Positions 1 to 64,000 are shown, numbered from the stretch's first letter. The stretch: DNA of 64,000 nt from Actinomycetota bacterium (GCA_023379605.1 JAMCQF010000164.1:297-64296); one strand, 5' to 3'. The notes: generated by a model from the sequence alone, not told the origin. Numbers and translations are program-made.

Positions 1-424
1 CTGACACTAGGATCCGTGTAACGTATCTCCGGGCTGTCGAACGCTGGTCGCAAGGCCAGCGTGAGGCACACCGTATGGCGCAGCACCGAAAGGCCAGAGC
101 CCTGAGTAGCGCCCAGAACCGGGCCTTTGTCCTATGAACACGACAGAGCAAGCCGACGCTAGCAAGCCCATCTACTAGTTATTTGGAACCAGACCGTTGG
201 TCGTGGTGGCGTGAGGGGAGCGATGCCAGGCAACTCCAACCGAGCGGACGGGTCACACGCCCCGTCCGTAAGGGGGGCTCACCGATACGGTAAGAGATGA
301 TAGCGAAGGGTCGGTGAGGTATGTGTATCGATTTTGAGACGGTGGATCTCCAATCCGGGGGGTTACAATGACAGAAGATCTAGAGCTGGCCTATTTGGGA
401 CGTAGCTAGAGTTAGGGGAGGTAT

Positions 425-2245
425 ATGGGGAGGAGTGGCTCCCAGGTTTCCTGTGATTCGTCTCTGTCCCGGCTTGGTTTAGAGGTTCCGCTGGGGGAGG
501 AGAAGTTGCGGCCGGTAATTGCCGCTTCGTGGCGACGTTCAGCAGCGTGTGGCGTGGGTAACCAGAAGGAACCGAAGCTGCCCTACCTTCCAGAGTTCGA
601 TCGGGAGTGTTGCCTCATGCGCGCTGCGAGGCCGATCCTGGAGCGCTTGATGGTGACCTTAGGGGGAACTGCGACAAGTGTCATCCTGGCAGATCGGGAG
701 GGGCGCATCCTGGAGCGCTGGGTTGGTGACAGCGCCTTGAACAGGGCTCTGGACAAGGCCAATGCCGCTAGCGGCTTTGTCTTCGCTGAGGAGTTTGCCG
801 GGACTAATGGCCTAGGTACGACTTTGGAGGAGTCCTCGGCGGTGACGGTGCGCGGTGAGGAGCACTTTGCTGATTACCTAAAGCACTTGGCCTGTGTGGG
901 AGTGCCAATCCACCACCCCATCCATGGAACTGTCGAAGGAGTATTGGACATCACCTGTTTGGCGCGAGAGCATGATCCGCTCATGGCACCACTGCTTGTG
1001 GAGGCCGTTCGGCACATAGAGACACAGCTGGCTCAGCTGTCCTCTCCAGAGGAGATGGCTCTCCTAGAGGAGTTCCTGGGTACCTGTCGCCGCTACCCAG
1101 GTGCGGTGGTTGGCCTGAACCCGGCTTTGAACTTGACGAACAGCGCAGCTGCCGAGCGTCTCGTCCCATTCGATCATCCCGTGCTGTGGGAGTTTGCCCG
1201 GGATCTGACCACTAGCGGGCGCACAGAAGGAGTAGTGGAGCTGGCACAGGGCTCCTGTAAGGTTCACTGCTTGCCTGTTGCCAACGGACGGTGCGGCCCG
1301 AGCGCGGTGGTCATGAGACTTGACTTTGCTTCACCTAAAGGTGAGGAAACCACTACGGCGGTGCATAAGGCCCACGTGCCGCTTGCCACTCACCCTTTGC
1401 CAGGCCGGAGCCCGCAGTGGCGTCAGGTGATGTCTACCGTTTTCAACCTCGCAGACTTACGTGAACCTGTGGCCATCATAGGGGAGGCTGGGGTAGGCAA
1501 GGTTCACCTAGCCCGGTACCTGCACGAGATCTCTGCTCATGATCACCCATGCTCTCAGCTGGTCGTTTACGATCTCTCTTCTTTGGATAGTGCATCATTG
1601 ACAGCTCTGCTCGATGCATTGGAAAGAGCATCGGAATGTGGCGACACGTTCGTTTTACGTCATGTCGATTCTCTGTCGCCAGCGGCAATGGCAGAGATGC
1701 GCTCAATTCTAACCAAGGCCCGAGGCCCAAGGGGCGCCAGGAGAGGAAGGGTCCTGGCAACGGCAGTGACTTCAGCTGATGCAACTGAGGAAGATGAGCT
1801 TTTGAGCGTATGCTTTCCATTGCAAGTACGGATCCCTCCGCTAAGGCAGCGAAGCGAGGACATTGCTGATTTAGTCCCAGCTCTGCTCGCTGGTAATGAG
1901 GAGCACAAGAACGCCCGGTGCTCAATACGTGCACTGCACACGCTCATGCGTTATCAGTGGCCAGGCAACATAGCCGAGCTAAAAGAGGCGCTTATGATTG
2001 CGCTTAGGTCCAGTAGGGGCCATGACATTGAGCCAGAGCACCTGCCATCCTGGATCCTAAAACGCTCGGCTTCAGATCGGTTGTCGGCATTGGAAAGAGC
2101 CGAGCGAAACGCAATCATTGAAGTTCTGGCAAGCGTTGGAAACAGCAGGACTGAGGCAGCCAAGGTTCTTGGAATCGGTCGGGCAACACTATATAGAAAA
2201 TTGCGGAGCCTTGGCATTCCAACCAATCGCGAGATGAGCTTTTGA
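425..2245 (+). CDS. AcoR/enhancer-binding-protein-like transcriptional regulator (GAF-like sensor, degenerate AAA+ core, Fis-type HTH)
   Basis: 606-aa ORF with GGGGAGG just upstream of the ATG. Walker-A-like GEAGVGKV, YQWPGNIAELKEAL motif and C-terminal HTH RTEAAKVLGIGRATLYRKL. No GAFTGA loop found. Confidence 0.8.
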   Translation: MGRSGSQVSCDSSLSRLGLEVPLGEEKLRPVIAASWRRSAACGVGNQKEPKLPYLPEFDRECCLMRAARPILERLMVTLGGTATSVILADREGRILERWVGDSALNRALDKANAASGFVFAEEFAGTNGLGTTLEESSAVTVRGEEHFADYLKHLACVGVPIHHPIHGTVEGVLDITCLAREHDPLMAPLLVEAVRHIETQLAQLSSPEEMALLEEFLGTCRRYPGAVVGLNPALNLTNSAAAERLVPFDHPVLWEFARDLTTSGRTEGVVELAQGSCKVHCLPVANGRCGPSAVVMRLDFASPKGEETTTAVHKAHVPLATHPLPGRSPQWRQVMSTVFNLADLREPVAIIGEAGVGKVHLARYLHEISAHDHPCSQLVVYDLSSLDSASLTALLDALERASECGDTFVLRHVDSLSPAAMAEMRSILTKARGPRGARRGRVLATAVTSADATEEDELLSVCFPLQVRIPPLRQRSEDIADLVPALLAGNEEHKNARCSIRALHTLMRYQWPGNIAELKEALMIALRSSRGHDIEPEHLPSWILKRSASDRLSALERAERNAIIEVLASVGNSRTEAAKVLGIGRATLYRKLRSLGIPTNREMSF

Positions 2246-2300
2246 GTGACAAGCGTGCCACTCTGCACTTAGTGCAAACTGCCCACATGAGCTTATGAGG

Positions 2301-3083
2301 TCAGTGGCCGGAGAAGTGCGGGTCTCTCTTTTGGGAAAATGCACTCATAGCCTCGCTGGAGTCATCTGTTGACTGCACGACCGCCATGTGTGATGCCATC
2401 ATGTTAAGATGAGTTCTCACGTCCATGTGCAATGACTGGTAGGTAGACCGCTTTATGAGCCCTGCTGCAATTGGTGGCATGGACGCTAGCTTGTTAGCGA
2501 GCTCATAGGTCTTCCCGAGCAGCTCGTCGTCGGGGTAGCAGTGGTTTACGACGCCGATTCTCTCGGCTTCTTGTCCATCAATGAAATCTCCGGTAAGGAG
2601 CAGTTCAAGAGCGCGGGCCACACCGACCAGTCTGGGTAGCCAAAGACAGCCACCATCACCGGGTATCAAGCCGACTCGGATATATCCTTCGCTGAAGCGA
2701 GCCGAGATACCTGCAAGCCTGATGTCGCACATGAGGGCCATGTCCATTCCAGCCCCGACGGCAGGTCCAGCTACTGCTGCCACAACAGGTTTGTCAAGGT
2801 CCTCTAGGGATAGTGCCACACGGTGTATGGTGTCGGTAAGCATCTGGCGCCGTGCCAAAGGTGTTGGCTCGACCTTCTCCAGCTCTTCGATGTCTATACC
2901 AGCACAGAAAGCATCTCCTGCACCCCTTAGAACTATAGACCTTATCGCGGGGTCCTTGGCGGCCTCTTGTAGCGCACCAGCCCATTTGTCGACCATATCC
3001 AAAGTGAAAGCATTCTTGCGCTGAGGGCGGTTGAGCATGATCGTTGCAACGGGCCCTTGACAAGAGTATTCGATGTCGCTCAT
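2301..3083 (-). CDS. enoyl-CoA hydratase/isomerase (crotonase family)
   Basis: ORF runs 2301..3167. Start moved to ATG 3083 (MSDIEYS...), which overlaps the upstream stop as ATGA. Motifs IMLNRPQRKNAF, FCAGIDI, GPAVGAGMDMAL. Confidence 0.85.
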   Translation of the reverse strand: MSDIEYSCQGPVATIMLNRPQRKNAFTLDMVDKWAGALQEAAKDPAIRSIVLRGAGDAFCAGIDIEELEKVEPTPLARRQMLTDTIHRVALSLEDLDKPVVAAVAGPAVGAGMDMALMCDIRLAGISARFSEGYIRVGLIPGDGGCLWLPRLVGVARALELLLTGDFIDGQEAERIGVVNHCYPDDELLGKTYELANKLASMPPIAAGLIKRSTYQSLHMDVRTHLNMMASHMAVVQSTDDSSEAMSAFSQKRDPHFSGH

Positions 3084-4156
3084 GTTCCTTCCCCAGGTGT
3101 ATCTCTTGTGACCAGGTCCCAGAGTCCCGGTGTGCTCAATGCTCTCTCTCCCAGGATGCGGGCCCAATGGCGCTCGTTACCGAACTCATCCCTCCATGCC
3201 CACAGCCTAGTAGTGTAGCGATGCAATGGATGCTCCTGGGTAAAGCCGATAGCACCGTGGACTTGGTGGGCCAGCCGTGCGACAATTCCGGCAGAGCGGC
3301 CTGCCTGCACCTTGGAGGCTCCGACAAAGATAGGATCAGGCGATCCGTTCCTGGCCGCATTGGTTGCGGCTGACATCGCAGCTGCATTGGCGGCGGCTGA
3401 TTCGGCGGCCATTTGCGCTAGATATTGCTGTATCGCCTGAAAGGCAATGATTGGCCTTCCAAACTGAGTTCTTTCACGGGCGTAGGACACACTGGCTGAC
3501 AAGGCGGCCTCTATCGCTCCGGCTATGAGCAGCGATGTCCCAAGTGCTCCTCTGATCATGAGCTCACTGCCATTGATCTCCTTATCGCTACCCACTACAG
3601 CCGCCCATTCCTCAGATACGAATAGACCCTCAATGTTTATACTATCTCTTGGTTCGCCACAGAGGTTTCTTCCTCGCACCCACTGCCAATCCCGGGGGTC
3701 TAAGCTCATGACCAGTGGAGGCGTGGTTGGCAACACCACCACCACATTCTCGGCTATGTGTCCGTAGGGAACCTTTGAAAGCGTTCCTGTGAGGACATAG
3801 CCACCTCGGACACGCCGAGCACCCATCGCATCTGGGGCTGCAGCGGTCAAGGGGCCAGCAGGGACCGCAAGGCCGGTAGCCGACAAGAGCCAACCGGCCA
3901 GCAGAGCAGTCTCCATTAGAGGAACAGGTACACCAAACCGACCAACTTCTCGAAGCACCACAGCCGCTTCGAGCATGCTCGCCCCAGCGCCTCCGTGCTC
4001 TTCTGGTATGGGCAGGAGAGTGAACCCAGCTTTTACCAGAGCCTCCCATACTTGAGGAGCCCAGTAAGGAGGATCTCCAGGTTCAGTCCCGGTGGACCAC
4101 AAGGCTTCAAAGATTCGAGCCGTTGTCGCCGCTACTGCATCCAGCTCGTCTTTCAT
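3080..4156 (-). CDS. acyl-CoA dehydrogenase-fold protein, probable second subunit of a heteromeric ACAD
   Basis: 358 aa with an ACAD C-terminal helical domain (SVSYARERTQFGRPIIAFQAIQ). Lacks the SEPxxGSD signature present in the neighbouring ACAD. ATGA overlaps at both ends. Confidence 0.8.
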   Translation of the reverse strand: MKDELDAVAATTARIFEALWSTGTEPGDPPYWAPQVWEALVKAGFTLLPIPEEHGGAGASMLEAAVVLREVGRFGVPVPLMETALLAGWLLSATGLAVPAGPLTAAAPDAMGARRVRGGYVLTGTLSKVPYGHIAENVVVVLPTTPPLVMSLDPRDWQWVRGRNLCGEPRDSINIEGLFVSEEWAAVVGSDKEINGSELMIRGALGTSLLIAGAIEAALSASVSYARERTQFGRPIIAFQAIQQYLAQMAAESAAANAAAMSAATNAARNGSPDPIFVGASKVQAGRSAGIVARLAHQVHGAIGFTQEHPLHRYTTRLWAWRDEFGNERHWARILGERALSTPGLWDLVTRDTPGEGT

Positions 4157-5310
4157 TGGTGTCCCAAAGCCCTCGCCACGATTCCCCGGAGCACCTCGTT
4201 TGTACCACCTCTCAGGGTGAACCCAGGAGAGTGCAAAGTACTGCGTGCGAGGTGGTACGCGAGCGTGCCTGGAGCTGCATCCTGGTCGGCAAAGACATGA
4301 GAAACCAATCGTACCCGTTCTACCACTTCCTGCTCGAAACGGGTCCCGAGGTCTTTTACAAGTGCAGCCTGCACGTCTACTTCGCTACCTTCAGACAGCG
4401 CTGCCGCTACAGACAGCGACATCTGGCGCAGCGTTATAAGACGCGCCAGAAGCTCCCCGATCTCTTCAGTTTCTGCCGTGGTGCTACTTGAGCTACTTTC
4501 CAGGTGATGAGCAAGGCTGGCAAGCAGCAGAAAAGTCGAAAGGAAACGCTCCGGACCGCTGCGCTCGAACCCGAGCTCGGAGGTCACCTGGCGCCAGCCG
4601 CTCCCGACCTCCCCCAGCACGTGAGCATCGGGGACGAACACGCCATTTAATACCACTTCGTTGAAGTCATGAGCCCCGGTGAGCAGTGGAATGGGTCTTA
4701 TTTCAACCCCTTGCCCGCGCAGGTTGACGATGAACTGCGTCAGCCCAGCGTGCCTGTCTGGACCCAGTGGCTCGCTGCGTGCGAGCACCACGAAGAAATG
4801 GGCACGGTGAGCCCCGCTCGTCCATACCTTGGTGCCATAGAGCTCCCATCCGCCCTTCACCCGCTGCGCAACGGTACGTACCGATGCCAGATCGGATCCG
4901 CTGTCTGGCTCGCTCATGCCGATCGCGAAAAAGCAGCGCCCCTGGGCGATTTTGGGCAGAAAGCTTTGGCGCTGGAGCTCGGTTCCATAGCGCAGCAGAG
5001 ACGGAGCCGATTGGCGGTCGGCCACCCAGTGCGCCGCGACGGGCGCACCGGCTGCAAGCAGCTCTTCGATCACCACGTAGCGCTCCAAGGCGGATCGTCC
5101 GTGGCCCCCGTACTTGGTCGGAATGGTCATCCCCACCCACCCTCGCGCGGCAAGTTGTTCGGTAAAGGACTCGTCCCAGCCACTCAGCCATGAGTCGCAG
5201 GTACCCACAAAAGCCCCCGCCGCGGTCTGTTCTGCAAGGAACCCACGGACCTCTTTCCTTAGCCGCTCTGCTCCAATGGGGAGCAAAGCGGTTTCCAAGA
5301 GTGGCAGCAT
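4153..5310 (-). CDS. acyl-CoA dehydrogenase
   Basis: 385 aa with ACAD signature FAIGMSEPDSGSDLASVRT and GGTNEVLRGIVAR near the C-terminus. Confidence 0.9.
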   Translation of the reverse strand: MLPLLETALLPIGAERLRKEVRGFLAEQTAAGAFVGTCDSWLSGWDESFTEQLAARGWVGMTIPTKYGGHGRSALERYVVIEELLAAGAPVAAHWVADRQSAPSLLRYGTELQRQSFLPKIAQGRCFFAIGMSEPDSGSDLASVRTVAQRVKGGWELYGTKVWTSGAHRAHFFVVLARSEPLGPDRHAGLTQFIVNLRGQGVEIRPIPLLTGAHDFNEVVLNGVFVPDAHVLGEVGSGWRQVTSELGFERSGPERFLSTFLLLASLAHHLESSSSSTTAETEEIGELLARLITLRQMSLSVAAALSEGSEVDVQAALVKDLGTRFEQEVVERVRLVSHVFADQDAAPGTLAYHLARSTLHSPGFTLRGGTNEVLRGIVARALGHQ

Positions 5311-5333
5311 GGTCAGGTTCTCAGCCGGTGAGT

Positions 5334-5370
5334 GGAACGGTCTCGGGCCATGGCGACCCGAGACCGTTCC
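5334..5370 (-). terminator. perfect 14-bp-stem hairpin between the LLM and ACAD genes
   Basis: GGAACGGTCTCGGG-ccatggcga-CCCGAGACCGTTCC. No U-tract, so it may be an intercistronic stabiliser/attenuator or a factor-dependent terminator. Confidence 0.4.
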
Positions 5371-5442
5371 ACCATTAGGTCTTGGAAGTGGGCCAAGCAG
5401 AGCACCGATTGCAAATATGGCACCAAGCCCACCAAGTGTTGC

Positions 5443-6885
5443 CTAAGCCCCCGCTTGGCCAGCCATCGCCTGCCTCTTCCCGGTGCCGGTAGAGGCGCCG
5501 TTGCCGGAGATGCCATTTGCAAAGACATCCAGGTCCACACTTGAAGCTGGATATTCAGGAGAGCCACCGCACTCACGCCTTAAAACAGGGGCGATCTCCT
5601 CGGCAAAGAACTGCATTTGGGCCTCGATCTCAGCTCCTTCGAACCCGCCCAGCTCGAACCAGGCATTGAACATGAAGTCATCGTAGCCGCACACCTGCTT
5701 GATTTTCATGATCTTGTCTATGACTTCCTGCTTGGATCCGTGGATAGCGACCTCCTTCTTACGAAGCAGATCTGCTGTCACTTTCATGTTGAGATCGTAG
5801 TATGGCTCATCTGCCTCAGCAAGGACGGCAGCAAAGCCAAAGGGGCCGTAGTAGTCCCACTGCAGCTCCATCGCCCTAGCGGCCCTGTCTAGGTCCCCCA
5901 GGCCTTTCTCGACCACATGGATATAGCGACAAGTGACAACACCACGGTGCTTTTGAGCGTCCCAGCCGAACTTGAATTGGCCTCTATTTAGCCTGTCAGG
6001 CCAACCATTCTTGGCTGCCTCATCGTAGTACATCTCTATCATCATGCGGATGCGCGAGCTGGGCTCTACTATGAAGTAAGCGTTGACGCCCTTGCCAGCA
6101 GCCCAGCGCGTTGAGCGCTCTGAGGTTATTGGCTCCCAGATCTGCGGGTGAGGCTTTTGCAGCGGTTGTGGATAGACTGGTATCTCAAGAAGCTTAGAGG
6201 TTGTTGCCAGCACAGGGTTGCCGCCCGAGTACATGTCCGGCGGTCCGACCTTCACAACCTCTTCGAGGGTACGGCCGACACCGGGCTGGCTGAAGTAGGC
6301 ATTGGTCTGCCGGTGGTTCCATCGCGTATATGACGGAGGTATGGAGAAGCGCTCCCCATGGTGCGACATGGACGGCTGTGTCCATGCTTTCTCGATTATC
6401 TCGTATGCCTCTTCATAGGACGCCCGGTTGCGCTCTTGATCCTGGATAGTAGAACCATATGCTTGGCCAAAGACCTCTGCTTCGCGCGGCTGGTAGCCAC
6501 GGCCAATGCCGCACTCGACCCTGCCCCCCGAGATGACATCCAGCATTGCGACCTGCTCGGCAAATCGAATCGGGTGCCACCAGGTGATGATATTTGCCAG
6601 CTGGCCAAGACGTATCCTCTTAGTCCTAGATGCGATGGCGGCCTCGGCCAATAGCGGGTTAGGGCTGTACTCCGCACCTTCGGGTTGGAAGTGATGCTCA
6701 GTCATAAAAAAGTAGTCATAACCAAGCTGATCTGCCAGGATCCCTTGCCTGACTTGGTTGATGAGGCCACGTTGAGCTGCCTGGTGTGTGGCCTCAAGAT
6801 CACCATCATTCACGACGGTGCGGAGTACAGCCCTAACGGTGGGCAAGTCGGCCGCACCGTTGTGGAATATGCCGATCTCGATCAT
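5443..6885 (-). CDS. LLM-class (luciferase-like) flavin-dependent monooxygenase/oxidoreductase
   Basis: 480 aa with typical LLM strings FFMTEHHF and ISGGRVECGIGRGY. Starts MIEIGIF. Confidence 0.85.
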   Translation of the reverse strand: MIEIGIFHNGAADLPTVRAVLRTVVNDGDLEATHQAAQRGLINQVRQGILADQLGYDYFFMTEHHFQPEGAEYSPNPLLAEAAIASRTKRIRLGQLANIITWWHPIRFAEQVAMLDVISGGRVECGIGRGYQPREAEVFGQAYGSTIQDQERNRASYEEAYEIIEKAWTQPSMSHHGERFSIPPSYTRWNHRQTNAYFSQPGVGRTLEEVVKVGPPDMYSGGNPVLATTSKLLEIPVYPQPLQKPHPQIWEPITSERSTRWAAGKGVNAYFIVEPSSRIRMMIEMYYDEAAKNGWPDRLNRGQFKFGWDAQKHRGVVTCRYIHVVEKGLGDLDRAARAMELQWDYYGPFGFAAVLAEADEPYYDLNMKVTADLLRKKEVAIHGSKQEVIDKIMKIKQVCGYDDFMFNAWFELGGFEGAEIEAQMQFFAEEIAPVLRRECGGSPEYPASSVDLDVFANGISGNGASTGTGKRQAMAGQAGA

Positions 6886-7055
6886 GTACTCCTCCTAATC
6901 TCTAATGGGGTCTCGCCCATGGCGGTAGCTCGAAGTATGCTCTAGAACCTTTTAGCCGGACCGTCTCATTTTGGGACGCTTCAAGAGGTGACCCGGGGTG
7001 AGTGTTTCAAACTGATACGCCCTGACATCCTTGATGACAGGCATCATCATCTCTG

Positions 7056-8327
7056 ATGGGAAACGAGCCGTTTGGCGTCATTGCGAACATGGAGGTCATT
7101 GAGAGCTCAGTTCGGGCAGCGGTCGAGGCATTTGCCCGAGGAGAGTTCGTCATCGTGATCGATGACGAAGATCGCGAAGACGAGGGGGACCTCATAGCGG
7201 CTGCAGAGACGATCACCGCTGAGCGAATGGCATTCCTGGTGCGCCACACGAGCGGGCTGGCTTGTGTGGCGATGGAGCCAGAGCGACTCGACCAGCTCCG
7301 ACTTGACCAGATGGTGGCTGCCGGGAACGATCCGCGCGGCACCGCCTTTACCGTATCGGTGGATCTGCGCGGCGTTACAAGCACAGGCATATCAGCGGCA
7401 GATCGTGCTGCTACCATACGAGCGCTCGCAGATCCGACGCTGACAGCTAGTGACTTCAGCCGTCCAGGCCATGTTTTCCCTCTTCGGGCGCGTAAAGGAG
7501 GAGTTTTAAAGCGGGCGGGCCATACCGAGGCAGCGGTGGATCTTGCCAAGCTTGCCGGCATGACCCCAGCAGCGGTCCTTGCCGAGGTGGTAAACGACGA
7601 TGGCACCATGGCAAGGCGGCCTGCACTTAAGATCTTTGCGGCTCAGCACGACCTAGCTGTTGTCACCATAGCTGATCTCATAAGGTACAGGAGGCGCCAT
7701 GAGAGCCTTGTCGAACATACTTCCGAAGCTATGTTACCTACGCCATATGGGATCTTCACCATATCGTGTTACCGGTCCCTGCTAGACGATACCGATCACA
7801 TTGCCCTGGTTGCAGGGGACATTAGAGACGGAGATGACGTTCTCGTACGGGTTCATTCCGAGTGCATAACAGGCGATGTGATGGCCTCGGCCAGATGTGA
7901 CTGCGGTGAACAGCTCCACAAAGCCTTAGAGCGCATAGGCAACCAGGGCAGGGGCGTACTTGTCTACCTGAGAGGTCAGGAGGGTCGTGGTATAGGTATA
8001 GGGCACAAGCTACGGGCGTATACCCTTCAAGATCAGGGCATGGACACAGTCGATGCGAACCTGGCTCTAGGCCTTCCCGTGGACAACCGGGAGTACGGTG
8101 TCGGTGCACAGATACTTCTTGACCTAGGGGTCCGCTCGATCAGGCTCATGACGAATAACCCTGCAAAGTACACAGGCCTTTCGGGGTACGGCATCGAGAT
8201 AACCGAACGGATTCCTCTAATTGTTCCTCCCGGCCAGCACAACTCGAGCTATCTCAGGACCAAAAGAGAGCGGTTGGGCCATGAGCTAGGCCGTGCTTTA
8301 GATCCCCAAGCTGGAGCTCAGGCGTGA
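7056..8327 (+). CDS. ribBA: bifunctional 3,4-dihydroxy-2-butanone-4-phosphate synthase / GTP cyclohydrolase II
   Basis: 423 aa. DHBP synthase motif VIDDEDREDEGDLI. GCH-II motifs VHSECITGDV, RCDCGEQL, GRGIGIGHK. The start could instead be ATG 7089. Confidence 0.95.
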   Translation: MGNEPFGVIANMEVIESSVRAAVEAFARGEFVIVIDDEDREDEGDLIAAAETITAERMAFLVRHTSGLACVAMEPERLDQLRLDQMVAAGNDPRGTAFTVSVDLRGVTSTGISAADRAATIRALADPTLTASDFSRPGHVFPLRARKGGVLKRAGHTEAAVDLAKLAGMTPAAVLAEVVNDDGTMARRPALKIFAAQHDLAVVTIADLIRYRRRHESLVEHTSEAMLPTPYGIFTISCYRSLLDDTDHIALVAGDIRDGDDVLVRVHSECITGDVMASARCDCGEQLHKALERIGNQGRGVLVYLRGQEGRGIGIGHKLRAYTLQDQGMDTVDANLALGLPVDNREYGVGAQILLDLGVRSIRLMTNNPAKYTGLSGYGIEITERIPLIVPPGQHNSSYLRTKRERLGHELGRALDPQAGAQA

Positions 8328-8866
8328 TTGCCGGGCAAGCAGGCGAGACTGCCTGCATACAGGATATGTGCCTTGACCAGTCTGTGCACCCCGAGGAGTT
8401 CTCGGAATTATTCAAGGAGGCGATGTCGCGCTTTCCAAGTGGGGTGACCATTGCCACCACCCATGACCAGGCAGGCCGGAACTGGGGCTTTACTGCGAGC
8501 TCATTCTGCTCACTCTCTGTGGATCCGCCGCTAGTACTTGTGTGTCTTGTGAATTCAGCTGACTGCCATGTGGCGTTTCAGACCGCTGGGCGATGGGCGA
8601 TAAACGTCCTAGCGCATGATCACCGGCACCTGGCTTTGCGCTTTGCGACAAAGGGTGCCGATAAGTTCTCTGGCGATGAGTTCGATTACACCGAAGAGCA
8701 CATTCCTATACTGAGGGATTCGGTGGTCTCCACTGTCTGTGACGCCTACGAGCGCTATCCAGGTGGGGATCATGTCATTCTGGTCGGCAAGGTGGTGCGT
8801 GTATTGCTGCGTGAGCGTGAACCGCTGGTTCATCACGCGCGCCGTTTTGCGAGGCTTGAGTATTGA
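8324..8866 (+). CDS. flavin reductase (NAD(P)H:flavin oxidoreductase, HpaC-like)
   Basis: 180 aa with flavin-reductase-domain strings FKEAMSRFPSGVTIATT and PPLVLVCL. The GTG start overlaps the ribBA stop (GTGA). Confidence 0.85.
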   Translation: MIAGQAGETACIQDMCLDQSVHPEEFSELFKEAMSRFPSGVTIATTHDQAGRNWGFTASSFCSLSVDPPLVLVCLVNSADCHVAFQTAGRWAINVLAHDHRHLALRFATKGADKFSGDEFDYTEEHIPILRDSVVSTVCDAYERYPGGDHVILVGKVVRVLLREREPLVHHARRFARLEY

Positions 8867-8911
8867 CTCCCGGATCTTGACTACAAGAGCAGATTGTGAA
8901 GAGGAGTTAGC

Positions 8912-10555
8912 TTGGAAAGCTTGATGATGGATCGGCCACTGCAGCTTAAATCGCTGCTCTGGCGAGCAGAGCGCATTTTTGGTGACAAGAAGATTGTCAC
9001 CCGTGTAGATGATAGCTTTGTAAGTTATTCTTATGCCGATTATGGGCGTAGGGTGCGCAGGCTCGCCTCAGCCCTGAGCGAGCTGGGTGTCAGCCCTGGG
9101 GATCGCGTTGGTACACTATGTTGGAACACATTCGAGCATTACGAGGCTTATTTCGCAGTTCCCTGTATCGGCGCAGTCCTCCACACGATCAACACCAGGC
9201 TTTCGTGTGAGCAGATCAGCTACATCATAAACCACGCTCGGGACAAGGTTCTTATAATAAGCCCAGACCAAGTTCCGACGGTGGAGAGGATGGGCGATGC
9301 ACTTTCAAGCGTAGAGACATTTATCATACTAGGATTTCCAAGTGCTTCAGCAAGCAGGCTCAGATCTACTCAGATATATGAGGACCTTATAGCAAGTGGT
9401 GACGAAAATTTTGACCTCCAAGACATCGATGAGCGCTCAGCGGCAGGCATGTGCTATACCTCGGGTACAACTGGGGAACCAAAGGGGGTTTTGTATAGCC
9501 ACAGAAGCACTGTTCTGCATGCACTTATGCTATGCCTCAATGGATCGATTGGTGTATCTGAGTCAGAAAGATATTTACTCGTAACGCCGATGTCGCATGT
9601 AAACTCCTGGGGCATGCCATTCGCGTGCGCTCTTCAGGGAGCTACCCTTGTCCTTCCTGGGGTTCAACCACGGCCCGCCGACTATCTAAAGGCAATCGAG
9701 CACGAGAGCGTAAGCGTCTGCGTGGCTGCGGTAAGTGTGGGAATGCTAATGCGCGAAGAGATCGAGTCGAATACGAGAACCTACGATCTGAGCAGCCTGA
9801 AGACGCTGTGGTTGGGTGGGCAGGCCCCACCGGTGAGCGAGATGCGTTGGTGGAATGATAGGTACCACACTGAAGTGGTTCAGGGTTGGGGCATGACCGA
9901 GTCCTCACCACTGCTGACGTTCACCACGCTTAAGGATAAGTTCTTGCACGCGAGCGAAGAGGAGCGCTACAAGCTTCTCAGTAGGCAGGGTCTTCCCTTG
10001 CCTCTGGTAGAGATGAAGGTTGTCAATGATAGAGGTGAGGAGCAGCCCTGGGATGCTCAGAGCGCAGGTGAGATCTTGGTTCGCTCTCCGTGGGTGGCAA
10101 GATCGTACTATAACGATCCACGCTCACAGGAAAGCTTTCAGGATGGGTGGTTCAGGACCGGGGATGTCGGTCACATAGACCCAGAAGGCTATTTGTCACT
10201 GGTAGATAGAACTAAGGATCTCATCAAGAGTGGAGGAGAATGGATCTCCTCGGTGGATCTGGAGAATGCGCTAATGGCACATCCCGCAGTTCGAGAGGCG
10301 GCTGTAGTCGCGGTAGCGGATCCCACCTGGCTGGAGCGTCCGGTGGCGTACGTATCCACTCGCTCTCCTGTGGAAGCAAGCGAGCTGGCCGGGCTGGTTC
10401 TTTCCCGCTTTCCGAAATTCTGGGTGCCTGATCAGTTCATCTTTGTAGACGAGGTTCCAAAGACCAGTGTCGGAAAGTTTGATAAGAAGGCACTTAGGCA
10501 AAGACTGGCTTCACTGGAAGAAAGCGTGACTACTGATGCCAGTTTACCTGGCTGA
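8912..10555 (+). CDS. AMP-dependent acyl-CoA synthetase (fatty-acid-CoA ligase family)
   Basis: 547 aa with AMP-binding motifs YTSGTTGEPKGV, GWGMTE, RTGDVG, KSGGEWIS, VGKFDKK. TTG start 5 nt after GAGGAG; ATG 8924 is an alternative. Confidence 0.9.
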   Translation: MESLMMDRPLQLKSLLWRAERIFGDKKIVTRVDDSFVSYSYADYGRRVRRLASALSELGVSPGDRVGTLCWNTFEHYEAYFAVPCIGAVLHTINTRLSCEQISYIINHARDKVLIISPDQVPTVERMGDALSSVETFIILGFPSASASRLRSTQIYEDLIASGDENFDLQDIDERSAAGMCYTSGTTGEPKGVLYSHRSTVLHALMLCLNGSIGVSESERYLLVTPMSHVNSWGMPFACALQGATLVLPGVQPRPADYLKAIEHESVSVCVAAVSVGMLMREEIESNTRTYDLSSLKTLWLGGQAPPVSEMRWWNDRYHTEVVQGWGMTESSPLLTFTTLKDKFLHASEEERYKLLSRQGLPLPLVEMKVVNDRGEEQPWDAQSAGEILVRSPWVARSYYNDPRSQESFQDGWFRTGDVGHIDPEGYLSLVDRTKDLIKSGGEWISSVDLENALMAHPAVREAAVVAVADPTWLERPVAYVSTRSPVEASELAGLVLSRFPKFWVPDQFIFVDEVPKTSVGKFDKKALRQRLASLEESVTTDASLPG

Positions 10556-10565
10556 GAAAGCATTT

Positions 10566-10588
10566 GCCAATATCGAATACATATTGGC
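10566..10588 (+). terminator. 8-bp-stem hairpin after the acyl-CoA ligase gene
   Basis: GCCAATAT-cgaatac-ATATTGGC starts 11 nt after the stop, at the start of the intergenic region before the lactonase-like gene. No clear T-run. Confidence 0.3.
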
Positions 10589-10694
10589 GTCCGATAGGTT
10601 TGTCTCATAGTCACCATTTTCCCTCTTGATTATATCAATACGGCCATGCGCTCGACTGTAATAGCAACTAAATAAACGTGAAAGGAAAGCTTCT

Positions 10695-11477
10695 ATGTCA
10701 CATCCAACTGTAAAGAGGCTGTGGGCTCTGGATTCGCCTACGTTCACTCTTGACAACGCGATCCTCATGGTGGGTGCTACTGGGACGGCTACAGTTCCCA
10801 TGCCTGCTTACTTGATTGAGCACTCTAAGGGTCTCGTGCTTTTCGACACTGGGCTGGTGCCTGCAGCCGCGGACGATCCGGAGGCCGTTTACGGTCCCCT
10901 CGCCCAGTTCCTTGGGCTGCAGTTCAGCCCAGAACAGCGATTGGACAATCAGCTGCAGGCGCTGGGCTACAAGGTATCCGATGTAACCCATGTTGTGGCA
11001 TCACACACTCATTTCGATCACAGTGGCGGCTTGTACCTGTTCCCAGAAGCCAAGTTCTATGTAGGCACAGGCGACCTGCGCTATGCGATGTGGCCCGATC
11101 CTGCAGGAGCGGCATTCTTTCGCCGTGAGGACATCGAGCTCACGCGCTCCTACAACTGGACCCAGATCCCTACAGACCACGATCTGTTCGGTGATGGCAG
11201 CCTGGTCATCCTGCATACACCCGGTCATACCCCAGGAGAGCTCAGCTTGCTGGTGCGCCTCCCGAGCAGAAACTTCATCCTTACTGGCGACACTGTGCAT
11301 CTGCGCCAAGCGCTCGAGGAGGAGATCCCAATGCCCTATGACGCCAACACCGAGCTCTCGATCCGTTCGATCCAGCGTCTTAAGCTTCTACGGGAGAGCG
11401 CTGATGCTACTGTATGGATCTCTCACGATCCAGATGACTGGGCAGAGCTGGAACACGCTCCAAAGTGCTACGAGTGA
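10695..11477 (+). CDS. metallo-beta-lactamase-fold hydrolase, N-acyl-homoserine-lactonase-like family
   Basis: 260 aa with the HxHxDH motif (SHTHFDHSGG) and HTPGHTPGE. Size and motifs fit AiiA/AttM-type lactonases. Confidence 0.8.
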   Translation: MSHPTVKRLWALDSPTFTLDNAILMVGATGTATVPMPAYLIEHSKGLVLFDTGLVPAAADDPEAVYGPLAQFLGLQFSPEQRLDNQLQALGYKVSDVTHVVASHTHFDHSGGLYLFPEAKFYVGTGDLRYAMWPDPAGAAFFRREDIELTRSYNWTQIPTDHDLFGDGSLVILHTPGHTPGELSLLVRLPSRNFILTGDTVHLRQALEEEIPMPYDANTELSIRSIQRLKLLRESADATVWISHDPDDWAELEHAPKCYE

Positions 11478-11484
11478 GTTGCAT

Positions 11485-12003
11485 ATGAGCGTTCTTGTTG
11501 ATTTTGCCTGCCCTAGATGTGGCGGGATACAGGAGAAGAGAGTCTCGGTCCCCATCCCGACGATGATCCCATGCCCTGTGTGTGGCTCACAGGCGCGACG
11601 ACGCTTTGGGATCGCACTTTTGAAGGGGGTCACTGCACCGGGCTCACCGTCGGGAGGCCAGAAGGGTCCGCTGTGCCAGCGCTACCCTTTCATCCCAGGG
11701 CTGTGCCACATGTCTCCAGCGGCAGCTCGTGGCTGGATAGCAAGGGCCCGGGCTGACACTCAGGCGCTTGAGCGGGAGCTAGCCCTCCAAGAGTCAGTTG
11801 CCGGCAGCGCTGAGTCTGACAGCGCCATCGTCTCAGCCACTCATGGGCATCTCCATGCCCATCCTCATGCTGGTGCTCGTGAGAATGACCATGATCACCA
11901 ACATCCTCATGCTGGTGCTCGTGAGAATTACCATGATCACCAACATCCTCATGCTGGCACGGGTGTATCTGGCCCTGTCGCGCCGCTTGGCGATCTCAAC
12001 TAG
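11485..12003 (+). CDS. FmdB-like zinc-ribbon protein with His-rich repeat tail
   Basis: The in-frame ORF opens at 11083 but overlaps the lactonase gene. Start placed at ATG 11485 (MSVLVDFACPRCGG...CPVCGS, two CxxC pairs). The C-terminus contains HPHAGARENDHDHQ repeats. Confidence 0.6.
   Translation: MSVLVDFACPRCGGIQEKRVSVPIPTMIPCPVCGSQARRRFGIALLKGVTAPGSPSGGQKGPLCQRYPFIPGLCHMSPAAARGWIARARADTQALERELALQESVAGSAESDSAIVSATHGHLHAHPHAGARENDHDHQHPHAGARENYHDHQHPHAGTGVSGPVAPLGDLN
11860..11957 (+). repeat. 42-bp in-frame tandem duplication (2.3 copies) in the His-rich tail
   Basis: CATCCTCATGCTGGTGCTCGTGAGAATGACCATGATCACCAA at 11860-11901. The second copy at 11902-11943 has one mismatch (Asp to Tyr). 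A partial third copy is at 11944-11957. Confidence 0.95.
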
Positions 12004-12012
12004 CCAGGCAAG

Positions 12013-13125
12013 ATGTTTGAAGGACGCATTGCACGCTTCAACGCTCCTGGAGAGCCATTCGAGATCAGGCGCGTCTGCATCGAATCGGTAGGAGCTGGAG
12101 AGATACTTATAAAGGTCCACCGGAGCAATATCTGTGGCTCAGATCTGCATGCCTGGCATGGCGCCTTTGCCACGCGCGGGCTAGGTGGAGCCATGCCAAC
12201 GGTACTGGGGCACGAGATGGTTGGCTCCATAGCCGCGTTCGGGGACGGAGATGAGCTAAGAGAAGACTCCAATGGCGAGCCGCTTGCAGTAGGGAGTCGT
12301 GTCGTCTTTCCATATTTCTTTCCATGCCACCATTGCAGGAACTGCCTGGCCGGCCGGAGAGTGTCGTGCCTAAAAATGGGCATGGCGATGCTCGGGGATG
12401 CGAGCAAACCTCCGTATTTCGTGGGTGGTTACGGAGATTACTTTCTTCTACCCGCAGGTGCCGTGCTGTACAAGGTTCCCGACAACCTATCCGACGAGCT
12501 TGCATCTGGTGTGAACTGCGCCTTGTCACAGGTCATGTATGGCTTGGAACGGGTTGAGCTCTCGCTTGGAGAGAACGTGGTGATCCAGGGTGCTGGCGGT
12601 CTTGGTCTGTTTGCAGCAGCGGTCGCAAAGGCACGTGGTGCAAAGATGGTCATTGTGCTCGACTCAGTTCCAGAGCGGTTGGAGCTGGCAAAGAGCTTTG
12701 GCGCTGACGAGACAGTAAGCCTGTCTGAGCAGCCCGAGGTGAGCTCGCGTGTCAGGCTTGTGCGGGAGATGACTGATGGGCTCGGCGCGGAGGTAGTCGT
12801 TGAGGTGGTTGGGGATCCGAGCGTCGTCCCAGAGGGGCTCAAGATGCTTGCGCAAGGTGGACGCTACCTCGAGATCGGCAACATCAACATGGGCCGGACT
12901 TACGAGGCCGATCCCTCACGTCTGGTCATGGCTAACAAGACTATAGTGGGTGTTTCCCTTTATGAGCCGCATCTGCTCTCCAATGCCATCTCTTTTCTGA
13001 CCTCTCACCAGCACAGCCTTCCCATGGACCGTCTGGTCGCCACCTCGTTTCCGCTTGAAGAGATCAATACTGCTTTTGAGATGGCAGATCGACGATCTAT
13101 TGTCCGCGCAAGCATCGTAGTATGA
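12013..13125 (+). CDS. zinc-dependent alcohol dehydrogenase (MDR family)
   Basis: 370 aa with CGSDLHAWHG, GHEMVG, structural-zinc cysteines CHHCRNCLAGRRVSC and NAD fold VIQGAGGLGL. Confidence 0.9.
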   Translation: MFEGRIARFNAPGEPFEIRRVCIESVGAGEILIKVHRSNICGSDLHAWHGAFATRGLGGAMPTVLGHEMVGSIAAFGDGDELREDSNGEPLAVGSRVVFPYFFPCHHCRNCLAGRRVSCLKMGMAMLGDASKPPYFVGGYGDYFLLPAGAVLYKVPDNLSDELASGVNCALSQVMYGLERVELSLGENVVIQGAGGLGLFAAAVAKARGAKMVIVLDSVPERLELAKSFGADETVSLSEQPEVSSRVRLVREMTDGLGAEVVVEVVGDPSVVPEGLKMLAQGGRYLEIGNINMGRTYEADPSRLVMANKTIVGVSLYEPHLLSNAISFLTSHQHSLPMDRLVATSFPLEEINTAFEMADRRSIVRASIVV

Positions 13126-13576
13126 CTACCTACATATACCAGATCCGTCCTAGCAAATGGACTGATCGCTGGACTGGCTGACAACGCTGGGCCACTCATG
13201 CTAGACGCTCGATCCCTGCAACTGCGAAGGCCCGGCGGGATCTCATCTGTTGTAGCTTACCTTGGTCGGTAGAGACCTCTGTTGACATGGGCAGCGATTT
13301 ATGTTAGTCGTATTGAAGGGATGTACGCGTATGCGCATGTTTCTGTGAGGGGGGATCCTCTGTCAAGGCAATGGGGAGGGACGTAGAGGTGATGCCAGGC
13401 TTCTAGAAGGGCTGTTCGCGCTTTTGGTTCGCTTTGGCGGGAAAGAACAGAAAGGGAGATATTCACGCTCTTGGGGTATCTCGCTGTACAGTTCTGTCTG
13501 CACTTCCTGGCACTCGGCTCGGCACGCTCTTGGGGACCTCCAAAATGTGGGCGATTAAAGAACGGAGGAAAATGAC

Positions 13577-14155
13577 ATGAGCAGAAGGCTTATGTGGCCG
13601 GTGCTGGTACTTGGGATAATATTGATCGTATTACCTCTTGCATTGTCGTTCCCGAGCAAGGCGAGTGCAGGCCAGACGATGCTTGACAATTTTCACCCCA
13701 TCATGCAGCCAGCGTCTGTGCGGACAACAGTCAACTACTACAACAATACGTTTGTGCCACTGCGCTCTGTTGCACAAGACGGGGTGAAAGCAGCGGGGGA
13801 AGCCCCACAGCTAATAGCAGCGCTGGCCGCGCAGCTGCACATGACACCGACTCAGGTAGAAAGCTTCTTGGGCTCGCGCTTTCCGGCTATGGCGCAGTTG
13901 TTGGGTGGCCTACCAAAATTGGTTCCAATTTTCTCGGCCGTGCCGCCAGGACTTGCGCATTACCAGCCGCTCGTAAAGACCATGAAGGCTAACGTCACCA
14001 ACTACTCACAAGTTGACAGCCTTCCCAATTTCCGTCTGCTCACGTGGTTCTTCGTGGTACCTGGCATCTTGCTGGTGCTGCTGGCTGCAGTTGGACTTAT
14101 AGCAGATCGTCGCGCAAAGCCGGCCGCTGCAGGCAAAGCTACGTCCAAGTCGTGA
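13577..14155 (+). CDS. hypothetical membrane protein (N- and C-terminal TM helices)
   Basis: 192 aa with GGAGGA upstream of the ATG. Hydrophobic stretches WPVLVLGIILIVLPLAL and FFVVPGILLVLLAAVGLI. No family recognised. Confidence 0.55.
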   Translation: MSRRLMWPVLVLGIILIVLPLALSFPSKASAGQTMLDNFHPIMQPASVRTTVNYYNNTFVPLRSVAQDGVKAAGEAPQLIAALAAQLHMTPTQVESFLGSRFPAMAQLLGGLPKLVPIFSAVPPGLAHYQPLVKTMKANVTNYSQVDSLPNFRLLTWFFVVPGILLVLLAAVGLIADRRAKPAAAGKATSKS

Positions 14156-14269
14156 CATGGAGCGTGACAGGGAGAAGGGCAATTCTGTTCCCTGGGTGCG
14201 TTAGCACAAAGATCTTAGCTCAAGGTTCATCTGCTGGCCCCAGTGACTGCTGTGGATGTTCGTTGTCCT

Positions 14270-15460
14270 TTAAGCCTTGAATGCTGGCTCGGCGTGATGA
14301 CTAAGCTTCTCACGGTACATCGTCTGGTCAGCTCGATGGAGCAGGGTCCCAGCACTCTCCTTTCCGTCCCAGCTGGCCATACCTATAGACACCGATATGC
14401 CGTGCGGAACCACTGAGCGAAGTCTCTGTGCATAAGTATCGGTGTCTTGGTGGCTTAGCCCGGGAACGATAAGGGCAAACTCATCGCCTCCAATCCGAGC
14501 AAGGAAGTCTCCACTGGCTCGAGCTTGCCTGCACCAGAGCTTGCAGAGCTCGCAGAGCAATCGATCTCCGCTTTGATGGCCGAGTGTGTCATTTATGGCC
14601 TTGAAGCCATCGAGGTCCATAACTCCCACAGAAAGCGGGGCACCCGCGCGATTTGCACGAGCGATCTCCTCTTCCAGGCGCTGATCCCACCAGCGGCGGT
14701 TTGGTAGCTCGGTGAGAGGGTCTTGGAGAGCTTGGATGCGCAAGGCGTTGACCAATCCGAGAACGATGGCTCCTACCACAGCTGCCGTACCGAAGATCGA
14801 CAACCATACCGCGGCGCCATCGTGAACTTTGGGGCTTGTGGCAAGTACAACGGCGAACATAAGACCACACAGGGAGCAGTGCGCCAGCACGCTTGGCAGC
14901 TCGAAATAAAGGGCGCAGAAGATAACGACCCACACGTACATGCTGGCCATCGGTATCCGTTGGCTCACTCCTATGGCGGCAAGCACGGTAACGAGGACGC
15001 TGCCTATAACTACCTCGATGTGCAACACCCACGAAGGCAGGTGGTTTCTTCCCAGTGAGCTCGCGACGAAGCCCGCTACAAAGACACCGGCGGTGGCCCA
15101 CAAGGCAAGAAACTCATCGTGAGGCCAGGACTGCATCACCACTACCGAGAGAGTGACTATCGCCCCAGCGGCCCAGAAGATTGGCACTATTTGATCGGGG
15201 CGGGCGATCATGACCCGGAGCTGGCGGGCGACGTCCGAGCCCAGGGATCGAGTGCAGCGTAAGATTGACCGAGCCCTCCTTTTATCTTTGCACACCGCTG
15301 GTTCTATGGGTGCTTTGGGCTGGAGAGCCCAGCTGTCGCGAGCAGCCCAGCGCTGCGGCATGCAACTGGCATCAGGGACTGATCTGCTGCTGGTGCGTTG
15401 GGAGAAAGCGCCCTCATCCTCCATTTCGACCTCCCTATTTGACCGGCGATTACTGAGCAC
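14270..15460 (-). CDS. membrane-anchored diguanylate cyclase (GGDEF)
   Basis: 396-aa ORF with several TM helices followed by a GGDEF domain (DLDGFKAINDTLGHQSGD, RIGGDEFALI). The true start may be internal. Confidence 0.85.
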   Translation of the reverse strand: MLSNRRSNREVEMEDEGAFSQRTSSRSVPDASCMPQRWAARDSWALQPKAPIEPAVCKDKRRARSILRCTRSLGSDVARQLRVMIARPDQIVPIFWAAGAIVTLSVVVMQSWPHDEFLALWATAGVFVAGFVASSLGRNHLPSWVLHIEVVIGSVLVTVLAAIGVSQRIPMASMYVWVVIFCALYFELPSVLAHCSLCGLMFAVVLATSPKVHDGAAVWLSIFGTAAVVGAIVLGLVNALRIQALQDPLTELPNRRWWDQRLEEEIARANRAGAPLSVGVMDLDGFKAINDTLGHQSGDRLLCELCKLWCRQARASGDFLARIGGDEFALIVPGLSHQDTDTYAQRLRSVVPHGISVSIGMASWDGKESAGTLLHRADQTMYREKLSHHAEPAFKA

Positions 15461-15610
15461 GCGGCTGTCTACGGCGGCTCGCTAATAGCATCGTCATGTG
15501 CGTTGTCAAGGTTAAGGTGTTATTCACACGATCTTTGATACCGTGGCGACCAGGGATACCACGGCATCCCTCGAGGATGGCCTGTGGTCTTTTGCATCTG
15601 CGACAATAAG

Positions 15611-16093
15611 ATGGTGCGAGTAGCTATGGTGTGCCTGGGAAACATCTGCCGATCGCCAATGGCCGAGGCTGTGGCCAAGGAGATGGCAAAAGAGGCAGGG
15701 GTAGCCAACCAGGTGGTGATCGAGTCGTTTGGCACCGCGGGTTGGCACGAGGGCGGTCGCACAGATCCCGCCGCGGATGCCGCTCTTCGCAGGAGGGGCT
15801 GGCCTGTGGGCGATCACAGGGCACGGCGGATCCATCCATGCGACCTCGAAGCTGCAGACTTGGTGTTGTGCGCCGACAGGTCCAACCTCGAAGAGGTGAG
15901 ACGCCTGGCTATGGGCAAGATCGATGCAAATAAGATCCAGCTCTTGCGATCCTACGATCCTGCGGCTCGCCCGGGAGACGATGACATTCCAGACCCCTGG
16001 GGATGCGACGCCGCGCAGTTCGATCGCAGTCTTCAACTCATTGAGGCGGCTTGCCGTGGGCTCATCGGAGCGCTGGCTCGCAGATCTGTCTAG
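15611..16093 (+). CDS. low-molecular-weight protein-tyrosine phosphatase
   Basis: P-loop VCLGNICRSPMAE and DP motif DIPDPWG. Start placed at ATG 15611 (MVRVAMVCLGN); the ORF opens at 15584. Confidence 0.9.
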   Translation: MVRVAMVCLGNICRSPMAEAVAKEMAKEAGVANQVVIESFGTAGWHEGGRTDPAADAALRRRGWPVGDHRARRIHPCDLEAADLVLCADRSNLEEVRRLAMGKIDANKIQLLRSYDPAARPGDDDIPDPWGCDAAQFDRSLQLIEAACRGLIGALARRSV

Positions 16094-16850
16094 GCTCCTA
16101 GCTTCTCCCAGCTACTGCCGTTCCCTGGGTGGTGGCGCATGGAAGGTAACGGTAAAGGATAGGGACCTAGTGGTAAAGGTAGGTCCAGGGGTTAAAGACG
16201 AGGCCGACGGGCTTTCCAGCCTGGGCCGGGTCCCACAGGCGCCGCCGGTACCGGAGGTCGTCATGTGCGAAGCCGGCATCCTCGTTACGAGCTGGGTTGA
16301 TCAAAGGGCCCGCACCGCTCGTCATGAGGAGGCCCTTGGTCGGATGCTTGCTGGGTTGCACAGTGCCGGCTGGGCACAGTGGGGAGGTGGGTCATCGTGG
16401 ATCGGGGCTTGCCAGGTGAGTGCTTCGGTGGAACCTGACAGCGCCAGCTTCTATCGAGCCCGTCTGGCAGAGCTAGCAAGCCAGTGCGGCCTGGAGCAGG
16501 CGCTGTCAGCGGTAGTTGCCAAGATTGAGGACCTGCTTCCGCCAGGTGGGCCTGCTCTTGTGCATGGGGATCTATGGTGGGGGAACGTCCTTTGGGGTGC
16601 TGATGGCCGCCCCTGGCTCATAGACCCATCGGTGCATGGTGGCCATCCCGAGGAAGACCTCGCCATGCTGGCTCTGTTTGGCGCGCTGCCAGACCGCCTC
16701 ATCAGCGCATACTGCGAGGTGAGCCCGTTGCATGCTGGCTGGCAGGAAAGGCTCGCGCTCTTCCAGCTATATCCCTTGCTTGTTCACACGGTGCTTTTTG
16801 GCGGCGCGTATCGCTTTCAAGTTGAGGCTATCGCTCACCGGTTCGCCTGA
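16056..16850 (+). CDS. fructosamine-kinase-family / aminoglycoside-phosphotransferase-fold kinase
   Basis: Motifs LGGGAWKV and LVHGDLWWGNV. The ORF opens at 15924 inside the phosphatase gene, so the start is tentatively placed at in-frame GTG 16056. Confidence 0.75.
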   Translation: MGSSERWLADLSRLLASPSYCRSLGGGAWKVTVKDRDLVVKVGPGVKDEADGLSSLGRVPQAPPVPEVVMCEAGILVTSWVDQRARTARHEEALGRMLAGLHSAGWAQWGGGSSWIGACQVSASVEPDSASFYRARLAELASQCGLEQALSAVVAKIEDLLPPGGPALVHGDLWWGNVLWGADGRPWLIDPSVHGGHPEEDLAMLALFGALPDRLISAYCEVSPLHAGWQERLALFQLYPLLVHTVLFGGAYRFQVEAIAHRFA

Positions 16851-18468
16851 GCGAGTTCAGCTTGGAGAGCACGCCTCGCGCCAGGCCCCACAGTCTAACC
16901 AGGAGAGCTCCGTCCGGGGTTGCGGGAGTGCTCCCTTGCGCTGCTGGCGTAGCTCCTGGCTCGTTGGCGTCAAGGTGCGCATCACCGGTGTGGTATTGGG
17001 CGGGTGATGTAGGCGTAGCTCTCAACTCGGTAGATGTGTAGTCCGCTGAACCGGGAAGCTTTCGGTCCGATATGGCACGTTTGCGCTTTGGCCAGCCTGG
17101 CGCGTGGACGCTCGGTTGGAAGCTTCCGTGCTTTCGCAGGGGGGCAGAGTAGATCGAGCGATCGTCAAGTGCTCTTGAGGTCAACGTTGCGCCGGTGACA
17201 ACTATCAGGAGCGGGACCATGATCGGCAACCCTTGGCCCGTCAGCTCCATCACCAGAACGAGGGCAGAGAGCGGGCCTTGCATGACAGCGGCGAGGAACC
17301 CTGCTGAGCCGAGTATGGCAAAGACGCCTACGGAGCTCCCGGGGAAGACCTGAAGCCAGGCAAATCCCAAGAGTCCTCCGACCATTGCCCCTGCGTTGAG
17401 GCTGGGGGTGAAGAGCCCACCCACTGCGCCTGACCTAAGGGACGCAGATGTGGCAAGCGGCTTTAGGACTAAGACGCCAGCCAGGATAGGCACAGTCAGC
17501 TTTCCTGCGAACGCGAGGCCCGCCACGTCCTTCCCGTTGCCAAGGATCTGAGGGTATGCTATTGCCACTAGGCCTACGCAGGTGAAGGTAATGGTTAGAG
17601 CCGCAAGCAGGCGCCATCCTTGTGGCTTACGCATCTTGGCAAGCGAAATCAAGCGCAGATACAAGATCGCGCTAATACCAACGATGGGCCCGCAGATCAG
17701 CGCCCATACGATCTGGACATCGCTTAGATGAAGCGGCGCCACCGCATAGGTGGTGGTTGAGGGTAGCGCGACCCATGAAACCGCTGTTGCAATGAACGAC
17801 GTGGCGAGAGCCGGAAGCACGAGTGGAAGGCTGAGCGTGCCAAGCAGCACCTCAAGGGAGAACAAAGCACCTCCCAAAGGAACGTTGTATACAGCGGCCA
17901 TGCCAGCTCCCGCCCCAAAGGCCACAAGAAGGCGGCGATCAGACCGGCTCAAACGCGCCCAGTCCGAGAGCTTGCTGGCCAGGGCACCGCCTGCATCCTT
18001 AGGGGCTCCTTCTCTCCCCAGTGGTGCACCCAGGCCGACTGCTACCATCTCCAAGACGGCGTTTGCAATGTTCTCCAGGTATGGCATCTTGCCCTGCTTC
18101 TCCCAGATGGCCTCTGAGAGGCTTGTGCCATGAGAGTGGGTTACGCGGCGAAGGACCATCCAGGAGAGTCCCGCGAACACTCCTGCCCCGGCGAGCACTT
18201 CCACCCTATGGAGTGCCGAGGTTCTATCGACAGCGGCCTGGAAAGGTCCATTGCGATAGTCGTAGAAGATATGCTGCACTGAGTGCAGCAGTGCCATTAA
18301 AGCGTCTGCACCCAGTCCCGCCCCTATACCTGTGGCGACCACGAGCAGCCAGAACCGCACTGAGAAAGTAGAACCTGCAGCCGAGGCCGGGACGTTGGGT
18401 TGCATGATCTCGCCACTGGGATCGGCGGGATCCTGAGTCGTCATAGCTCGCTTTGTAGGCCTATGCAC
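16828..18468 (-). CDS. voltage-gated chloride channel (ClC) family protein
   Basis: 546 aa, polytopic, with ClC selectivity-type motifs GAPLGREGAP, GAGAGMAAVYNVPLGG, GLFTPSL. Has a long Pro/Thr-rich C-terminal tail. Overlaps the convergent kinase gene by 23 nt. Confidence 0.9.
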   Translation of the reverse strand: MHRPTKRAMTTQDPADPSGEIMQPNVPASAAGSTFSVRFWLLVVATGIGAGLGADALMALLHSVQHIFYDYRNGPFQAAVDRTSALHRVEVLAGAGVFAGLSWMVLRRVTHSHGTSLSEAIWEKQGKMPYLENIANAVLEMVAVGLGAPLGREGAPKDAGGALASKLSDWARLSRSDRRLLVAFGAGAGMAAVYNVPLGGALFSLEVLLGTLSLPLVLPALATSFIATAVSWVALPSTTTYAVAPLHLSDVQIVWALICGPIVGISAILYLRLISLAKMRKPQGWRLLAALTITFTCVGLVAIAYPQILGNGKDVAGLAFAGKLTVPILAGVLVLKPLATSASLRSGAVGGLFTPSLNAGAMVGGLLGFAWLQVFPGSSVGVFAILGSAGFLAAVMQGPLSALVLVMELTGQGLPIMVPLLIVVTGATLTSRALDDRSIYSAPLRKHGSFQPSVHAPGWPKRKRAISDRKLPGSADYTSTELRATPTSPAQYHTGDAHLDANEPGATPAAQGSTPATPDGALLVRLWGLARGVLSKLNSLRRTGER

Positions 18469-18525
18469 ATATGTTGGGGCGCCTGTGGTGGATGCTCGTC
18501 GCTCAGGGTCGGCTACGCCGATGAG

Positions 18526-19548
18526 CTAGGGCTGGCTTGATGGCTTCTCGTCGTGGCCGCCGAACTCCTTGCGCATGGCCGAGAGCACCTTATCGGAGAA
18601 GTCGCCGGCACCCCTTGAGCTAAAGCGCTCGTATAGAGCGGTGCTGAGCACTGATGCGGGAACGCCTTCGTCGATGGCTGCATGGACGGTCCAGCGCCCC
18701 TCTCCTGAATCGGAGACTCGTCCGGCAAATGCAGACAGCTCGGGATCTTCATGAAGCGCTGCAGCGGTTAGATCGAGCAGCCATGAGGCCACCACGCTGC
18801 CCCGGCGCCACACCTCAGCTACCTCTGCAGTGTCGATCTCGAACTGGTAGTACTGGGGATCGCGCAGCGGGGTCGTCTCGGCGTCTTCTTCTTGAGCCAT
18901 GGCTCCTGCGTTTGCTGCACGCAGGATTGCCAGACCCTCGGCATAAGAGGCCATGAGCCCGTACTCGATCCCGTTGTGGACCATCTTTACAAAGTGCCCT
19001 GCACCATTCGGGCCGCAGTGCAGATATCCCAGTTCGGCGGTGGAGGGGGCTCCTGTGCGTCCAGGAGTTCGCGGAGCTGCCTGAAGGCCGGGGGCGATGG
19101 TTGCAAATATCGGCCCTAGCCTCTCAACCTGTTCCTTTTCCCCGCCAATCATTAGGCAGTAGCCACGCTTGAGGCCGAAGACGCCTCCGCTGGTGCCGAC
19201 ATCTATATAGTGGATGCCCCTTTTCCCAAGCGAGCGGGCACGATCGATGTCGTCACGGTAGTAGGAATTGCCCCCGTCAATGATCACATCGTCGCTAGAC
19301 ATGAGGGCTGCAAGCTCTTCTACGACCTTTCCCGTGATGCCCGCAGGCACCATGACCCAGACCACCTTTGGAGCAGCGAGAGCCAAGACGAGCTCTTCAA
19401 GAGAGCCAGTTCCTGTGGCTCCTTCGTCGGCCAGCGCCTTTACCGCATCGGCATGTGTGTCGAAGACAACGCACTCGTGACCGCCAGCCATGAGCCTGCG
19501 GACGAGGTTCGCTCCCATCCGACCGAGCCCAACCATCCCTATCTGCAT
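18526..19548 (-). CDS. gnd: 6-phosphogluconate dehydrogenase, decarboxylating (short Gnd-like form)
   Basis: MQIGMVGLGRMGANLVRRL, GGNSYY, DVGTSGG, GAGHFVKMVHNGIEYG. Start placed at ATG 19548, preceded by GAGGAGG; the ORF opens at 19572. Confidence 0.9.
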   Translation of the reverse strand: MQIGMVGLGRMGANLVRRLMAGGHECVVFDTHADAVKALADEGATGTGSLEELVLALAAPKVVWVMVPAGITGKVVEELAALMSSDDVIIDGGNSYYRDDIDRARSLGKRGIHYIDVGTSGGVFGLKRGYCLMIGGEKEQVERLGPIFATIAPGLQAAPRTPGRTGAPSTAELGYLHCGPNGAGHFVKMVHNGIEYGLMASYAEGLAILRAANAGAMAQEEDAETTPLRDPQYYQFEIDTAEVAEVWRRGSVVASWLLDLTAAALHEDPELSAFAGRVSDSGEGRWTVHAAIDEGVPASVLSTALYERFSSRGAGDFSDKVLSAMRKEFGGHDEKPSSQP

Positions 19549-19652
19549 ATGACCTCCTCGCTTTCTATCCAATATGTGGCTCTTGTGCCGCTTTTATGAG
19601 CTGTTCTCACCTTGGAGTTGTGCACCTGAGTGGAGCCAAATCGCATAGATTT

Positions 19653-19777
19653 CCTCAAAGTGCCTCACTTACAGGGTCCGTGCTTGAATCCTCGCACGTA
19701 GTAGCCGATCGTGGGGCATCAATCGCGGGGGCCTCAAAGTGCCTCACTTACAGGGTCCGTGCTTGAATCCTCGCACG
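19653..19777. repeat. 46-bp perfect direct repeat pair separated by 33 bp (locus A)
   Basis: CCTCAAAGTGCCTCACTTACAGGGTCCGTGCTTGAATCCTCGCACG at 19653-19698 and 19732-19777. Lies between the hydrolase stop and the gnd start. Confidence 0.95.
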
Positions 19778-19798
19778 CTGCAGGCGATCGCGGTTCCA

Positions 19799-20584
19799 TC
19801 AGTGGCAAACCTCTGCCAGGAAGGACTCGATGGAGCCCACAAAGGCGCTGTCAAATAGGGCGTTCATGTGATTCCCGGTCGTGATCGCTCCTCTGGCTCC
19901 AGGAATCCGGGCGGCGAGCTCTATTGGTGAGCCAGCGAGGGTATCGGCGCTTCCAGCAATGATGAGCACCGGCACTCGTATGCCAGATAGATCCGGTCCG
20001 CTGTTGCCCTCCAGTAGCTGGGCCTTCTGCCACGCTGCCAGAGCCAGTCGATCGGCCCCTGTAGCGTCTGCGAACTGCCTGTATCCCCTGGCCGAGGGGT
20101 CCTTGACATAGGAGAGGGTGGGTGCCTCCATGGCCTGAGCTACAGATGCGGGACTGTGGAACCATCCCCGAGCGCGCATGGAGTCGCCAGCTCCAGCGGC
20201 TACTGCGGCAATCACCCTCGGTTCGCCAGCAGCCAGGTGCAATGCCGTTACTGCGCCCATGGAGTAGCCGAGCACGCAGACCTTTTTCAAGCCTAGGTGG
20301 TCAAGCAATGCCCGTACGTCTCCTACCATCGCATTTTGCCCATATGATCCGGCATCGTGGGGCTTTGCAGATCTTCCATGCCCTCTAGCATCGAGCAGTA
20401 CTAAAGAGTGTCCGTGAGAGGCCATGGCATTAACAACTCCCGTTCGCACCCAGGTTACCTGGCTGTTTGCGGCAAACCCATGAAGCAGCAGCACTGTCGA
20501 GCCATTAGGGCATGGTCGGAGCGCATATGCCAGCTCCAGGCCATCATAGCTCTCAAAGCTGGACCAGCTGAGCTCCTCTGTCAC
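19799..20584 (-). CDS. alpha/beta hydrolase
   Basis: LLLHGF and nucleophile elbow GYSMGA. The ORF opens at 20620. GTG 20584 gives a GTGA overlap with the upstream stop, so it is preferred. Confidence 0.85.
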   Translation of the reverse strand: MTEELSWSSFESYDGLELAYALRPCPNGSTVLLLHGFAANSQVTWVRTGVVNAMASHGHSLVLLDARGHGRSAKPHDAGSYGQNAMVGDVRALLDHLGLKKVCVLGYSMGAVTALHLAAGEPRVIAAVAAGAGDSMRARGWFHSPASVAQAMEAPTLSYVKDPSARGYRQFADATGADRLALAAWQKAQLLEGNSGPDLSGIRVPVLIIAGSADTLAGSPIELAARIPGARGAITTGNHMNALFDSAFVGSIESFLAEVCH

Positions 20585-21723
20585 GGCCGTCTCTGTTCTA
20601 TGCCCCAGTTGCCGCTCCATGACTCGCCTGGACCCAATCGTATGAGGTCTTCGCCGGTTCTAAAGGCATTGGGAGGGCAGGTCATGGGTTCTATGGCTAT
20701 CCCGGTCCGCCGTCGGTGCGGGTTTGGGAGAGTGTCGCCTGTGTAGCACATTAGATAGGGAAAGCTTTCATCCACCCAGACAGCAACGGCTCGAGGAGGC
20801 CCATTATCCTCTCCAGTCTCGTCGCGAGTTCGTAGAGCTGGTTCGGGGCTCTCCAGCACGGCCCAGGCCCTGCCCTGGTTATCTCGGGTCAGCGAGGTGA
20901 AGGCAGTGTCAAGCTTGGTCTCTTTAACCAGCCGAGGTGAGCGAAAATCGAGACCGGTGCCTGCAACAGATCGCCTACCCTTGGGCAGGCCCCTTTCGTC
21001 GCTTTCCAAGGCGATCTCTGCTGGCAGCTGGAGCAAGCAGGTGTCAATCGGTGCTGAAGCACCTTGGTAGCCGGAGCGCCCTTCTTTGCCTGAAGCCCTC
21101 ATTTGGGCAGGGCATAGATGCTCCTTGCAGGGTGTTTGCTGCATTGATGGCTCGGGCTCCACGTGCTGTGGGTGTGCATAGCCCAGTGAGGGCGGAGGTG
21201 CCAGGTATGGATGGAAGCCAGCCCCGAATGGCAGGTCCTTGGCGTCGAGGTTTGTCGCAGTCGTGCTCACAACAAGGCCAGAGCTGTGAACCTTATAGGT
21301 GACCGTGAGCTCTAGCTGGAAGGGGTATGCCGGCTGGGGGTGCAGATGACATCTAAGCGAAATCCGGTCCTGGGAGCGTTCCTTGAGCTCCCACGGAAGC
21401 CATCTGACCAAACCATGGATAGCATTGCTGCGCTCTGGCTCATCCAAACCAGCATGTCCTCGGATCCCGTCGAACAGGTAAGTTCCTCCCTCCAGGCGGT
21501 TGGGCCATGGCATGAGAACCTGGCCCCGGCTGCCTTCGCACATGTCTGAGGCTGGAAACCCGTCTAAAAGCTCGGTTCTGTCCAAGAGAAGTGCCCTAAG
21601 AGTTGCACCCACCTCCGTTATCACGGCTTTGCAGGTCCCCGAGATCGAATAGATGACATGCTGAATGCCCGAAGGAGGCTGTACATCGCTGACATCGCTG
21701 TTTCTCCTAGCCAAGCGGTCCAC
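20581..21723 (-). CDS. aldose 1-epimerase (galactose mutarotase-like) family protein
   Basis: 380 aa with GFHPYL and IEPMTCPPNAF motifs. Carries an extra low-complexity segment after GFHPYL. Confidence 0.8.
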   Translation of the reverse strand: MDRLARRNSDVSDVQPPSGIQHVIYSISGTCKAVITEVGATLRALLLDRTELLDGFPASDMCEGSRGQVLMPWPNRLEGGTYLFDGIRGHAGLDEPERSNAIHGLVRWLPWELKERSQDRISLRCHLHPQPAYPFQLELTVTYKVHSSGLVVSTTATNLDAKDLPFGAGFHPYLAPPPSLGYAHPQHVEPEPSMQQTPCKEHLCPAQMRASGKEGRSGYQGASAPIDTCLLQLPAEIALESDERGLPKGRRSVAGTGLDFRSPRLVKETKLDTAFTSLTRDNQGRAWAVLESPEPALRTRDETGEDNGPPRAVAVWVDESFPYLMCYTGDTLPNPHRRRTGIAIEPMTCPPNAFRTGEDLIRLGPGESWSGNWGIEQRRP

Positions 21724-21852
21724 CTTTCGGTCGTTGAGCTTTCCAGAGCGCTGAACGGCGGCTTATGTAAGCCGGGATACAACCTAGGTGGCTGTGCGAA
21801 CGCTAAGCAGGCGCGCCCCAGCTGTCCTGACTGCGGGTATCGTAACAGCACA

Positions 21853-22647
21853 GTGCGTATCCTGGTCACCAACGACGACGGCGTCAATGCGCCGGGCATA
21901 GCTCACCTGGCCCGGTTCCTTGCCAAGGTGGGTCACGACGTCGTAGTGATTGCACCGCTGCAGGACTCCAGTGGTGCGGGCGCCGGCGTAGGCCCGGTCC
22001 ACCAGTTCGGAGGAATCTCCTATGAGCGCATAGAGATACCTGGCTTGGACGCTCCTGCCTACGGGATCGATGGGCTGCCAGCGATGGCTGTGATCGCTGG
22101 TTGCCTGGGGGGTTTCGGCGATCCTCCAGAGATTGTGGTCTCTGGGATCAACCTCGGTCTCAACGCGGGTTTCTCTGTGCTTCACTCAGGCACAGTTGGA
22201 GCGGCGCTGACTGGTACGCACTTCAATGTCTCTGCGTTGGCGGTGAGCATAGAGTGGGCAGCGGATCTTGACTCGGTGCACTGGGACACTGCATCAGTGC
22301 TGGCCAGCTACCTGGTCGGCTCCATCTTGGAGGGCCCGCCCTCTACGGTGCTCAACTTGAACGTACCCAACCGGGCTTTAGGTGAGCTGAGAGGAATGAG
22401 CAGGGCAGACCTGGCTGCCAGCGGGACCATACGATCGGCAGTTGATCAAGACGGCGAGGGCTATCTCCAGCTCGCGTTGGGACGTAGAGGGGGTTCTAGC
22501 GAGGCTGGGACGGACGTGGGCCTGGTCGAGCAGGGCTTTGCCTCGTTGACGGCGATAAGGAGCGTCTCTGAGGACCCTCGAAGGATCGCAAGCGAGTTCG
22601 TAGAAGGGCTGGCTGGCTCCTGGGTGAAAGAACCCGTTGATGTGTGA
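21853..22647 (+). CDS. surE: 5'/3'-nucleotidase SurE
   Basis: Start placed at GTG 21853 (VRILVTNDDGVNAPGI, the canonical SurE N-terminus). The ORF opens at 21658 but overlaps the divergent gene. Confidence 0.9.
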   Translation: MRILVTNDDGVNAPGIAHLARFLAKVGHDVVVIAPLQDSSGAGAGVGPVHQFGGISYERIEIPGLDAPAYGIDGLPAMAVIAGCLGGFGDPPEIVVSGINLGLNAGFSVLHSGTVGAALTGTHFNVSALAVSIEWAADLDSVHWDTASVLASYLVGSILEGPPSTVLNLNVPNRALGELRGMSRADLAASGTIRSAVDQDGEGYLQLALGRRGGSSEAGTDVGLVEQGFASLTAIRSVSEDPRRIASEFVEGLAGSWVKEPVDV

Positions 22648-22743
22648 TCCCCGCCTTTATGTGGGTGGTTAGCCACGATGAGCTTTGACCCCCGGACCAA
22701 TCCGTCGTTGATGTGTGATCCCCGCCTTTATGTGGGTGGTTAG
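22635..22743. repeat. 38-bp perfect direct repeat pair separated by 33 bp (locus B)
   Basis: CGTTGATGTGTGATCCCCGCCTTTATGTGGGTGGTTAG at 22635-22672 (includes the surE stop) and 22706-22743 (ends 6 nt before the DedA start). Confidence 0.95.
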
Positions 22744-22749
22744 GGACTT

Positions 22750-23481
22750 GTGTTGCTCGTGAGCACCGCGGCGGTTTGGCTGGAGGCGCTTCGAGCAGCA
22801 GGGCACAGCTCACAGGGCCTGCATGGCGCCGTGAGCTCGTATGGCTATGCGGGCGTGGCCTTGCTAGTGGGAGTGGAGAGCTTCGGGATTCCCTTGCCCG
22901 GGGAGACGACCCTTGTGGCTGCAGGGATCTATGCAGGTACCACCCACCGGCTCTCGCTCGTAGTGCTGGTTGTGGTGGCTAGCGCTGCTGCCATAATCGG
23001 TGACAACATAGGATACCTGATCGGCTGGGCTGGGGGATACAAGCTTCTGCGCAAGTATGGCAGCTACATCCACGTCAACGAGTCTCGCCTGAAGCTCGGC
23101 CACTACGCGTTTTCCAAGCACGGAGGACTGGTGGTCTTTGCCGGTCGGTTCATTGCCGTGCTACGCACTTACGCCGCATTCCTGGCCGGCACGAGCGGGA
23201 TGCGATGGTGGCGGTTCTTTGCCTTCAACGCAGCTGGTGGCATCTTGTGGTCCGCCCTGTACGCTGTTGGGTCTTATTACCTCGGTCAGTCCCTAAGAAC
23301 AGTCTCTTCCATCTTCACCTACAGCGCCATACCAGTGGTCGTTATCGCGCTGGTTGCTGCCTATGTTTTCCTAAAGCACAACGAGGCCAGGCTTTCGGCC
23401 AAGGCCGAGGAAGCCTTTCCCGGCCCGCTCGATTCCTACATGGGTCCAGCTCTGAGCTTGCACAGGCAAAGTTCGAGCTAG
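22750..23481 (+). CDS. DedA-family membrane protein
   Basis: 243 aa with GIPLPGETTLVAAGIYAG and RFIAVLRTYAAFLAG, typical of DedA/SNARE-associated proteins. GTG start. Confidence 0.85.
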   Translation: MLLVSTAAVWLEALRAAGHSSQGLHGAVSSYGYAGVALLVGVESFGIPLPGETTLVAAGIYAGTTHRLSLVVLVVVASAAAIIGDNIGYLIGWAGGYKLLRKYGSYIHVNESRLKLGHYAFSKHGGLVVFAGRFIAVLRTYAAFLAGTSGMRWWRFFAFNAAGGILWSALYAVGSYYLGQSLRTVSSIFTYSAIPVVVIALVAAYVFLKHNEARLSAKAEEAFPGPLDSYMGPALSLHRQSSS

Positions 23482-23484
23482 CGT

Positions 23485-24216
23485 TTGAAGGTGCGCCAAT
23501 TCCAAGTCCCGAGGCCGTGGTCCCTGCCACCCTGGCGCAGGGTTGCCTCCAAGGTAGTCAACCGCGCCTGGCAGCACGCCTGTGCTCTTGGGGCTGTGGG
23601 TCCACAAGACGAGCTGGCCAAGCGCTTCGGCGCTTTCGGCATAGGAAGCTGCCTGGGGTTTCCGCCAGGGTCGGTTTTTGGAGAGCGGTGGATACATGTG
23701 GGGGAGGCCACGATGATCGGTGCCTTTGTCACGCTCTCGGCAGGTATGGTGCCCGGCCAGGAGATGGTCACTGATCCTGTTGTACGCATAGGGAACCGCT
23801 GCACGATAGGTAGAGGCAGCCACATTGTAGGTCACCTGGCTATAGAGATAGAAGACGATGTCATGACGGGCCCCTACGTATATATAACCGACCAGAACCA
23901 CGGCTACACCGACACCGAGCTGCCGATAGGAACCCAGATGCCCAACGAGCGAGCCGTGCGCATTGGAGCCGGGAGCTGGCTAGGGGCTGGGGCAGTAGTG
24001 CTTCCTGGATCGGACATAGGAGAGCACGTAGTGGTGGCGGCAGGAGCGGTTGTACTGGGCGAGGTTCCTCCAAGAACGGTGGTGGCAGGCGTTCCAGCTC
24101 GTGTAGTCCGCCGCCATGACCCACTTCAAGGTTGGGTCTCGCCGGATCCAGTGTTATCTGGAACAAGACCAGCTTCTCCCAGGACTGGCGATGGGCCGTC
24201 TCATAATGGTCGATGA
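23485..24216 (+). CDS. left-handed beta-helix (hexapeptide-repeat) acyltransferase
   Basis: Hexapeptide repeats IGAGSWLGAGAVVLPGSDIGEHVVVAAGAVVLGEVPPRTVVAGVPARVV. TTG start uncertain. Confidence 0.8.
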   Translation: MKVRQFQVPRPWSLPPWRRVASKVVNRAWQHACALGAVGPQDELAKRFGAFGIGSCLGFPPGSVFGERWIHVGEATMIGAFVTLSAGMVPGQEMVTDPVVRIGNRCTIGRGSHIVGHLAIEIEDDVMTGPYVYITDQNHGYTDTELPIGTQMPNERAVRIGAGSWLGAGAVVLPGSDIGEHVVVAAGAVVLGEVPPRTVVAGVPARVVRRHDPLQGWVSPDPVLSGTRPASPRTGDGPSHNGR

Positions 24217-24217
24217 C

Positions 24218-24979
24218 ATGAGCGCCCGCATCATTGCCGTTGCCAATCAGAAAGGTGGCGTAGCCAAGACCACCACTGTGCACAGCCTAGGGGCAGCTTT
24301 ATCAGAAAGATCCCGGTCCGTTCTGCTGGTGGACCTCGATCCCCAGGCGTGCCTTACGTTTTCCGCAGGTTTTGATCCCGACACCCTTTCTTGCACGATC
24401 CACGACGTTTTGGCTCATGGCGCAGACATGGAGGCAGCGGTGCTAAAAGCACCGAATTTCGACCTATTGCCTGCCAATATCGACCTTGCTGCATCCGAGG
24501 TACATCTGCTGGCCAGAACCGGGAGAGAGCACGTCCTTAGCAGGGCCCTGGCGAAGGTGAGCCACCAGTACGACTACGTGCTGGTTGACTGCCCGCCATC
24601 GCTTGGCGTGCTGACCATAAACGGCCTTGCCTGTGCCCACGAGGTGCTCATCCCTTTGCAGTGTGAGGCGCTCAGCCACCGCGGAGTAGGACAGCTCCTG
24701 GACACCGTCGAAGAGGTAAAGAGCCTGGCGAACCCCGGGCTTTCTGTTAGGGGACTCATAGCTACCATGTACGACGAAAGGACGCGCCATTCCCGCCAGG
24801 TGCTTGAGGACGTTGCCTCTCGCTACGGGATAGCTGTTCTGGTACCACCAGTACGCAAGTCGATCCGCTTTGCCGAAGCACCTGCCCAGGGCCGCTCGAT
24901 CTTGGAGCACGCCCCGCATTCGCCCGGAGCCGAGGCCTATAGAGAGCTGGCAGCGGTTCTAGATGGCGACCTGAGATAG
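24218..24979 (+). CDS. ParA/Soj-family ATPase (orphan, no parB nearby)
   Basis: Deviant Walker A IAVANQKGGVAKTT, LLVDLDPQ, VLVDCPPSLG. ATG 24218 lies 1 nt after the upstream stop; ATG 24206 is an alternative. Confidence 0.9.
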   Translation: MSARIIAVANQKGGVAKTTTVHSLGAALSERSRSVLLVDLDPQACLTFSAGFDPDTLSCTIHDVLAHGADMEAAVLKAPNFDLLPANIDLAASEVHLLARTGREHVLSRALAKVSHQYDYVLVDCPPSLGVLTINGLACAHEVLIPLQCEALSHRGVGQLLDTVEEVKSLANPGLSVRGLIATMYDERTRHSRQVLEDVASRYGIAVLVPPVRKSIRFAEAPAQGRSILEHAPHSPGAEAYRELAAVLDGDLR

Positions 24980-25048
24980 CACCGCGTGGCCGGCTACAGA
25001 CGGTAAGGCCCCAAGCGGGGAACACGGCCGGAGAACACCGAGATGAAA

Positions 25049-26098
25049 CTACAGGCCAGGTCCTGGATAATAGCGCCAGGGGCTGTCTCCAACCTTGTGC
25101 ACCTGGTCCTTAAGTTCCAATACAACCAAGTGAGCGAGCGTTTCACCGTTGGCCGCTCGCTGCATGAAGTCGGGGATCTCCTCCCATGGCCGGGACCAGT
25201 GCAGGCCAATTGTGATCTCCCACGCTGTGCTTCCCGGCCTTTGCCTTACCGCCTCAACGATCTCATCGAGGCGCCTTTGGTGGTGAGCGATTATCTCGTC
25301 CACTCGGTCAGCCAGTCCGGAGAACCGGTATTCGTGAGCTGGTAGGACTTCATAGGCAGCGATATTGCGAACTTTCAGCAGTGATTGCAGGTAGTCCCCG
25401 AGTGGGTTGGAGTCCTGCTGGCTATGAACGGCAACATTGGGGGTTATGCGAGGTAGCACGTGATCTCCTGTGAGCAGCAGTTGCCGCTTCTCGCTGAAGA
25501 AGCAGACGTGCCCAGGGGAGTGCCCAGGGGTCCAAACCGTGATCAGGTCCCAGCCGGTTAGATCCACAGGGGAATGGTCCTCAAAGAGGATGTCTGGTTC
25601 AGCCATAGTAACAAGCGAGCGTATGACCATAGAAGCCATCTCCAGATCAGGCAAGCGTTCGTTTGGTACCCCTGAGCGCTCCAAGAGCTTTTCCATGCGG
25701 CTCAGAAGCTCGCTTGTATCCACATAACGCCCTTTGAGCATCGCTGCATCGGCGGGATGCAAGCCGATCCATGCTCCTGAAGCCTCTCGTACCCTGCCTG
25801 CGAGCCCATAGTGATCAGGATGTATGTGTGTGACAAGAACCGCGCTTATATCCTCGACCTTGGCTCCCATCACCTCAAGGCCGGCTTTCAGGGCATCCCA
25901 CGCCTCGATTGTGTCCCATCCTGCATCTACAATCGCCAGCTTTTCGCCCGCTTCTAGAACGTACACGAGGACATACCTGAGCGGATTATCCGGTATTGGT
26001 ACAGGAATTGACCACAGGCCGTCCCCAACCATCTCCACGGGAGGAAGGATGTTCTCGTCCCAGGCCTTCTTTTGGGCCGTTCCGGTGATCTGGAGCAC
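25049..26098 (-). CDS. MBL-fold metallo-hydrolase
   Basis: 349 aa with HxHxDH motif (THIHPDHYG) and TPGHSPGH. Confidence 0.8.
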   Translation of the reverse strand: MLQITGTAQKKAWDENILPPVEMVGDGLWSIPVPIPDNPLRYVLVYVLEAGEKLAIVDAGWDTIEAWDALKAGLEVMGAKVEDISAVLVTHIHPDHYGLAGRVREASGAWIGLHPADAAMLKGRYVDTSELLSRMEKLLERSGVPNERLPDLEMASMVIRSLVTMAEPDILFEDHSPVDLTGWDLITVWTPGHSPGHVCFFSEKRQLLLTGDHVLPRITPNVAVHSQQDSNPLGDYLQSLLKVRNIAAYEVLPAHEYRFSGLADRVDEIIAHHQRRLDEIVEAVRQRPGSTAWEITIGLHWSRPWEEIPDFMQRAANGETLAHLVVLELKDQVHKVGDSPWRYYPGPGL

Positions 26099-26821
26099 AG
26101 CTTTACCGTAAATCTCACTTACAGGCTCGCACCAGCCAGGTCGAGAAGTGGATGGATTGCCCCAAGCAGGAAAAGCCTTTAGACTGGCAAAATAAGTACT
26201 AGGTGCAGTTCCGGTGCAGGAAGAGCCGGCAATGGTTGCTAGCTTTTAGTTGAGGCGATCGTATGGGCCAGGGTGGGGTCCACTGCGTTGGCCGGAGCAG
26301 GACAAGGGTGCGGATCGGGCAAGATTGCCAGAGCGCGGGGTGGAAATTGAACGCTAAGCACGGGGGGACATCGGTGCTCTTCGTAGCCAATGGTGCAGAC
26401 CTAGGGGTGCGCTACCCAAGCAAGCACACTCAGATCTGGTCGGGCTGGGACGACCACCAGTCCTTTCCGGGCGTCCCATTGGGCCAGATCCTTCATCGAG
26501 ATGGCCTGGCACGGTTGGAGAAGACCTCGCGTTCACACACCAGAAAAGAAGCCACCAATGAGCCTGAGCATGGTGGCACATTGGCGGTTTTGAGGAACGG
26601 CGAATGCCGGGAGGAGCTTTGCAGCTCGATCCCGGGTTTTCGCGATGGCCCGGCAATGAAAGGCGTTGGGGTCGTCACCTCCCACGCCGGGGTCGATACG
26701 GGAAGGGCCACTGCTCCCCGAGGCAGAAAGAGCGGCACGAAGAGGCCGTGTCAGCGCCGCAGGCACAGATGGGGAGCTCCGGCTGATATCCCATCCAGCT
26801 GCTGCCGCAAGCGAGCTTTGC

Positions 26822-28666
26822 ATGGATAGACAGGACGTCCTAGGAGAACACAGCCTCCCCGTAGCGAAAGAAGAGGCTACCTCGTTGTCCAATGCTGCTG
26901 TGATCATGGAGCGTTACAGGAGGATTCTTGATCTGTGCAGAGATGCATATATCGAGACAGATGCTTTCGGTATTGTGACCGAATGGAATCGAGAGGCAGA
27001 GTCCACCTTTGGCTGGCCACGTAGCGAGGCCATAGGGCAACCCTTGACCTCCTTGGTGGTTATCCCGCGCTTTTTGGATCAGTATCGCCAGCACTTTGGC
27101 TCAGTTCTTGCGTTGGGTCCCGGTGCTCCGCCCGTCGAGCTCGTCGAAGTTCCAGCTTTGCGCAAGGATGGCAGGACGGTTCTTGTCACGACGACAAACT
27201 GGGTGGTTGGAGCTGGTGATAATCTAAGGGTAAGTATCTTCGTACGTGATGTGAGCGCTGATAGAGCCGCTGAGGATGCGTTGTCACACGCCTTCCTCCA
27301 TGACGGCCTGACTGGACTGGCGAATAGGGCTTCGTTCACCTACAAGCTTGCGCACGCGAGCCTGGAAGCTCTCGACAAGCCCGGGCGGCCTTCAGTGCTG
27401 ATGTTGGATGTGGATCGATTCAAGTCCATAAATGATGGATTGGGCCACGAGGCAGGTGACAAGCTCATAGTAGAGCTTGCGAGGCGACTGGTTGAGCTGG
27501 TCGGCGATGACGTCCTAGTTGCCAGGCTAGGTGGCGATGAGTTTCTCATGTTGTGCAGGGAGGAGCCCGCTGAGAGCATAGCCATAGCTCTGGCTAGGAA
27601 GATTGCCGTCTCGCTGGAAGAGCCGTTTGTCATAGGCAACTCAGAGGTGTTTGTCACTGCGAGCATAGGAATTGCTATTGGCAAGGAAGGATCCGCTGAT
27701 CCGAATATGCTGCTCAGCCATGCGGATGCAGCAATGAATGAGGCAAAGCAGCGAGGAGGCTCCGGTTACGCAGTATTTGGAGATCGTATGCGGATAAGTG
27801 CTCTTGAGAGGATAACCACAGAAAGCTCCCTTCACAGAGCATTAGATCGTGATGAACTCCTCGTTTTCTATCAGCCAGTCGTAGAGATCTCATATCCAGG
27901 TAGAGTGGCTGGGCTGGAGGCCCTCGTTCGCTGGAATCACCCTCAGTGGGGAATTGTGGCTCCCGATAGGTTCATACCTGTCGCAGAGGAAAGCGGCCTT
28001 ATCGTTCCAATAGGCGCCTGGGTGCTTGAGAGAGCGTGCGAGCAGTTTACAAAATGGCGAGATGCTTGTGTTCTCAGCTCGGGAACCCTCGATGTGAATC
28101 TTTCTGTTCGCCAGATCGAAAGTCCGGAGATCATATCGACTGTGGAGAAGGTGATATCCAAGAGTGGAATATCCCCAGAACAGTTGACTCTTGAGATCAC
28201 AGAGAGTGCGCTTATGAGCACTCCGGAGCTTGCAATCGAGGTACTGGGCTGTCTTAAAGATCTCGGGATCAACCTAGCGGTAGATGACTTTGGCACCGGG
28301 TACTCCTCGCTTGCTTACCTGAAGCGATTCCCTCTGGACGTTCTCAAGGTAGATAAGTCCTTTGTGGCGATGCTCGGATCCGCGGGCAATCGGCAGGAGG
28401 CTGCGATAGTGGGAGCCGTAGTGGATCTGGGTAGGGCTCTGGGTCTCAAGGTGGTGGCTGAAGGAGTTGAGACAGACGCGCAGCTTCACGAGCTGCAAAG
28501 GCTCGGATGCGACTATGCTCAGGGGTATCTCTTTTCTCCCGCTTTGGACCAGGACACATTCGCCGAGTTTGTCTCTACATATTCAAAAAGATCATTTCCT
28601 GATCTGAGGCCCAGGCGGCGCGTAGGCCGTGCCCATCCGATCCTGGCGCGTCCGCGTCGCTCGTAG
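26822..28666 (+). CDS. PAS-GGDEF-EAL c-di-GMP turnover protein
   Basis: PAS (DAFGIVTEWNREAE), GGDEF (RLGGDEFLML), EAL (GLEALVRW, DDFGTGYSS, KVDKSF). The ORF opens at 26666; the start chosen at ATG 26822 is uncertain. Confidence 0.9.
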   Translation: MDRQDVLGEHSLPVAKEEATSLSNAAVIMERYRRILDLCRDAYIETDAFGIVTEWNREAESTFGWPRSEAIGQPLTSLVVIPRFLDQYRQHFGSVLALGPGAPPVELVEVPALRKDGRTVLVTTTNWVVGAGDNLRVSIFVRDVSADRAAEDALSHAFLHDGLTGLANRASFTYKLAHASLEALDKPGRPSVLMLDVDRFKSINDGLGHEAGDKLIVELARRLVELVGDDVLVARLGGDEFLMLCREEPAESIAIALARKIAVSLEEPFVIGNSEVFVTASIGIAIGKEGSADPNMLLSHADAAMNEAKQRGGSGYAVFGDRMRISALERITTESSLHRALDRDELLVFYQPVVEISYPGRVAGLEALVRWNHPQWGIVAPDRFIPVAEESGLIVPIGAWVLERACEQFTKWRDACVLSSGTLDVNLSVRQIESPEIISTVEKVISKSGISPEQLTLEITESALMSTPELAIEVLGCLKDLGINLAVDDFGTGYSSLAYLKRFPLDVLKVDKSFVAMLGSAGNRQEAAIVGAVVDLGRALGLKVVAEGVETDAQLHELQRLGCDYAQGYLFSPALDQDTFAEFVSTYSKRSFPDLRPRRRVGRAHPILARPRRS

Positions 28667-28802
28667 AGGCACGCTTGGGTGATCCGCTCTGTTGATTGGA
28701 TAGCAGCACGCGGTTCCTACCCTGTTGGTAACCCATCTCCATTCCCAGGGTCTCAGCATATAAATATCTCGCAGCGGCGTTTAGGAGCTGGGCGGATCCA
28801 GC

Positions 28803-29447
28803 CTAAGGCCGGAAAGCAACCCCTCTGATGGTGGGGCGAACGATAGGGGGCGCCTTTCGCATGCTGGCCCTTTCAAGTTCCACGATCTGGAATCCGCTTG
28901 AGACTATCGAGTCCTCGGTTACCCGGGTGAGGTGGCAGTTTCCGGCCATCCGTTTCCAGACAGGCTCCACAAGCTGCTGCCAACGCAACCTGCGAGGCCG
29001 GTCCAAGGCAGCCACATGCTCAAGGTAGACCAGGCGCCCTCCTGGTTTGAGCACCCGATAGATCTCTTTTAGGGCAAGGATCGGATCTCTGACCGAGCAC
29101 AGAACGAGGGTCACGACAGCCGCGTCAAAAGTTCCTTCTGGAAAAGGGAGCTGCTCGCAGGGAGCGTCTATTACGTCGATAGTGGTTGATCCGCCCTGCT
29201 GGCTTATAGCCTTGCGCCTGGAAGCCACTGCCTTCGACAGCCGTGAGCGCATATGGGCATCGGGCTCGCTCAGGACCAGCCCTTTGACATCAGCTGGATA
29301 CAAGCTCAGGTTCGAACCGGTACCAGCACCGATCTCTATGACCTCGCCCGCAAGGCTGGTCAGTAGGTCCCGCCTCCAACTGGTCAAGCCTGCCTCTTCT
29401 ACGCCGGACATTATGCGGTCATATGCATAGGCTCCTATCTTCAACAT
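28803..29447 (-). CDS. class I SAM-dependent methyltransferase
   Basis: 214 aa with SAM motif I VIEIGAGTGSN and LKPGGRLVYLEH. Confidence 0.85.
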   Translation of the reverse strand: MLKIGAYAYDRIMSGVEEAGLTSWRRDLLTSLAGEVIEIGAGTGSNLSLYPADVKGLVLSEPDAHMRSRLSKAVASRRKAISQQGGSTTIDVIDAPCEQLPFPEGTFDAAVVTLVLCSVRDPILALKEIYRVLKPGGRLVYLEHVAALDRPRRLRWQQLVEPVWKRMAGNCHLTRVTEDSIVSSGFQIVELERASMRKAPPIVRPTIRGVAFRP

Positions 29448-29531
29448 GCTGGCAATCCTACAATTTCACCAGTGAGCTGATCTAAGAAGTGCCACTACCA
29501 GGGGAGCTGGAATAGGAATAGGCTCAGCGCT

Positions 29532-31652
29532 ATGGGAGCAGAGACAAGATCACAAAGTGGCTCTGTTGGGGGGACGCACAAAGAGGCTACCACCAGTATG
29601 GGGTCGGTTGTAGAGGGTACTGTCCTATGGAAGCCTTCGCCGTCGCGTATAGCCAGGGCAAATCTTACCGAGTTCTTGTTGTGGCTAAGGGTGTCGGAGG
29701 GAGTGGACTTTTCCCACTATCACGAGCTCTGGCAATGGTCAGTGACTGATCTCGAGCACTTCTGGGACGCGATCCGCCGCTTCTACAAGGTTGGACCGGC
29801 CAACACCATAGACAGGGTTCTCATCCGTGGCGAAGGCGCTGAAGGTGCAAGGTGGTTCCCTGGATTGGAGCTCAACTATGTAGACAAGCTCATGTCTCAG
29901 CCTGATGATGCCCTAGCCATAGTGGCCTATAAAGAGAACGCGCAGGTGGCCGAGCTAACATTTGGCGAGCTACGGGCCAAAGCAGGGTCGTTTGCCAAGT
30001 CACTCAGAAGGTTGGGAGTGGGCAAGGGCGACCGCGTTGCAGCCGTGCTGACCAACTCACACGAGGCCGTCATAGGCTTTTTGGCAACGGCCAGCATCGG
30101 TGCGATCTGGTCCAGCTGTGCCCCAGAGTTTGGCTCAGAGGGCATGCTGGATCGCTTCACCCAGATCTCGCCGTCGGTTCTCATCGTAGCCAGCAGCTAC
30201 TTATATTCTGGCCGTCGCTTCGACATGACAGACAAGATCAGAGCTCTAGAGACGGCCCTGCCTGCCCTAAGAGCGACTGTGGTTGTGGATGCGCAAGAGG
30301 AGCTGCATAAGGAAGCAATGCCTCTGGTGCCAGAGCAATCAGAGCCCAGCGGATCGGGGGAGAGACTAGGTCCTGGTGGACCGGCTGGTGTTTTGCGGCT
30401 AAGCTTTTCCGAGCTGGTCAGCGCTGAGTCCGAGTTGGAACCTCTTCCAGTGCCTTTCGAGCATCCGCTTTGGATCCTGTACTCATCTGGGACCACAGGC
30501 CTGCCAAAACCGATCGTGCATGGTCACGGGGGAATCCTGCTCGAGCACCTGAAGACTCTTTCTCTGCACTGCGACCTAAGGCCTGGAGACCGCTTCTTTT
30601 GGTTCAGCACTACCGGATGGATGATGTGGAACCTACTTGTGGGGGGATTGCTTGTCGGATCGACTATCATCTGCTACGATGGGAGTCCTCAGTGGCCTGA
30701 TGCAGGTGTGCTCTGGCGGATGGCTAGAGATGTGGGGATAACGTACTTCGGCACGAGTGCCCCATTCATCGAGGCTGCTCGGGGGGCAGCTGTATCACCC
30801 CGGCAGCTCGCAGGCCCGCTTTCCATCCACACAGTGGGCTCTACGGGGGCTCCTCTGTCGCCAGAGGGATTCCTATGGGCTTCCAGAGAGGTGGCTGATG
30901 ATGTTCTTGTTGCGTCTGTCTCGGGGGGCACCGACGTCTGTACAGCCTTTCTTGGAGGATGCCCGCTTCTGGCTGTGCGTGCGGGAGAGCTTCAGTGCCG
31001 CGAGCTGGGAGCCAAGGTGGAGGCTTACGACGAATCAGGCCAGCCAGTGATTGGCAAGATGGGAGAGCTGGTGCTGACCGAGCCTATGCCGTCGATGCCT
31101 GTGGCGCTGTGGGGTGATGACGGAACCCGGCTGCATGAGAGCTACTTCTCCCACTACAGAGGTGTGTGGCGTCACGGGGATTGGGTAAAGATCACCCCTC
31201 AGGGCTCTGCAGTGGTCTATGGCAGATCCGATGCCACCTTGAACCGAGGCGGGGTGCGGATGGGGACCGCTGAATTTTACCGGGTCGTCGAGTCGCTGCC
31301 AGGGGTCCAAGACAGTCTTGTAGTGGACACAAGCGAGCTGGGCAGCTCCGGCCAGTTGCTGCTGTTTGTGGTCCCGACAGGCCAGCCGCAGCTCACACAG
31401 ACCCAAGGAGCTGAGCTGGAGAGCTCCATACGCGAGGCCGTGAGAGAGAGGCTGTCACCACGTCACGTTCCAGATCGCGTAGTGGTCGTCCCCTGTATTC
31501 CGAGAACCATAAACGGCAAGAGGCTCGAGGTTCCGCTCCGGCGGATACTGAAGGGGATACCCACCGAGGAGGCGGTCTCGACTGCCGCTTTGGACAGGCC
31601 TGCGGCTTTGAAGGAACTTCTGGAGGCTTTATCAGAGGCGGGCTTATTATAA
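29532..31652 (+). CDS. acetoacetate-CoA ligase (acetoacetyl-CoA synthetase)
   Basis: 706-aa ORF with LWKPSP...ANLTEF N-terminus, YSSGTTGLPKPIVHG and GTSAPF. Family size fits. ATG 29598 is an alternative start. Confidence 0.9.
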   Translation: MGAETRSQSGSVGGTHKEATTSMGSVVEGTVLWKPSPSRIARANLTEFLLWLRVSEGVDFSHYHELWQWSVTDLEHFWDAIRRFYKVGPANTIDRVLIRGEGAEGARWFPGLELNYVDKLMSQPDDALAIVAYKENAQVAELTFGELRAKAGSFAKSLRRLGVGKGDRVAAVLTNSHEAVIGFLATASIGAIWSSCAPEFGSEGMLDRFTQISPSVLIVASSYLYSGRRFDMTDKIRALETALPALRATVVVDAQEELHKEAMPLVPEQSEPSGSGERLGPGGPAGVLRLSFSELVSAESELEPLPVPFEHPLWILYSSGTTGLPKPIVHGHGGILLEHLKTLSLHCDLRPGDRFFWFSTTGWMMWNLLVGGLLVGSTIICYDGSPQWPDAGVLWRMARDVGITYFGTSAPFIEAARGAAVSPRQLAGPLSIHTVGSTGAPLSPEGFLWASREVADDVLVASVSGGTDVCTAFLGGCPLLAVRAGELQCRELGAKVEAYDESGQPVIGKMGELVLTEPMPSMPVALWGDDGTRLHESYFSHYRGVWRHGDWVKITPQGSAVVYGRSDATLNRGGVRMGTAEFYRVVESLPGVQDSLVVDTSELGSSGQLLLFVVPTGQPQLTQTQGAELESSIREAVRERLSPRHVPDRVVVVPCIPRTINGKRLEVPLRRILKGIPTEEAVSTAALDRPAALKELLEALSEAGLL

Positions 31653-31718
31653 CTCATAAGAAGATATATGTTGAAGGGCTATGCTGATTCCTGGGTTGAC
31701 TTGGAGGTGCAATAGAGC

Positions 31719-32483
31719 TTGAGCACGCTAGATGGACGCAAAGCTCTTGTGACAGGCTCGGCATCAGGCATTGGCCGCGCAGTCGCTAAGCATTTGGGAG
31801 AGCTGGGAGCAGAAGTGATCATGTCTGATCTCCCCGGAGATCAGCTGGATGCCGCTGCAGAGGAGGTGGAGCGCTCCAGTGTGATTGCGGCAAATCTTGC
31901 GGTAGCTGCCGAGGTGGACAACCTCTCAACGCGGGCCGGAAGGGTGGACATTCTGGTGAACAATGCAGGGTTGCAGCATGTAAGCCCCATCGAGACCTTT
32001 CCGGCCGAACGCTGGGACACGATCATCGCGGTGATGTTAACAGCCCCCTTCCTGCTCACCAAGGCCTTGGTTCCTGGCATGTACGAAACGGGATGGGGTA
32101 GGATAATCAATATCGCATCAGTGCATGCCTTGGTGGCCTCGCCCTTCAAGGTCGCCTACGTGAGTGCCAAGCATGGCCTATTGGGCATGACAAGGACCAT
32201 TGCCCTGGAGGCAGCAGAGCATTCACAGGATGTGACTGCACACGCCATCTGCCCATCATATGTGAGCACAGCTCTTGTCGAGCATCAGATCGAGGAGCAG
32301 GCAAAGGTCCACCAGATAGATCGGGAGCGAGTGGTGGAAGACGTCCTGTTGGAGCACAATGCCATAAAGCGCCTTATAGCGCCTGAAGAGATTGCAGCCG
32401 CGGTGGAGTGGCTCTGCGGGCCGCTTGCTTGGACTATGACGGGGGCAGCACTGACTATGGATGCTGGATGGCTCGCCCACTAG
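31719..32483 (+). CDS. 3-hydroxybutyrate dehydrogenase (SDR)
   Basis: 254 aa with TGSASGIGRA, NNAG, YVSAKHG. TTG start 9 nt after GGAGGTG. Adjacent to acetoacetyl-CoA synthetase. Confidence 0.85.
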   Translation: MSTLDGRKALVTGSASGIGRAVAKHLGELGAEVIMSDLPGDQLDAAAEEVERSSVIAANLAVAAEVDNLSTRAGRVDILVNNAGLQHVSPIETFPAERWDTIIAVMLTAPFLLTKALVPGMYETGWGRIINIASVHALVASPFKVAYVSAKHGLLGMTRTIALEAAEHSQDVTAHAICPSYVSTALVEHQIEEQAKVHQIDRERVVEDVLLEHNAIKRLIAPEEIAAAVEWLCGPLAWTMTGAALTMDAGWLAH

Positions 32484-32676
32484 ATGCGCCAGAGGCGTCA
32501 TCTCTGCTTAATTGTCGCACAGCTGAGCCTGTTGCACGAACCTCGCCGGCGATCTGCTCATCTGCTGGAGCGCAGCTTCGGTCACGCAGCTTTTGGACCA
32601 CGGGGGAGGGAAGGCGCGAGCGAGATCCCACTCGACCCCACCTGGATCGGGTACCACGGTTCGAATGGGATTTCTT

Positions 32677-33024
32677 TGGTGGAGGTGGCGGGAATCGAAC
32701 CCGCGTCCTCCGGCTTCTCAACGAGGATTCTCCGAGCGCAGCCGGTGCAGGTTAAGGCCTGAACGGGTCATCGGCACCCCGTAGAGGTCTTTGCCGGGCT
32801 GAGCTTCCCCGACCTCGCCCCGGCGACTTGATCAGGTAAGCCCTACTTGATGGCGCCTGAATCCGACCCGTAGGGCTGGGGCCGGTCAGACGTCGCTACT
32901 TATCAGGCAGCGATCGCGAGCGGTTGCTCGGCGTTTGTATTGTTTTCCGGCTCTTTAACGTGGCTCCGGAGACCACGGCTCGCTTCACTCATCTCGACGA
33001 CCAGAGTCGAAACCTTTCACCCCC
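32677..33024 (-). ncRNA. ssrA: tmRNA (SsrA)
   Basis: The minus strand reads 5' GGGGGTGAAAGGTTTCGACTCTGG ... GGACGCGGGTTCGATTCCCGCCACCTCCACCA 3', with tRNA-like ends and an encoded CCA. The internal tag frame ...GCCGAGCAACCGCTCGCGATCGCTGCC TGA TAA gives ...AEQPLAIAA plus a double stop (about 32900-32947). The resume codon is not assigned. smpB lies directly upstream. Confidence 0.9.
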
Positions 33025-33144
33025 TCGATGAACATAGTGCCTACCTGCTCAACTGACCTGACCTTTCAACAGCGGCAGTAAGGATTTCCAGGGTCAGCTT
33101 CCACTGTTTCCACTCCCACCACTATCTCTTGAATGAGATTAACT

Positions 33145-33795
33145 CTAGCTTCTCCGACCATGTTCACGTGCGCGCGCCATATCCCTGGCTGCGTCGCGTG
33201 CGGCATCCCTTTCGGCTATTGCGTGCCTTTTGTCGTAAAGTTTGCGGCCGCGAGCCAGGGCAAGCTCCACTTTCGCAAGACCATCTCTTAGGTATACAGA
33301 CAAGGGTATTAGCGTGAGCGAGCTCTGGCTCGTCTTGCCAGCCAGCTCGTCTATCTGGTCTCTGTGCAAGAGAAGCTTTCTCGGGCGGTCCGGGTCATGG
33401 GCACCGAATCCCTGGGCATGAAGGTAAGGCGCCACATGAACTCCATATAGCCAGACCTCGTTCCTGTCTACCCTGGCGAAGGCGTCCTTTAGGGCTATCT
33501 GGCCGGAACGGATGGACTTTACCTCGCTTCCTTGGAGAGAGATACCGCACTCGAAGGTTTCTAAGATGTCGTAATCGTGGCGAGCCCGGCGGTTCTGTGC
33601 CACAACGCGCCTGGCTGGGTGGTGGGACCCGGGGCCGCCACTGGCCGTCGCTCGCTTGAGCGCGCCAGAGCGCTTCTCTGCCCTGACCCGGCCGGCTTCT
33701 GTAAGGATGGGGCGCTTGGGCGACACGTCTTGGAGGATAGCTGGGATTCTTTGCTTGATGCCCGAGGGAGCGCTGAGCGCCGCTGTGGCATGCAA
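33145..33795 (-). CDS. smpB: SsrA-binding protein SmpB
   Basis: Conserved core VAQNRRARHDYDILETFECGISLQGSEVKSIR ... KLLLHRDQI ... KVELALARGKKLYDKR. The longest ORF is 216 aa. The real start is probably downstream (for example GTG 33726), so the N-terminus is uncertain. Confidence 0.85.
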   Translation of the reverse strand: MHATAALSAPSGIKQRIPAILQDVSPKRPILTEAGRVRAEKRSGALKRATASGGPGSHHPARRVVAQNRRARHDYDILETFECGISLQGSEVKSIRSGQIALKDAFARVDRNEVWLYGVHVAPYLHAQGFGAHDPDRPRKLLLHRDQIDELAGKTSQSSLTLIPLSVYLRDGLAKVELALARGRKLYDKRHAIAERDAARDAARDMARAREHGRRS

Positions 33796-33940
33796 GCGCT
33801 GCTTGCGTCCATGCCTGGCTGAACCAAAGCCAGTTTTACAGCGCTGGCCAGGTGGACAGGCACGTATGCTGCAAGGCTCGGGACTGGGAGCTCGGTACTG
33901 GGTGGCAGTTGGAGACGATTGCTCCTGTAGCCTTTAGGCG

Positions 33941-34348
33941 ATGCTGCATCTTCCAGCTGGTATTTACCAACAGATACTAAGCCATTGCCTGTCAGGCCTA
34001 CCGGAAGAGGCCTGCGGGCTCCTGGGCGGCCAATTCGCCACAGCTGAGGTGTTTCGTTGCTATCCAACCCGCAATGTAGCGGCATCAGCGCGTGTTTATA
34101 CCGTAGACCCATTAGAGCACCTAAAGGCAGATCGAGACGCTCAAGCTTGCGGCATGGAGATCATAGGGGTGTTCCACTCCCATACCCATACTGAGGCGTA
34201 CCCGTCGGAGACCGACGTCAACCAGGCTCCAGACCCCCTCTGGCACTACGTGCTCGTTTCCTTGCGCCATCCATCTCCGGTGCTGCGGTCCTACAGGATC
34301 ATAGGCGGGAACATCGCCGAGGAATCGGTTGTTCTCAAAGGCCACTAG
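33941..34348 (+). CDS. mec: JAMM/MPN+ metalloprotease (Mec-like, CysO-associated)
   Basis: 135 aa with EEACGLLGG and JAMM motif HSHTHTEAYPSETD. Sits directly upstream of cysO-cysM. Confidence 0.85.
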   Translation: MLHLPAGIYQQILSHCLSGLPEEACGLLGGQFATAEVFRCYPTRNVAASARVYTVDPLEHLKADRDAQACGMEIIGVFHSHTHTEAYPSETDVNQAPDPLWHYVLVSLRHPSPVLRSYRIIGGNIAEESVVLKGH

Positions 34349-34388
34349 AATCATCAGTCAAACAGTCGACAATTTTCTGGGAGGGCAC

Positions 34389-34670
34389 ATGCCCGTCGAA
34401 GTTCGCTTGCCATCAATGCTGCGCATACATGTCCAAGGTCAGAGCTCGCTCGAAGTAAAAGGCGAGACCGTGGGAGAGGTGCTCGAGAACCTGGCGAAGG
34501 AGAACCCAGGCATGACCGGTCAGATCGTTGACGGGGAGGGCGTACTGCGCAAGTTCGTAAACGTCTACGTTAACGACGATGACATCCGCTACCTCAACCA
34601 GCTCGATACGAAGCTCTCCAGCGGGGATGTCATAACGATCCTGCCTGCCGTGGCAGGGGGCGGGTGGTGA
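34389..34670 (+). CDS. cysO: MoaD/ThiS-family sulfur-carrier protein CysO
   Basis: 93 aa from ATG 34389, preceded by GGGAGGG. Beta-grasp-like sequence ending ...ILPAVAGGGW. Flanked by mec and cysM. Confidence 0.8.
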   Translation: MPVEVRLPSMLRIHVQGQSSLEVKGETVGEVLENLAKENPGMTGQIVDGEGVLRKFVNVYVNDDDIRYLNQLDTKLSSGDVITILPAVAGGGW

Positions 34671-34677
34671 CACCTAC

Positions 34678-34778
34678 CTGGCGCAAGAGGCCACTGCCAT
34701 GACCTATTACCGCCCGGGTCCGAGCGTGTCAGTTGTCCCAATCTGGCGCAAGAGGCCACTGCCATGACCTATTACCGC
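34678..34778. repeat. 36-bp perfect direct repeat pair separated by 29 bp (locus C)
   Basis: CTGGCGCAAGAGGCCACTGCCATGACCTATTACCGC at 34678-34713 and 34743-34778. The second copy carries the cysM SD, ATG and first codons. Confidence 0.95.
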
Positions 34779-35711
34779 AGTGTTCTAGATCTCATAGGCA
34801 ACACCCCTCTTTTAGAGGTGAGCCAGCTGAGCCCTAACCCGAACGTGCGGATGCTGGTCAAGCTGGAAGGGCAGAACCCTGGCGGGTCGGTCAAGGACCG
34901 CATAGCTCTCGCAATGGTCGAGCAAGCCGAGAAAGACGGACTTCTCAGCCCAGGGCAGACTCTTTTGGAGCCATCCTCGGGCAACACCGGAATAGGTCTT
35001 GCCCTGGTGTGCCGCGTAAAGGGCTACAACCTGACAGTGGTGCTTCCGGCCAATGTCTCAATAGAGCGGCGCCAGCTGCTTAAGGTCTGGGGAGCCAAGA
35101 TCATAGACTCGCCAGCCAGCGAAGGGTCAAATGGAGCGGTGCGCCTCGCGAGGGAGATCGCCAGCTCCAATCCGCAGTACGCGTTCTTGTACCAATATGG
35201 CAATCCAGCCAATCCGAGAGCTCATTACGAAGGGACGGGTCCGGAGATATGGCGGGACTGCCCAGAGGTCACCCACTTTGTCAGCGGGCTCGGTACCTCA
35301 GGTACGCTGCTGGGGGTGGGCCGCTACCTAAAGGACCAGAACCCTGCGATAGAAGTTTGGGCAGTAGAGCCGCCAGCAGGAGAGGCCGTAGATGGGTTGC
35401 GGAGCCTAGATGACGGCTATATACCGCCCATCTTCATAGACAACGATGGCTTTGACCTACTAGATCGTAAGACGATTAGTGATCCTCGAGCCTCTATACT
35501 CTGGACAAGACGCCTAGCAGAGATCGGGGTGTTTGCTGGCATATCGTCTGGAGCGGCGATGGCCGGTGCCGCGCGCTGCGCCAGCAGCATTGACAGCGGC
35601 GTAATCGTTGTGGTTGCCGCGGATGCAGGATGGAAGTACCTCTCCACGGGCGCATGGACAGACGATCTTGATGAGGTTGTGGAAAGAGCGCGCAAGATCA
35701 TCTACTTCTGA
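34764..35711 (+). CDS. cysM: cysteine synthase, CysM type (CysO-thiocarboxylate dependent)
   Basis: 315 aa with PLP-lysine motif NPGGSVKDRIA, SSGNTGIGLA and GLGTSGTLLG. Confidence 0.9.
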   Translation: MTYYRSVLDLIGNTPLLEVSQLSPNPNVRMLVKLEGQNPGGSVKDRIALAMVEQAEKDGLLSPGQTLLEPSSGNTGIGLALVCRVKGYNLTVVLPANVSIERRQLLKVWGAKIIDSPASEGSNGAVRLAREIASSNPQYAFLYQYGNPANPRAHYEGTGPEIWRDCPEVTHFVSGLGTSGTLLGVGRYLKDQNPAIEVWAVEPPAGEAVDGLRSLDDGYIPPIFIDNDGFDLLDRKTISDPRASILWTRRLAEIGVFAGISSGAAMAGAARCASSIDSGVIVVVAADAGWKYLSTGAWTDDLDEVVERARKIIYF

Positions 35712-35776
35712 GGTGATCATGTGTCCATTTGGAGTGACCGCGCCGCAGCCCTGTCCATCCATCGGCTGCTCAGCCA

Positions 35777-36640
35777 GTGGATAATCGTCCCATTGGCGTG
35801 TTCGACAGTGGCTTTGGCGGGCTCACCGTTGCCAGGGCTCTGATAGACCTGCTTCCGCACGAGGATCTCGTTTACGTAGGTGATACTGGACGCTATCCCT
35901 ACGGTTCCAGGCCCCTTGAGGAAGTTGCTTGCTTTGCCAGGGAGATCGCCCACTATCTTATCCATGACCACCGTGTCAAGATGATCGTAGTGGCCTGTAA
36001 CACCGCCTCGGCCGCAGCGTTGGATCTCCTGCGTTCCGAGCTGGAGGTTCCCGTGGTAGGGGTCATAGACCCAGGGCTCAGGGCGGCAGTGCGGGCCAGC
36101 CGCAGCGGTACGGTAGGGGTGATCGGCACCGTCGGGACGATGTCCTCGGGGGCTTACCAGCGCACTGCCGAGTCCATTCGCTGGCAGGGAGAGCTGCACT
36201 GTGCGGCCTGCCCTGGCTTTGTCGAGTTTGTCGAGCGAGGGGAGCTGGACAGCGATCAGGTCCATGTCCTTGCCGAGCGACTGTTGGCACCGCTGGTGTC
36301 AGCGAAAGTGGATACATTGCTGCTTGGATGCACCCACTATCCTTTCCTGGCCCGGACTATCGCCGACGTGATGGGTCGCGACGTGGTTTTGGTCTCTTCT
36401 GCCGACGAGACTGCCTTTGAGGTGCGCTCGATCCTTGCTTCCACTGGGCTTGGGCGTCGTAGTCAGGCCACGGGTCAGCACCGTTTCCTCTCATCAGGGG
36501 ACTGCCGCTGGTTCGAGGAGGTAGGCCGTCGCCTTTTCGGAGAGGACCTGGGCCAGGTAGAGCCTGTTTCGTGGGGGGCAGGCAATTGTTTGGGATCAGA
36601 GATGGATCTTGGCACAGGTCCATCTCTAGGAGATAGCTAG
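35777..36640 (+). CDS. murI: glutamate racemase
   Basis: IGVFDSGFGGLTV, VVACNTAS, LGCTHYPFL. GTG start. Confidence 0.95.
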   Translation: MDNRPIGVFDSGFGGLTVARALIDLLPHEDLVYVGDTGRYPYGSRPLEEVACFAREIAHYLIHDHRVKMIVVACNTASAAALDLLRSELEVPVVGVIDPGLRAAVRASRSGTVGVIGTVGTMSSGAYQRTAESIRWQGELHCAACPGFVEFVERGELDSDQVHVLAERLLAPLVSAKVDTLLLGCTHYPFLARTIADVMGRDVVLVSSADETAFEVRSILASTGLGRRSQATGQHRFLSSGDCRWFEEVGRRLFGEDLGQVEPVSWGAGNCLGSEMDLGTGPSLGDS

Positions 36641-36656
36641 TGAGAGAGGTAGGCAA

Positions 36657-37451
36657 TTGCTTAAGGTGACTGTGCTCGGCTGTGATGGTGGCTATCAGGG
36701 CCCCGGTGGCGCATGCAGTGGGTATCTTGTAACGATTATGTCAGGGAAGACCTGTGGAAACAACACTGGGGCTGGTGAGCTGAACATCTTGGTGGATGCA
36801 GGGCCGGGGAGCCTCGCCAATCTTCAGAACCATATAGATATAGCGTTACTTGATGGCATCGTTATAAGTCATGAACATCCTGATCATCGGAGCGATCTGG
36901 AGGGCATCTCTGTGGCATGGAAGTGGGGATTGGGTCGTTCGGACCTTCCCGTGTACGCGCCTGCTGGGGTGAGATCGTGGACCTATCATCACGAGAGCGG
37001 GGCCTTGGATTGGATAACGGTGGAGGACGGAGATGCCGTAGAGCTTGGAGTGGCCACGATGCATTTTTCCAAGACAGACCATGGTCCTGAGACTCTTGCG
37101 CTCAGGATTGACAACGCCGGTGTTTCAGTGGGCTACTCTGCTGATACCGGGGCAGACTGGTCGCTTTCCGCTCTGGGTCCTGGGTTGGATCTGGCCATAT
37201 GCGAGGCCAGCTTTACCGCGGAGAAGGAAGGATCTATGAAGCATCTAAGTGCCCGTCAGGCGGGTGAGTCAGCCCTCCAGGCCGGCGTTGGCGAGCTGGT
37301 CATAACCCACCGCTGGCCCACCGTTGACCCGCGTCTTGTCCTCGAAGAGGCAAGAGAGGCTTTCGGGCGCGAGGTATTGCAGGCGCAGCTGGACGCGGTC
37401 TATGACCTAAGAGACCGAGGGGTAGGGCTGAGTGGAGGTAGGGGTCAATGA
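36657..37451 (+). CDS. MBL-fold hydrolase (positional equivalent of M. tuberculosis Rv1339, a cyclic-nucleotide phosphodiesterase family)
   Basis: 264 aa with HxHxDH ([10 protein letters not shown]). Sits between murI and rph as in mycobacteria. TTG/GTG start uncertain. Confidence 0.8.
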
Positions 37452-38278
37452 TGGTTGGATCGGCTGGCGGAACTGGTGCGCCTGAGCCCGAAGAAGTTGA
37501 GATCACCGGCGGTAAAGCTGTTAGGGGCCCAAGCCGGCCATCTCTTTCAAGAAGCTACCTAAGGGATGTAGATGAGCTACGGCCAGCGTCATTCACCAGG
37601 GATTTCACAGAGATGGCACTGGGTTCGGTGCTTGTATGCATGGGAAGGACCAAGGTTTTGTGCACGGCTTCGGTGGAGGAGAGAGTCCCACCCTGGCTGC
37701 GCGGCGCAGGGCGCGGTTGGGTGACCGCTGAGTACTCTCTGCTTCCAGGTTCCACCTTCGAGCGCACCCAGCGTGAGGCAGCCAAGGGTCGTCAGTCCGG
37801 AAGGACGCTCGAGATCCAGAGGCTCATAGCCAGGTCCCTGCGGTCAGTCTGCGACCTCGTTGCCCTGGGAGAGCGTCAGGTGGTGGTGGACTGTGATGTG
37901 CTCCAAGCGGACGGGGGCACCCGTACCGCAGCAATCTGCGGCTCCTACCTGGCCCTACATGATGGCTTTACTCGCCTTATCCACCAAGGTGCCATTGGCG
38001 CTCATCCCCTGCGAGAAGGATTGGCAGCGGTCTCGGTAGGAGTTGTGGATGCTGTGTGCATGCTGGACCTGGACTATTCAGAGGACAGCAGGGCCGAGGT
38101 GGACATGAACGTTGTCATGACCTCCTCAGGGCGGTTTGTGGAGGTCCAGGGCACAGCTGAGGGTCTCCCATTTTCCCGCTCGGAGCTCGATGAGCTTCTC
38201 GGCCTTGCCGAGCACGGGATTGCAGAGCTGCTGGATCTCCAAGCTGGGGTTCTAAAAGAGCCCCCACCGGCTCGCTGA
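37448..38278 (+). CDS. rph: ribonuclease PH
   Basis: [60 protein letters not shown]. The ATG overlaps the upstream stop (ATGA). The N-terminal extension is uncertain. Confidence 0.9.
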
Positions 38279-38279
38279 G

Positions 38280-38975
38280 ATGCAAAAGGAACCAAACCCA
38301 GCCTTTGGGCAGGGGCCGATCCCCGGTGCTTCTAAAGAAGGTGGATTGGATGGACCAGGCCCGAGCCGGAGCTCGGGCTTCCCGCCGAGGGTCGTCCTTG
38401 CCACAGCCAATGCGGATAAAGCCGCAGAGATTGCAGAGATCATGGGAGCGGTGGTGCTCGTCCCAAGGCCTGAATGGGTTCCAGAGGTGGAGGAGACCGG
38501 GTCTACACTCGAGGAGAACGCCCTACTTAAGGCACGGGCTCTTCTCGCGGCTACTGGGGAACCGTCTCTGGCAGACGATACCGGATTGGAAGTCGATGCT
38601 TTGGGGGGCGCGCCAGGGGTCTGGTCAGCACGTTATGCCGGGCCAAATGCGAGCTATGACGACAATGTGGCCAAGCTCCTGGCCGAGCTTAACCAGATTG
38701 AAAGCAGAGCCGGCGGAAACCTGGACCGAAGGGCACGGTTTCGCACTGTGATCGCTTTGGCTTTTGAAGGCGGCGACGAGGTAATTGCACAGGGTTGTGT
38801 AGAAGGCTGGATCTGCAATGAACCGCGGGGAGCTGCAGGCTTTGGTTATGACCCGGTATTTGTTCCAGAGGAAGGCGATGGTAAAACTTTTGCAGAGATG
38901 GAAGCTAGTGAAAAGCACGCGCTATCCCACAGAGGCAGGGCACTAAGAGCCCTCAAGGACCTGCTAGGAGCCTAA
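38280..38975 (+). CDS. rdgB: non-canonical purine NTP pyrophosphatase (RdgB/HAM1)
   Basis: VVLATANADKAAEI, DDTGLEVDALGGAPG, GFGYDPVF, SHRGRAL. The roughly 40-aa Gly/Pro-rich N-terminal extension may not be translated. Confidence 0.9.
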   Translation: MQKEPNPAFGQGPIPGASKEGGLDGPGPSRSSGFPPRVVLATANADKAAEIAEIMGAVVLVPRPEWVPEVEETGSTLEENALLKARALLAATGEPSLADDTGLEVDALGGAPGVWSARYAGPNASYDDNVAKLLAELNQIESRAGGNLDRRARFRTVIALAFEGGDEVIAQGCVEGWICNEPRGAAGFGYDPVFVPEEGDGKTFAEMEASEKHALSHRGRALRALKDLLGA

Positions 38976-38976
38976 G

Positions 38977-38996
38977 GCCACCCGCCAAGTGGCTTT
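38977..38996 (+). terminator. short hairpin plus T-run after rdgB
   Basis: GCCAC-ccgccaa-GTGGC followed by TTT, immediately after the rdgB stop. Confidence 0.35.
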
Positions 38997-39101
38997 CCCA
39001 TGGGCCCCAGTGTTTGCACCACATCCCTTAGCGGGCAGGCAGTTGTAGATCAGAGCCGTAGATTCTCAAAGGCTTACGCCCTAAGCTGGTGCTCGAGGCG
39101 C

Positions 39102-39971
39102 TCAGCGCAGTTTCCAGTGAGCTCGTGGTCCTGCGGCGAAGGCCTGCTGTCCGGCTGCCAGGGTCTCATTGCTGGTTCCAAGCCACGCGAAGGCGAACCC
39201 CACACCAAGCGCTTGGGTCCTAGAGAGCTCCCGTCCAGCCCATACAGCTCGTACGGTGCCTTCTATAGACAGCGCTGGTTGCGAAGCTATCACTCCTGCT
39301 GCCCACGACGCTGCATCATGTAGATCTGCGAGCGGCACGACCTCGGAGACAAGGCCGATCTCCAGTGCCCGCCTTGCTGATAGGCGCTCGTGGTTACCGA
39401 GAAGAGACATTCGCATTACCTCTCCAAATGGCATCCTTCCCAGCATGTGTATTGGCTCGAAAGCCGCAGCCATTCCGAAGCTCACATGGGGATCGAAAAA
39501 TGTAGCTACATCAGCTGCGATGATGAACTCCGCCTCGCCGAGCATATAGAACGCGCCACCACACGCCATGCCGTTCACAGCTGCGATCACCGGTTTCCAC
39601 AGGTCGTTGCTTTTGGGACCGATCAGGCCGCTCGGATCGTCGAAGTGGAAAGGAGTGGAGCTCACGCCAATGTGGACGGGCTCCTCTTCAGGGTCTCCTG
39701 CCGGATGCGGCTCTTTGGAGCCAGCCACGACCTGGCCTGTGTCGAGATAGTCAACGACTGCCTCGGAGCGGTCGATGCCTGTGCAGAAGGCCTTGTCCCC
39801 TGCTCCGGTAAGGACAATAGCTCTCACCGGATCTCTGTGACGCAGCTTTCTCCAAAGCCACCGGAGCTCACGTTGCATTGTGAGATTGAACGCGTTGTGG
39901 ACTTCGGGTCTGTTGAGCGTGACCCAGGCCACGCCGTCGGCCTCCTCATAAGAGAGAGTGTCGAAGTTCAC
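39102..39971 (-). CDS. enoyl-CoA hydratase/isomerase family protein
   Basis: VTLNRPEVHNAFN, FCTGID, ACGGAFYMLGEAEF. The ORF extends to 40136. GTG 39971 gives a family-typical N-terminus (VNFDTLSYEEADGVAWVTLNRP), but the start is uncertain. Confidence 0.8.
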   Translation of the reverse strand: MNFDTLSYEEADGVAWVTLNRPEVHNAFNLTMQRELRWLWRKLRHRDPVRAIVLTGAGDKAFCTGIDRSEAVVDYLDTGQVVAGSKEPHPAGDPEEEPVHIGVSSTPFHFDDPSGLIGPKSNDLWKPVIAAVNGMACGGAFYMLGEAEFIIAADVATFFDPHVSFGMAAAFEPIHMLGRMPFGEVMRMSLLGNHERLSARRALEIGLVSEVVPLADLHDAASWAAGVIASQPALSIEGTVRAVWAGRELSRTQALGVGFAFAWLGTSNETLAAGQQAFAAGPRAHWKLR

Positions 39972-40173
39972 CCCCAGAGCCTCAGAGCCGGTCAAAGCAC
40001 CATCCCTCCGTTCCGTCTTCCAATCCCCTATAGTAAACGCTTGTTTGGTTTCGCCTCGACGGCCACCGGTTGGGGGGGATATGGTAACGGCCGCGCTGTA
40101 GCTGTGCCACCGGGATGGCAACAACCAGAGGAGCACACAGCGGGGGAACTAGAGGAAGGGAAGCGGAACCAAC

Positions 40174-40665
40174 ATGGCAGTCGACAGAAGCAATATCGGT
40201 CGGGTAACTTCAAGATCGCGGGTGGTAATAGAGCGCGGCCCGGTGGCGAACTTCGCCTCAGCGCTTGAGAATCTTGACCCTGCCTATACCACCCCGGAGG
40301 CTGCCAGACAAGCGGGGCTTGCTGGGATCCCAGCTCCTCCAACCTTCCCTTTTTGTATGGAGCACTGGGGACGATTCGCTGAGATCCAGCCAGAGGATCA
40401 GCCTCAGGGCAATCCAGTTGCGGAGATTATAGGTGCCTTGATGGCCAAGGGTGGCCTGATCCTCCATGGCGAGCAGTCCTTTACCTATCACCGGCCGGTA
40501 GTGGTTGGCGACGTGCTCTTCGGTGAAGGAAAGGTTACAGATGTCTATGAAAAAGAGAGCAAAGGCAAGATCATGACCTTTGTCGTGACCGAGACAGCCT
40601 GGAAGGACGACAAGACAGGTGAGCCTGTGGTGACCACCCGCATGAACCTGATCCACAGATCGTGA
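40174..40665 (+). CDS. MaoC-like hotdog protein, N-terminal (non-catalytic) type (HadA/ChsH-like partner)
   Basis: 163 aa. Resembles the N-terminal half of MaoC dehydratases (PTFPF..., LHGEQSFTYHRPVVVGD). Lacks the DxNPxH catalytic string. Confidence 0.75.
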   Translation: MAVDRSNIGRVTSRSRVVIERGPVANFASALENLDPAYTTPEAARQAGLAGIPAPPTFPFCMEHWGRFAEIQPEDQPQGNPVAEIIGALMAKGGLILHGEQSFTYHRPVVVGDVLFGEGKVTDVYEKESKGKIMTFVVTETAWKDDKTGEPVVTTRMNLIHRS

Positions 40666-41657
40666 CCGAACCAGAGGTAGCACCATCATCGATGCCGGCC
40701 GGATCTGAGCCCCCAGGGCGGTCTGGGAGATCCCCGCAGGAGCAGGCGGCGGGATACCACCAGGTGGGTGTAGAGCAGGCGGGTGTAGAGCAGGCGGCGG
40801 GATACCACCAGGTGGGTGTAGAGCAGGCGGGTGTAGAGCAGGCGGTGGGTGGAGATCTCTTGAGGAGCCTTGAGGCTGGAGTGCTTTGGGTGACTCTAAA
40901 CCGCCCTGACATGGGCAACGCCATGACCGCGGATATGAACGCCCAGCTTGCAACGTGGGTAGAAGAGGCTTCGGCAGATCTCTCGGTGCGCTGCCTGGTC
41001 ATAGCCGGGGCGGGGGAAAAGGGGTTTTGCACTGGAGCAGACCTGCGAGCCTCCAGGGCGCCCTCGCCTAGACCTTCTGGCGCACCAACCCCAGCCATGG
41101 GAGAGGTGGCAAGGGTCATACGGATCGGATGGCAACGCTTGATAGGGTCGCTCATTGACTGTGAGAAACCAGTCATAGCGGCGGTGAACGGAACCGCTGC
41201 GGGGGGAGGCATGCATCTCGCCCTTGCTTGCGATCTTGTTGTCGCTGCTGAAGGTTCTAGGTTCATAGAGGCATTCGTTCGTCGCGGCATAGCTCCAGAT
41301 GCCGGTGGCGCCTACCTACTCACGCGCCTGGTCGGACTCCAAAAGGCCAAGGAGCTCCTCTTCTTCGGCGAGGCGATCTCTGCCACAGAGGCGGAGCGGA
41401 TTGGCCTTGTGAACAGGGTGGTCCCAAGAGATGAGCTGGCTCAGGTGGTCAAGCAGATGGCTGCTTCTCTAGCGCAAGGTCCGACCAAGGCGATCGGTGC
41501 TGCCAAATGGCTCGCAAACAGGGCCTTGGAGACCGACAGGTCCACGTCGTTCTGGGAGGAAGCGATGGTTCAGGAAATGGTTCAGCAGAGCGAGGATGCC
41601 CATGAAGGGGTAAAGAGCTTTGTGGAAAGACGTGAGCCAAGATATGTCGGATGGTGA
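40662..41657 (+). CDS. enoyl-CoA hydratase/isomerase with repeat-containing N-terminal region
   Basis: VTLNRPDMGNAM, FCTGADL, GTAAGGGMHLALACD. GTG 40662 overlaps the upstream stop (GTGA). An alternative GTG 40845 would place the 48-bp repeats in a leader. Confidence 0.85.
   Translation: MTEPEVAPSSMPAGSEPPGRSGRSPQEQAAGYHQVGVEQAGVEQAAGYHQVGVEQAGVEQAVGGDLLRSLEAGVLWVTLNRPDMGNAMTADMNAQLATWVEEASADLSVRCLVIAGAGEKGFCTGADLRASRAPSPRPSGAPTPAMGEVARVIRIGWQRLIGSLIDCEKPVIAAVNGTAAGGGMHLALACDLVVAAEGSRFIEAFVRRGIAPDAGGAYLLTRLVGLQKAKELLFFGEAISATEAERIGLVNRVVPRDELAQVVKQMAASLAQGPTKAIGAAKWLANRALETDRSTSFWEEAMVQEMVQQSEDAHEGVKSFVERREPRYVGW
40742..40845 (+). repeat. 48-bp perfect tandem duplication (2.2 copies) with nested 15-bp subrepeat
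   Basis: GCAGGCGGCGGGATACCACCAGGTGGGTGTAGAGCAGGCGGGTGTAGA at 40742-40789 and 40790-40837, then a partial copy. The inner GTGTAGAGCAGGCGG occurs twice per unit. Confidence 0.95.
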
Positions 41658-41675
41658 GCCTATAGGGGATCAGGG

Positions 41676-42125
41676 GTGAGCACAACCTGGCTGGATTCTG
41701 CCCAGTGGCTTGCCGTGTTGCGCATAGGGCTTGGTCTGTGGTGGGTTGAGAGCTTTCGTCACAAGGACAAGGCAGCGTGGCTCAAACGGGGAGCGGGTAT
41801 CTCCTGGGGGGCTTCGGTGGCAGATAAGCACAAATGGCAATTCGTGCGCAAGGGTTTCGACGTGGTGGTAAAACCCCATCCCAAGCTCATGGCCTATGTG
41901 GTGGTCTTTGGTGAGCTAGCCATCGGCCTTGGGCTTGTCTTTGGCTTTCTTACCCCTATAGCGGCAGCTGCGGGCCTGGTTCTGAACCTCATTTACTTCG
42001 TCTTGATGATCACCGACTGGGCGGAGCAGGGCCAGAACCTAATGATGGCCCTGGCATCTGTGGTGGTGCTTGGCTCGCACGCCTGGAATGTCTGGTCCAT
42101 CGATAGCCTGCTTCATATTTTTTGA
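41676..42125 (+). CDS. DoxX-family membrane protein
   Basis: 149 aa with four hydrophobic helices (LRIGLGLWWVESF, VVFGELAIGLGLVFGFL). GTG start. Confidence 0.75.
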   Translation: MSTTWLDSAQWLAVLRIGLGLWWVESFRHKDKAAWLKRGAGISWGASVADKHKWQFVRKGFDVVVKPHPKLMAYVVVFGELAIGLGLVFGFLTPIAAAAGLVLNLIYFVLMITDWAEQGQNLMMALASVVVLGSHAWNVWSIDSLLHIF

Positions 42126-42206
42126 ATGAAATGTTTTGAACCCAACGCCGGAGAAAGCCGAGCCATGGCATCATTGGCAGGCCAGAGACAACAAGGAGAG
42201 ATATAG

Positions 42207-42638
42207 ATGGTGACTGAGCAGCTCTACTTCGAAGACGTGACAGAAGGAGAGGAGGGACCTGTCCTAACCCACAAGCTCACACGTACAGACCTCGTGCGCT
42301 ACGCGGGAGCGTCAGGGGACTTCAATCCAATGCACCATGATGAGACCAAGGCCGTAGCGGCTGGGCTGCCGTCGGTCTTTGGCCATGGCATGTACTCAGC
42401 GGGCCTTTTGGCTACCGCGATAACAAACTTCGTCGGAGTTGGCCACCTTCGTGAGTACTCGGTGCGCTTTGTGAAGCAGACCTGGCCTGATGAGGTGTTC
42501 AAGACCAGGGTGGTTGTGACCGCCAAGCGCAAGGCACGTGGGGAGAACCTTGTAGATCTTGAGTGCTCGCTTGCCAACGCAGATGGGGAGGTAAAGGTCT
42601 CTGGTGAGGCTACCGCAGCGCTTCCCTCCAGGGGCTGA
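42207..42638 (+). CDS. MaoC-family (R)-specific enoyl-CoA hydratase/dehydratase (catalytic hotdog)
   Basis: 143 aa with catalytic string YAGASGDFNPMHHDE and GHGMY. GGAGAG upstream of the ATG. Confidence 0.85.
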   Translation: MVTEQLYFEDVTEGEEGPVLTHKLTRTDLVRYAGASGDFNPMHHDETKAVAAGLPSVFGHGMYSAGLLATAITNFVGVGHLREYSVRFVKQTWPDEVFKTRVVVTAKRKARGENLVDLECSLANADGEVKVSGEATAALPSRG

Positions 42639-42746
42639 TCGGCTGGAGGTGCGCGTAAAGCCTGCCATCTGCTGCTACATTCCCCTCTAGGGGCATGTAT
42701 TTGTGCCGGTGCCCCAGACAGAGGCTTCACTGGAGGAGGTGCATGT

Positions 42747-44036
42747 ATGGCCTGGCGTATCCTCGCGCTAGCAGCGTGCATGTCGATAGTGCTGTCAGCC
42801 TGCGGTAATGCAGCCCCCAGCGTGGCTGCTAACGGCAACACCGAAGGGGTAAGCGCTCATGAGATCCTAGTAGGGGGGATTGCGTCCGAGAGCGGCCCCC
42901 TTGGGGACGACTTCGGCCAGATCTTCGATGGTGTGCGCGCCTACTTTGACATGATAAACGCCAATGGAGGCATCAACGGCCGTAAGATCGTCTTCACCGC
43001 TGGTCTGAACGATGGCACAGATCCTGCTCAAGATGTAGCCCAAGCCCGTGCCCTCATACAGCAGTACCACGTCTTTGCAGTCGTAGGAGTGGCCACACCG
43101 GTTTTCACCTCAGCCCAATACCTTGCCTCGAGCGGAGTCCCAACCTTTGGCTATGACATCAACACCCAGTGGTCTGATGGTCCCAGCCTGTTCGGTCAGG
43201 ACGGGTCATACCTTAACTTCAGCGAGCCTGGACCTGAAGCGGCCTATGTCGCTCACCAAGTGGGGGCGACCAACATCGGTGTCATAGGATACGACGCTGT
43301 CCAGTCAGAGGACTGCGTGAGCGGTTTTGCCCACACGTTTCGCCAGTTCGGCATGAACGTGACCTTTGAGGACTCCAGCCTACCCTTCGGTGCCCCGGAC
43401 TTCAGTGGGGACGTTCAGCGCTTAAAGCAGGCTGGAGTTAACTTCCTGGTGTCGTGCTTGGACTCCGCTGGCAGCGTGGAGCTGTCCAAGAACCTCTCTC
43501 AGGCTGGCTTGTCTAATGTCGTCCAGTACTGGAATGATGGCTACAACGAGGCATTGCTCAGAAGCGATCCATCTGCCATGGAGGGGGTCTACTTAGACAC
43601 CCAGACGGTGCCTTTCGAGGTGTCAACTCTTTACCCTGGCAAGTACCCGGCCATGGACCAGTTCTTGGCTGTCACCCACAAGTACTTCCCCTCTGAGCCC
43701 CCCGACGACGTAGAGCTCGTAGGATGGATCGACGCCAACCTGTTTGCCACTGGCCTGAAGGCCATCGGCCACGACGTGACCAGGTCCCGCTTGGTCGCAG
43801 CCATCAACCACATAAAGAGCTACACAGCAGGCGGGTTGGAGTCCCCGGTAAACTGGGAGCTCGCCCACAGCTCATCTCCACCACCAGACTGCGCAGCGTT
43901 CCTAAAGGTTGAAAACGGCAGGTTCGTCCCGGTGTTCGGCTCGCCAGGCAGCGTCTTTACCTGCTTTAGGGACCCGATGCCCACGCCACCCACTCTTGCT
44001 CCCATACCCCTTCCACCTGGGGTACCGAAGGGGTGA
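42747..44036 (+). CDS. ABC transporter substrate-binding lipoprotein (LivJ/branched-chain amino-acid type, family 4 SBP)
   Basis: 429 aa with signal peptide plus lipobox LSACG and periplasmic-binding-protein type I pattern. Confidence 0.9.
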   Translation: MAWRILALAACMSIVLSACGNAAPSVAANGNTEGVSAHEILVGGIASESGPLGDDFGQIFDGVRAYFDMINANGGINGRKIVFTAGLNDGTDPAQDVAQARALIQQYHVFAVVGVATPVFTSAQYLASSGVPTFGYDINTQWSDGPSLFGQDGSYLNFSEPGPEAAYVAHQVGATNIGVIGYDAVQSEDCVSGFAHTFRQFGMNVTFEDSSLPFGAPDFSGDVQRLKQAGVNFLVSCLDSAGSVELSKNLSQAGLSNVVQYWNDGYNEALLRSDPSAMEGVYLDTQTVPFEVSTLYPGKYPAMDQFLAVTHKYFPSEPPDDVELVGWIDANLFATGLKAIGHDVTRSRLVAAINHIKSYTAGGLESPVNWELAHSSSPPPDCAAFLKVENGRFVPVFGSPGSVFTCFRDPMPTPPTLAPIPLPPGVPKG

Positions 44037-45991
44037 GCCAACTCCTCACCTATGTCCTTTTGGGCTTGCCATATGGGTGCATTTACGCTTTAATCGCTCT
44101 AGGACTAGTTCTCACCTACAAGTCCTCTAGGGTGTTCAATCTGGCATTTGGAGCACAGGCCTACGTTTCTGCGGTGGTCTTCTATGTCGCCGTGCGATCG
44201 GGTCACTGGCCTATCTGGGCAGCCGGCCTTGTTTCAATCGTTGTCGTGGGTCCGCTCTTGGGCCTGCTTTTAGACCGCCTGCTCTTTCGCCATATCCGTG
44301 TAGCGGCAACAGTCGTGAAGCTAGGCGCAGCCATTGGGCTGCTGCTGGGCATCCCAGAGATCACCCAGGTCATCGTGGGAACCCAGCCACAGGATAACCC
44401 ACCCAGTCTGTTCCTTCCTCCTTCTTGGGTGTTCAAGCTGGCCGGTACGCGGGTGAACGGGACCGAGGTCTCTACGGTGCTGGCGGCAGCCATCGTGGTA
44501 GTGGGGTTGTGGGTACTGTTTCGGTTTTCCACGCTCGGACTTGAGATGAGGGCGGTCTCGGAGAGCCCGCGCATGGTGGAGCTTGTCGGCGTCAACTCAG
44601 GCGAGGTGTCATCTGTGGCATGGATGCTCTCAAGCCTGCTTGCAGGTCTGGCAGGGGTGCTGTTGGCGCCACTGTTTGCAACCTTGGATTCGTACAATTT
44701 CACGCTCTTGCTCATTGCTGCCATCGCCGCTGCAGCCCTTGGAGGTTTGGCGAGCTTTCCGTGGACGGTACTGGGTGCCGTGGCGATCGGAGTGGCCCAG
44801 GAGGTCATGACCGGCTACTTGCCGCTAAATAGCGTGCTCGCGAGCGGCTTGCGTCCAGCCCTGCCGTTTGTGGTGCTGATCTTGGCCCTGCTGTTCCATC
44901 CCGGCTTGCGTTCGAGCCAAGATGAAGGTGATCCCCTTGCAAGCTGTGACCCACCGCCCTTACGGGCAGTGCCCGTAAAGGCGCATCGGGAGCATTTGAT
45001 AGATCTCTCGCTTCCGTCTCTGTTCACCCCTCTTGTCGTAGCGCTGGCCATAGGGTCGTGTCTCACATGGGTGCCCCAGATATGGGTGGGTGTGATCACA
45101 GTCGGCTTGACCTACGCCACGATCCTGCTGTCTTTGACCGTCCTCACTGGCATGGGTGGCCAGATCTCGTTGTGCCAGGCCACCTTTGCAGGAATAGGAG
45201 CGTTTGCTGCCGGCCAGCTTGCCACCCATTTGGGCCTTGGCTTCATAGAGGGCCTTGCTATCGGGGCAGTGCTTGCAGGTGTCCTGGGCCTGCTGCTGGC
45301 TCTTCCCGCACTGCGCCTGGGAGGCTTGGCTCTGGCTCTTGGAACTCTGGCGTTTGCCTTGCTAGCCGACAACCTGCTTTTCCCGCTCAGTTGGGTAGGC
45401 AACGGTCAATCTGGTGTGTATGTGCCACGACCACAGATCGGCCCGATCAGCTTTGCGGGAACCCGCTCGTTCTTCTTGCTGGTCCTTGCAGTCCTGGTCA
45501 TCTGTGGGGTGGCAATAGCTTTACTTCGCAAGGGCACGACAGGTCGTTTCCTCGCGGCCATGGGTGGCAGCGAGGTGGCTGCCGGCGCCATAGGCATCAA
45601 CGTGCATTGGGCAAAGATGACAGCTTTCGTGGTCTCTGCTGTCATCGCAGGCATAGGCGGTGCGATGTACGGCTCATACCAAGGTGCGGTTGGAGCCGAC
45701 AACTTCAACACCCTTATCTCCCTGTTGTATCTAGTCTTGGTGGTTACCTTTGGTGTCAAGACGGTGGCGGGAGCCGTCAACGCTGGCCTGGCCTATGCTG
45801 TGCTGGATCACCTACTGGCCTCGGCTCCCAGCCGCTTTGGAGGTCTGGCTGCACTACTGTTCGGCATGGGTGCGGTTGCCTTCGCCCTTCACCCGCAGGG
45901 CCTAGCAGACCTGTTCACTGCGCGCTGGAAGGATCAGCTCGATCGACTGAGGCATCCCTGGCACGGGCGTGAGACCGTAGAGGTTTCCTAG
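44033..45991 (+). CDS. fused LivH-LivM-type ABC permease
   Basis: 652 aa, polytopic, with two permease halves. The GTG start overlaps the SBP stop (GTGA). Confidence 0.9.
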   Translation: MSQLLTYVLLGLPYGCIYALIALGLVLTYKSSRVFNLAFGAQAYVSAVVFYVAVRSGHWPIWAAGLVSIVVVGPLLGLLLDRLLFRHIRVAATVVKLGAAIGLLLGIPEITQVIVGTQPQDNPPSLFLPPSWVFKLAGTRVNGTEVSTVLAAAIVVVGLWVLFRFSTLGLEMRAVSESPRMVELVGVNSGEVSSVAWMLSSLLAGLAGVLLAPLFATLDSYNFTLLLIAAIAAAALGGLASFPWTVLGAVAIGVAQEVMTGYLPLNSVLASGLRPALPFVVLILALLFHPGLRSSQDEGDPLASCDPPPLRAVPVKAHREHLIDLSLPSLFTPLVVALAIGSCLTWVPQIWVGVITVGLTYATILLSLTVLTGMGGQISLCQATFAGIGAFAAGQLATHLGLGFIEGLAIGAVLAGVLGLLLALPALRLGGLALALGTLAFALLADNLLFPLSWVGNGQSGVYVPRPQIGPISFAGTRSFFLLVLAVLVICGVAIALLRKGTTGRFLAAMGGSEVAAGAIGINVHWAKMTAFVVSAVIAGIGGAMYGSYQGAVGADNFNTLISLLYLVLVVTFGVKTVAGAVNAGLAYAVLDHLLASAPSRFGGLAALLFGMGAVAFALHPQGLADLFTARWKDQLDRLRHPWHGRETVEVS

Positions 45992-46755
45992 TGGCCCTAC
46001 TTGAGGCGATAGGAATCGCGAAGTCATTTGGGGGGATACACGCTCTATCGGAGCTTTCCCTGCGTGTGGAAGCTGGTGAGGCGGTAGGATTGGTGGGTCC
46101 CAATGGAGCAGGTAAGACAACCCTGTTCAACTGTCTAAATGGCGTAGAACGTCCCGATACCGGAACTGTCATCTTTGCGGGCCACCGCATCGATGGGTTG
46201 CCAATCCACAGGCGGGCTAGGCTGGGGATTGGCAGGACCTTCCAGCGTCTGGAGCTGTTCTCGGGCCTGACTGTTCGTGACCACTTGCTCGTGGCCGAAA
46301 GAGTTCGCCGTGGCGGTGGCCGCATGCGGGTATGGAGAGATCTTTTGGACATGGGTGGCCCAACTGCGCAGGAGCAGGCCGGGGTAGACAGAACCCTTGA
46401 CCTGCTGGGGCTCGTGCCGGTCGCGGAGACTGTGGTCGATGCCCTAACCTTGGGCCAGGGAAGGCTGGTAGAGCTGGGCAGGGCTCTAGCCGGTGAGCCG
46501 CTGCTGCTGATGCTTGACGAGCCTTCGTCGGGTCTTGACACCAGTGAGGCTTCCGAGCTTGCAGGTGTGCTAAATAAGGTTCGACACGACAGCGGTACTG
46601 CGATACTTCTGGTAGAGCACGACATGGACATGGTCCATCAAGTAGTGAGCAGGCTCTATGTTTTGGATCTAGGTCATCTTATCGCTGAAGGAGATATAGA
46701 TAAGGTACTTGCCGATCCGAAGGTTCGCTCTGCATACCTGGGTCAAGAGGTATGA
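45991..46755 (+). CDS. ABC transporter ATP-binding protein (LivG-like)
   Basis: GPNGAGKTT, LGIGRTFQ, LMLDEPSSGLD, LLVEHDM. Confidence 0.9.
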   Translation: MALLEAIGIAKSFGGIHALSELSLRVEAGEAVGLVGPNGAGKTTLFNCLNGVERPDTGTVIFAGHRIDGLPIHRRARLGIGRTFQRLELFSGLTVRDHLLVAERVRRGGGRMRVWRDLLDMGGPTAQEQAGVDRTLDLLGLVPVAETVVDALTLGQGRLVELGRALAGEPLLLMLDEPSSGLDTSEASELAGVLNKVRHDSGTAILLVEHDMDMVHQVVSRLYVLDLGHLIAEGDIDKVLADPKVRSAYLGQEV

Positions 46756-46759
46756 TCCA

Positions 46760-47530
46760 GTGATAGATGTGGGTGCGAGCAGACTTTCTGAAGTTGAAAA
46801 GGCAAGCTCCCATGGGAGTGCCGCGCTTTGCTTTTCCAACGTATCTGCCTCATATGGACCTTATAGAGCGCTGTTCTCGGTGTCGTTCTCAGTGCCGGCA
46901 GGCTCGGTTGTGGCGCTTTTGGGGGCTAACGGTGCCGGCAAGTCCACCGTGGCAAGGGTCGCGACAGGCCTTGTGCCAGTAACAGGTGGTCATGTCTTCT
47001 TCCATGGCACCGATATCACAGGATGGTCAGCATGGCGGATCGCTAGGCTGGGTCTTGTTCACGCTCCCGAGGGTAGATCGGTGTTTGCAACCCTAACGGT
47101 TGAGGAGAATCTTGAGCTGGACTTCGTCAAGTCGGCCGGTCGACATCGAGCAGACCAAGCAGTCGAACGGGCCTACGGCTTCTTCCCTCGTCTAAAGGAG
47201 CGACGCCGCCAGCTAGCAGGGACGCTCTCAGGGGGTGAGCAGAGAATGCTCTCCTTGGCCCGCGTGCTATCTGTCCCTCCCAAGATGCTCATTGTCGATG
47301 AGCTCACCTTCGGGCTTTCCCCTGGCATCGCTGCAGAGGTCTTTTCCTCGTTGCGAGCGCTCAAAGACCAGGGATGCACTTTGCTTGTCGTAGAGCAGCA
47401 TGTGCACCAGGCTCTTGCCATTGCGGAGCGGGCCGTGGTCCTCGCGCATGGCAGCATCGCGTATGAGGGCCCGATCTCCGAGATGGGGGACTTGGCGGAA
47501 CGCCTGCTAGGCGGCAAGACCGCCAGCTGA
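46760..47530 (+). CDS. ABC transporter ATP-binding protein (LivF-like)
   Basis: GANGAGKST, LSGGEQRML, IVDELTFGLSP. The ORF opens at 46709 inside the preceding gene. GTG 46760 is preferred, 9 nt after AAGAGG. Confidence 0.85.
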   Translation: MIDVGASRLSEVEKASSHGSAALCFSNVSASYGPYRALFSVSFSVPAGSVVALLGANGAGKSTVARVATGLVPVTGGHVFFHGTDITGWSAWRIARLGLVHAPEGRSVFATLTVEENLELDFVKSAGRHRADQAVERAYGFFPRLKERRRQLAGTLSGGEQRMLSLARVLSVPPKMLIVDELTFGLSPGIAAEVFSSLRALKDQGCTLLVVEQHVHQALAIAERAVVLAHGSIAYEGPISEMGDLAERLLGGKTAS

Positions 47531-47618
47531 GCAACGGCCACCTACAGCTCGGCGACCGAGAGCGATTCCAAAGTCACTTTGGAATCGGTTAGCGAGCTGG
47601 CGGTCAAGCCCCCAGGTA

Positions 47619-48173
47619 TCAGCACCCCTTTGGTGCGGAACCTCCATTGTAGAGGGTAAGCAGGTTGCAAAGAGAAGCCTTGGCAAGGAGCCAGTGATTG
47701 TCCACTTGGACGGCATAGCCGGTGAAGTCCTTCAAGACCGGCTTGCCTCCCAGCAGGACCGTGTAAACCACCTTCGCGCAAGGCGTTGCGCCAACAGTCT
47801 TCTTGCATGTAGATGAGCTTGGAAAGGTAACCGCGTGGACCTGTGTGGCCACGCCAGCGCTTGCCTCAGAGCTTAGAAGGTGACCGAGCAAAGGAGAAAG
47901 CTCCTTGCCGTCTTGTATATCGGCAACTTTCTGCGAGAGTGGCTGATGGCTCGAGGTGCTTAGAACACTTGAGTACAGCCGATTCACATCCTTGCGGGCG
48001 ACGGACTGGTTAAGGCTCGGCGAGGAACTGCATGCAGCAAGCATGAGACCAGCTGCAAGTAGCACGGCCACCCTGGCAAGCACCCGTGGCGAGGCCATAT
48101 GGGGAGCAGTCACCCCGGTCCGGCCATTGCGATGAAGTAGTGGCAGCTCTAGGTGCTGCTTAGTAAGGTTCAT
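47619..48173 (-). CDS. hypothetical secreted lipoprotein
   Basis: ATG 48173 is preceded by AAGGAGG at 5 nt. Signal plus lipobox LLAAGLMLAACSSS. No family recognised. Confidence 0.6.
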   Translation of the reverse strand: MNLTKQHLELPLLHRNGRTGVTAPHMASPRVLARVAVLLAAGLMLAACSSSPSLNQSVARKDVNRLYSSVLSTSSHQPLSQKVADIQDGKELSPLLGHLLSSEASAGVATQVHAVTFPSSSTCKKTVGATPCAKVVYTVLLGGKPVLKDFTGYAVQVDNHWLLAKASLCNLLTLYNGGSAPKGC

Positions 48174-48399
48174 CTCTACCTCCTTGTGCTGTTGGGTTGT
48201 GCGCATAAGTTGTCGCTTCCATTGTTGCAAGCAGCACGTCGCAATCCATGGCAGGAGCTACCTGCAAGAAGGAGGTGGCTGGGCAAAGAGATGGCCCGAG
48301 CAGGATATGGCTGGCAAGAACGGTTGGAGGCGTGCTTCGAGCTTAGAGATGGTCCAACCATCTCTAAGCTCTTGAAGCTATCTGTGGCGTGGACTGGGC

Positions 48400-49308
48400 C
48401 TAGAACTGGGCCCCGAATGGTGGAACACCGCTTGAGCGGTCGCCGAACAGTGATGGCGCCGCATCGATCAGCTCCTTGGGGGTCCACCTCGAGTCGCGTC
48501 GCAGCTCACCAACAGTTGTGAAAGGCGACATGAGCCACACGGCTCCTCCATACACAACGAAAATCTGCCCGCTTATGTCCTTGGCATCGTCACTGGCAAG
48601 CCAGGCCACAACAGGTGCAACATTCTCCGGCGCCCACTCGTCAAAGCCTCCTTCCTTGGTGCTCATAGCGAAAAGGTTCTCTGTCATGCGCGTCCGGGCT
48701 CTTGGGGCAATGGCATTCACTGTCACCCCGACTTTTCCAAGCTCACGGGCGAGCACCCACGTGAGAGAGGCGATACCGGCTTTGGCTGCGGAGTAATTGG
48801 CTTGGCCCACGTTGCCATATAGTCCGGCTTCGCTTGAGGTGTTTATGATCCTGCCAGAGACATCCTCGCCTGCCTTGGATCGTGAGCGCCAGTGGGCGGC
48901 TGCAAAGTGAGACGGAGCAAAGTGCCCCTTTAGGTGGACCCGAATAACGTCGTCCCAATCGGACTCTTCCATGTTGAAGCTCATCTTGTCCCTTAGGATC
49001 CCCGCGTTGTTCACTAGGATGTCCAACTTGCCGAAGGTGTCCACAGCCTGTGATACGAGCTGCTCGGCACCTTTCCAGGTACTGCAGTCGTCGTAGTTGG
49101 CAGCCGCCTGGCCTCCTGTGGCCTTGATCTCGTCTACCACCTGCTGTGCTGGTCTCTGGTCAGCACTCTGCCCGGTAAGCTCCGCCCCGACATCGTTTAC
49201 GATAACGCTGGCTCCCTCGGATGCGAGCAGTAGGGATTCTCCTCGCCCGATTCCCCTGCCTGCGCCAGTTACTATGGCGACCTTTCCATCCAGAACACCC
49301 ATCTTCAA
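48400..49308 (-). CDS. SDR-family oxidoreductase (MFE-2 N-terminal / 3-hydroxyacyl-CoA dehydrogenase-like)
   Basis: 302 aa with TGAGRGIGRG, NNAG, YSAAKAG. Confidence 0.9.
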   Translation of the reverse strand: MKMGVLDGKVAIVTGAGRGIGRGESLLLASEGASVIVNDVGAELTGQSADQRPAQQVVDEIKATGGQAAANYDDCSTWKGAEQLVSQAVDTFGKLDILVNNAGILRDKMSFNMEESDWDDVIRVHLKGHFAPSHFAAAHWRSRSKAGEDVSGRIINTSSEAGLYGNVGQANYSAAKAGIASLTWVLARELGKVGVTVNAIAPRARTRMTENLFAMSTKEGGFDEWAPENVAPVVAWLASDDAKDISGQIFVVYGGAVWLMSPFTTVGELRRDSRWTPKELIDAAPSLFGDRSSGVPPFGAQF

Positions 49309-49499
49309 TCACCTTCCTTGTCCAGTTAATCGGTTACGGTTCGTTACAGCCTACGAGCCGCTCGCAGCATGGTCGAGATAGTGGCCAAGGTCAAGATGGA
49401 AAGCTTGGCCAACAGCTCAGCTTGGCTGTCTATGCAAGTGGACACCCCAGGGCGCTCTTTGGGTGCCACAGCGACAACCGCAGCGTGGCTTTGGACGAG

Positions 49500-50288
49500 C
49501 TACTGTATCAGCGAGCCAAGACCCACGGGGGCACGGTTGGTTATTGCAACCCCTCCAGCGCGCTGGTCAGTGATTGCCAGGTCCTGCACCTGGCTTGCTG
49601 GATCGAGGCGGAACCAGCCGTAGCTTGGATGGCTACCTAGCAGGCCGAGCGAGATCTTTCCCGAAGCAGAGATAGCCCAGAGCTGGTATGTCCTGTTGGC
49701 GGGCAGCTGCTCGAGAGAGGCATTGACGATGAATCCCTCTCCGTCCGGCAGGACCACTGCCTCAGCTACAGCTTGTCCTTTGGCATCGTTTATGGGCACC
49801 CTCCTTGCATTGGGTTGCAAGAGGGCTGCCATGGCGAGTTGGCGAACCCCTGTGGCTTCCACAGCGGTGCCCAGCGCGCTCACCCGCTCGTCCAAATGGT
49901 TGACCTGGATGCCGAGAAATGCCGCAAGGACAGCAGCTGCCACTGCGGCAGCGCTCACAGCCCATAGTGGCCAACGTTTCGCCGGCATAGAGTGACTCTT
50001 AGGGCGATTGAGCGCAAGCAGGGCGTGAGAGTCGTAGAGGCCCGTCTTGTCATTAGGTCCTCCGGACTCCATGGCTGCTGCAATGCGCTGCCACAATTGC
50101 ACTGGTGCGTCAGATCCCGTTGTGGCCATTGCCGAAGCGACTTCCCTGTAGCTGGCCACCTCTGCCCTGCAACGGGGGCAATCGCGCAGGTGGTTCTCTA
50201 CCTGTCTAGCTTCCACTGGATCCAAGGCATCGAGTGCGTAAGCTCCCAGCAGCTCTTCTATCTCTGTATGGACCTGGATCTCGCTCAA
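49500..50288 (-). CDS. anti-sigma factor (zf-HC2 N-domain, single TM, RskA-like extracytoplasmic domain)
   Basis: LLGAYALDALDPVEARQVENHLRDCPRCRAEV and TM WPLWAVSAAAVAAAVLAAFL. The TTG start overlaps the sigma-factor stop (TTGA). Confidence 0.8.
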   Translation of the reverse strand: MSEIQVHTEIEELLGAYALDALDPVEARQVENHLRDCPRCRAEVASYREVASAMATTGSDAPVQLWQRIAAAMESGGPNDKTGLYDSHALLALNRPKSHSMPAKRWPLWAVSAAAVAAAVLAAFLGIQVNHLDERVSALGTAVEATGVRQLAMAALLQPNARRVPINDAKGQAVAEAVVLPDGEGFIVNASLEQLPANRTYQLWAISASGKISLGLLGSHPSYGWFRLDPASQVQDLAITDQRAGGVAITNRAPVGLGSLIQ

Positions 50289-51067
50289 GGCTCTCTCACC
50301 CCGCTGTCTACAAGGGAGGATCTCATTCTACGCAGGCCGGTGCGAATCCTGGACTTTACCGTCCCTTCAGGCTGCTTCAGCTGGCCGGCCACCTCCTTAT
50401 AGGTATAGCCCCCGAAGTACGCAAGCTCTATGGCCCTGCGCTCGTCCTCAGGAAGTGATGCCATCGCCTGGCGTACCTGATCGGCTACGGCCATATCCCA
50501 GACGGCATGATCTACGTCATAGCCACTTGCCACAGTCCGCAGGGCGTCGCGCTCTTCTCTCAGCCGGCGGGAACGGTCGGACCGCAGCACATCGACAGAT
50601 CGCCCATGGGCTTGCACAAGCAGGTAAGTGCGAAGCGATCCCCGGTCAGGATCGTGGCGTTCTGGAGCGTTCCATAGCCTGAGAAACACCTCCTGGGTGA
50701 TCTCTTCAGCTAGTGAGATATCCCCGGTAACCCTGCGTGCCAGTGCATACACGGCTCCCCCATGGCGCCGGTAGAGCTCAGCAAGAGCATCTTGACGCCA
50801 CCGTCCTATGGCCACCAGCAGATTGGTATCGCTGGCGTTGGCGAGATCTAGATCTTCCCTCGTGTTCTGTAATACGGACCCAGCTCCATCTTGGATGTGC
50901 TCAAAGAACTGCTTGGGCCGATCTTCGCTCTGGTCTGCGAGCGCGCCGCCCTTGGCAGCTGAGCCATCTCGATCTTGCTGGTGCAACCGGAATACCTCCT
51001 GGATTGGCGTCCAGCCTACATCTGCCTGGGCATCTGAGCCCACCGTTCTCCATACGACTCTAGTCAA
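50285..51067 (-). CDS. ECF (sigma-70 family) RNA polymerase sigma factor
   Basis: Region 2 (LAELYRRHGGAVYALARRV, EITQEVFLRLW) and region 4 (RRAIELAYFGGYTYKEVAGQL). About 75 aa of N-terminal extension if TTG 51067 is used, so the start is uncertain. Confidence 0.85.
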   Translation of the reverse strand: MTRVVWRTVGSDAQADVGWTPIQEVFRLHQQDRDGSAAKGGALADQSEDRPKQFFEHIQDGAGSVLQNTREDLDLANASDTNLLVAIGRWRQDALAELYRRHGGAVYALARRVTGDISLAEEITQEVFLRLWNAPERHDPDRGSLRTYLLVQAHGRSVDVLRSDRSRRLREERDALRTVASGYDVDHAVWDMAVADQVRQAMASLPEDERRAIELAYFGGYTYKEVAGQLKQPEGTVKSRIRTGLRRMRSSLVDSGVREP

Positions 51068-51176
51068 GATCTAGAGGCTCCAGCCAACATGTGCGGTTCA
51101 GCTCAGCTCGGCCTGGTGAGTAGCTGGCATCTGCGCCATACACACAGGTGACATCCGGAAGGGAACTGGCTACGTA

Positions 51177-51590
51177 TTGACTTACATGCGTATGAGGGCG
51201 GCAATGACATTTGCAGCACTGGCTATGGCTATCTCGCTATCTGCTTGTAGCTCAGCCACGCCCTCCAACAAGCCCTTTTCCGAGGGCACAACTACTCCAA
51301 GCGTCGCGCCATACTCCAGCGGGCCGTCTGGCAACAAGTCCACCACGCTTGTGATCCATGATTTCGCCTTCCATCCCAAGGACTTCACGATTCATGAAGG
51401 TGAGCAGATTATCGTGAAGAACGAGGACGCTGTAACACATACCTTTACCGCAGATAATAGGGATTTCAATACCGGGGACATACTTCCAGGCCAAATAGTT
51501 AAGATCACCATCAATTTGCCACCGGGTAGCTACCCTTATCAATGCCTGATACATCCTTTCATGACCGGTGTGTTGACAGTAGTCAAATGA
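51177..51590 (+). CDS. cupredoxin (amicyanin/plastocyanin-like blue-copper) lipoprotein
   Basis: Lipobox LSACSS. Type-1 Cu ligand pattern His (VTHTF) ... YPYQCLIHPFMTG (Cys-x2-His-x2-Met). Confidence 0.8.
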   Translation: MTYMRMRAAMTFAALAMAISLSACSSATPSNKPFSEGTTTPSVAPYSSGPSGNKSTTLVIHDFAFHPKDFTIHEGEQIIVKNEDAVTHTFTADNRDFNTGDILPGQIVKITINLPPGSYPYQCLIHPFMTGVLTVVK

Positions 51591-51710
51591 AGGCAGTTCA
51601 AAGCGGGCTCTGCGCCCACGGAGGGCTCGAAGGAGCCTCTATCTGGCTCAGGGCAGCAAGAGGGCTGCAAGGCAACTTCTAGAACATACAAGCAAGGAGG
51701 AATCGCAAAC

Positions 51711-52562
51711 GTGACCATTGATGATAAGGCACTCTCCCAGCTCATGGAAGAGTCTCAGGACATACAGTCCGACTCGATGAAAGCATCCAGACTAGCACTA
51801 CACGAGATGGTTGATGCCGGCCTGGAACGAAAAGAAAGTGGAGATGAGGACCCAGCTCGCAATGCTGCTTTTGCCGCGAGGCGCTCCGGTTTGCTGCGCA
51901 TCGGTATGTTCGGCGTCGGCGCTCTCGCAGCAGCCGGGTTCGGCGCCGCTCTCGCGGCCCTAAGTGAATCCCAAGCGTTCGCTCAGTCGGCTACAGACGT
52001 GCAGGTGCTCCAGACCCAGGCATCCATTGAGGTGATAGCAATAAGCACATACAAGACCGCTCTGACGCTTCCTTTCATAGGCGGGAGCTCAGCAAATCCG
52101 GTGGTCAAGGCGTTCGCTCAGACCACCATGGCGCAGCACGAGGAGCACCTCAAGGCTTTCAACGCTTCAGTGCTGGCTCTCGGCGGGAAGGCTCAGAACA
52201 GCCCTGATCCCCAGCTGGTACCCATAGTCAATGCCGCGGTGGCCAAGATAACTGGGCCTTCAGGTGTAGTGGCGCTGGCTCTGGAGCTAGAGCAAGGTGC
52301 AGCGCAGACGTACCTGAACGACCTTCCTGCCATAGAGGACCACAATGCTCGCAAGCTAACCGCAAGCGTGATGGGGGTGGAGGCACAGCACGCCTCCGTG
52401 CTGTTGGCTGTCCAGGCCCTTTTGAACGGGGGGGCTCCTCAGCTGATCGCGTTGCCTACAGATCTTGCAGCACTTCCGTCGGCTGCCGGTTCGGTGGGTT
52501 TTCCCGACGCGTTCTATCCGACCTCGGGCGCTCTCTCTATGACGGCGGGGGCGATCAGGTAA
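51711..52562 (+). CDS. ferritin-like four-helix-bundle protein with twin-arginine-type signal
   Basis: GTG start 9 nt after AGGAGG. RR motif AARRSGLL followed by a hydrophobic region. Metal-ligand-like strings IEVIA, AQHEEHL, LELEQGAAQTY, VEAQHASV. Confidence 0.7.
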   Translation: MTIDDKALSQLMEESQDIQSDSMKASRLALHEMVDAGLERKESGDEDPARNAAFAARRSGLLRIGMFGVGALAAAGFGAALAALSESQAFAQSATDVQVLQTQASIEVIAISTYKTALTLPFIGGSSANPVVKAFAQTTMAQHEEHLKAFNASVLALGGKAQNSPDPQLVPIVNAAVAKITGPSGVVALALELEQGAAQTYLNDLPAIEDHNARKLTASVMGVEAQHASVLLAVQALLNGGAPQLIALPTDLAALPSAAGSVGFPDAFYPTSGALSMTAGAIR

Positions 52563-53386
52563 TGGCCTGGAAAAAGGTGATCAAGGAGAGAGTTGACATG
52601 GACATAAGTGAGCACGAGCTAACGAGAATGACCAAGGAGATGGACGAGCTTAACGAGGATCAGGGTCTGCCTCAGATGCAGCACGCTGCTCAAGAATGGA
52701 CCGAAGCCATTAAGGACCAGCTCGATCACAAGCGTAAGGGAGTGACGTCTCGAAGGTCTTTTTTGCTAGGGATCGGAGCTGTGGGTGGAGGAGCCTTGCT
52801 CGCAGCCTGCGGTAGCTCAACTTCTGCCACAAAGAGCAAGGCTGTGACCCCTGTTGCGCCGACATCTGCATCTAGCGCACAGCTGGATGATCTGCACATA
52901 GCCGCCATGGCGACGAGCCTGGAGAACCTCGCGGTATATGCCTATGGAGCTGGGATAGCCGCAGCCAAGGCCGGCAAGCTGGGCAGTGTCCCTCCTGCTG
53001 TGGTCACCTTTGCCGAGACCGCCAGGGCCCAACATCAAAGTCACGCCAACGCTTGGAACTCGGTGCTCACGGGCGCAGGAAAACCAAAGGTGACAGCCAC
53101 CGATCCTGTGCTCACCCCAGTGGTCAACGCCAAGTTCAAGTCTGTGACCAACGTGACCGAACTGGCTGAGCTGGCCCTTTTGCTAGAGGACACCGCTGCT
53201 CAGACCTATCTGGCAGGCATATCCGCCCTTACTGGTAGCTCTGCAATAGAGCTCGCCGGGAGCATAGAGCCCGTCGAGATGCAGCACTCAGCCATCTTGA
53301 ACTTCGTATTGGGCAAGTATCCCGTGCCAAACGCGTTCGAGCCAACTGCTCTTGCTCGACCGCTTAGCGACTATACGAGGCTCTAG
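52562..53386 (+). CDS. ferritin-like four-helix-bundle lipoprotein with twin-arginine signal (paralogue of preceding gene)
   Basis: TSRRSFLLGIGAVGGGALLAACG (Tat motif plus lipobox). SLENLAVYAY, AQHQSHANAW, LLLEDTAAQTY and VEMQHSAIL are collinear with the upstream paralogue. Confidence 0.7.
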   Translation: MAWKKVIKERVDMDISEHELTRMTKEMDELNEDQGLPQMQHAAQEWTEAIKDQLDHKRKGVTSRRSFLLGIGAVGGGALLAACGSSTSATKSKAVTPVAPTSASSAQLDDLHIAAMATSLENLAVYAYGAGIAAAKAGKLGSVPPAVVTFAETARAQHQSHANAWNSVLTGAGKPKVTATDPVLTPVVNAKFKSVTNVTELAELALLLEDTAAQTYLAGISALTGSSAIELAGSIEPVEMQHSAILNFVLGKYPVPNAFEPTALARPLSDYTRL

Positions 53387-53477
53387 GCCAACCCTTATCC
53401 ACCAGCGGCCCTGCTTGGATGGCGCCGGCTGAAGCTCAAACTACCGACGCAGCATTGACTGCCGCTGCATCTTTACT

Positions 53478-54011
53478 ATGGTTGACGATCGAGGTGCTGG
53501 CATGAACACATCTGAGCTGCTTGTAGACGCATTCGGGAGGATAAGAGGGGGTGTCCAGGAGGTGCTGGGGGGACTGCATCCCGACGTCCTTTCATTTAGC
53601 CCCGGACCACGGTCCAACTCCATTGCCTGGCTAGTGTGGCATCTGACCCGTGTTCAAGATGACCATGTGGCCAGTGCCGCAGGAAGTGACCAGGTTTGGA
53701 TATCGGCAGGCTTTGCCGAGCGCTTTGGGTTGCCGTTTGAGCCTCGAGCAACCGGCTATGGCCAACGGCCTGAGGAGGCGGCAGAGATGAAGGTGAGCTC
53801 CACAGAGCTGCTCTTGGATTACCACGAGGCGGTTTACCGAGCAAGTGTCGCCTACCTGGGTCAACTCGGCGAGAGCGATCTCGACAGGATCGTGGATCGT
53901 TCCTGGAGCCCGCCTGTCTCATTGGGGGTGAGGCTTGTGAGCGTGGTTGAAGACGGTCTCCAGCATGTGGGTCAAGCCGCCTACTTGAGGGGTTTGGCTG
54001 GCAGAGGATGA
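53478..54011 (+). CDS. DinB/YfiT-like (mycothiol-transferase-type) family protein
   Basis: 177 aa with NSIAWLVWHLTRVQDDH and GQAAYLRG, typical of DinB_2-type four-helix proteins. ATG 53502 is an alternative start. Confidence 0.75.
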   Translation: MVDDRGAGMNTSELLVDAFGRIRGGVQEVLGGLHPDVLSFSPGPRSNSIAWLVWHLTRVQDDHVASAAGSDQVWISAGFAERFGLPFEPRATGYGQRPEEAAEMKVSSTELLLDYHEAVYRASVAYLGQLGESDLDRIVDRSWSPPVSLGVRLVSVVEDGLQHVGQAAYLRGLAGRG

Positions 54012-54024
54012 TCGAAAGGCAGAG

Positions 54025-54130
54025 ATGACAGCTCTCCACCGACACTCAACCTGCTGCCACGTCGCGGGCACTTTCAGCAGAACGGGAGTCACTCATGACA
54101 GCTCCCCGCCTACACTCAACCTGCTGCCAC
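54025..54130. repeat. 36-bp direct repeat pair (33/36 identical) separated by 34 bp (locus D)
   Basis: ATGACAGCTCTCCACCGACACTCAACCTGCTGCCAC at 54025-54060 and ATGACAGCTCCCCGCCTACACTCAACCTGCTGCCAC at 54095-54130. Confidence 0.9.
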
Positions 54131-54207
54131 AGCTCAGCTAGCTCAATGGCGGTCCGCCTGCCACCGCAGATGAGGAACGCTCCTTTGGGACCGAAGATGT
54201 GTACAGG

Positions 54208-54289
54208 TGCGGGCGAGAGGACTCGAACCTCCACCCCCGAAGGGACCGGGACCTAAACCCGGCGCGTCTACCTATTCCGCCACGCCCGC
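54208..54289 (-). tRNA. tRNA-Leu (anticodon UAG)
   Basis: Minus strand: GCGGGCGTGGCGGAATAGGTAGACGCGCCGGGTTTAGGTCCCGGTCCCTTCGGGGGTGGAGGTTCGAGTCCTCTCGCCCGCA. It has a 7-bp acceptor stem, anticodon loop TTTAGGT, a long variable arm and a GTTCGAGTC T-loop. CCA is not fully encoded. Confidence 0.9.
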
Positions 54290-54411
54290 AGCACCTTAGC
54301 TGGCGAAGCCTAGCGCGCCGGGCATCTTCGCTGCTCTGCATTCGAGGTATGTTTGAGCTCGAGCACGCTGTATGTAACCCGAAGGACCGTTCGAGCCACT
54401 AGCCTCTTGTC

Positions 54412-55041
54412 ATGCCTGTGGAGCCATTGTCCCCATGTAAACCACCTTTTCTAGACACCCAGGCCCTGGCTGCTGGCGGGGCGGATCCTCTGGGAGACAT
54501 CTACCAGCGGCTGCTCAAGGAGAGAATTGTGTTCCTTGGGAGCCAGGTAGACCAGACGACTGCCAATCTCGTATGCGCACAGCTGCTCCTGCTCGAGGCT
54601 GAGGATCCAGACAAGGACATCTCGCTGTACATAAACTCGCCAGGTGGTTCGGTCACAGACGGTTTGGCCATCTATGACACGATGCAGTATGTGGGCTGCG
54701 ATGTGCGCACCATCTGCGTAGGGCTGGCGGCCTCCATGGGTCAATTCCTTCTGTGCGCAGGTGCTCCAGGCAAGCGCTATGCCCTGCCGCATTCCCGCAT
54801 CCTCATGCACCAGCCGTCGGGTCAGATGCAGGGTCAAGCGTCAGACATAGCCATCCAGGCCGAGCAGATCGTCTACTTAAAGCGCATGATGGCGGAGCGG
54901 ATAGCTTTCCATACTGGCCAGACCGTAGAGCGTATAGAGACCGACTCCGACCGTGACCGCTGGTTCACCGCTGAGGAGGCTAAAGAGTATGGCTTCATTG
55001 ATCAGGTGATCGATCGGTCCCGGTCGGCAGCCACCCCGTGA
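54412..55041 (+). CDS. clpP: ATP-dependent Clp protease proteolytic subunit
   Basis: [30 protein letters not shown] (Ser), ILMHQPSG (His), DSDRDRWF (Asp). No second clpP or clpX is adjacent. Confidence 0.95.
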
Positions 55042-56057
55042 GGGAGACCCAAGGTGCCGACTTGACGGGCATTTTCGGAAAGGACAGCTCACAGGTGGGC
55101 CCCGATGATGGCAGCCGCGTTGCGCTGGCCGACCGATTCGGGCCGAGCTCGCAGGATCGCAGGCCCACCCGCGTTGTAGCGGCCAGGATCAGTTTGCGCC
55201 AGCGCCTGCTCGAGCTGTGGCGGTCAAGGGAGCTGCTTGTCGTGCTCGTTCGCACCCAGCTCAGGATCAAGTACAAGGGATCGGTGCTGGGCTTCATGTG
55301 GTCCATGCTCAACCCCGCCCTAGTGCTCATCGTCTATTACGTGGTCTTCCAGATTGTGCTCAAGAACGGGATCCCCTACTTTGCGGTCTTTCTTTTCTGC
55401 GGGCTTTTGGTCTGGAACCTGTTCTCGGTCGCGGTGCAGGAAGCGACCTCTATTGTCGTGAGCAACGGTGGGATAGTGAAGAAGGTGGCCTTTCCCAGGG
55501 AGATACTGGCGCTTGCCTCGGTGGGAGCGGCGTTCGTCTTCTTCATGCTCCAAAGCGTCGTCTTGGTGATCTTCCTAGTGGGCTTTAGGTACATGCCCGA
55601 CTTCACCTACCTACCGGTGCTTTTACTCGGCCTGCTCGTGCTGCTCGTGTTCACAGCTGCGCTCGGAGTCTTCTTCTCCGCGGTCAACGTCTATCTGCGC
55701 GATACGCGTCATCTCGTGGAGGTAGTGATGCTCGCGTGGTTTTGGGGTGTGCCGATCGTCTATGCCTATCAAGGCATTTCTACGCGCCTGGCTCAGCACC
55801 ACCTCGCCTGGATGAACTGGTTGCTGCTCGCGGATCCGATCACTCCGGTTGTGCTGGCATTCCAGCGTTGCATCTACGCCAAGGTAACTGTCCACTCCAC
55901 ACTTCCACCCCATGCCCTCTCACCTATGCTCCCCCCCAACGGGATCGGTTGGTACGCCGCCATACTTGGGGCTTTGCTTGTGGCTTCCACGGCTTTGTTC
56001 CTGGGAGCGCTGGTTGTCTTTGGCCGTCTCGAAGGCAACTTTGCAGAGGAGCTGTGA
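55038..56057 (+). CDS. ABC-2-type polysaccharide/glycolipid exporter permease (Wzm/TagG-like)
   Basis: 339 aa with [19 protein letters not shown] and six TM helices. The GTG start overlaps the clpP stop (GTGA), leaving a roughly 70-aa cytoplasmic N-terminus. Confidence 0.85.
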
Positions 56058-57334
56058 TGGGCGCCCCCGTCATCGCTGTGGACAGTGTCTCAAAGCGGTT
56101 CCGCCTTCATCATGAGAAGTACAGCTCCCTAAAGGAGCGGGCCATCCATGGCGGCAGGATCCCTTATGAGGAGTTCTGGGCACTGAGGGATGTGAGCTTG
56201 GAGGTTTTCGAAGGTGAGACCGTTGGCATCGTCGGCCAGAACGGCTCTGGCAAGTCCACCCTGCTCAAGTGCATCGCAGGCATCCTCCAGCCGACCAAGG
56301 GAGAGGTGCGCGTCAGGGGCCAGGTGGCTGCCATGCTCGACCTTGGGGCAGGGTTCCAGCCGGAGCTCTCCGGGAGGGACAATGTCTTTTTAAACGGTGC
56401 CCTTCTGGGCCTGCAGCGCAAGGAGATAGAGCGACGCTTTGACGAGATAGTTGCGTTCTCCGAGTTGGAGCAGTTCATCGACAACCAGGTGAAGTTCTAT
56501 TCCTCGGGAATGTACGTAAGGCTTGGCTTCGCGGTCGCTGTCAGCTTCGAGCCAGACGTGCTGCTCGTGGACGAGGTTCTGGCAGTTGGTGATGAGAGGT
56601 TCCAGGCCAAATGCCTGGAGCGCATAAAGCACCTCCAGGATCAAGGTTCGACCATTTTGTTCGTCAGCCACGCAGCCAGCGTCGTCCGCCAGATCTGCGA
56701 GCGCGCAGTTGTGTTGGAGTCGGGCAAGAAGGTCATGGAAGGGACGCCCGGCGAGGCCATAAGGGTATTTCGCGAGCAGCTGGTAGAGACTGAGCTGGCA
56801 GTGGAGATGGCAGCAGGTACTGCCAGGGGAGACGGATCAGGTGAGGACAGCGAGCTTTCCCGTCACCAGCAGGCGGTCCTTTATGGCCGCACTGTTGCCA
56901 TCAGGTCCGTAACAGTAAGCCACCCTGGCGTTGGCACAAGGCGCTACCTCTTGCCAGGCGAGCGGCTCGAGGTGCGGGTCGCCTATGAGATGCTAAGACC
57001 CGTTGATGACGTCGTGTTCGGTATAGCGATCCTGAACAGTCGAAGCGATCTGGTCTTTGCCTCTGATACCGAGATACTTGGGGAGAGAACGACTCTTCCG
57101 GTTGGCGCTGGTGAGGTTGCTTTCATCTTTGACAGCGTTCCGCTCCTTGACGGCACTTACCAGCTTCATCTAGGTATCCGCAGCCTGGATGGCGGCATCA
57201 TGTACGATTTTCGCGAGACCAAGGACTACTTCGAGGTCATGAATCCAGCCAAGACACTCGGTGAGGTTGCGATGCCGCTAAGGGCTGAGCTTCGTCCGCT
57301 CATTGAGCGGAGCTCAGAGGTGGCATCGTCTTGA
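56057..57334 (+). CDS. ABC exporter ATP-binding protein with C-terminal Wzt-like beta-sandwich domain (Wzt/TagH-like)
   Basis: The ORF opens at 55736 inside the permease gene. The real start is ATG 56057 (TGATG junction). GQNGSGKSTL, YSSGMYVRLGFAVA, LLVDEVLAVGD, plus a roughly 170-aa extra C-terminal domain. Confidence 0.9.
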   Translation: MGAPVIAVDSVSKRFRLHHEKYSSLKERAIHGGRIPYEEFWALRDVSLEVFEGETVGIVGQNGSGKSTLLKCIAGILQPTKGEVRVRGQVAAMLDLGAGFQPELSGRDNVFLNGALLGLQRKEIERRFDEIVAFSELEQFIDNQVKFYSSGMYVRLGFAVAVSFEPDVLLVDEVLAVGDERFQAKCLERIKHLQDQGSTILFVSHAASVVRQICERAVVLESGKKVMEGTPGEAIRVFREQLVETELAVEMAAGTARGDGSGEDSELSRHQQAVLYGRTVAIRSVTVSHPGVGTRRYLLPGERLEVRVAYEMLRPVDDVVFGIAILNSRSDLVFASDTEILGERTTLPVGAGEVAFIFDSVPLLDGTYQLHLGIRSLDGGIMYDFRETKDYFEVMNPAKTLGEVAMPLRAELRPLIERSSEVASS

Positions 57335-59124
57335 CCACGGTGCCCAAGATGCCCATGCACACTGGGCGCGCTAGTTGGGCGCGTTGGATAGCAACAGTGC
57401 TAGCTGTGTTTGGGCTGTCCAGCTTTGGGATGGTAGTGGGACTGGAGCCCGTGGCAGCTGCATACCCACTTAGTTCGGTCTCTCTGATGGGACATGGATG
57501 GGGCTCAGGGCGAGGTATGGGACAGTGGGGCGCCCTGGGATACGCCCTCCAGGGCTGGAGCTATCAGCAGATCCTGGAACACTTCTACGGTGGGACCTCG
57601 ATGTCTATGGTCGGCAACCCTGACATACGCGTGGTCATCACAGAGAACGACGGCAACAGCGTGGCTGTGAGCTCGGAGTCACCTTTTTCTGTCGCTGGCA
57701 TCTCCTTTGCTGGTGGCCAGGCAGCTCTGATGGCATACGCAGGGGCACCAGGCCAGTTCGACGTCTTCCAGGGCTCTTCATGTGATGCTACGACCGCCTC
57801 TTCTTGGAGCGAGGTGGGAACTGCTTCCAATCCCGTTGCCGTACCCAGTACCCAGAGCCAGGATGCTGGCACGTCCCAGCTCCTGGAGCTTTGCCAGGGT
57901 GGTGGCAACCGGTACTACAGGGGATCCATCCAGGCCTACGACGACGATGGCTCCACACGCACCATCAACATCGTTCCCCTGGAGTCCTACGTCCAAGGAG
58001 TCGTGCCCGCAGAATCACCTGCTTACTGGGGAACCCTCGGACCTTCTGGCCCCCAGGGCGAGCCACAGGGTTTCCAGGAGCTAGAGGCCCAGGCTGTAGC
58101 TGCGAGGTCATATGTCATGAGCTCGCTTGGAGAGTTCGGCTATGCCGACATCTGCGACACCTCTCAATGCCAAGAGTACCCAGGAGTAACCGACGAGAAC
58201 CAGCTCACAGACCTAGCTGTGGCCGATACCGCAGGGGAGGTGCTTGTCATGGGGAATGGCTCTGTGGCCAGGACCGAGTACTCGTCCTCAACAGGTGGCT
58301 ACACAGCAGGCGGTGCTTTCCCAGCCGTTGTGGACGCTGGTGACAGTGTGTGTGTCCCAAGCGCGTGCAATGAGAACCATCTCTGGCATGTCCAGGTCCC
58401 GGTCTCGGCGATCCAAGCTGCGTACCCATCTATTGGGACCTTGAGTGCGCTCGATGTCACTGCCCGCAATGGCTATGGTGACTGGGGAGGCCGAGTCGAA
58501 GAGATGACTGTGCAAGGCTCTGCGGGGAGCGTCCAGGTCACAGGCGATGAGTTCGCAGCAGATTTGGGTCTTCTCTCGAACTGGTTCACTGTCACCTCCA
58601 CCCCTAGCGGCGGTGTTGAGGGATACTGGGAGGCCAGCTCATCGGGCAGCGTCTACGCGTTCGGCGACGCGCCCACTGAGGGATCGCTCGCAGGAACCAC
58701 CCTGCCGTCGCCAATTGTGGCCATGGGATCGGAAGAGCGTCGCGTAGGGTACTGGCTGGCGGGAGCCAATGGCAGCGTCTACGCGTTCGGCGACGCGCCC
58801 ACTGAGGGATCGCTCGCAGGAACCACCCTGCCGTCGCCAATTGTGGCCATGGCAGCCGATCCCTCCGGCAAGGGGTACTGGCTGGCGGGAGCCAATGGCA
58901 GCGTCTACGCGTTTGGCTTCACGACATCTGCTGGCGGATTTGGCCCGGCCGGCATCCATCATGTTGCCACCTCCATAGCTGCCACTCCCAACGGCCATGG
59001 GTACCTGGTCGCAGCACGGGGCGGCTCGGTGGAGAGCTTTGGGGATGCACCCCAATTTGGCGATGCCGCTGAGAATCCCACACCCCCCTCTGCGCCGATC
59101 ATTGCGGTGGTGGCTTACTCATAA
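57331..59124 (+). CDS. secreted SpoIID/LytB-domain protein with C-terminal 42-aa repeats
   Basis: Signal/TM WIATVLAVFGLSSF. SpoIID-type strings YYRGSIQAY, LESYVQGVVPAE, AQAVAARSY, YSSSTGGYT. C-terminal GYWLAGANGSVYAFGDAP repeats. TTG 57331 (TTGA overlap) or ATG 57349. Confidence 0.85.
   Translation: MTTVPKMPMHTGRASWARWIATVLAVFGLSSFGMVVGLEPVAAAYPLSSVSLMGHGWGSGRGMGQWGALGYALQGWSYQQILEHFYGGTSMSMVGNPDIRVVITENDGNSVAVSSESPFSVAGISFAGGQAALMAYAGAPGQFDVFQGSSCDATTASSWSEVGTASNPVAVPSTQSQDAGTSQLLELCQGGGNRYYRGSIQAYDDDGSTRTINIVPLESYVQGVVPAESPAYWGTLGPSGPQGEPQGFQELEAQAVAARSYVMSSLGEFGYADICDTSQCQEYPGVTDENQLTDLAVADTAGEVLVMGNGSVARTEYSSSTGGYTAGGAFPAVVDAGDSVCVPSACNENHLWHVQVPVSAIQAAYPSIGTLSALDVTARNGYGDWGGRVEEMTVQGSAGSVQVTGDEFAADLGLLSNWFTVTSTPSGGVEGYWEASSSGSVYAFGDAPTEGSLAGTTLPSPIVAMGSEERRVGYWLAGANGSVYAFGDAPTEGSLAGTTLPSPIVAMAADPSGKGYWLAGANGSVYAFGFTTSAGGFGPAGIHHVATSIAATPNGHGYLVAARGGSVESFGDAPQFGDAAENPTPPSAPIIAVVAYS
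58645..58915 (+). repeat. 126-bp in-frame tandem repeats (2 full units plus a partial) inside the SpoIID-like gene
   Basis: Units start at 58645, 58771 and 58897. An 82-bp block (58645-58726 and 58771-58852) is identical. Each unit encodes the 42-aa sequence GSVYAFGDAPTEGSLAGTTLPSPIVAM...GYWLAGAN. Confidence 0.95.
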
Positions 59125-59174
59125 GGCCTCATGACTGGCGGGAGCATTGCGGCAAAGAAGAGTTTGCACGCCGA

Positions 59175-59969
59175 TCATTGTGGTAGTGGCTTGCTCCTGA
59201 GCACCCCTGGCCTTACGTGAGCGTCTGGAACCCTGCGCGCCAGCTTTCCACAAGAGCCCAGCCGCCCTACATTCACTGCGCAGTCCGCCATTGCAAGCAG
59301 CTCACTGTCGCCTGCGCTATTGCCGTATGCCCACACCCAAAGGTCTTCGCGAGCCTCTCCTTGAGAGTTTATCCATTCGAGCATGCGCGCTGCCTTCTCA
59401 GGTCCCCGGCAGTTGCGGCCCAGTATGTGCCCTGTGAGCAAGCCGGATGTGTTTACCTCCAGCCTTGTAGCAAGGGTTATGCTGGCACCAAGCAGCTTGG
59501 CCACGTGACTCACGTAGACCTCCGGTGAGGCCGAAACCACGGCGAGCTGATGGCCCGCAGCTCGGTGGCGAGCGGCTTGAGCCACGATCTCAGGGCGCGA
59601 GCGCTTCTCAAGTAGCTCTGAGGCAAAGACAGCACCCAGTGCTGCGACTTCCTCTAAAGCTTGGCCAGCCAGCAGGCGGGCAAATATCGCCTCTTTTGCT
59701 CTATCAGCTGCTTCACCACCGAAAAGTGCAGATTGCAGGAGCTCGGTAGAGGTGGCCATCGCAGCTCTGAGTACCGCTTTGGGTCCGCGCAGCCTGATCA
59801 GGAATCGCCATAGGCTGTCACCGTGGGTGAGCGTACCGTCCAGGTCAAAGGCCGCGATTGTCCTCATGGCTTGGCTGGCGGCTCTGGAAGCAACGTTCTG
59901 GTCGGCTCTGGCATTGACGCCCCCGAGGTGTGCATGGCTATGCTCATTTCTGACCTTTTCGGTCGACAA
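59175..59969 (-). CDS. HAD-IB family hydrolase (SerB-like)
   Basis: AAFDLDGTLTHGDS, VVSASPE, GNSAGDSELL. The start may be the internal ATG 59867 (MRTIAAFDLDG). Confidence 0.8.
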   Translation of the reverse strand: MSTEKVRNEHSHAHLGGVNARADQNVASRAASQAMRTIAAFDLDGTLTHGDSLWRFLIRLRGPKAVLRAAMATSTELLQSALFGGEAADRAKEAIFARLLAGQALEEVAALGAVFASELLEKRSRPEIVAQAARHRAAGHQLAVVSASPEVYVSHVAKLLGASITLATRLEVNTSGLLTGHILGRNCRGPEKAARMLEWINSQGEAREDLWVWAYGNSAGDSELLAMADCAVNVGRLGSCGKLARRVPDAHVRPGVLRSKPLPQ

Positions 59970-60088
59970 TAGGGTTGATCTAGGCTATTGTTAAATACTC
60001 CGACGCCCGCATAGATCCATCTCCGGCGAAGCTGCGAGCATTATATGGAGCGTCGAGAGCGAGCAACGACAACAACAGGAGGATCATC

Positions 60089-60724
60089 ATGGCATTGCAG
60101 ATAGGCGATACGGCCCCGGATTTCACAGCGGATACCACCCAGGGACCGATCAAGTTCCATGAATGGCTGGGAGACAGCTGGGGGGTTCTGTTCTCTCACC
60201 CCAAGGACTTCACCCCAGTGTGCACCACCGAACTGGGAGAGGCGGCAAGGCTGAAGCCAGAGTTTGACAGGCGCAACACGAAGATCATTGGGCTGAGCGT
60301 AGACCCAGTTGATTCCCATAAGAAGTGGGAGGCCGACATAGAAGAGACCCAGGGTCAAGCCGTCAACTTCCCGGTCATCGGCGACCCAGATCACACGGTC
60401 GCCGATCTGTACGGCATGATTCATCCAAAGGCCAACGATACACTTACCGTGCGCTCGGTGTTCTTTATCGGACCAGACAAGACCATCAAAGCAAGCATCA
60501 CCTATCCCGCAAGCACTGGGCGCAATTTTGACGAGATCCTAAGGGTGATAGACTCGCTACAGCTGACTTCCAAGTTCAGCGTCTCCACCCCAGTTAACTG
60601 GAAGGATGGCGGTGATGTGATCATTTCGCCCGCCATTCCTGACGATGAGGCTAAAGAGCGCTTCCCGAAGGGATTCAAGACACTGAAGCCCTATCTTCGC
60701 ATGACCCCCCAGCCGGACAAGTAG
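60089..60724 (+). CDS. 1-Cys peroxiredoxin (Prx6 type)
   Basis: GDTAPDF, WGVLFSHPKDFTPVCTTELG, RNFDEILRVIDSLQ. Confidence 0.95.
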   Translation: MALQIGDTAPDFTADTTQGPIKFHEWLGDSWGVLFSHPKDFTPVCTTELGEAARLKPEFDRRNTKIIGLSVDPVDSHKKWEADIEETQGQAVNFPVIGDPDHTVADLYGMIHPKANDTLTVRSVFFIGPDKTIKASITYPASTGRNFDEILRVIDSLQLTSKFSVSTPVNWKDGGDVIISPAIPDDEAKERFPKGFKTLKPYLRMTPQPDK

Positions 60725-60749
60725 TTCGGGTCAGCCGTCACGGTCTGCC

Positions 60750-60785
60750 TTGCAGGATACGGCTGGGTCCAGCCGTATCCTGCAA
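60750..60785. terminator. perfect 17-bp inverted repeat between convergent peroxiredoxin and orn genes (bidirectional terminator candidate)
   Basis: TTGCAGGATACGGCTGG-gt-CCAGCCGTATCCTGCAA. Confidence 0.5.
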
Positions 60786-60842
60786 CTCGCCCCACGGGCT
60801 TGCATCCATGTCGCTCCTTCGGTAGTCGACCTGGCCGGAGCA

Positions 60843-61427
60843 TCAGGACTTCCCAGAGATGGGGTCAGGGGAGGGGTCCCTGCTTGAGTTGGCTGGCCTT
60901 TTGAATATGGCGTCTCGATAGTAGGAAAGCTCCTCTAGGCTCTCGCGGATGTCGTCTAGAGCCCTGTGATGGCTGTGCTTGGCCGGGGCATTCCTTAGTG
61001 CCTCGGGATACCATCTGCGGCAAAGCTCCTTGATCGTTGATACATCTACGCTGCGGTAGTGGAGGAAGCTTTCGACTTCAGGGAGCTGGAGTGCGAGAAA
61101 TCTTCTGTCGGTCCCAATCGAGTTGCCGCAGAGAGGAACTGTCCTGGCTTGTGGAATCTGTGACTGGAGGAAATCGAGCGTGGCACTGCCGGCTTCAGCC
61201 AGTGTGATGGTGGACTGGCTGATAGCTTCGAGTAGGCCGCTTTTCTCGTGCATCTTTCTAACCACATCGTCCATTTGGGAGAGCTCTTCCTCGCCCGCAT
61301 GTATGACCAGATCAGGTCCTTCGGCAATGACCTTTAGGTCATCGTCTGAGACGAGCGTTGCGATCTCCAAAATGACATGCCGGGCAGGATCCAGTCCGGT
61401 CATCTCCAAGTCCATCCAGGCGAGCAC
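60843..61427 (-). CDS. orn: oligoribonuclease
   Basis: LAWMDLEMTGLDP, LCGNSIGTDRRFL, HRALDDIRESLEEL (DEDDh exonuclease motifs). Confidence 0.95.
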   Translation of the reverse strand: MLAWMDLEMTGLDPARHVILEIATLVSDDDLKVIAEGPDLVIHAGEEELSQMDDVVRKMHEKSGLLEAISQSTITLAEAGSATLDFLQSQIPQARTVPLCGNSIGTDRRFLALQLPEVESFLHYRSVDVSTIKELCRRWYPEALRNAPAKHSHHRALDDIRESLEELSYYRDAIFKRPANSSRDPSPDPISGKS

Positions 61428-61558
61428 CGTAGAGATGCTAGAGCTTCACGCCAGCACTGCTGGTCACTGGCGGCAAAGGTCAGCGCAGAAAGGCGAAAAG
61501 GAGTGGCGAGAAGCCAGGCGACAGAGCACGCCGCCGCTCCCCGGGCTAGCGTTGGGGG

Positions 61559-62002
61559 GTGGCTGCCCTTGAGATCCCGTTCCGGCGCCTTGACGACGGT
61601 CTGCCCATCCCGGCCTACGCTCGGGATGGGGATGCGGGCATGGACCTAAGGGCTAGCCATCGAGCCATCCTGGAGCCAGGTGGAGGGCGCCAGCTCGTAG
61701 GGACCGGCATAGCTATTGCCATACCATCTGGCTGGGCAGGGTTCGTACAGCCCCGCAGCGGGCTTGCCCTGCGCCACGGGGTTACATGTCTAAACACGCC
61801 GGGGCTGATCGACTCTGGCTATCGTGATGAGATTAAGGTGATTTTGGTCAACCTCGATCCGGTCACTCCCTATAGAGTTGAGAGGGGAGACCGCATTGCC
61901 CAGTTGGTAGTCCAGCGCGTGGAGCAGATCGCTTTGTGCGAGGTCAGCGTGTTGCCGGCAAGCGAGCGTGGAGAGGGAGGATTTGGTCACTCCGGGCGCT
62001 AA
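61559..62002 (+). CDS. dut: dUTP diphosphatase
   Basis: [46 protein letters not shown] start. Confidence 0.95.
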
Positions 62003-62204
62003 GCCGCGCCCTCGCAGGGTCCAAGCGGGCATTGCGGCTGCGTCGGGCGGTTTTCACGCCGCTAAGCTCCAAGAGCACCGGAGCCGAACCATTGCCAGAG
62101 CCTTACCGCTGATGGCTGAGCTACACTAGTGCTCGTGACCCGAGGGTTAGACAGCTAGGTAATGATTTCCATGGCAAGGCTAAAAGAGAGGGAGGATTGA
62201 CCCT

Positions 62205-63854
62205 GTGCAGCGTATGAGCGGCTTGGATGCTGCATTTCTTTCGATGGAGACCAAGAGCATGCAGATGCATGTGGTGGGGGTCTTCGTCTTCGACCCCTCT
62301 AGTACAGGGGCTGATTTCAGCTTCCAGAAAGTGCGCTCAGTGGTCGAGAGCCGTCTTCATCTTCTGCCCCCTTACCGTAGACGATTGAGGCACGTCCCGT
62401 TCCACCTGCACCTCCCACTGTGGATAGAGGACCCTGATTTCGATCTGGACTACCATCTCCGGCGAGCCTGCCTTCCTTCGCCAGGGGGCAAAGGAGAGCT
62501 CGCGAATTTTGCGGCAGACATAGCTGGCCGGCCACTGGACCTCAACCGCCCACTGTGGGAGATGTATGTGGTCGAAGGCGTCGAGCATGGCCAGATGGCC
62601 CTTGTCACCAAGATCCACCATTCAGCGATAGACGGGGTCTCAGGAGCTGAATTAGCCGTCAGCTTCCTGGATCTGGAGCCCAATCCACCTCCACCCCCGC
62701 CACCCGAGGTGCCTTGGAAGCCGGATCGTGTGCCCACAGACGCCGAGATGATAGGCTATGCCTGTCTTTCTATCGCGCAACATCCGACAAATCTGCTGCG
62801 AACTGCCCGGCAAACTGCAGACATGCTTGTTAGCCTGCGTAGTCACAACAGGGCCTCAGGCCAGCCTCCACCGCCCGCGCCTTTCAGTGCTCCACGGACC
62901 TCGTTCAATGCCAGCATCACAGCCCATCGGCGTTTTGCGATGGGTGATCTCCCCTTGGACGAGGTCAAGCGTGTGAAGAACGCATTCAGGGTCACAGTCA
63001 ATGACGTCGTACTGGCATTGTGTGCGGGAGCCCTTCGAAGCTACCTCAAAGGTCGTGGGGAGTTGCCCGACGATCCTCTGGTAGCGATGATCCCGATCTC
63101 TGTAAGATCTGAAAAGGAAAAAGGGGACCTGGGCAACCGTATATCTGCAATGCTAGTCTCCCTAGCGACCACGGTTGAAGATCCCGTAGAACGCCTGCAC
63201 GCAGTAGCAGACTCTACTCGTAGGGCCAAAGACCAAGATCGCGCTATCGGAGCAGACACACTTACGAACTGGACCGAGTTCGCTGCTCCGGCCGTTGCAG
63301 CTCGCGCGGCACGACTCATATCTAGTACCAGGGTTTTCGATCGCCTGCGCCCCATGTTCAATGTGACAGTATCGAATGTGCCAGGCCCAGACTTCCCCCT
63401 TTACGGGGCTGGAGCGAAGCTGGTCTCTATGTATCCTATCGGACCTATAGTAGAAGGTGCTGGGCTCAATATCACAGTGATGAGCTATCTTGGTAGGATT
63501 TTCATCGGGGTGCTTGCTTGCAGAGAGCTCGTAACAGAGGTCGACTCGATCGTTTCCTACATGCAGGCCTCGCTTGCCGAGCTGCTAAGGGCGGCCGGTG
63601 GTACTGAGGAAGCTGTTGTGGCCAGCGCGGCTGAGCTCAACGCGGCCCTAGCGAGCAGACCGGGACGGGCGCACACTGCGACCAAGGCAGATCAGTCTCC
63701 AGGGCATCGGGCAGCCAAGGGAAAGCAGCGATCAGAAGATCTTGACCGGCTGGCACGCCAGCCAGGACGTAAAGAGGCTGCTAAAGCAATGGGCAAGCGG
63801 TCGGCGGTGGCCGAGCTACTCGGATCCGCGGTTAACCCCGCCGTTCCACGATAG
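62205..63854 (+). CDS. wax ester synthase / diacylglycerol acyltransferase (WS/DGAT)
   Basis: 549 aa with active-site motif HHSAIDGVSG and NVPGP. GTG start 9 nt after GGGAGG; ATG 62214 is an alternative. Long basic C-terminal tail. Confidence 0.9.
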   Translation: MQRMSGLDAAFLSMETKSMQMHVVGVFVFDPSSTGADFSFQKVRSVVESRLHLLPPYRRRLRHVPFHLHLPLWIEDPDFDLDYHLRRACLPSPGGKGELANFAADIAGRPLDLNRPLWEMYVVEGVEHGQMALVTKIHHSAIDGVSGAELAVSFLDLEPNPPPPPPPEVPWKPDRVPTDAEMIGYACLSIAQHPTNLLRTARQTADMLVSLRSHNRASGQPPPPAPFSAPRTSFNASITAHRRFAMGDLPLDEVKRVKNAFRVTVNDVVLALCAGALRSYLKGRGELPDDPLVAMIPISVRSEKEKGDLGNRISAMLVSLATTVEDPVERLHAVADSTRRAKDQDRAIGADTLTNWTEFAAPAVAARAARLISSTRVFDRLRPMFNVTVSNVPGPDFPLYGAGAKLVSMYPIGPIVEGAGLNITVMSYLGRIFIGVLACRELVTEVDSIVSYMQASLAELLRAAGGTEEAVVASAAELNAALASRPGRAHTATKADQSPGHRAAKGKQRSEDLDRLARQPGRKEAAKAMGKRSAVAELLGSAVNPAVPR

Positions 63855-64000
63855 ACCATATTTGCCACTGGGAGAAAGCCCTACGAGCAGGATCAGATTC
63901 GATTAACAAGGGTGGCCTCTAGGTGCAAATGGTGGGTGCAATAGAGCGGTCCTAGTGTTGACTGAAGCGATGATGCCATATGGATCATGAGAAGCCAGAT

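What the first reader, a model, noticed from the sequence alone, without database searches (positions are those of the whole stretch)
19653..54130. Four unrelated loci share one geometry: 36-46 bp direct repeat, 29-34 bp insert, repeat again
Seen: locus A is 19653-19698 and 19732-19777 (46 bp, 46/46 identical, insert 33). Locus B is 22635-22672 and 22706-22743 (38 bp, 38/38, insert 33). Locus C is 34678-34713 and 34743-34778 (36 bp, 36/36, insert 29). Locus D is 54025-54060 and 54095-54130 (36 bp, 33/36, insert 34). The four repeat sequences are unrelated to each other. A lies 21 nt from the hydrolase stop, B overlaps the surE stop and C carries the cysM start; D sits in the intergenic space between the DinB-like gene and tRNA-Leu. 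In B, C and D my hand alignments show no convincing similarity between the insert and either flank, so they are not simple tandem duplications. For B and C, deleting the insert plus one repeat copy restores a compact, sensible junction. Established: filling in a staggered cut gives a target-site duplication as long as the stagger. Cas1-Cas2 spacer integration duplicates a repeat-sized target around an insert of roughly 30-35 bp, and off-target 'neo-CRISPR' integrations of this kind have been reported experimentally in E. coli. Ku/LigD end-joining of staggered breaks with filler DNA is an alternative route. Inference: these may be natural footprints of such integration or repair events. Locus A points to a different reading, because its insert is about two-thirds identical to the downstream flank while the 46-bp cores are identical. 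On that reading these are old 65-79 bp duplications in which only the core is kept identical by selection or gene conversion. The 46-bp length of A also fits a fixed Cas1-Cas2 ruler poorly. Both readings are unusual.
Basis: partly seen in the sequence, partly recalled or inferred. Interest (0 to 1): 0.65.

Follow-up and report, generated by a model that had tools for sequence, protein, structure and literature searches.

The report
Polymorphic short insertions with long duplications
At four intergenic spots in this uncultured actinobacterial genome, about 30 bp of DNA from elsewhere sits between two copies of a 36-46 bp stretch of host sequence; near-identical wild strains lack two of these exactly, so they are real, recent insertions with CRISPR-spacer-like dimensions, but the enzyme that made them is not identified.

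Summary
It is far beyond chance: shuffles give 0 such pairs, and the window has about 17 times the density seen in 1.43 Mb of other Actinomycetota.

The structures are real. Independent assemblies contain them, including k=141 contigs, and k=31 contigs from many samples break exactly 30 nt inside the repeats.

Strains 99.8-99.9% identical to the window carry exact empty sites (one repeat copy, no insert) at locus A and locus C. B and D are filled in every sample seen. The inserts are not copies of their flanks or of anything in the window, and they match nothing in the virus, phage, plasmid or metagenome collections searched.

So these are young insertion-plus-target-duplication events, not decayed tandem duplications and not artefacts.

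The agent is unresolved:
- Best guess (about 0.35-0.4): a staggered cut with integration of a size-measured fragment, as in off-target Cas1-Cas2 spacer integration.
- Main rival (about 0.3): replication or repair duplication with junctional filler.

I could not determine whether the lineage has Cas1 or 36-nt CRISPR repeats, because the species is absent from the searchable genome collections. A possible fifth locus (59093/59169) is a decayed coding tandem repeat and belongs to a different class.

The parts
19653..19698 (.). Locus A, repeat copy 1 (46 nt)
   Evidence: 46/46 identical to 19732-19777. The Logan contig L148 stops at 19682, which is copy start + 29.
19699..19731 (.). Locus A, insert (33 nt)
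   Evidence: Absent, together with one repeat copy, from L006/L147 (SRR28401814). Present in L007 and L009. No donor in the window. The first 16 nt match the flank after copy 2 at 11/16 in register; the rest is at chance level.
19732..19777 (.). Locus A, repeat copy 2 (46 nt), 21 nt from the hydrolase stop codon on the minus strand
   Evidence: Five Logan contigs start at 19748, which is copy end - 29.
22635..22672 (.). Locus B, repeat copy 1 (38 nt), contains the last three surE codons and the stop (22645-22647)
   Evidence: 38/38 identical to the second copy. Logan contigs end at 22664, which is copy start + 29.
22673..22705 (.). Locus B, insert (33 nt)
   Evidence: Present in L007, L008 and L009. 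Unrelated to the flanks. Positions 4-22 weakly resemble the first 19 nt of the repeat, 14/19, uncorrected p about 0.008. No match in IMG/VR.
22706..22743 (.). Locus B, repeat copy 2 (38 nt), ends 6 nt before the GTG start of the DedA/VTT-domain gene (22750)
   Evidence: All 17 Logan contigs that carry the DedA gene start 36 nt upstream of it, at 22714, which is copy end - 29.
34678..34713 (.). Locus C, repeat copy 1 (36 nt), starts 7 nt after the cysO (ThiS-family) stop and carries a duplicate of the cysM ATG and first 5 codons
   Evidence: 36/36 identical to the second copy. From this ATG a 22-codon ORF runs through the insert and stops at a TGA that overlaps the real cysM ATG.
34714..34742 (.). 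Locus C, insert (29 nt)
   Evidence: Absent, with one repeat copy, from L001 (SRR25885107) and L002 (ERZ27237319). Found in no other fetched contig. No match in IMG/VR or JGI metagenomes.
34743..34778 (.). Locus C, repeat copy 2 (36 nt), carries the functional cysM start (ATG at 34764)
   Evidence: L003-L005, plus 6 similar contigs not shown, start at 34749, which is copy end - 29.
54025..54060 (.). Locus D, repeat copy 1 (36 nt), starts 13 nt after the DinB_2 gene stop
   Evidence: 33/36 identical to copy 2; the three differences cluster at repeat positions 11, 14 and 17.
54061..54094 (.). Locus D, insert (34 nt)
   Evidence: Identical in all 8 spanning contigs from other samples. Unrelated to the flanks. 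No IMG/VR match.
54095..54130 (.). Locus D, repeat copy 2 (36 nt), 75 nt from the 3' end of tRNA-Leu (minus strand)

Best explanation
Each locus is the product of one insertion event. The chromosome was opened by two single-strand cuts staggered by 36-46 nt. A short double-stranded fragment of 29-34 bp, not derived from the neighbourhood, was joined between them. The two single-stranded flanks were then filled in, so the 36-46 bp target now appears on both sides of the insert.

Because both neighbouring genes keep their own copy of the shared stop, ribosome-binding-site or start sequence, such insertions are tolerated even in 28-31 nt intergenic spacers.

The direct repeats then allow precise loss by slippage or recombination, so the loci turn over and are polymorphic between strains.

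What is shown:
- insertion plus duplication;
- exact empty alleles;
- non-local inserts;
- enrichment specific to this lineage.

What is inferred:
- the staggered cut and fill-in;
- the agent.

The agent I consider most likely is a spacer integrase (Cas1-Cas2) acting off-target. It is the only known enzyme that both measures a fragment of about 30-35 bp and duplicates a target of about 36 bp. It has not been demonstrated here.
For: - Exact empty sites occur in strains 99.8-99.9% identical to the window: locus C in L001 and L002, locus A in L006/L147. Apart from copy-number changes in two tandem-repeat arrays, the only other gaps are 1-3 nt.
- The compact state is ancestral at C. Relatives have cysO-cysM gaps of -4 to 19 nt, with one at 64 nt. 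Only copy 2 puts the ATG five codons before the conserved SVLDLIG.
- The inserts are not copies of the flanks, of the repeat, or of anything in the window. They are not built from local k-mers.
- Insert lengths are tight (33, 33, 29, 34), and three of the four duplications are 36-38 nt.
- The structures are real. The k141 contig L007 and the NCBI MAG contigs L008 and L009 contain A and/or B. Eight contigs contain D. Logan k=31 contigs from many runs break exactly 30 nt inside the repeats.
- The enrichment is lineage-specific: about 47 per Mb here against about 2.8 per Mb in 1.43 Mb of other Actinomycetota. None of the control cases has a 25-40 nt unrelated insert.
- Off-target Cas1-Cas2 integration that creates new repeat-spacer-repeat units is reported for E. 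coli (Nivala et al. 2018, as cited in 10.1101/148544, PMC7054753 and PMC6698737).
Against: - The duplication length is not fixed (36, 36, 38, 46). Known Cas1-Cas2 systems duplicate one repeat length set by molecular rulers (references listed in PMC6698737).
- At A there are 11/16 in-register matches just beyond the perfect core, and 8/16 at D. A clean staggered cut does not predict this.
- The four targets share no motif.
- Four events in 64 kb implies hundreds per genome. That is high for an off-target reaction that would mostly hit genes.
- No contig shows a second insert added at any locus.
- No protospacer was found in IMG/VR, INPHARED, PLSDB or JGI metagenomes.
- There is no cas gene in the window, and the lineage's CRISPR-Cas status is unknown.
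Confidence: 0.38

Rival explanations
1. These are replication- or repair-associated duplications with junctional filler. One version is a double template switch: the nascent strand leaves after copying the 36-46 nt stretch, copies about 30 nt from a distant template, then re-primes upstream (FoSTeS/MMBIR-like). The other version is end joining (Ku/LigD) of a staggered break after fill-in, with capture of a small fragment.
For: - The same genome shows an unambiguous template-switch mutation. Window 6822-6837 is an exact reverse-complement copy of 6658-6673 (21 nt including a GGTGC microhomology), and every other strain has a different 16 nt there.
- This model tolerates variable duplication lengths and the part-matching zones next to the cores at A and D.
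- Rarer structures of the same general shape, with 17-nt fillers, exist in other Actinomycetota at L108:567 and L066:17553. That suggests a general low-rate process.
Against: - No donor for any insert exists within the 64 kb window, and the inserts are not enriched for k-mers from the surrounding +/-100 to 1000 nt. Fork-local switching should use nearby templates.
- The insert length is tight (29-34 nt), which a filler process does not predict.
- The 80 control loci come from actinobacterial lineages that commonly carry Ku/LigD (my own knowledge, not checked here), yet show no comparable density.
Confidence: 0.3
2. These are old 65-79 bp tandem duplications in which the 'insert' is a decayed copy of the flank, and only the core is kept identical by gene conversion or selection. 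The empty alleles would then be recent deletions between the cores.
For: - At locus A, 11 of the first 16 nt match in register between the insert and the flank after copy 2. Both keep CGATCG, and with a one-base shift CATCA (matching the stop-codon context), at corresponding positions.
- D shows identity decaying leftwards.
- Deletion between direct repeats would also yield exact empty sites.
Against: - B and C inserts are at chance identity to both flanks (18-38%), with sharp boundaries.
- Saturating divergence in 29-33 nt next to 36-46 nt with zero changes would need conversion tracts that end at exactly the same bases.
- A's similarity is not significant in local or global alignment tests.
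- Relatives have compact cysO-cysM junctions.
Confidence: 0.07
3. This is an assembly artefact of a metagenome-assembled genome, for example strain bubbles stitched in tandem.
For: The window is a MAG contig from a mixed population. The filled allele at locus C is spanned only by the window's own contig.
Against: - A (125 nt) and B (109 nt) lie whole inside contig L007 from a k=141 assembly, so single read-derived k-mers span them.
- Two other NCBI MAGs and eight contigs from different runs carry B or D.
- Logan k=31 contigs from several sequencing projects break at exactly k-1 inside each perfect repeat. This requires the repeat to occur in two contexts in the reads.
Confidence: 0.02
4. These are footprints of a mobile element: a tiny non-autonomous transposon, an excision scar with its target-site duplication, or attL/attR of a deleted integrative element.
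For: A direct repeat flanking foreign DNA at gene ends is the classic signature of an inserted element. D lies next to a tRNA gene.
Against: - The four inserts share no ends, no inverted repeats and no word longer than 7 nt. Each occurs only once in all the DNA held.
- The 36-46 bp duplications exceed those of almost all bacterial transposons (my own knowledge).
- No transposase or integrase gene is in the window.
Confidence: 0.03

Closest known systems
Off-target ('neo-CRISPR') spacer integration by Cas1-Cas2 (Nivala, Shipman & Church 2018, E. coli; cited)
   Same: - A repeat-sized piece of ordinary chromosome is duplicated around a spacer-sized insert of unrelated DNA.
- Each site has its own 'repeat' sequence.
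- Insert length is tight (29-34 bp).
- Three of the four duplications are 36-38 bp, a common CRISPR repeat length.
   Different: - That work was experimental, with overexpressed integrase and a duplication close to the canonical 28-bp repeat length (my recollection; the paper was not available).
- Here one duplication is 46 bp and no target motif is shared.
- No further spacer has been added at any site.
- Density is very high.
- Neither Cas1 nor a canonical array has been shown for the organism.
Tandem duplication with inserted sequence at the junction (FoSTeS/MMBIR template switching; fill-in and joining of paired opposite-strand nicks)
   Same: The product is X-filler-X. Duplication length is variable. 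An independent template-switch mutation is present in the same genome.
   Different: Those fillers are usually templated from nearby sequence and vary widely in length. Here no local template exists, and the lengths fall within 29-34 nt.
Transposon target-site duplications, including the unusually long and variable ones of IS1634/IS1549-type elements (my own knowledge)
   Same: A staggered cut plus fill-in gives direct repeats of the target around inserted DNA.
   Different: A transposon is a defined, repeated element with conserved ends and a transposase. Here the four inserts are unique, unrelated and only about 30 bp long.
Intergenic minisatellites such as mycobacterial MIRU/VNTR loci (my own knowledge)
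   Same: Units of 40-100 bp lie in intergenic spacers of actinobacterial operons. They are polymorphic between strains and can preserve translational coupling, as with the 22-codon ORF at locus C that ends on the cysM ATG.
   Different: MIRUs are a sequence family repeated whole, head to tail. Here only part of the period is repeated, each locus is unique, and copy number is 1 or 2. True VNTRs in this window (40740, 58621) look different.

Membership tests
Neo-CRISPR / off-target Cas1-Cas2 integration | The insert has the length of the organism's spacers | not testable with these tools
   Inserts are 33, 33, 29 and 34 nt, within the general range of CRISPR spacers. The lineage's own arrays could not be reached: the species is absent from genome contigs and from JGI metagenomes.
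Neo-CRISPR / off-target Cas1-Cas2 integration | The duplicated target has one fixed length equal to the canonical repeat | tested here: inconclusive
   Lengths are 36, 36, 38 and 46 nt. Three are compatible with a 36-nt ruler plus 0-2 chance matches. The 46-nt case is not. The canonical repeat length is unknown.
Neo-CRISPR / off-target Cas1-Cas2 integration | cas1 and cas2 are present in the genome | not testable with these tools
   None in the 64 kb window (Pfam lists).
Neo-CRISPR / off-target Cas1-Cas2 integration | The insert is derived from a protospacer in foreign or own DNA | tested here: not met
   No exact 20-22-mer match in IMG/VR for any insert. No match in INPHARED, and only chance-level hits (E = 9) in PLSDB. 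No match in JGI metagenomes for the C insert. Absence is weak evidence, given how little of this environment is covered.
Neo-CRISPR / off-target Cas1-Cas2 integration | The insertion is an event: an empty site with a single target copy exists | tested here: met
   Exact empty alleles exist at C (L001, L002) and at A (L006).
Canonical CRISPR array | Three or more copies of one repeat, shared between units, with a leader and adjacent cas genes | tested here: not met
   There are two copies per locus. The four repeat sequences are unrelated. No Rfam CRISPR-DR or other hit occurs at these sites. No cas genes are nearby.
Simple tandem duplication / VNTR | The whole period is repeated, so the sequence between the cores is homologous to a flank | tested here: not met
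   In-register identity of inserts to flanks is 18-42% by the detector (B and C are at chance; A reaches 42% against the flank after copy 2). Alignment tests are not significant. Only the first 16 nt of the A insert match the flank, at 11/16.
Transposable element or MITE with target-site duplication | The insert is a repeated element with conserved termini or inverted repeats | tested here: not met
   The inserts share no word longer than 7 nt. Each occurs only at its own locus in the window and in 147 loci. There is no notable fold.
Template-switch (FoSTeS/MMBIR, quasi-palindrome) insertion | An identical donor template is nearby, joined through microhomology | tested here: not met
   No word of 12 nt or longer from any insert occurs elsewhere in the window on either strand. 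There is no excess of local 6-8-mers. A donor outside the window cannot be excluded. By contrast, the 16-nt patch at 6822-6837 does meet this test.

The most novel reading that the evidence does not exclude
An uncultured Acidimicrobiia-like actinobacterium is seeding proto-CRISPR units across its chromosome in nature. A promiscuous spacer integrase inserts fragments of about 30-34 bp with 36-46 bp target duplications at a rate high enough that several events per 64 kb are segregating or fixed. This would be the first population-level view of how CRISPR arrays are born, and of their cost.
Probability: 0.3. Interest if true: 0.8.

Novelty: new variant of a known kind. Interest (0 to 1): 0.6.

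Why it matters
If the agent is a spacer integrase, these loci are natural, dated, strain-polymorphic examples of off-target integration. That process has so far been shown mainly under overexpression in E. coli and has been proposed as the origin of new CRISPR arrays. With filled and empty alleles segregating in public metagenomes, rates, target preferences and fitness cost would become measurable.

If instead the agent is a replication or repair pathway, this is a lineage with an unusual and frequent indel class: a long duplication plus a filler of about 30 bp. That class would be worth adding to bacterial mutation spectra.

Either way there are two practical points:
- Two-repeat 'questionable CRISPRs' reported by array finders can be real insertion events.
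- A long target duplication lets DNA be inserted into very tight operon junctions without breaking either neighbour. At cysO-cysM the insertion even creates a coupled 22-codon upstream ORF.

Tried and rejected
- **Outgroup junctions.** A genome-contig scan with SurE found no relative, and the same scan of JGI metagenomes found none. The nearest CysM relatives are about 80% identical in protein, so no sister species is available to polarise B and D. The second genome scan, with a CysM alignment, served only as a control set and for cysO-cysM spacing.
- **Donor search.** I checked the window, all fetched loci, IMG/VR with 20-22-mers from all four inserts, phages and plasmids by blastn, and JGI metagenomes with the C insert. 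Nothing was found.
- **Local templating of the inserts.** There is no excess of flank k-mers on either strand. No insert is a reverse complement of its repeat.
- **Hairpins or terminators made by the structures.** Fold energies are within the range of shuffles. No terminator-like site lies at A or B.
- **Shared motif among targets or inserts.** None was found.
- **A fifth member at 59093-59125 / 59169-59201 (28/33, period 76).** Rejected as the same class, because the stretch is colinear with the 126-bp coding repeat of the upstream SpoIID-domain gene.
- **Walking beyond the window for more of the genome.** All contigs stop within about 200 nt of both window ends. There is a tRNA gene at the right end.
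- **Identifying the samples or MAG in the literature.** No paper was found. Nivala et al. 2018 is not in the library.
- **Mutations clustered next to the insertions as a sign of error-prone synthesis.** The one SNP near A (19794) is a common population variant, and there is none near C.

Full report
**Observation**

| Locus | Copy 1 | Copy 2 | Identity | Insert (nt) | Period (nt) |
|---|---|---|---|---|---|
| A | 19653-19698 | 19732-19777 | 46/46 | 33 | 79 |
| B | 22635-22672 | 22706-22743 | 38/38 | 33 | 71 |
| C | 34678-34713 | 34743-34778 | 36/36 | 29 | 65 |
| D | 54025-54060 | 54095-54130 | 33/36 | 34 | 70 |

- The gene context is also as stated.
- A relaxed scan of the window finds only these four, one further pair at 59093/59169, and a genuine tandem array at 40740. 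Shuffled sequence gives none.
- The boundaries of B and C are sharp, with chance-level matching on both sides.

**Organism and data**

- The window is essentially a whole 64.5-kb contig of an uncultured 'Actinobacteria bacterium' MAG (CysM = MCL4423261.1).
- Its nearest CysM relatives are Acidimicrobiales MAGs at only about 80% protein identity. In the genome collection the best locus is 77%.
- The same organism, at 99.7-100% nucleotide identity, is present in many public assemblies. These are Logan k=31 contigs from at least five run series, an ENA k=141 assembly (ERZ27237319) and two NCBI MAGs.
- I fetched about 65 such contigs, covering window positions 1-32708 and 32957 to the right end.

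**The structures are real and two are polymorphic**

- At locus C, contigs L001 (SRR25885107) and L002 (ERZ27237319) align to the window without any other gap but lack exactly 65 bp. They have one repeat copy and no insert.
- At locus A, L006/L147 (SRR28401814) lacks exactly 79 bp in the same way.
- A and B are contained whole in the k=141 contig L007 and in the MAG contig L009. The MAG contig L008 holds B whole but ends inside A.
- D is identical in all eight spanning contigs.
- B is filled, or causes a contig break, in all 20 contigs that carry the downstream gene.
- Logan contigs stop exactly 30 nt (k-1) inside each perfect repeat, at 19682, 19748, 22664, 22714 and 34749. This happens only if the repeat has two contexts in the reads.
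- Across all this material, the only indels longer than 3 bp relative to the window are A, C and copy-number changes in two true tandem-repeat arrays.
- An assembly artefact is therefore excluded.

**They are insertions with target duplication, not tandem duplications**

- A tandem duplication would make the 'insert' homologous to a flank. It is not. In-register identities are 18-42%, and local and global alignment tests against shuffles are not significant.
- The inserts are not copies or reverse complements of their own repeats. The one exception is a weak 14/19 match in B.
- They are not assembled from local k-mers, and they have no 12-mer elsewhere in the window.
- At C the single-copy state is the ancestral one. 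Relatives that keep cysO next to cysM have gaps of -4 to 19 nt, with one at 64 nt. Only copy 2 places the ATG five codons before the conserved SVLDLIG.
- In the filled allele, the duplicate ATG in copy 1 opens a 22-codon ORF. It ends on a TGA that overlaps the real ATG.
- In B, copy 1 keeps the surE stop and copy 2 keeps the sequence just upstream of the next gene. More generally, the long duplication lets both neighbours keep their signals. This probably explains why such events survive in 28-31-nt spacers.

**Lineage specificity**

- With the same detector, 1.43 Mb from 80 other Actinomycetota loci contains four isolated comparable pairs:
  - L055:4295, which is a tandem duplication with an indel;
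  - L066:17553, 32 + 17;
  - L085:13451, 36 + 53, part of a repeat family;
  - L108:567, 44 + 17.
- None of these has a 25-40-nt unrelated insert. The window has three perfect events in 64 kb.
- That is roughly a 17-fold excess. The Poisson probability of three or more is about 0.001.

**Age**

- A, B and C have identical copies. A and C are still segregating.
- D has three clustered differences and is fixed in the samples seen.
- The process has therefore acted repeatedly.
- Direct repeats this close are expected to be lost easily (general knowledge), so turnover is probably fast.

**Mechanism**

- What the data show is capture of a fragment of about 30 bp, from outside the neighbourhood, between two copies of a 36-46-bp target.
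- The simplest physical route is two nicks staggered by that distance, joining of the fragment, and fill-in.
- **For a spacer integrase (Cas1-Cas2):**
  - the tight insert length (29-34);
  - the 36-38-nt duplications at three loci;
  - the sharp boundaries;
  - the non-local inserts;
  - the restriction to one lineage.
  - Off-target integration that creates new repeat-spacer-repeat units is documented for E. coli (Nivala et al. 2018, as cited).
- **Against it:**
  - the 46-nt duplication at A;
  - the modest excess of in-register matches just outside the cores (56/160 against 25% expected, p about 0.005), driven by A (11/16) and D (8/16);
  - no shared target motif;
  - no growth of any locus beyond one insert;
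  - the very high density;
  - no protospacer in any collection searched.
- Whether the lineage has Cas1 at all could not be tested.
- **The main rival** is a replication or repair origin: a double template switch, or end joining with filler. The same genome contains a textbook template-switch mutation (see below), and rarer X-filler-X structures occur in other Actinomycetota. However, the missing local donors and the narrow insert length argue against it.
- My estimates are:

| Explanation | Probability |
|---|---|
| Integrase-type insertion | about 0.35-0.4 |
| Replication or repair | about 0.3 |
| Old duplication with homogenised core | about 0.07 |
| Mobile-element footprint | about 0.03 |
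| Assembly artefact | about 0.02 |
| Something not yet thought of | remainder |

**The candidate fifth locus**

- The pair at 59093-59125 / 59169-59201 is 28/33 identical with period 76.
- It is colinear with the 126-bp coding repeat of the upstream SpoIID-domain gene (score above all 300 shuffles).
- Its two copies now encode the C-termini of two convergent genes.
- I read it as a decayed tandem repeat, not as a member of this class.

**Verdict**

- The specific Cas1-Cas2 attribution remains an attractive but untested hypothesis.
- The 'old duplication' reading of A is not supported.
- The finding is unusual and cheaply testable with the complete MAGs and their read sets.

Noticed in passing
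window 6822-6837 (donor 6658-6673, opposite strand): This is a template-switch mutation unique to the window's strain. The 16 nt GGAGTACAGCCCTAAC are an exact reverse-complement copy of 6658-6673 (21 nt identical when the GGTGC microhomology is included). All other strain contigs checked carry CGTCCGCGGTAACCTT at this position. The length is preserved. Six codons of a luciferase-like monooxygenase change from KVTADG to VRAVLR.
   Followed up: yes
window 59093-59125 and 59169-59201: A fifth repeat pair with similar geometry (28/33 identical, period 76). Copy 1 encodes the C-terminus and stop of the SpoIID-domain gene on the + strand. Copy 2 encodes the C-terminus of the HAD-family gene on the - strand. 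The stretch is colinear with the upstream 126-bp coding repeat, so it looks like a decayed repeat unit re-used by two convergent genes.
   Followed up: partly
window 40740-40868 and 58621-58930: Two tandem-repeat arrays vary in copy number between strains. A 48-bp unit at the 5' end of an enoyl-CoA hydratase gene has one unit fewer in L036, L039 and L041. A 126-bp unit inside the SpoIID-domain gene has one unit fewer in L016.
   Followed up: partly
window 32704-32708 (inside tmRNA gene 32677-33024, minus strand): Seven Logan contigs from different runs all end here, about 30 nt into the 3' part of the tmRNA gene. This suggests that the tmRNA 3' end occurs in a second context in the population, for example as the attachment site of an integrated element.
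   Followed up: no
window 54025-54054: Three Logan contigs (L048, L049, L052) stop exactly 30 nt into D copy 1, although the two D copies share only 19 consecutive identical nt in the window. In those samples the first 31 nt of copy 1 seem to occur in two contexts. One possibility is a variant in which copy 2 lacks its three substitutions.
   Followed up: no
window 34699-34767: The insertion at locus C creates a 22-codon upstream ORF (MTYYRPGPSVSVVPIWRKRPLP). It starts at the duplicated cysM ATG and ends at a TGA that overlaps the real cysM ATG (ATGA). This arrangement is typical of translational coupling.
   Followed up: partly
L108:567-671 and L066:17553-17650 (control loci from other Actinomycetota): These are rare structures of the same general shape in unrelated genomes: a 44-nt perfect repeat around 17 nt, and a 32-nt perfect repeat around 17 nt. 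The L108 repeat is itself a hairpin. In L066 a zone of 7/10 matches follows the core, resembling the graded boundary at locus A.
   Followed up: partly
window 33941-35711: A mec(JAB)-cysO(ThiS)-cysM cluster of the mycobacterial type. The CysO-like protein ends in GGGW rather than GG. Relatives end in GG plus two extra residues.
   Followed up: no
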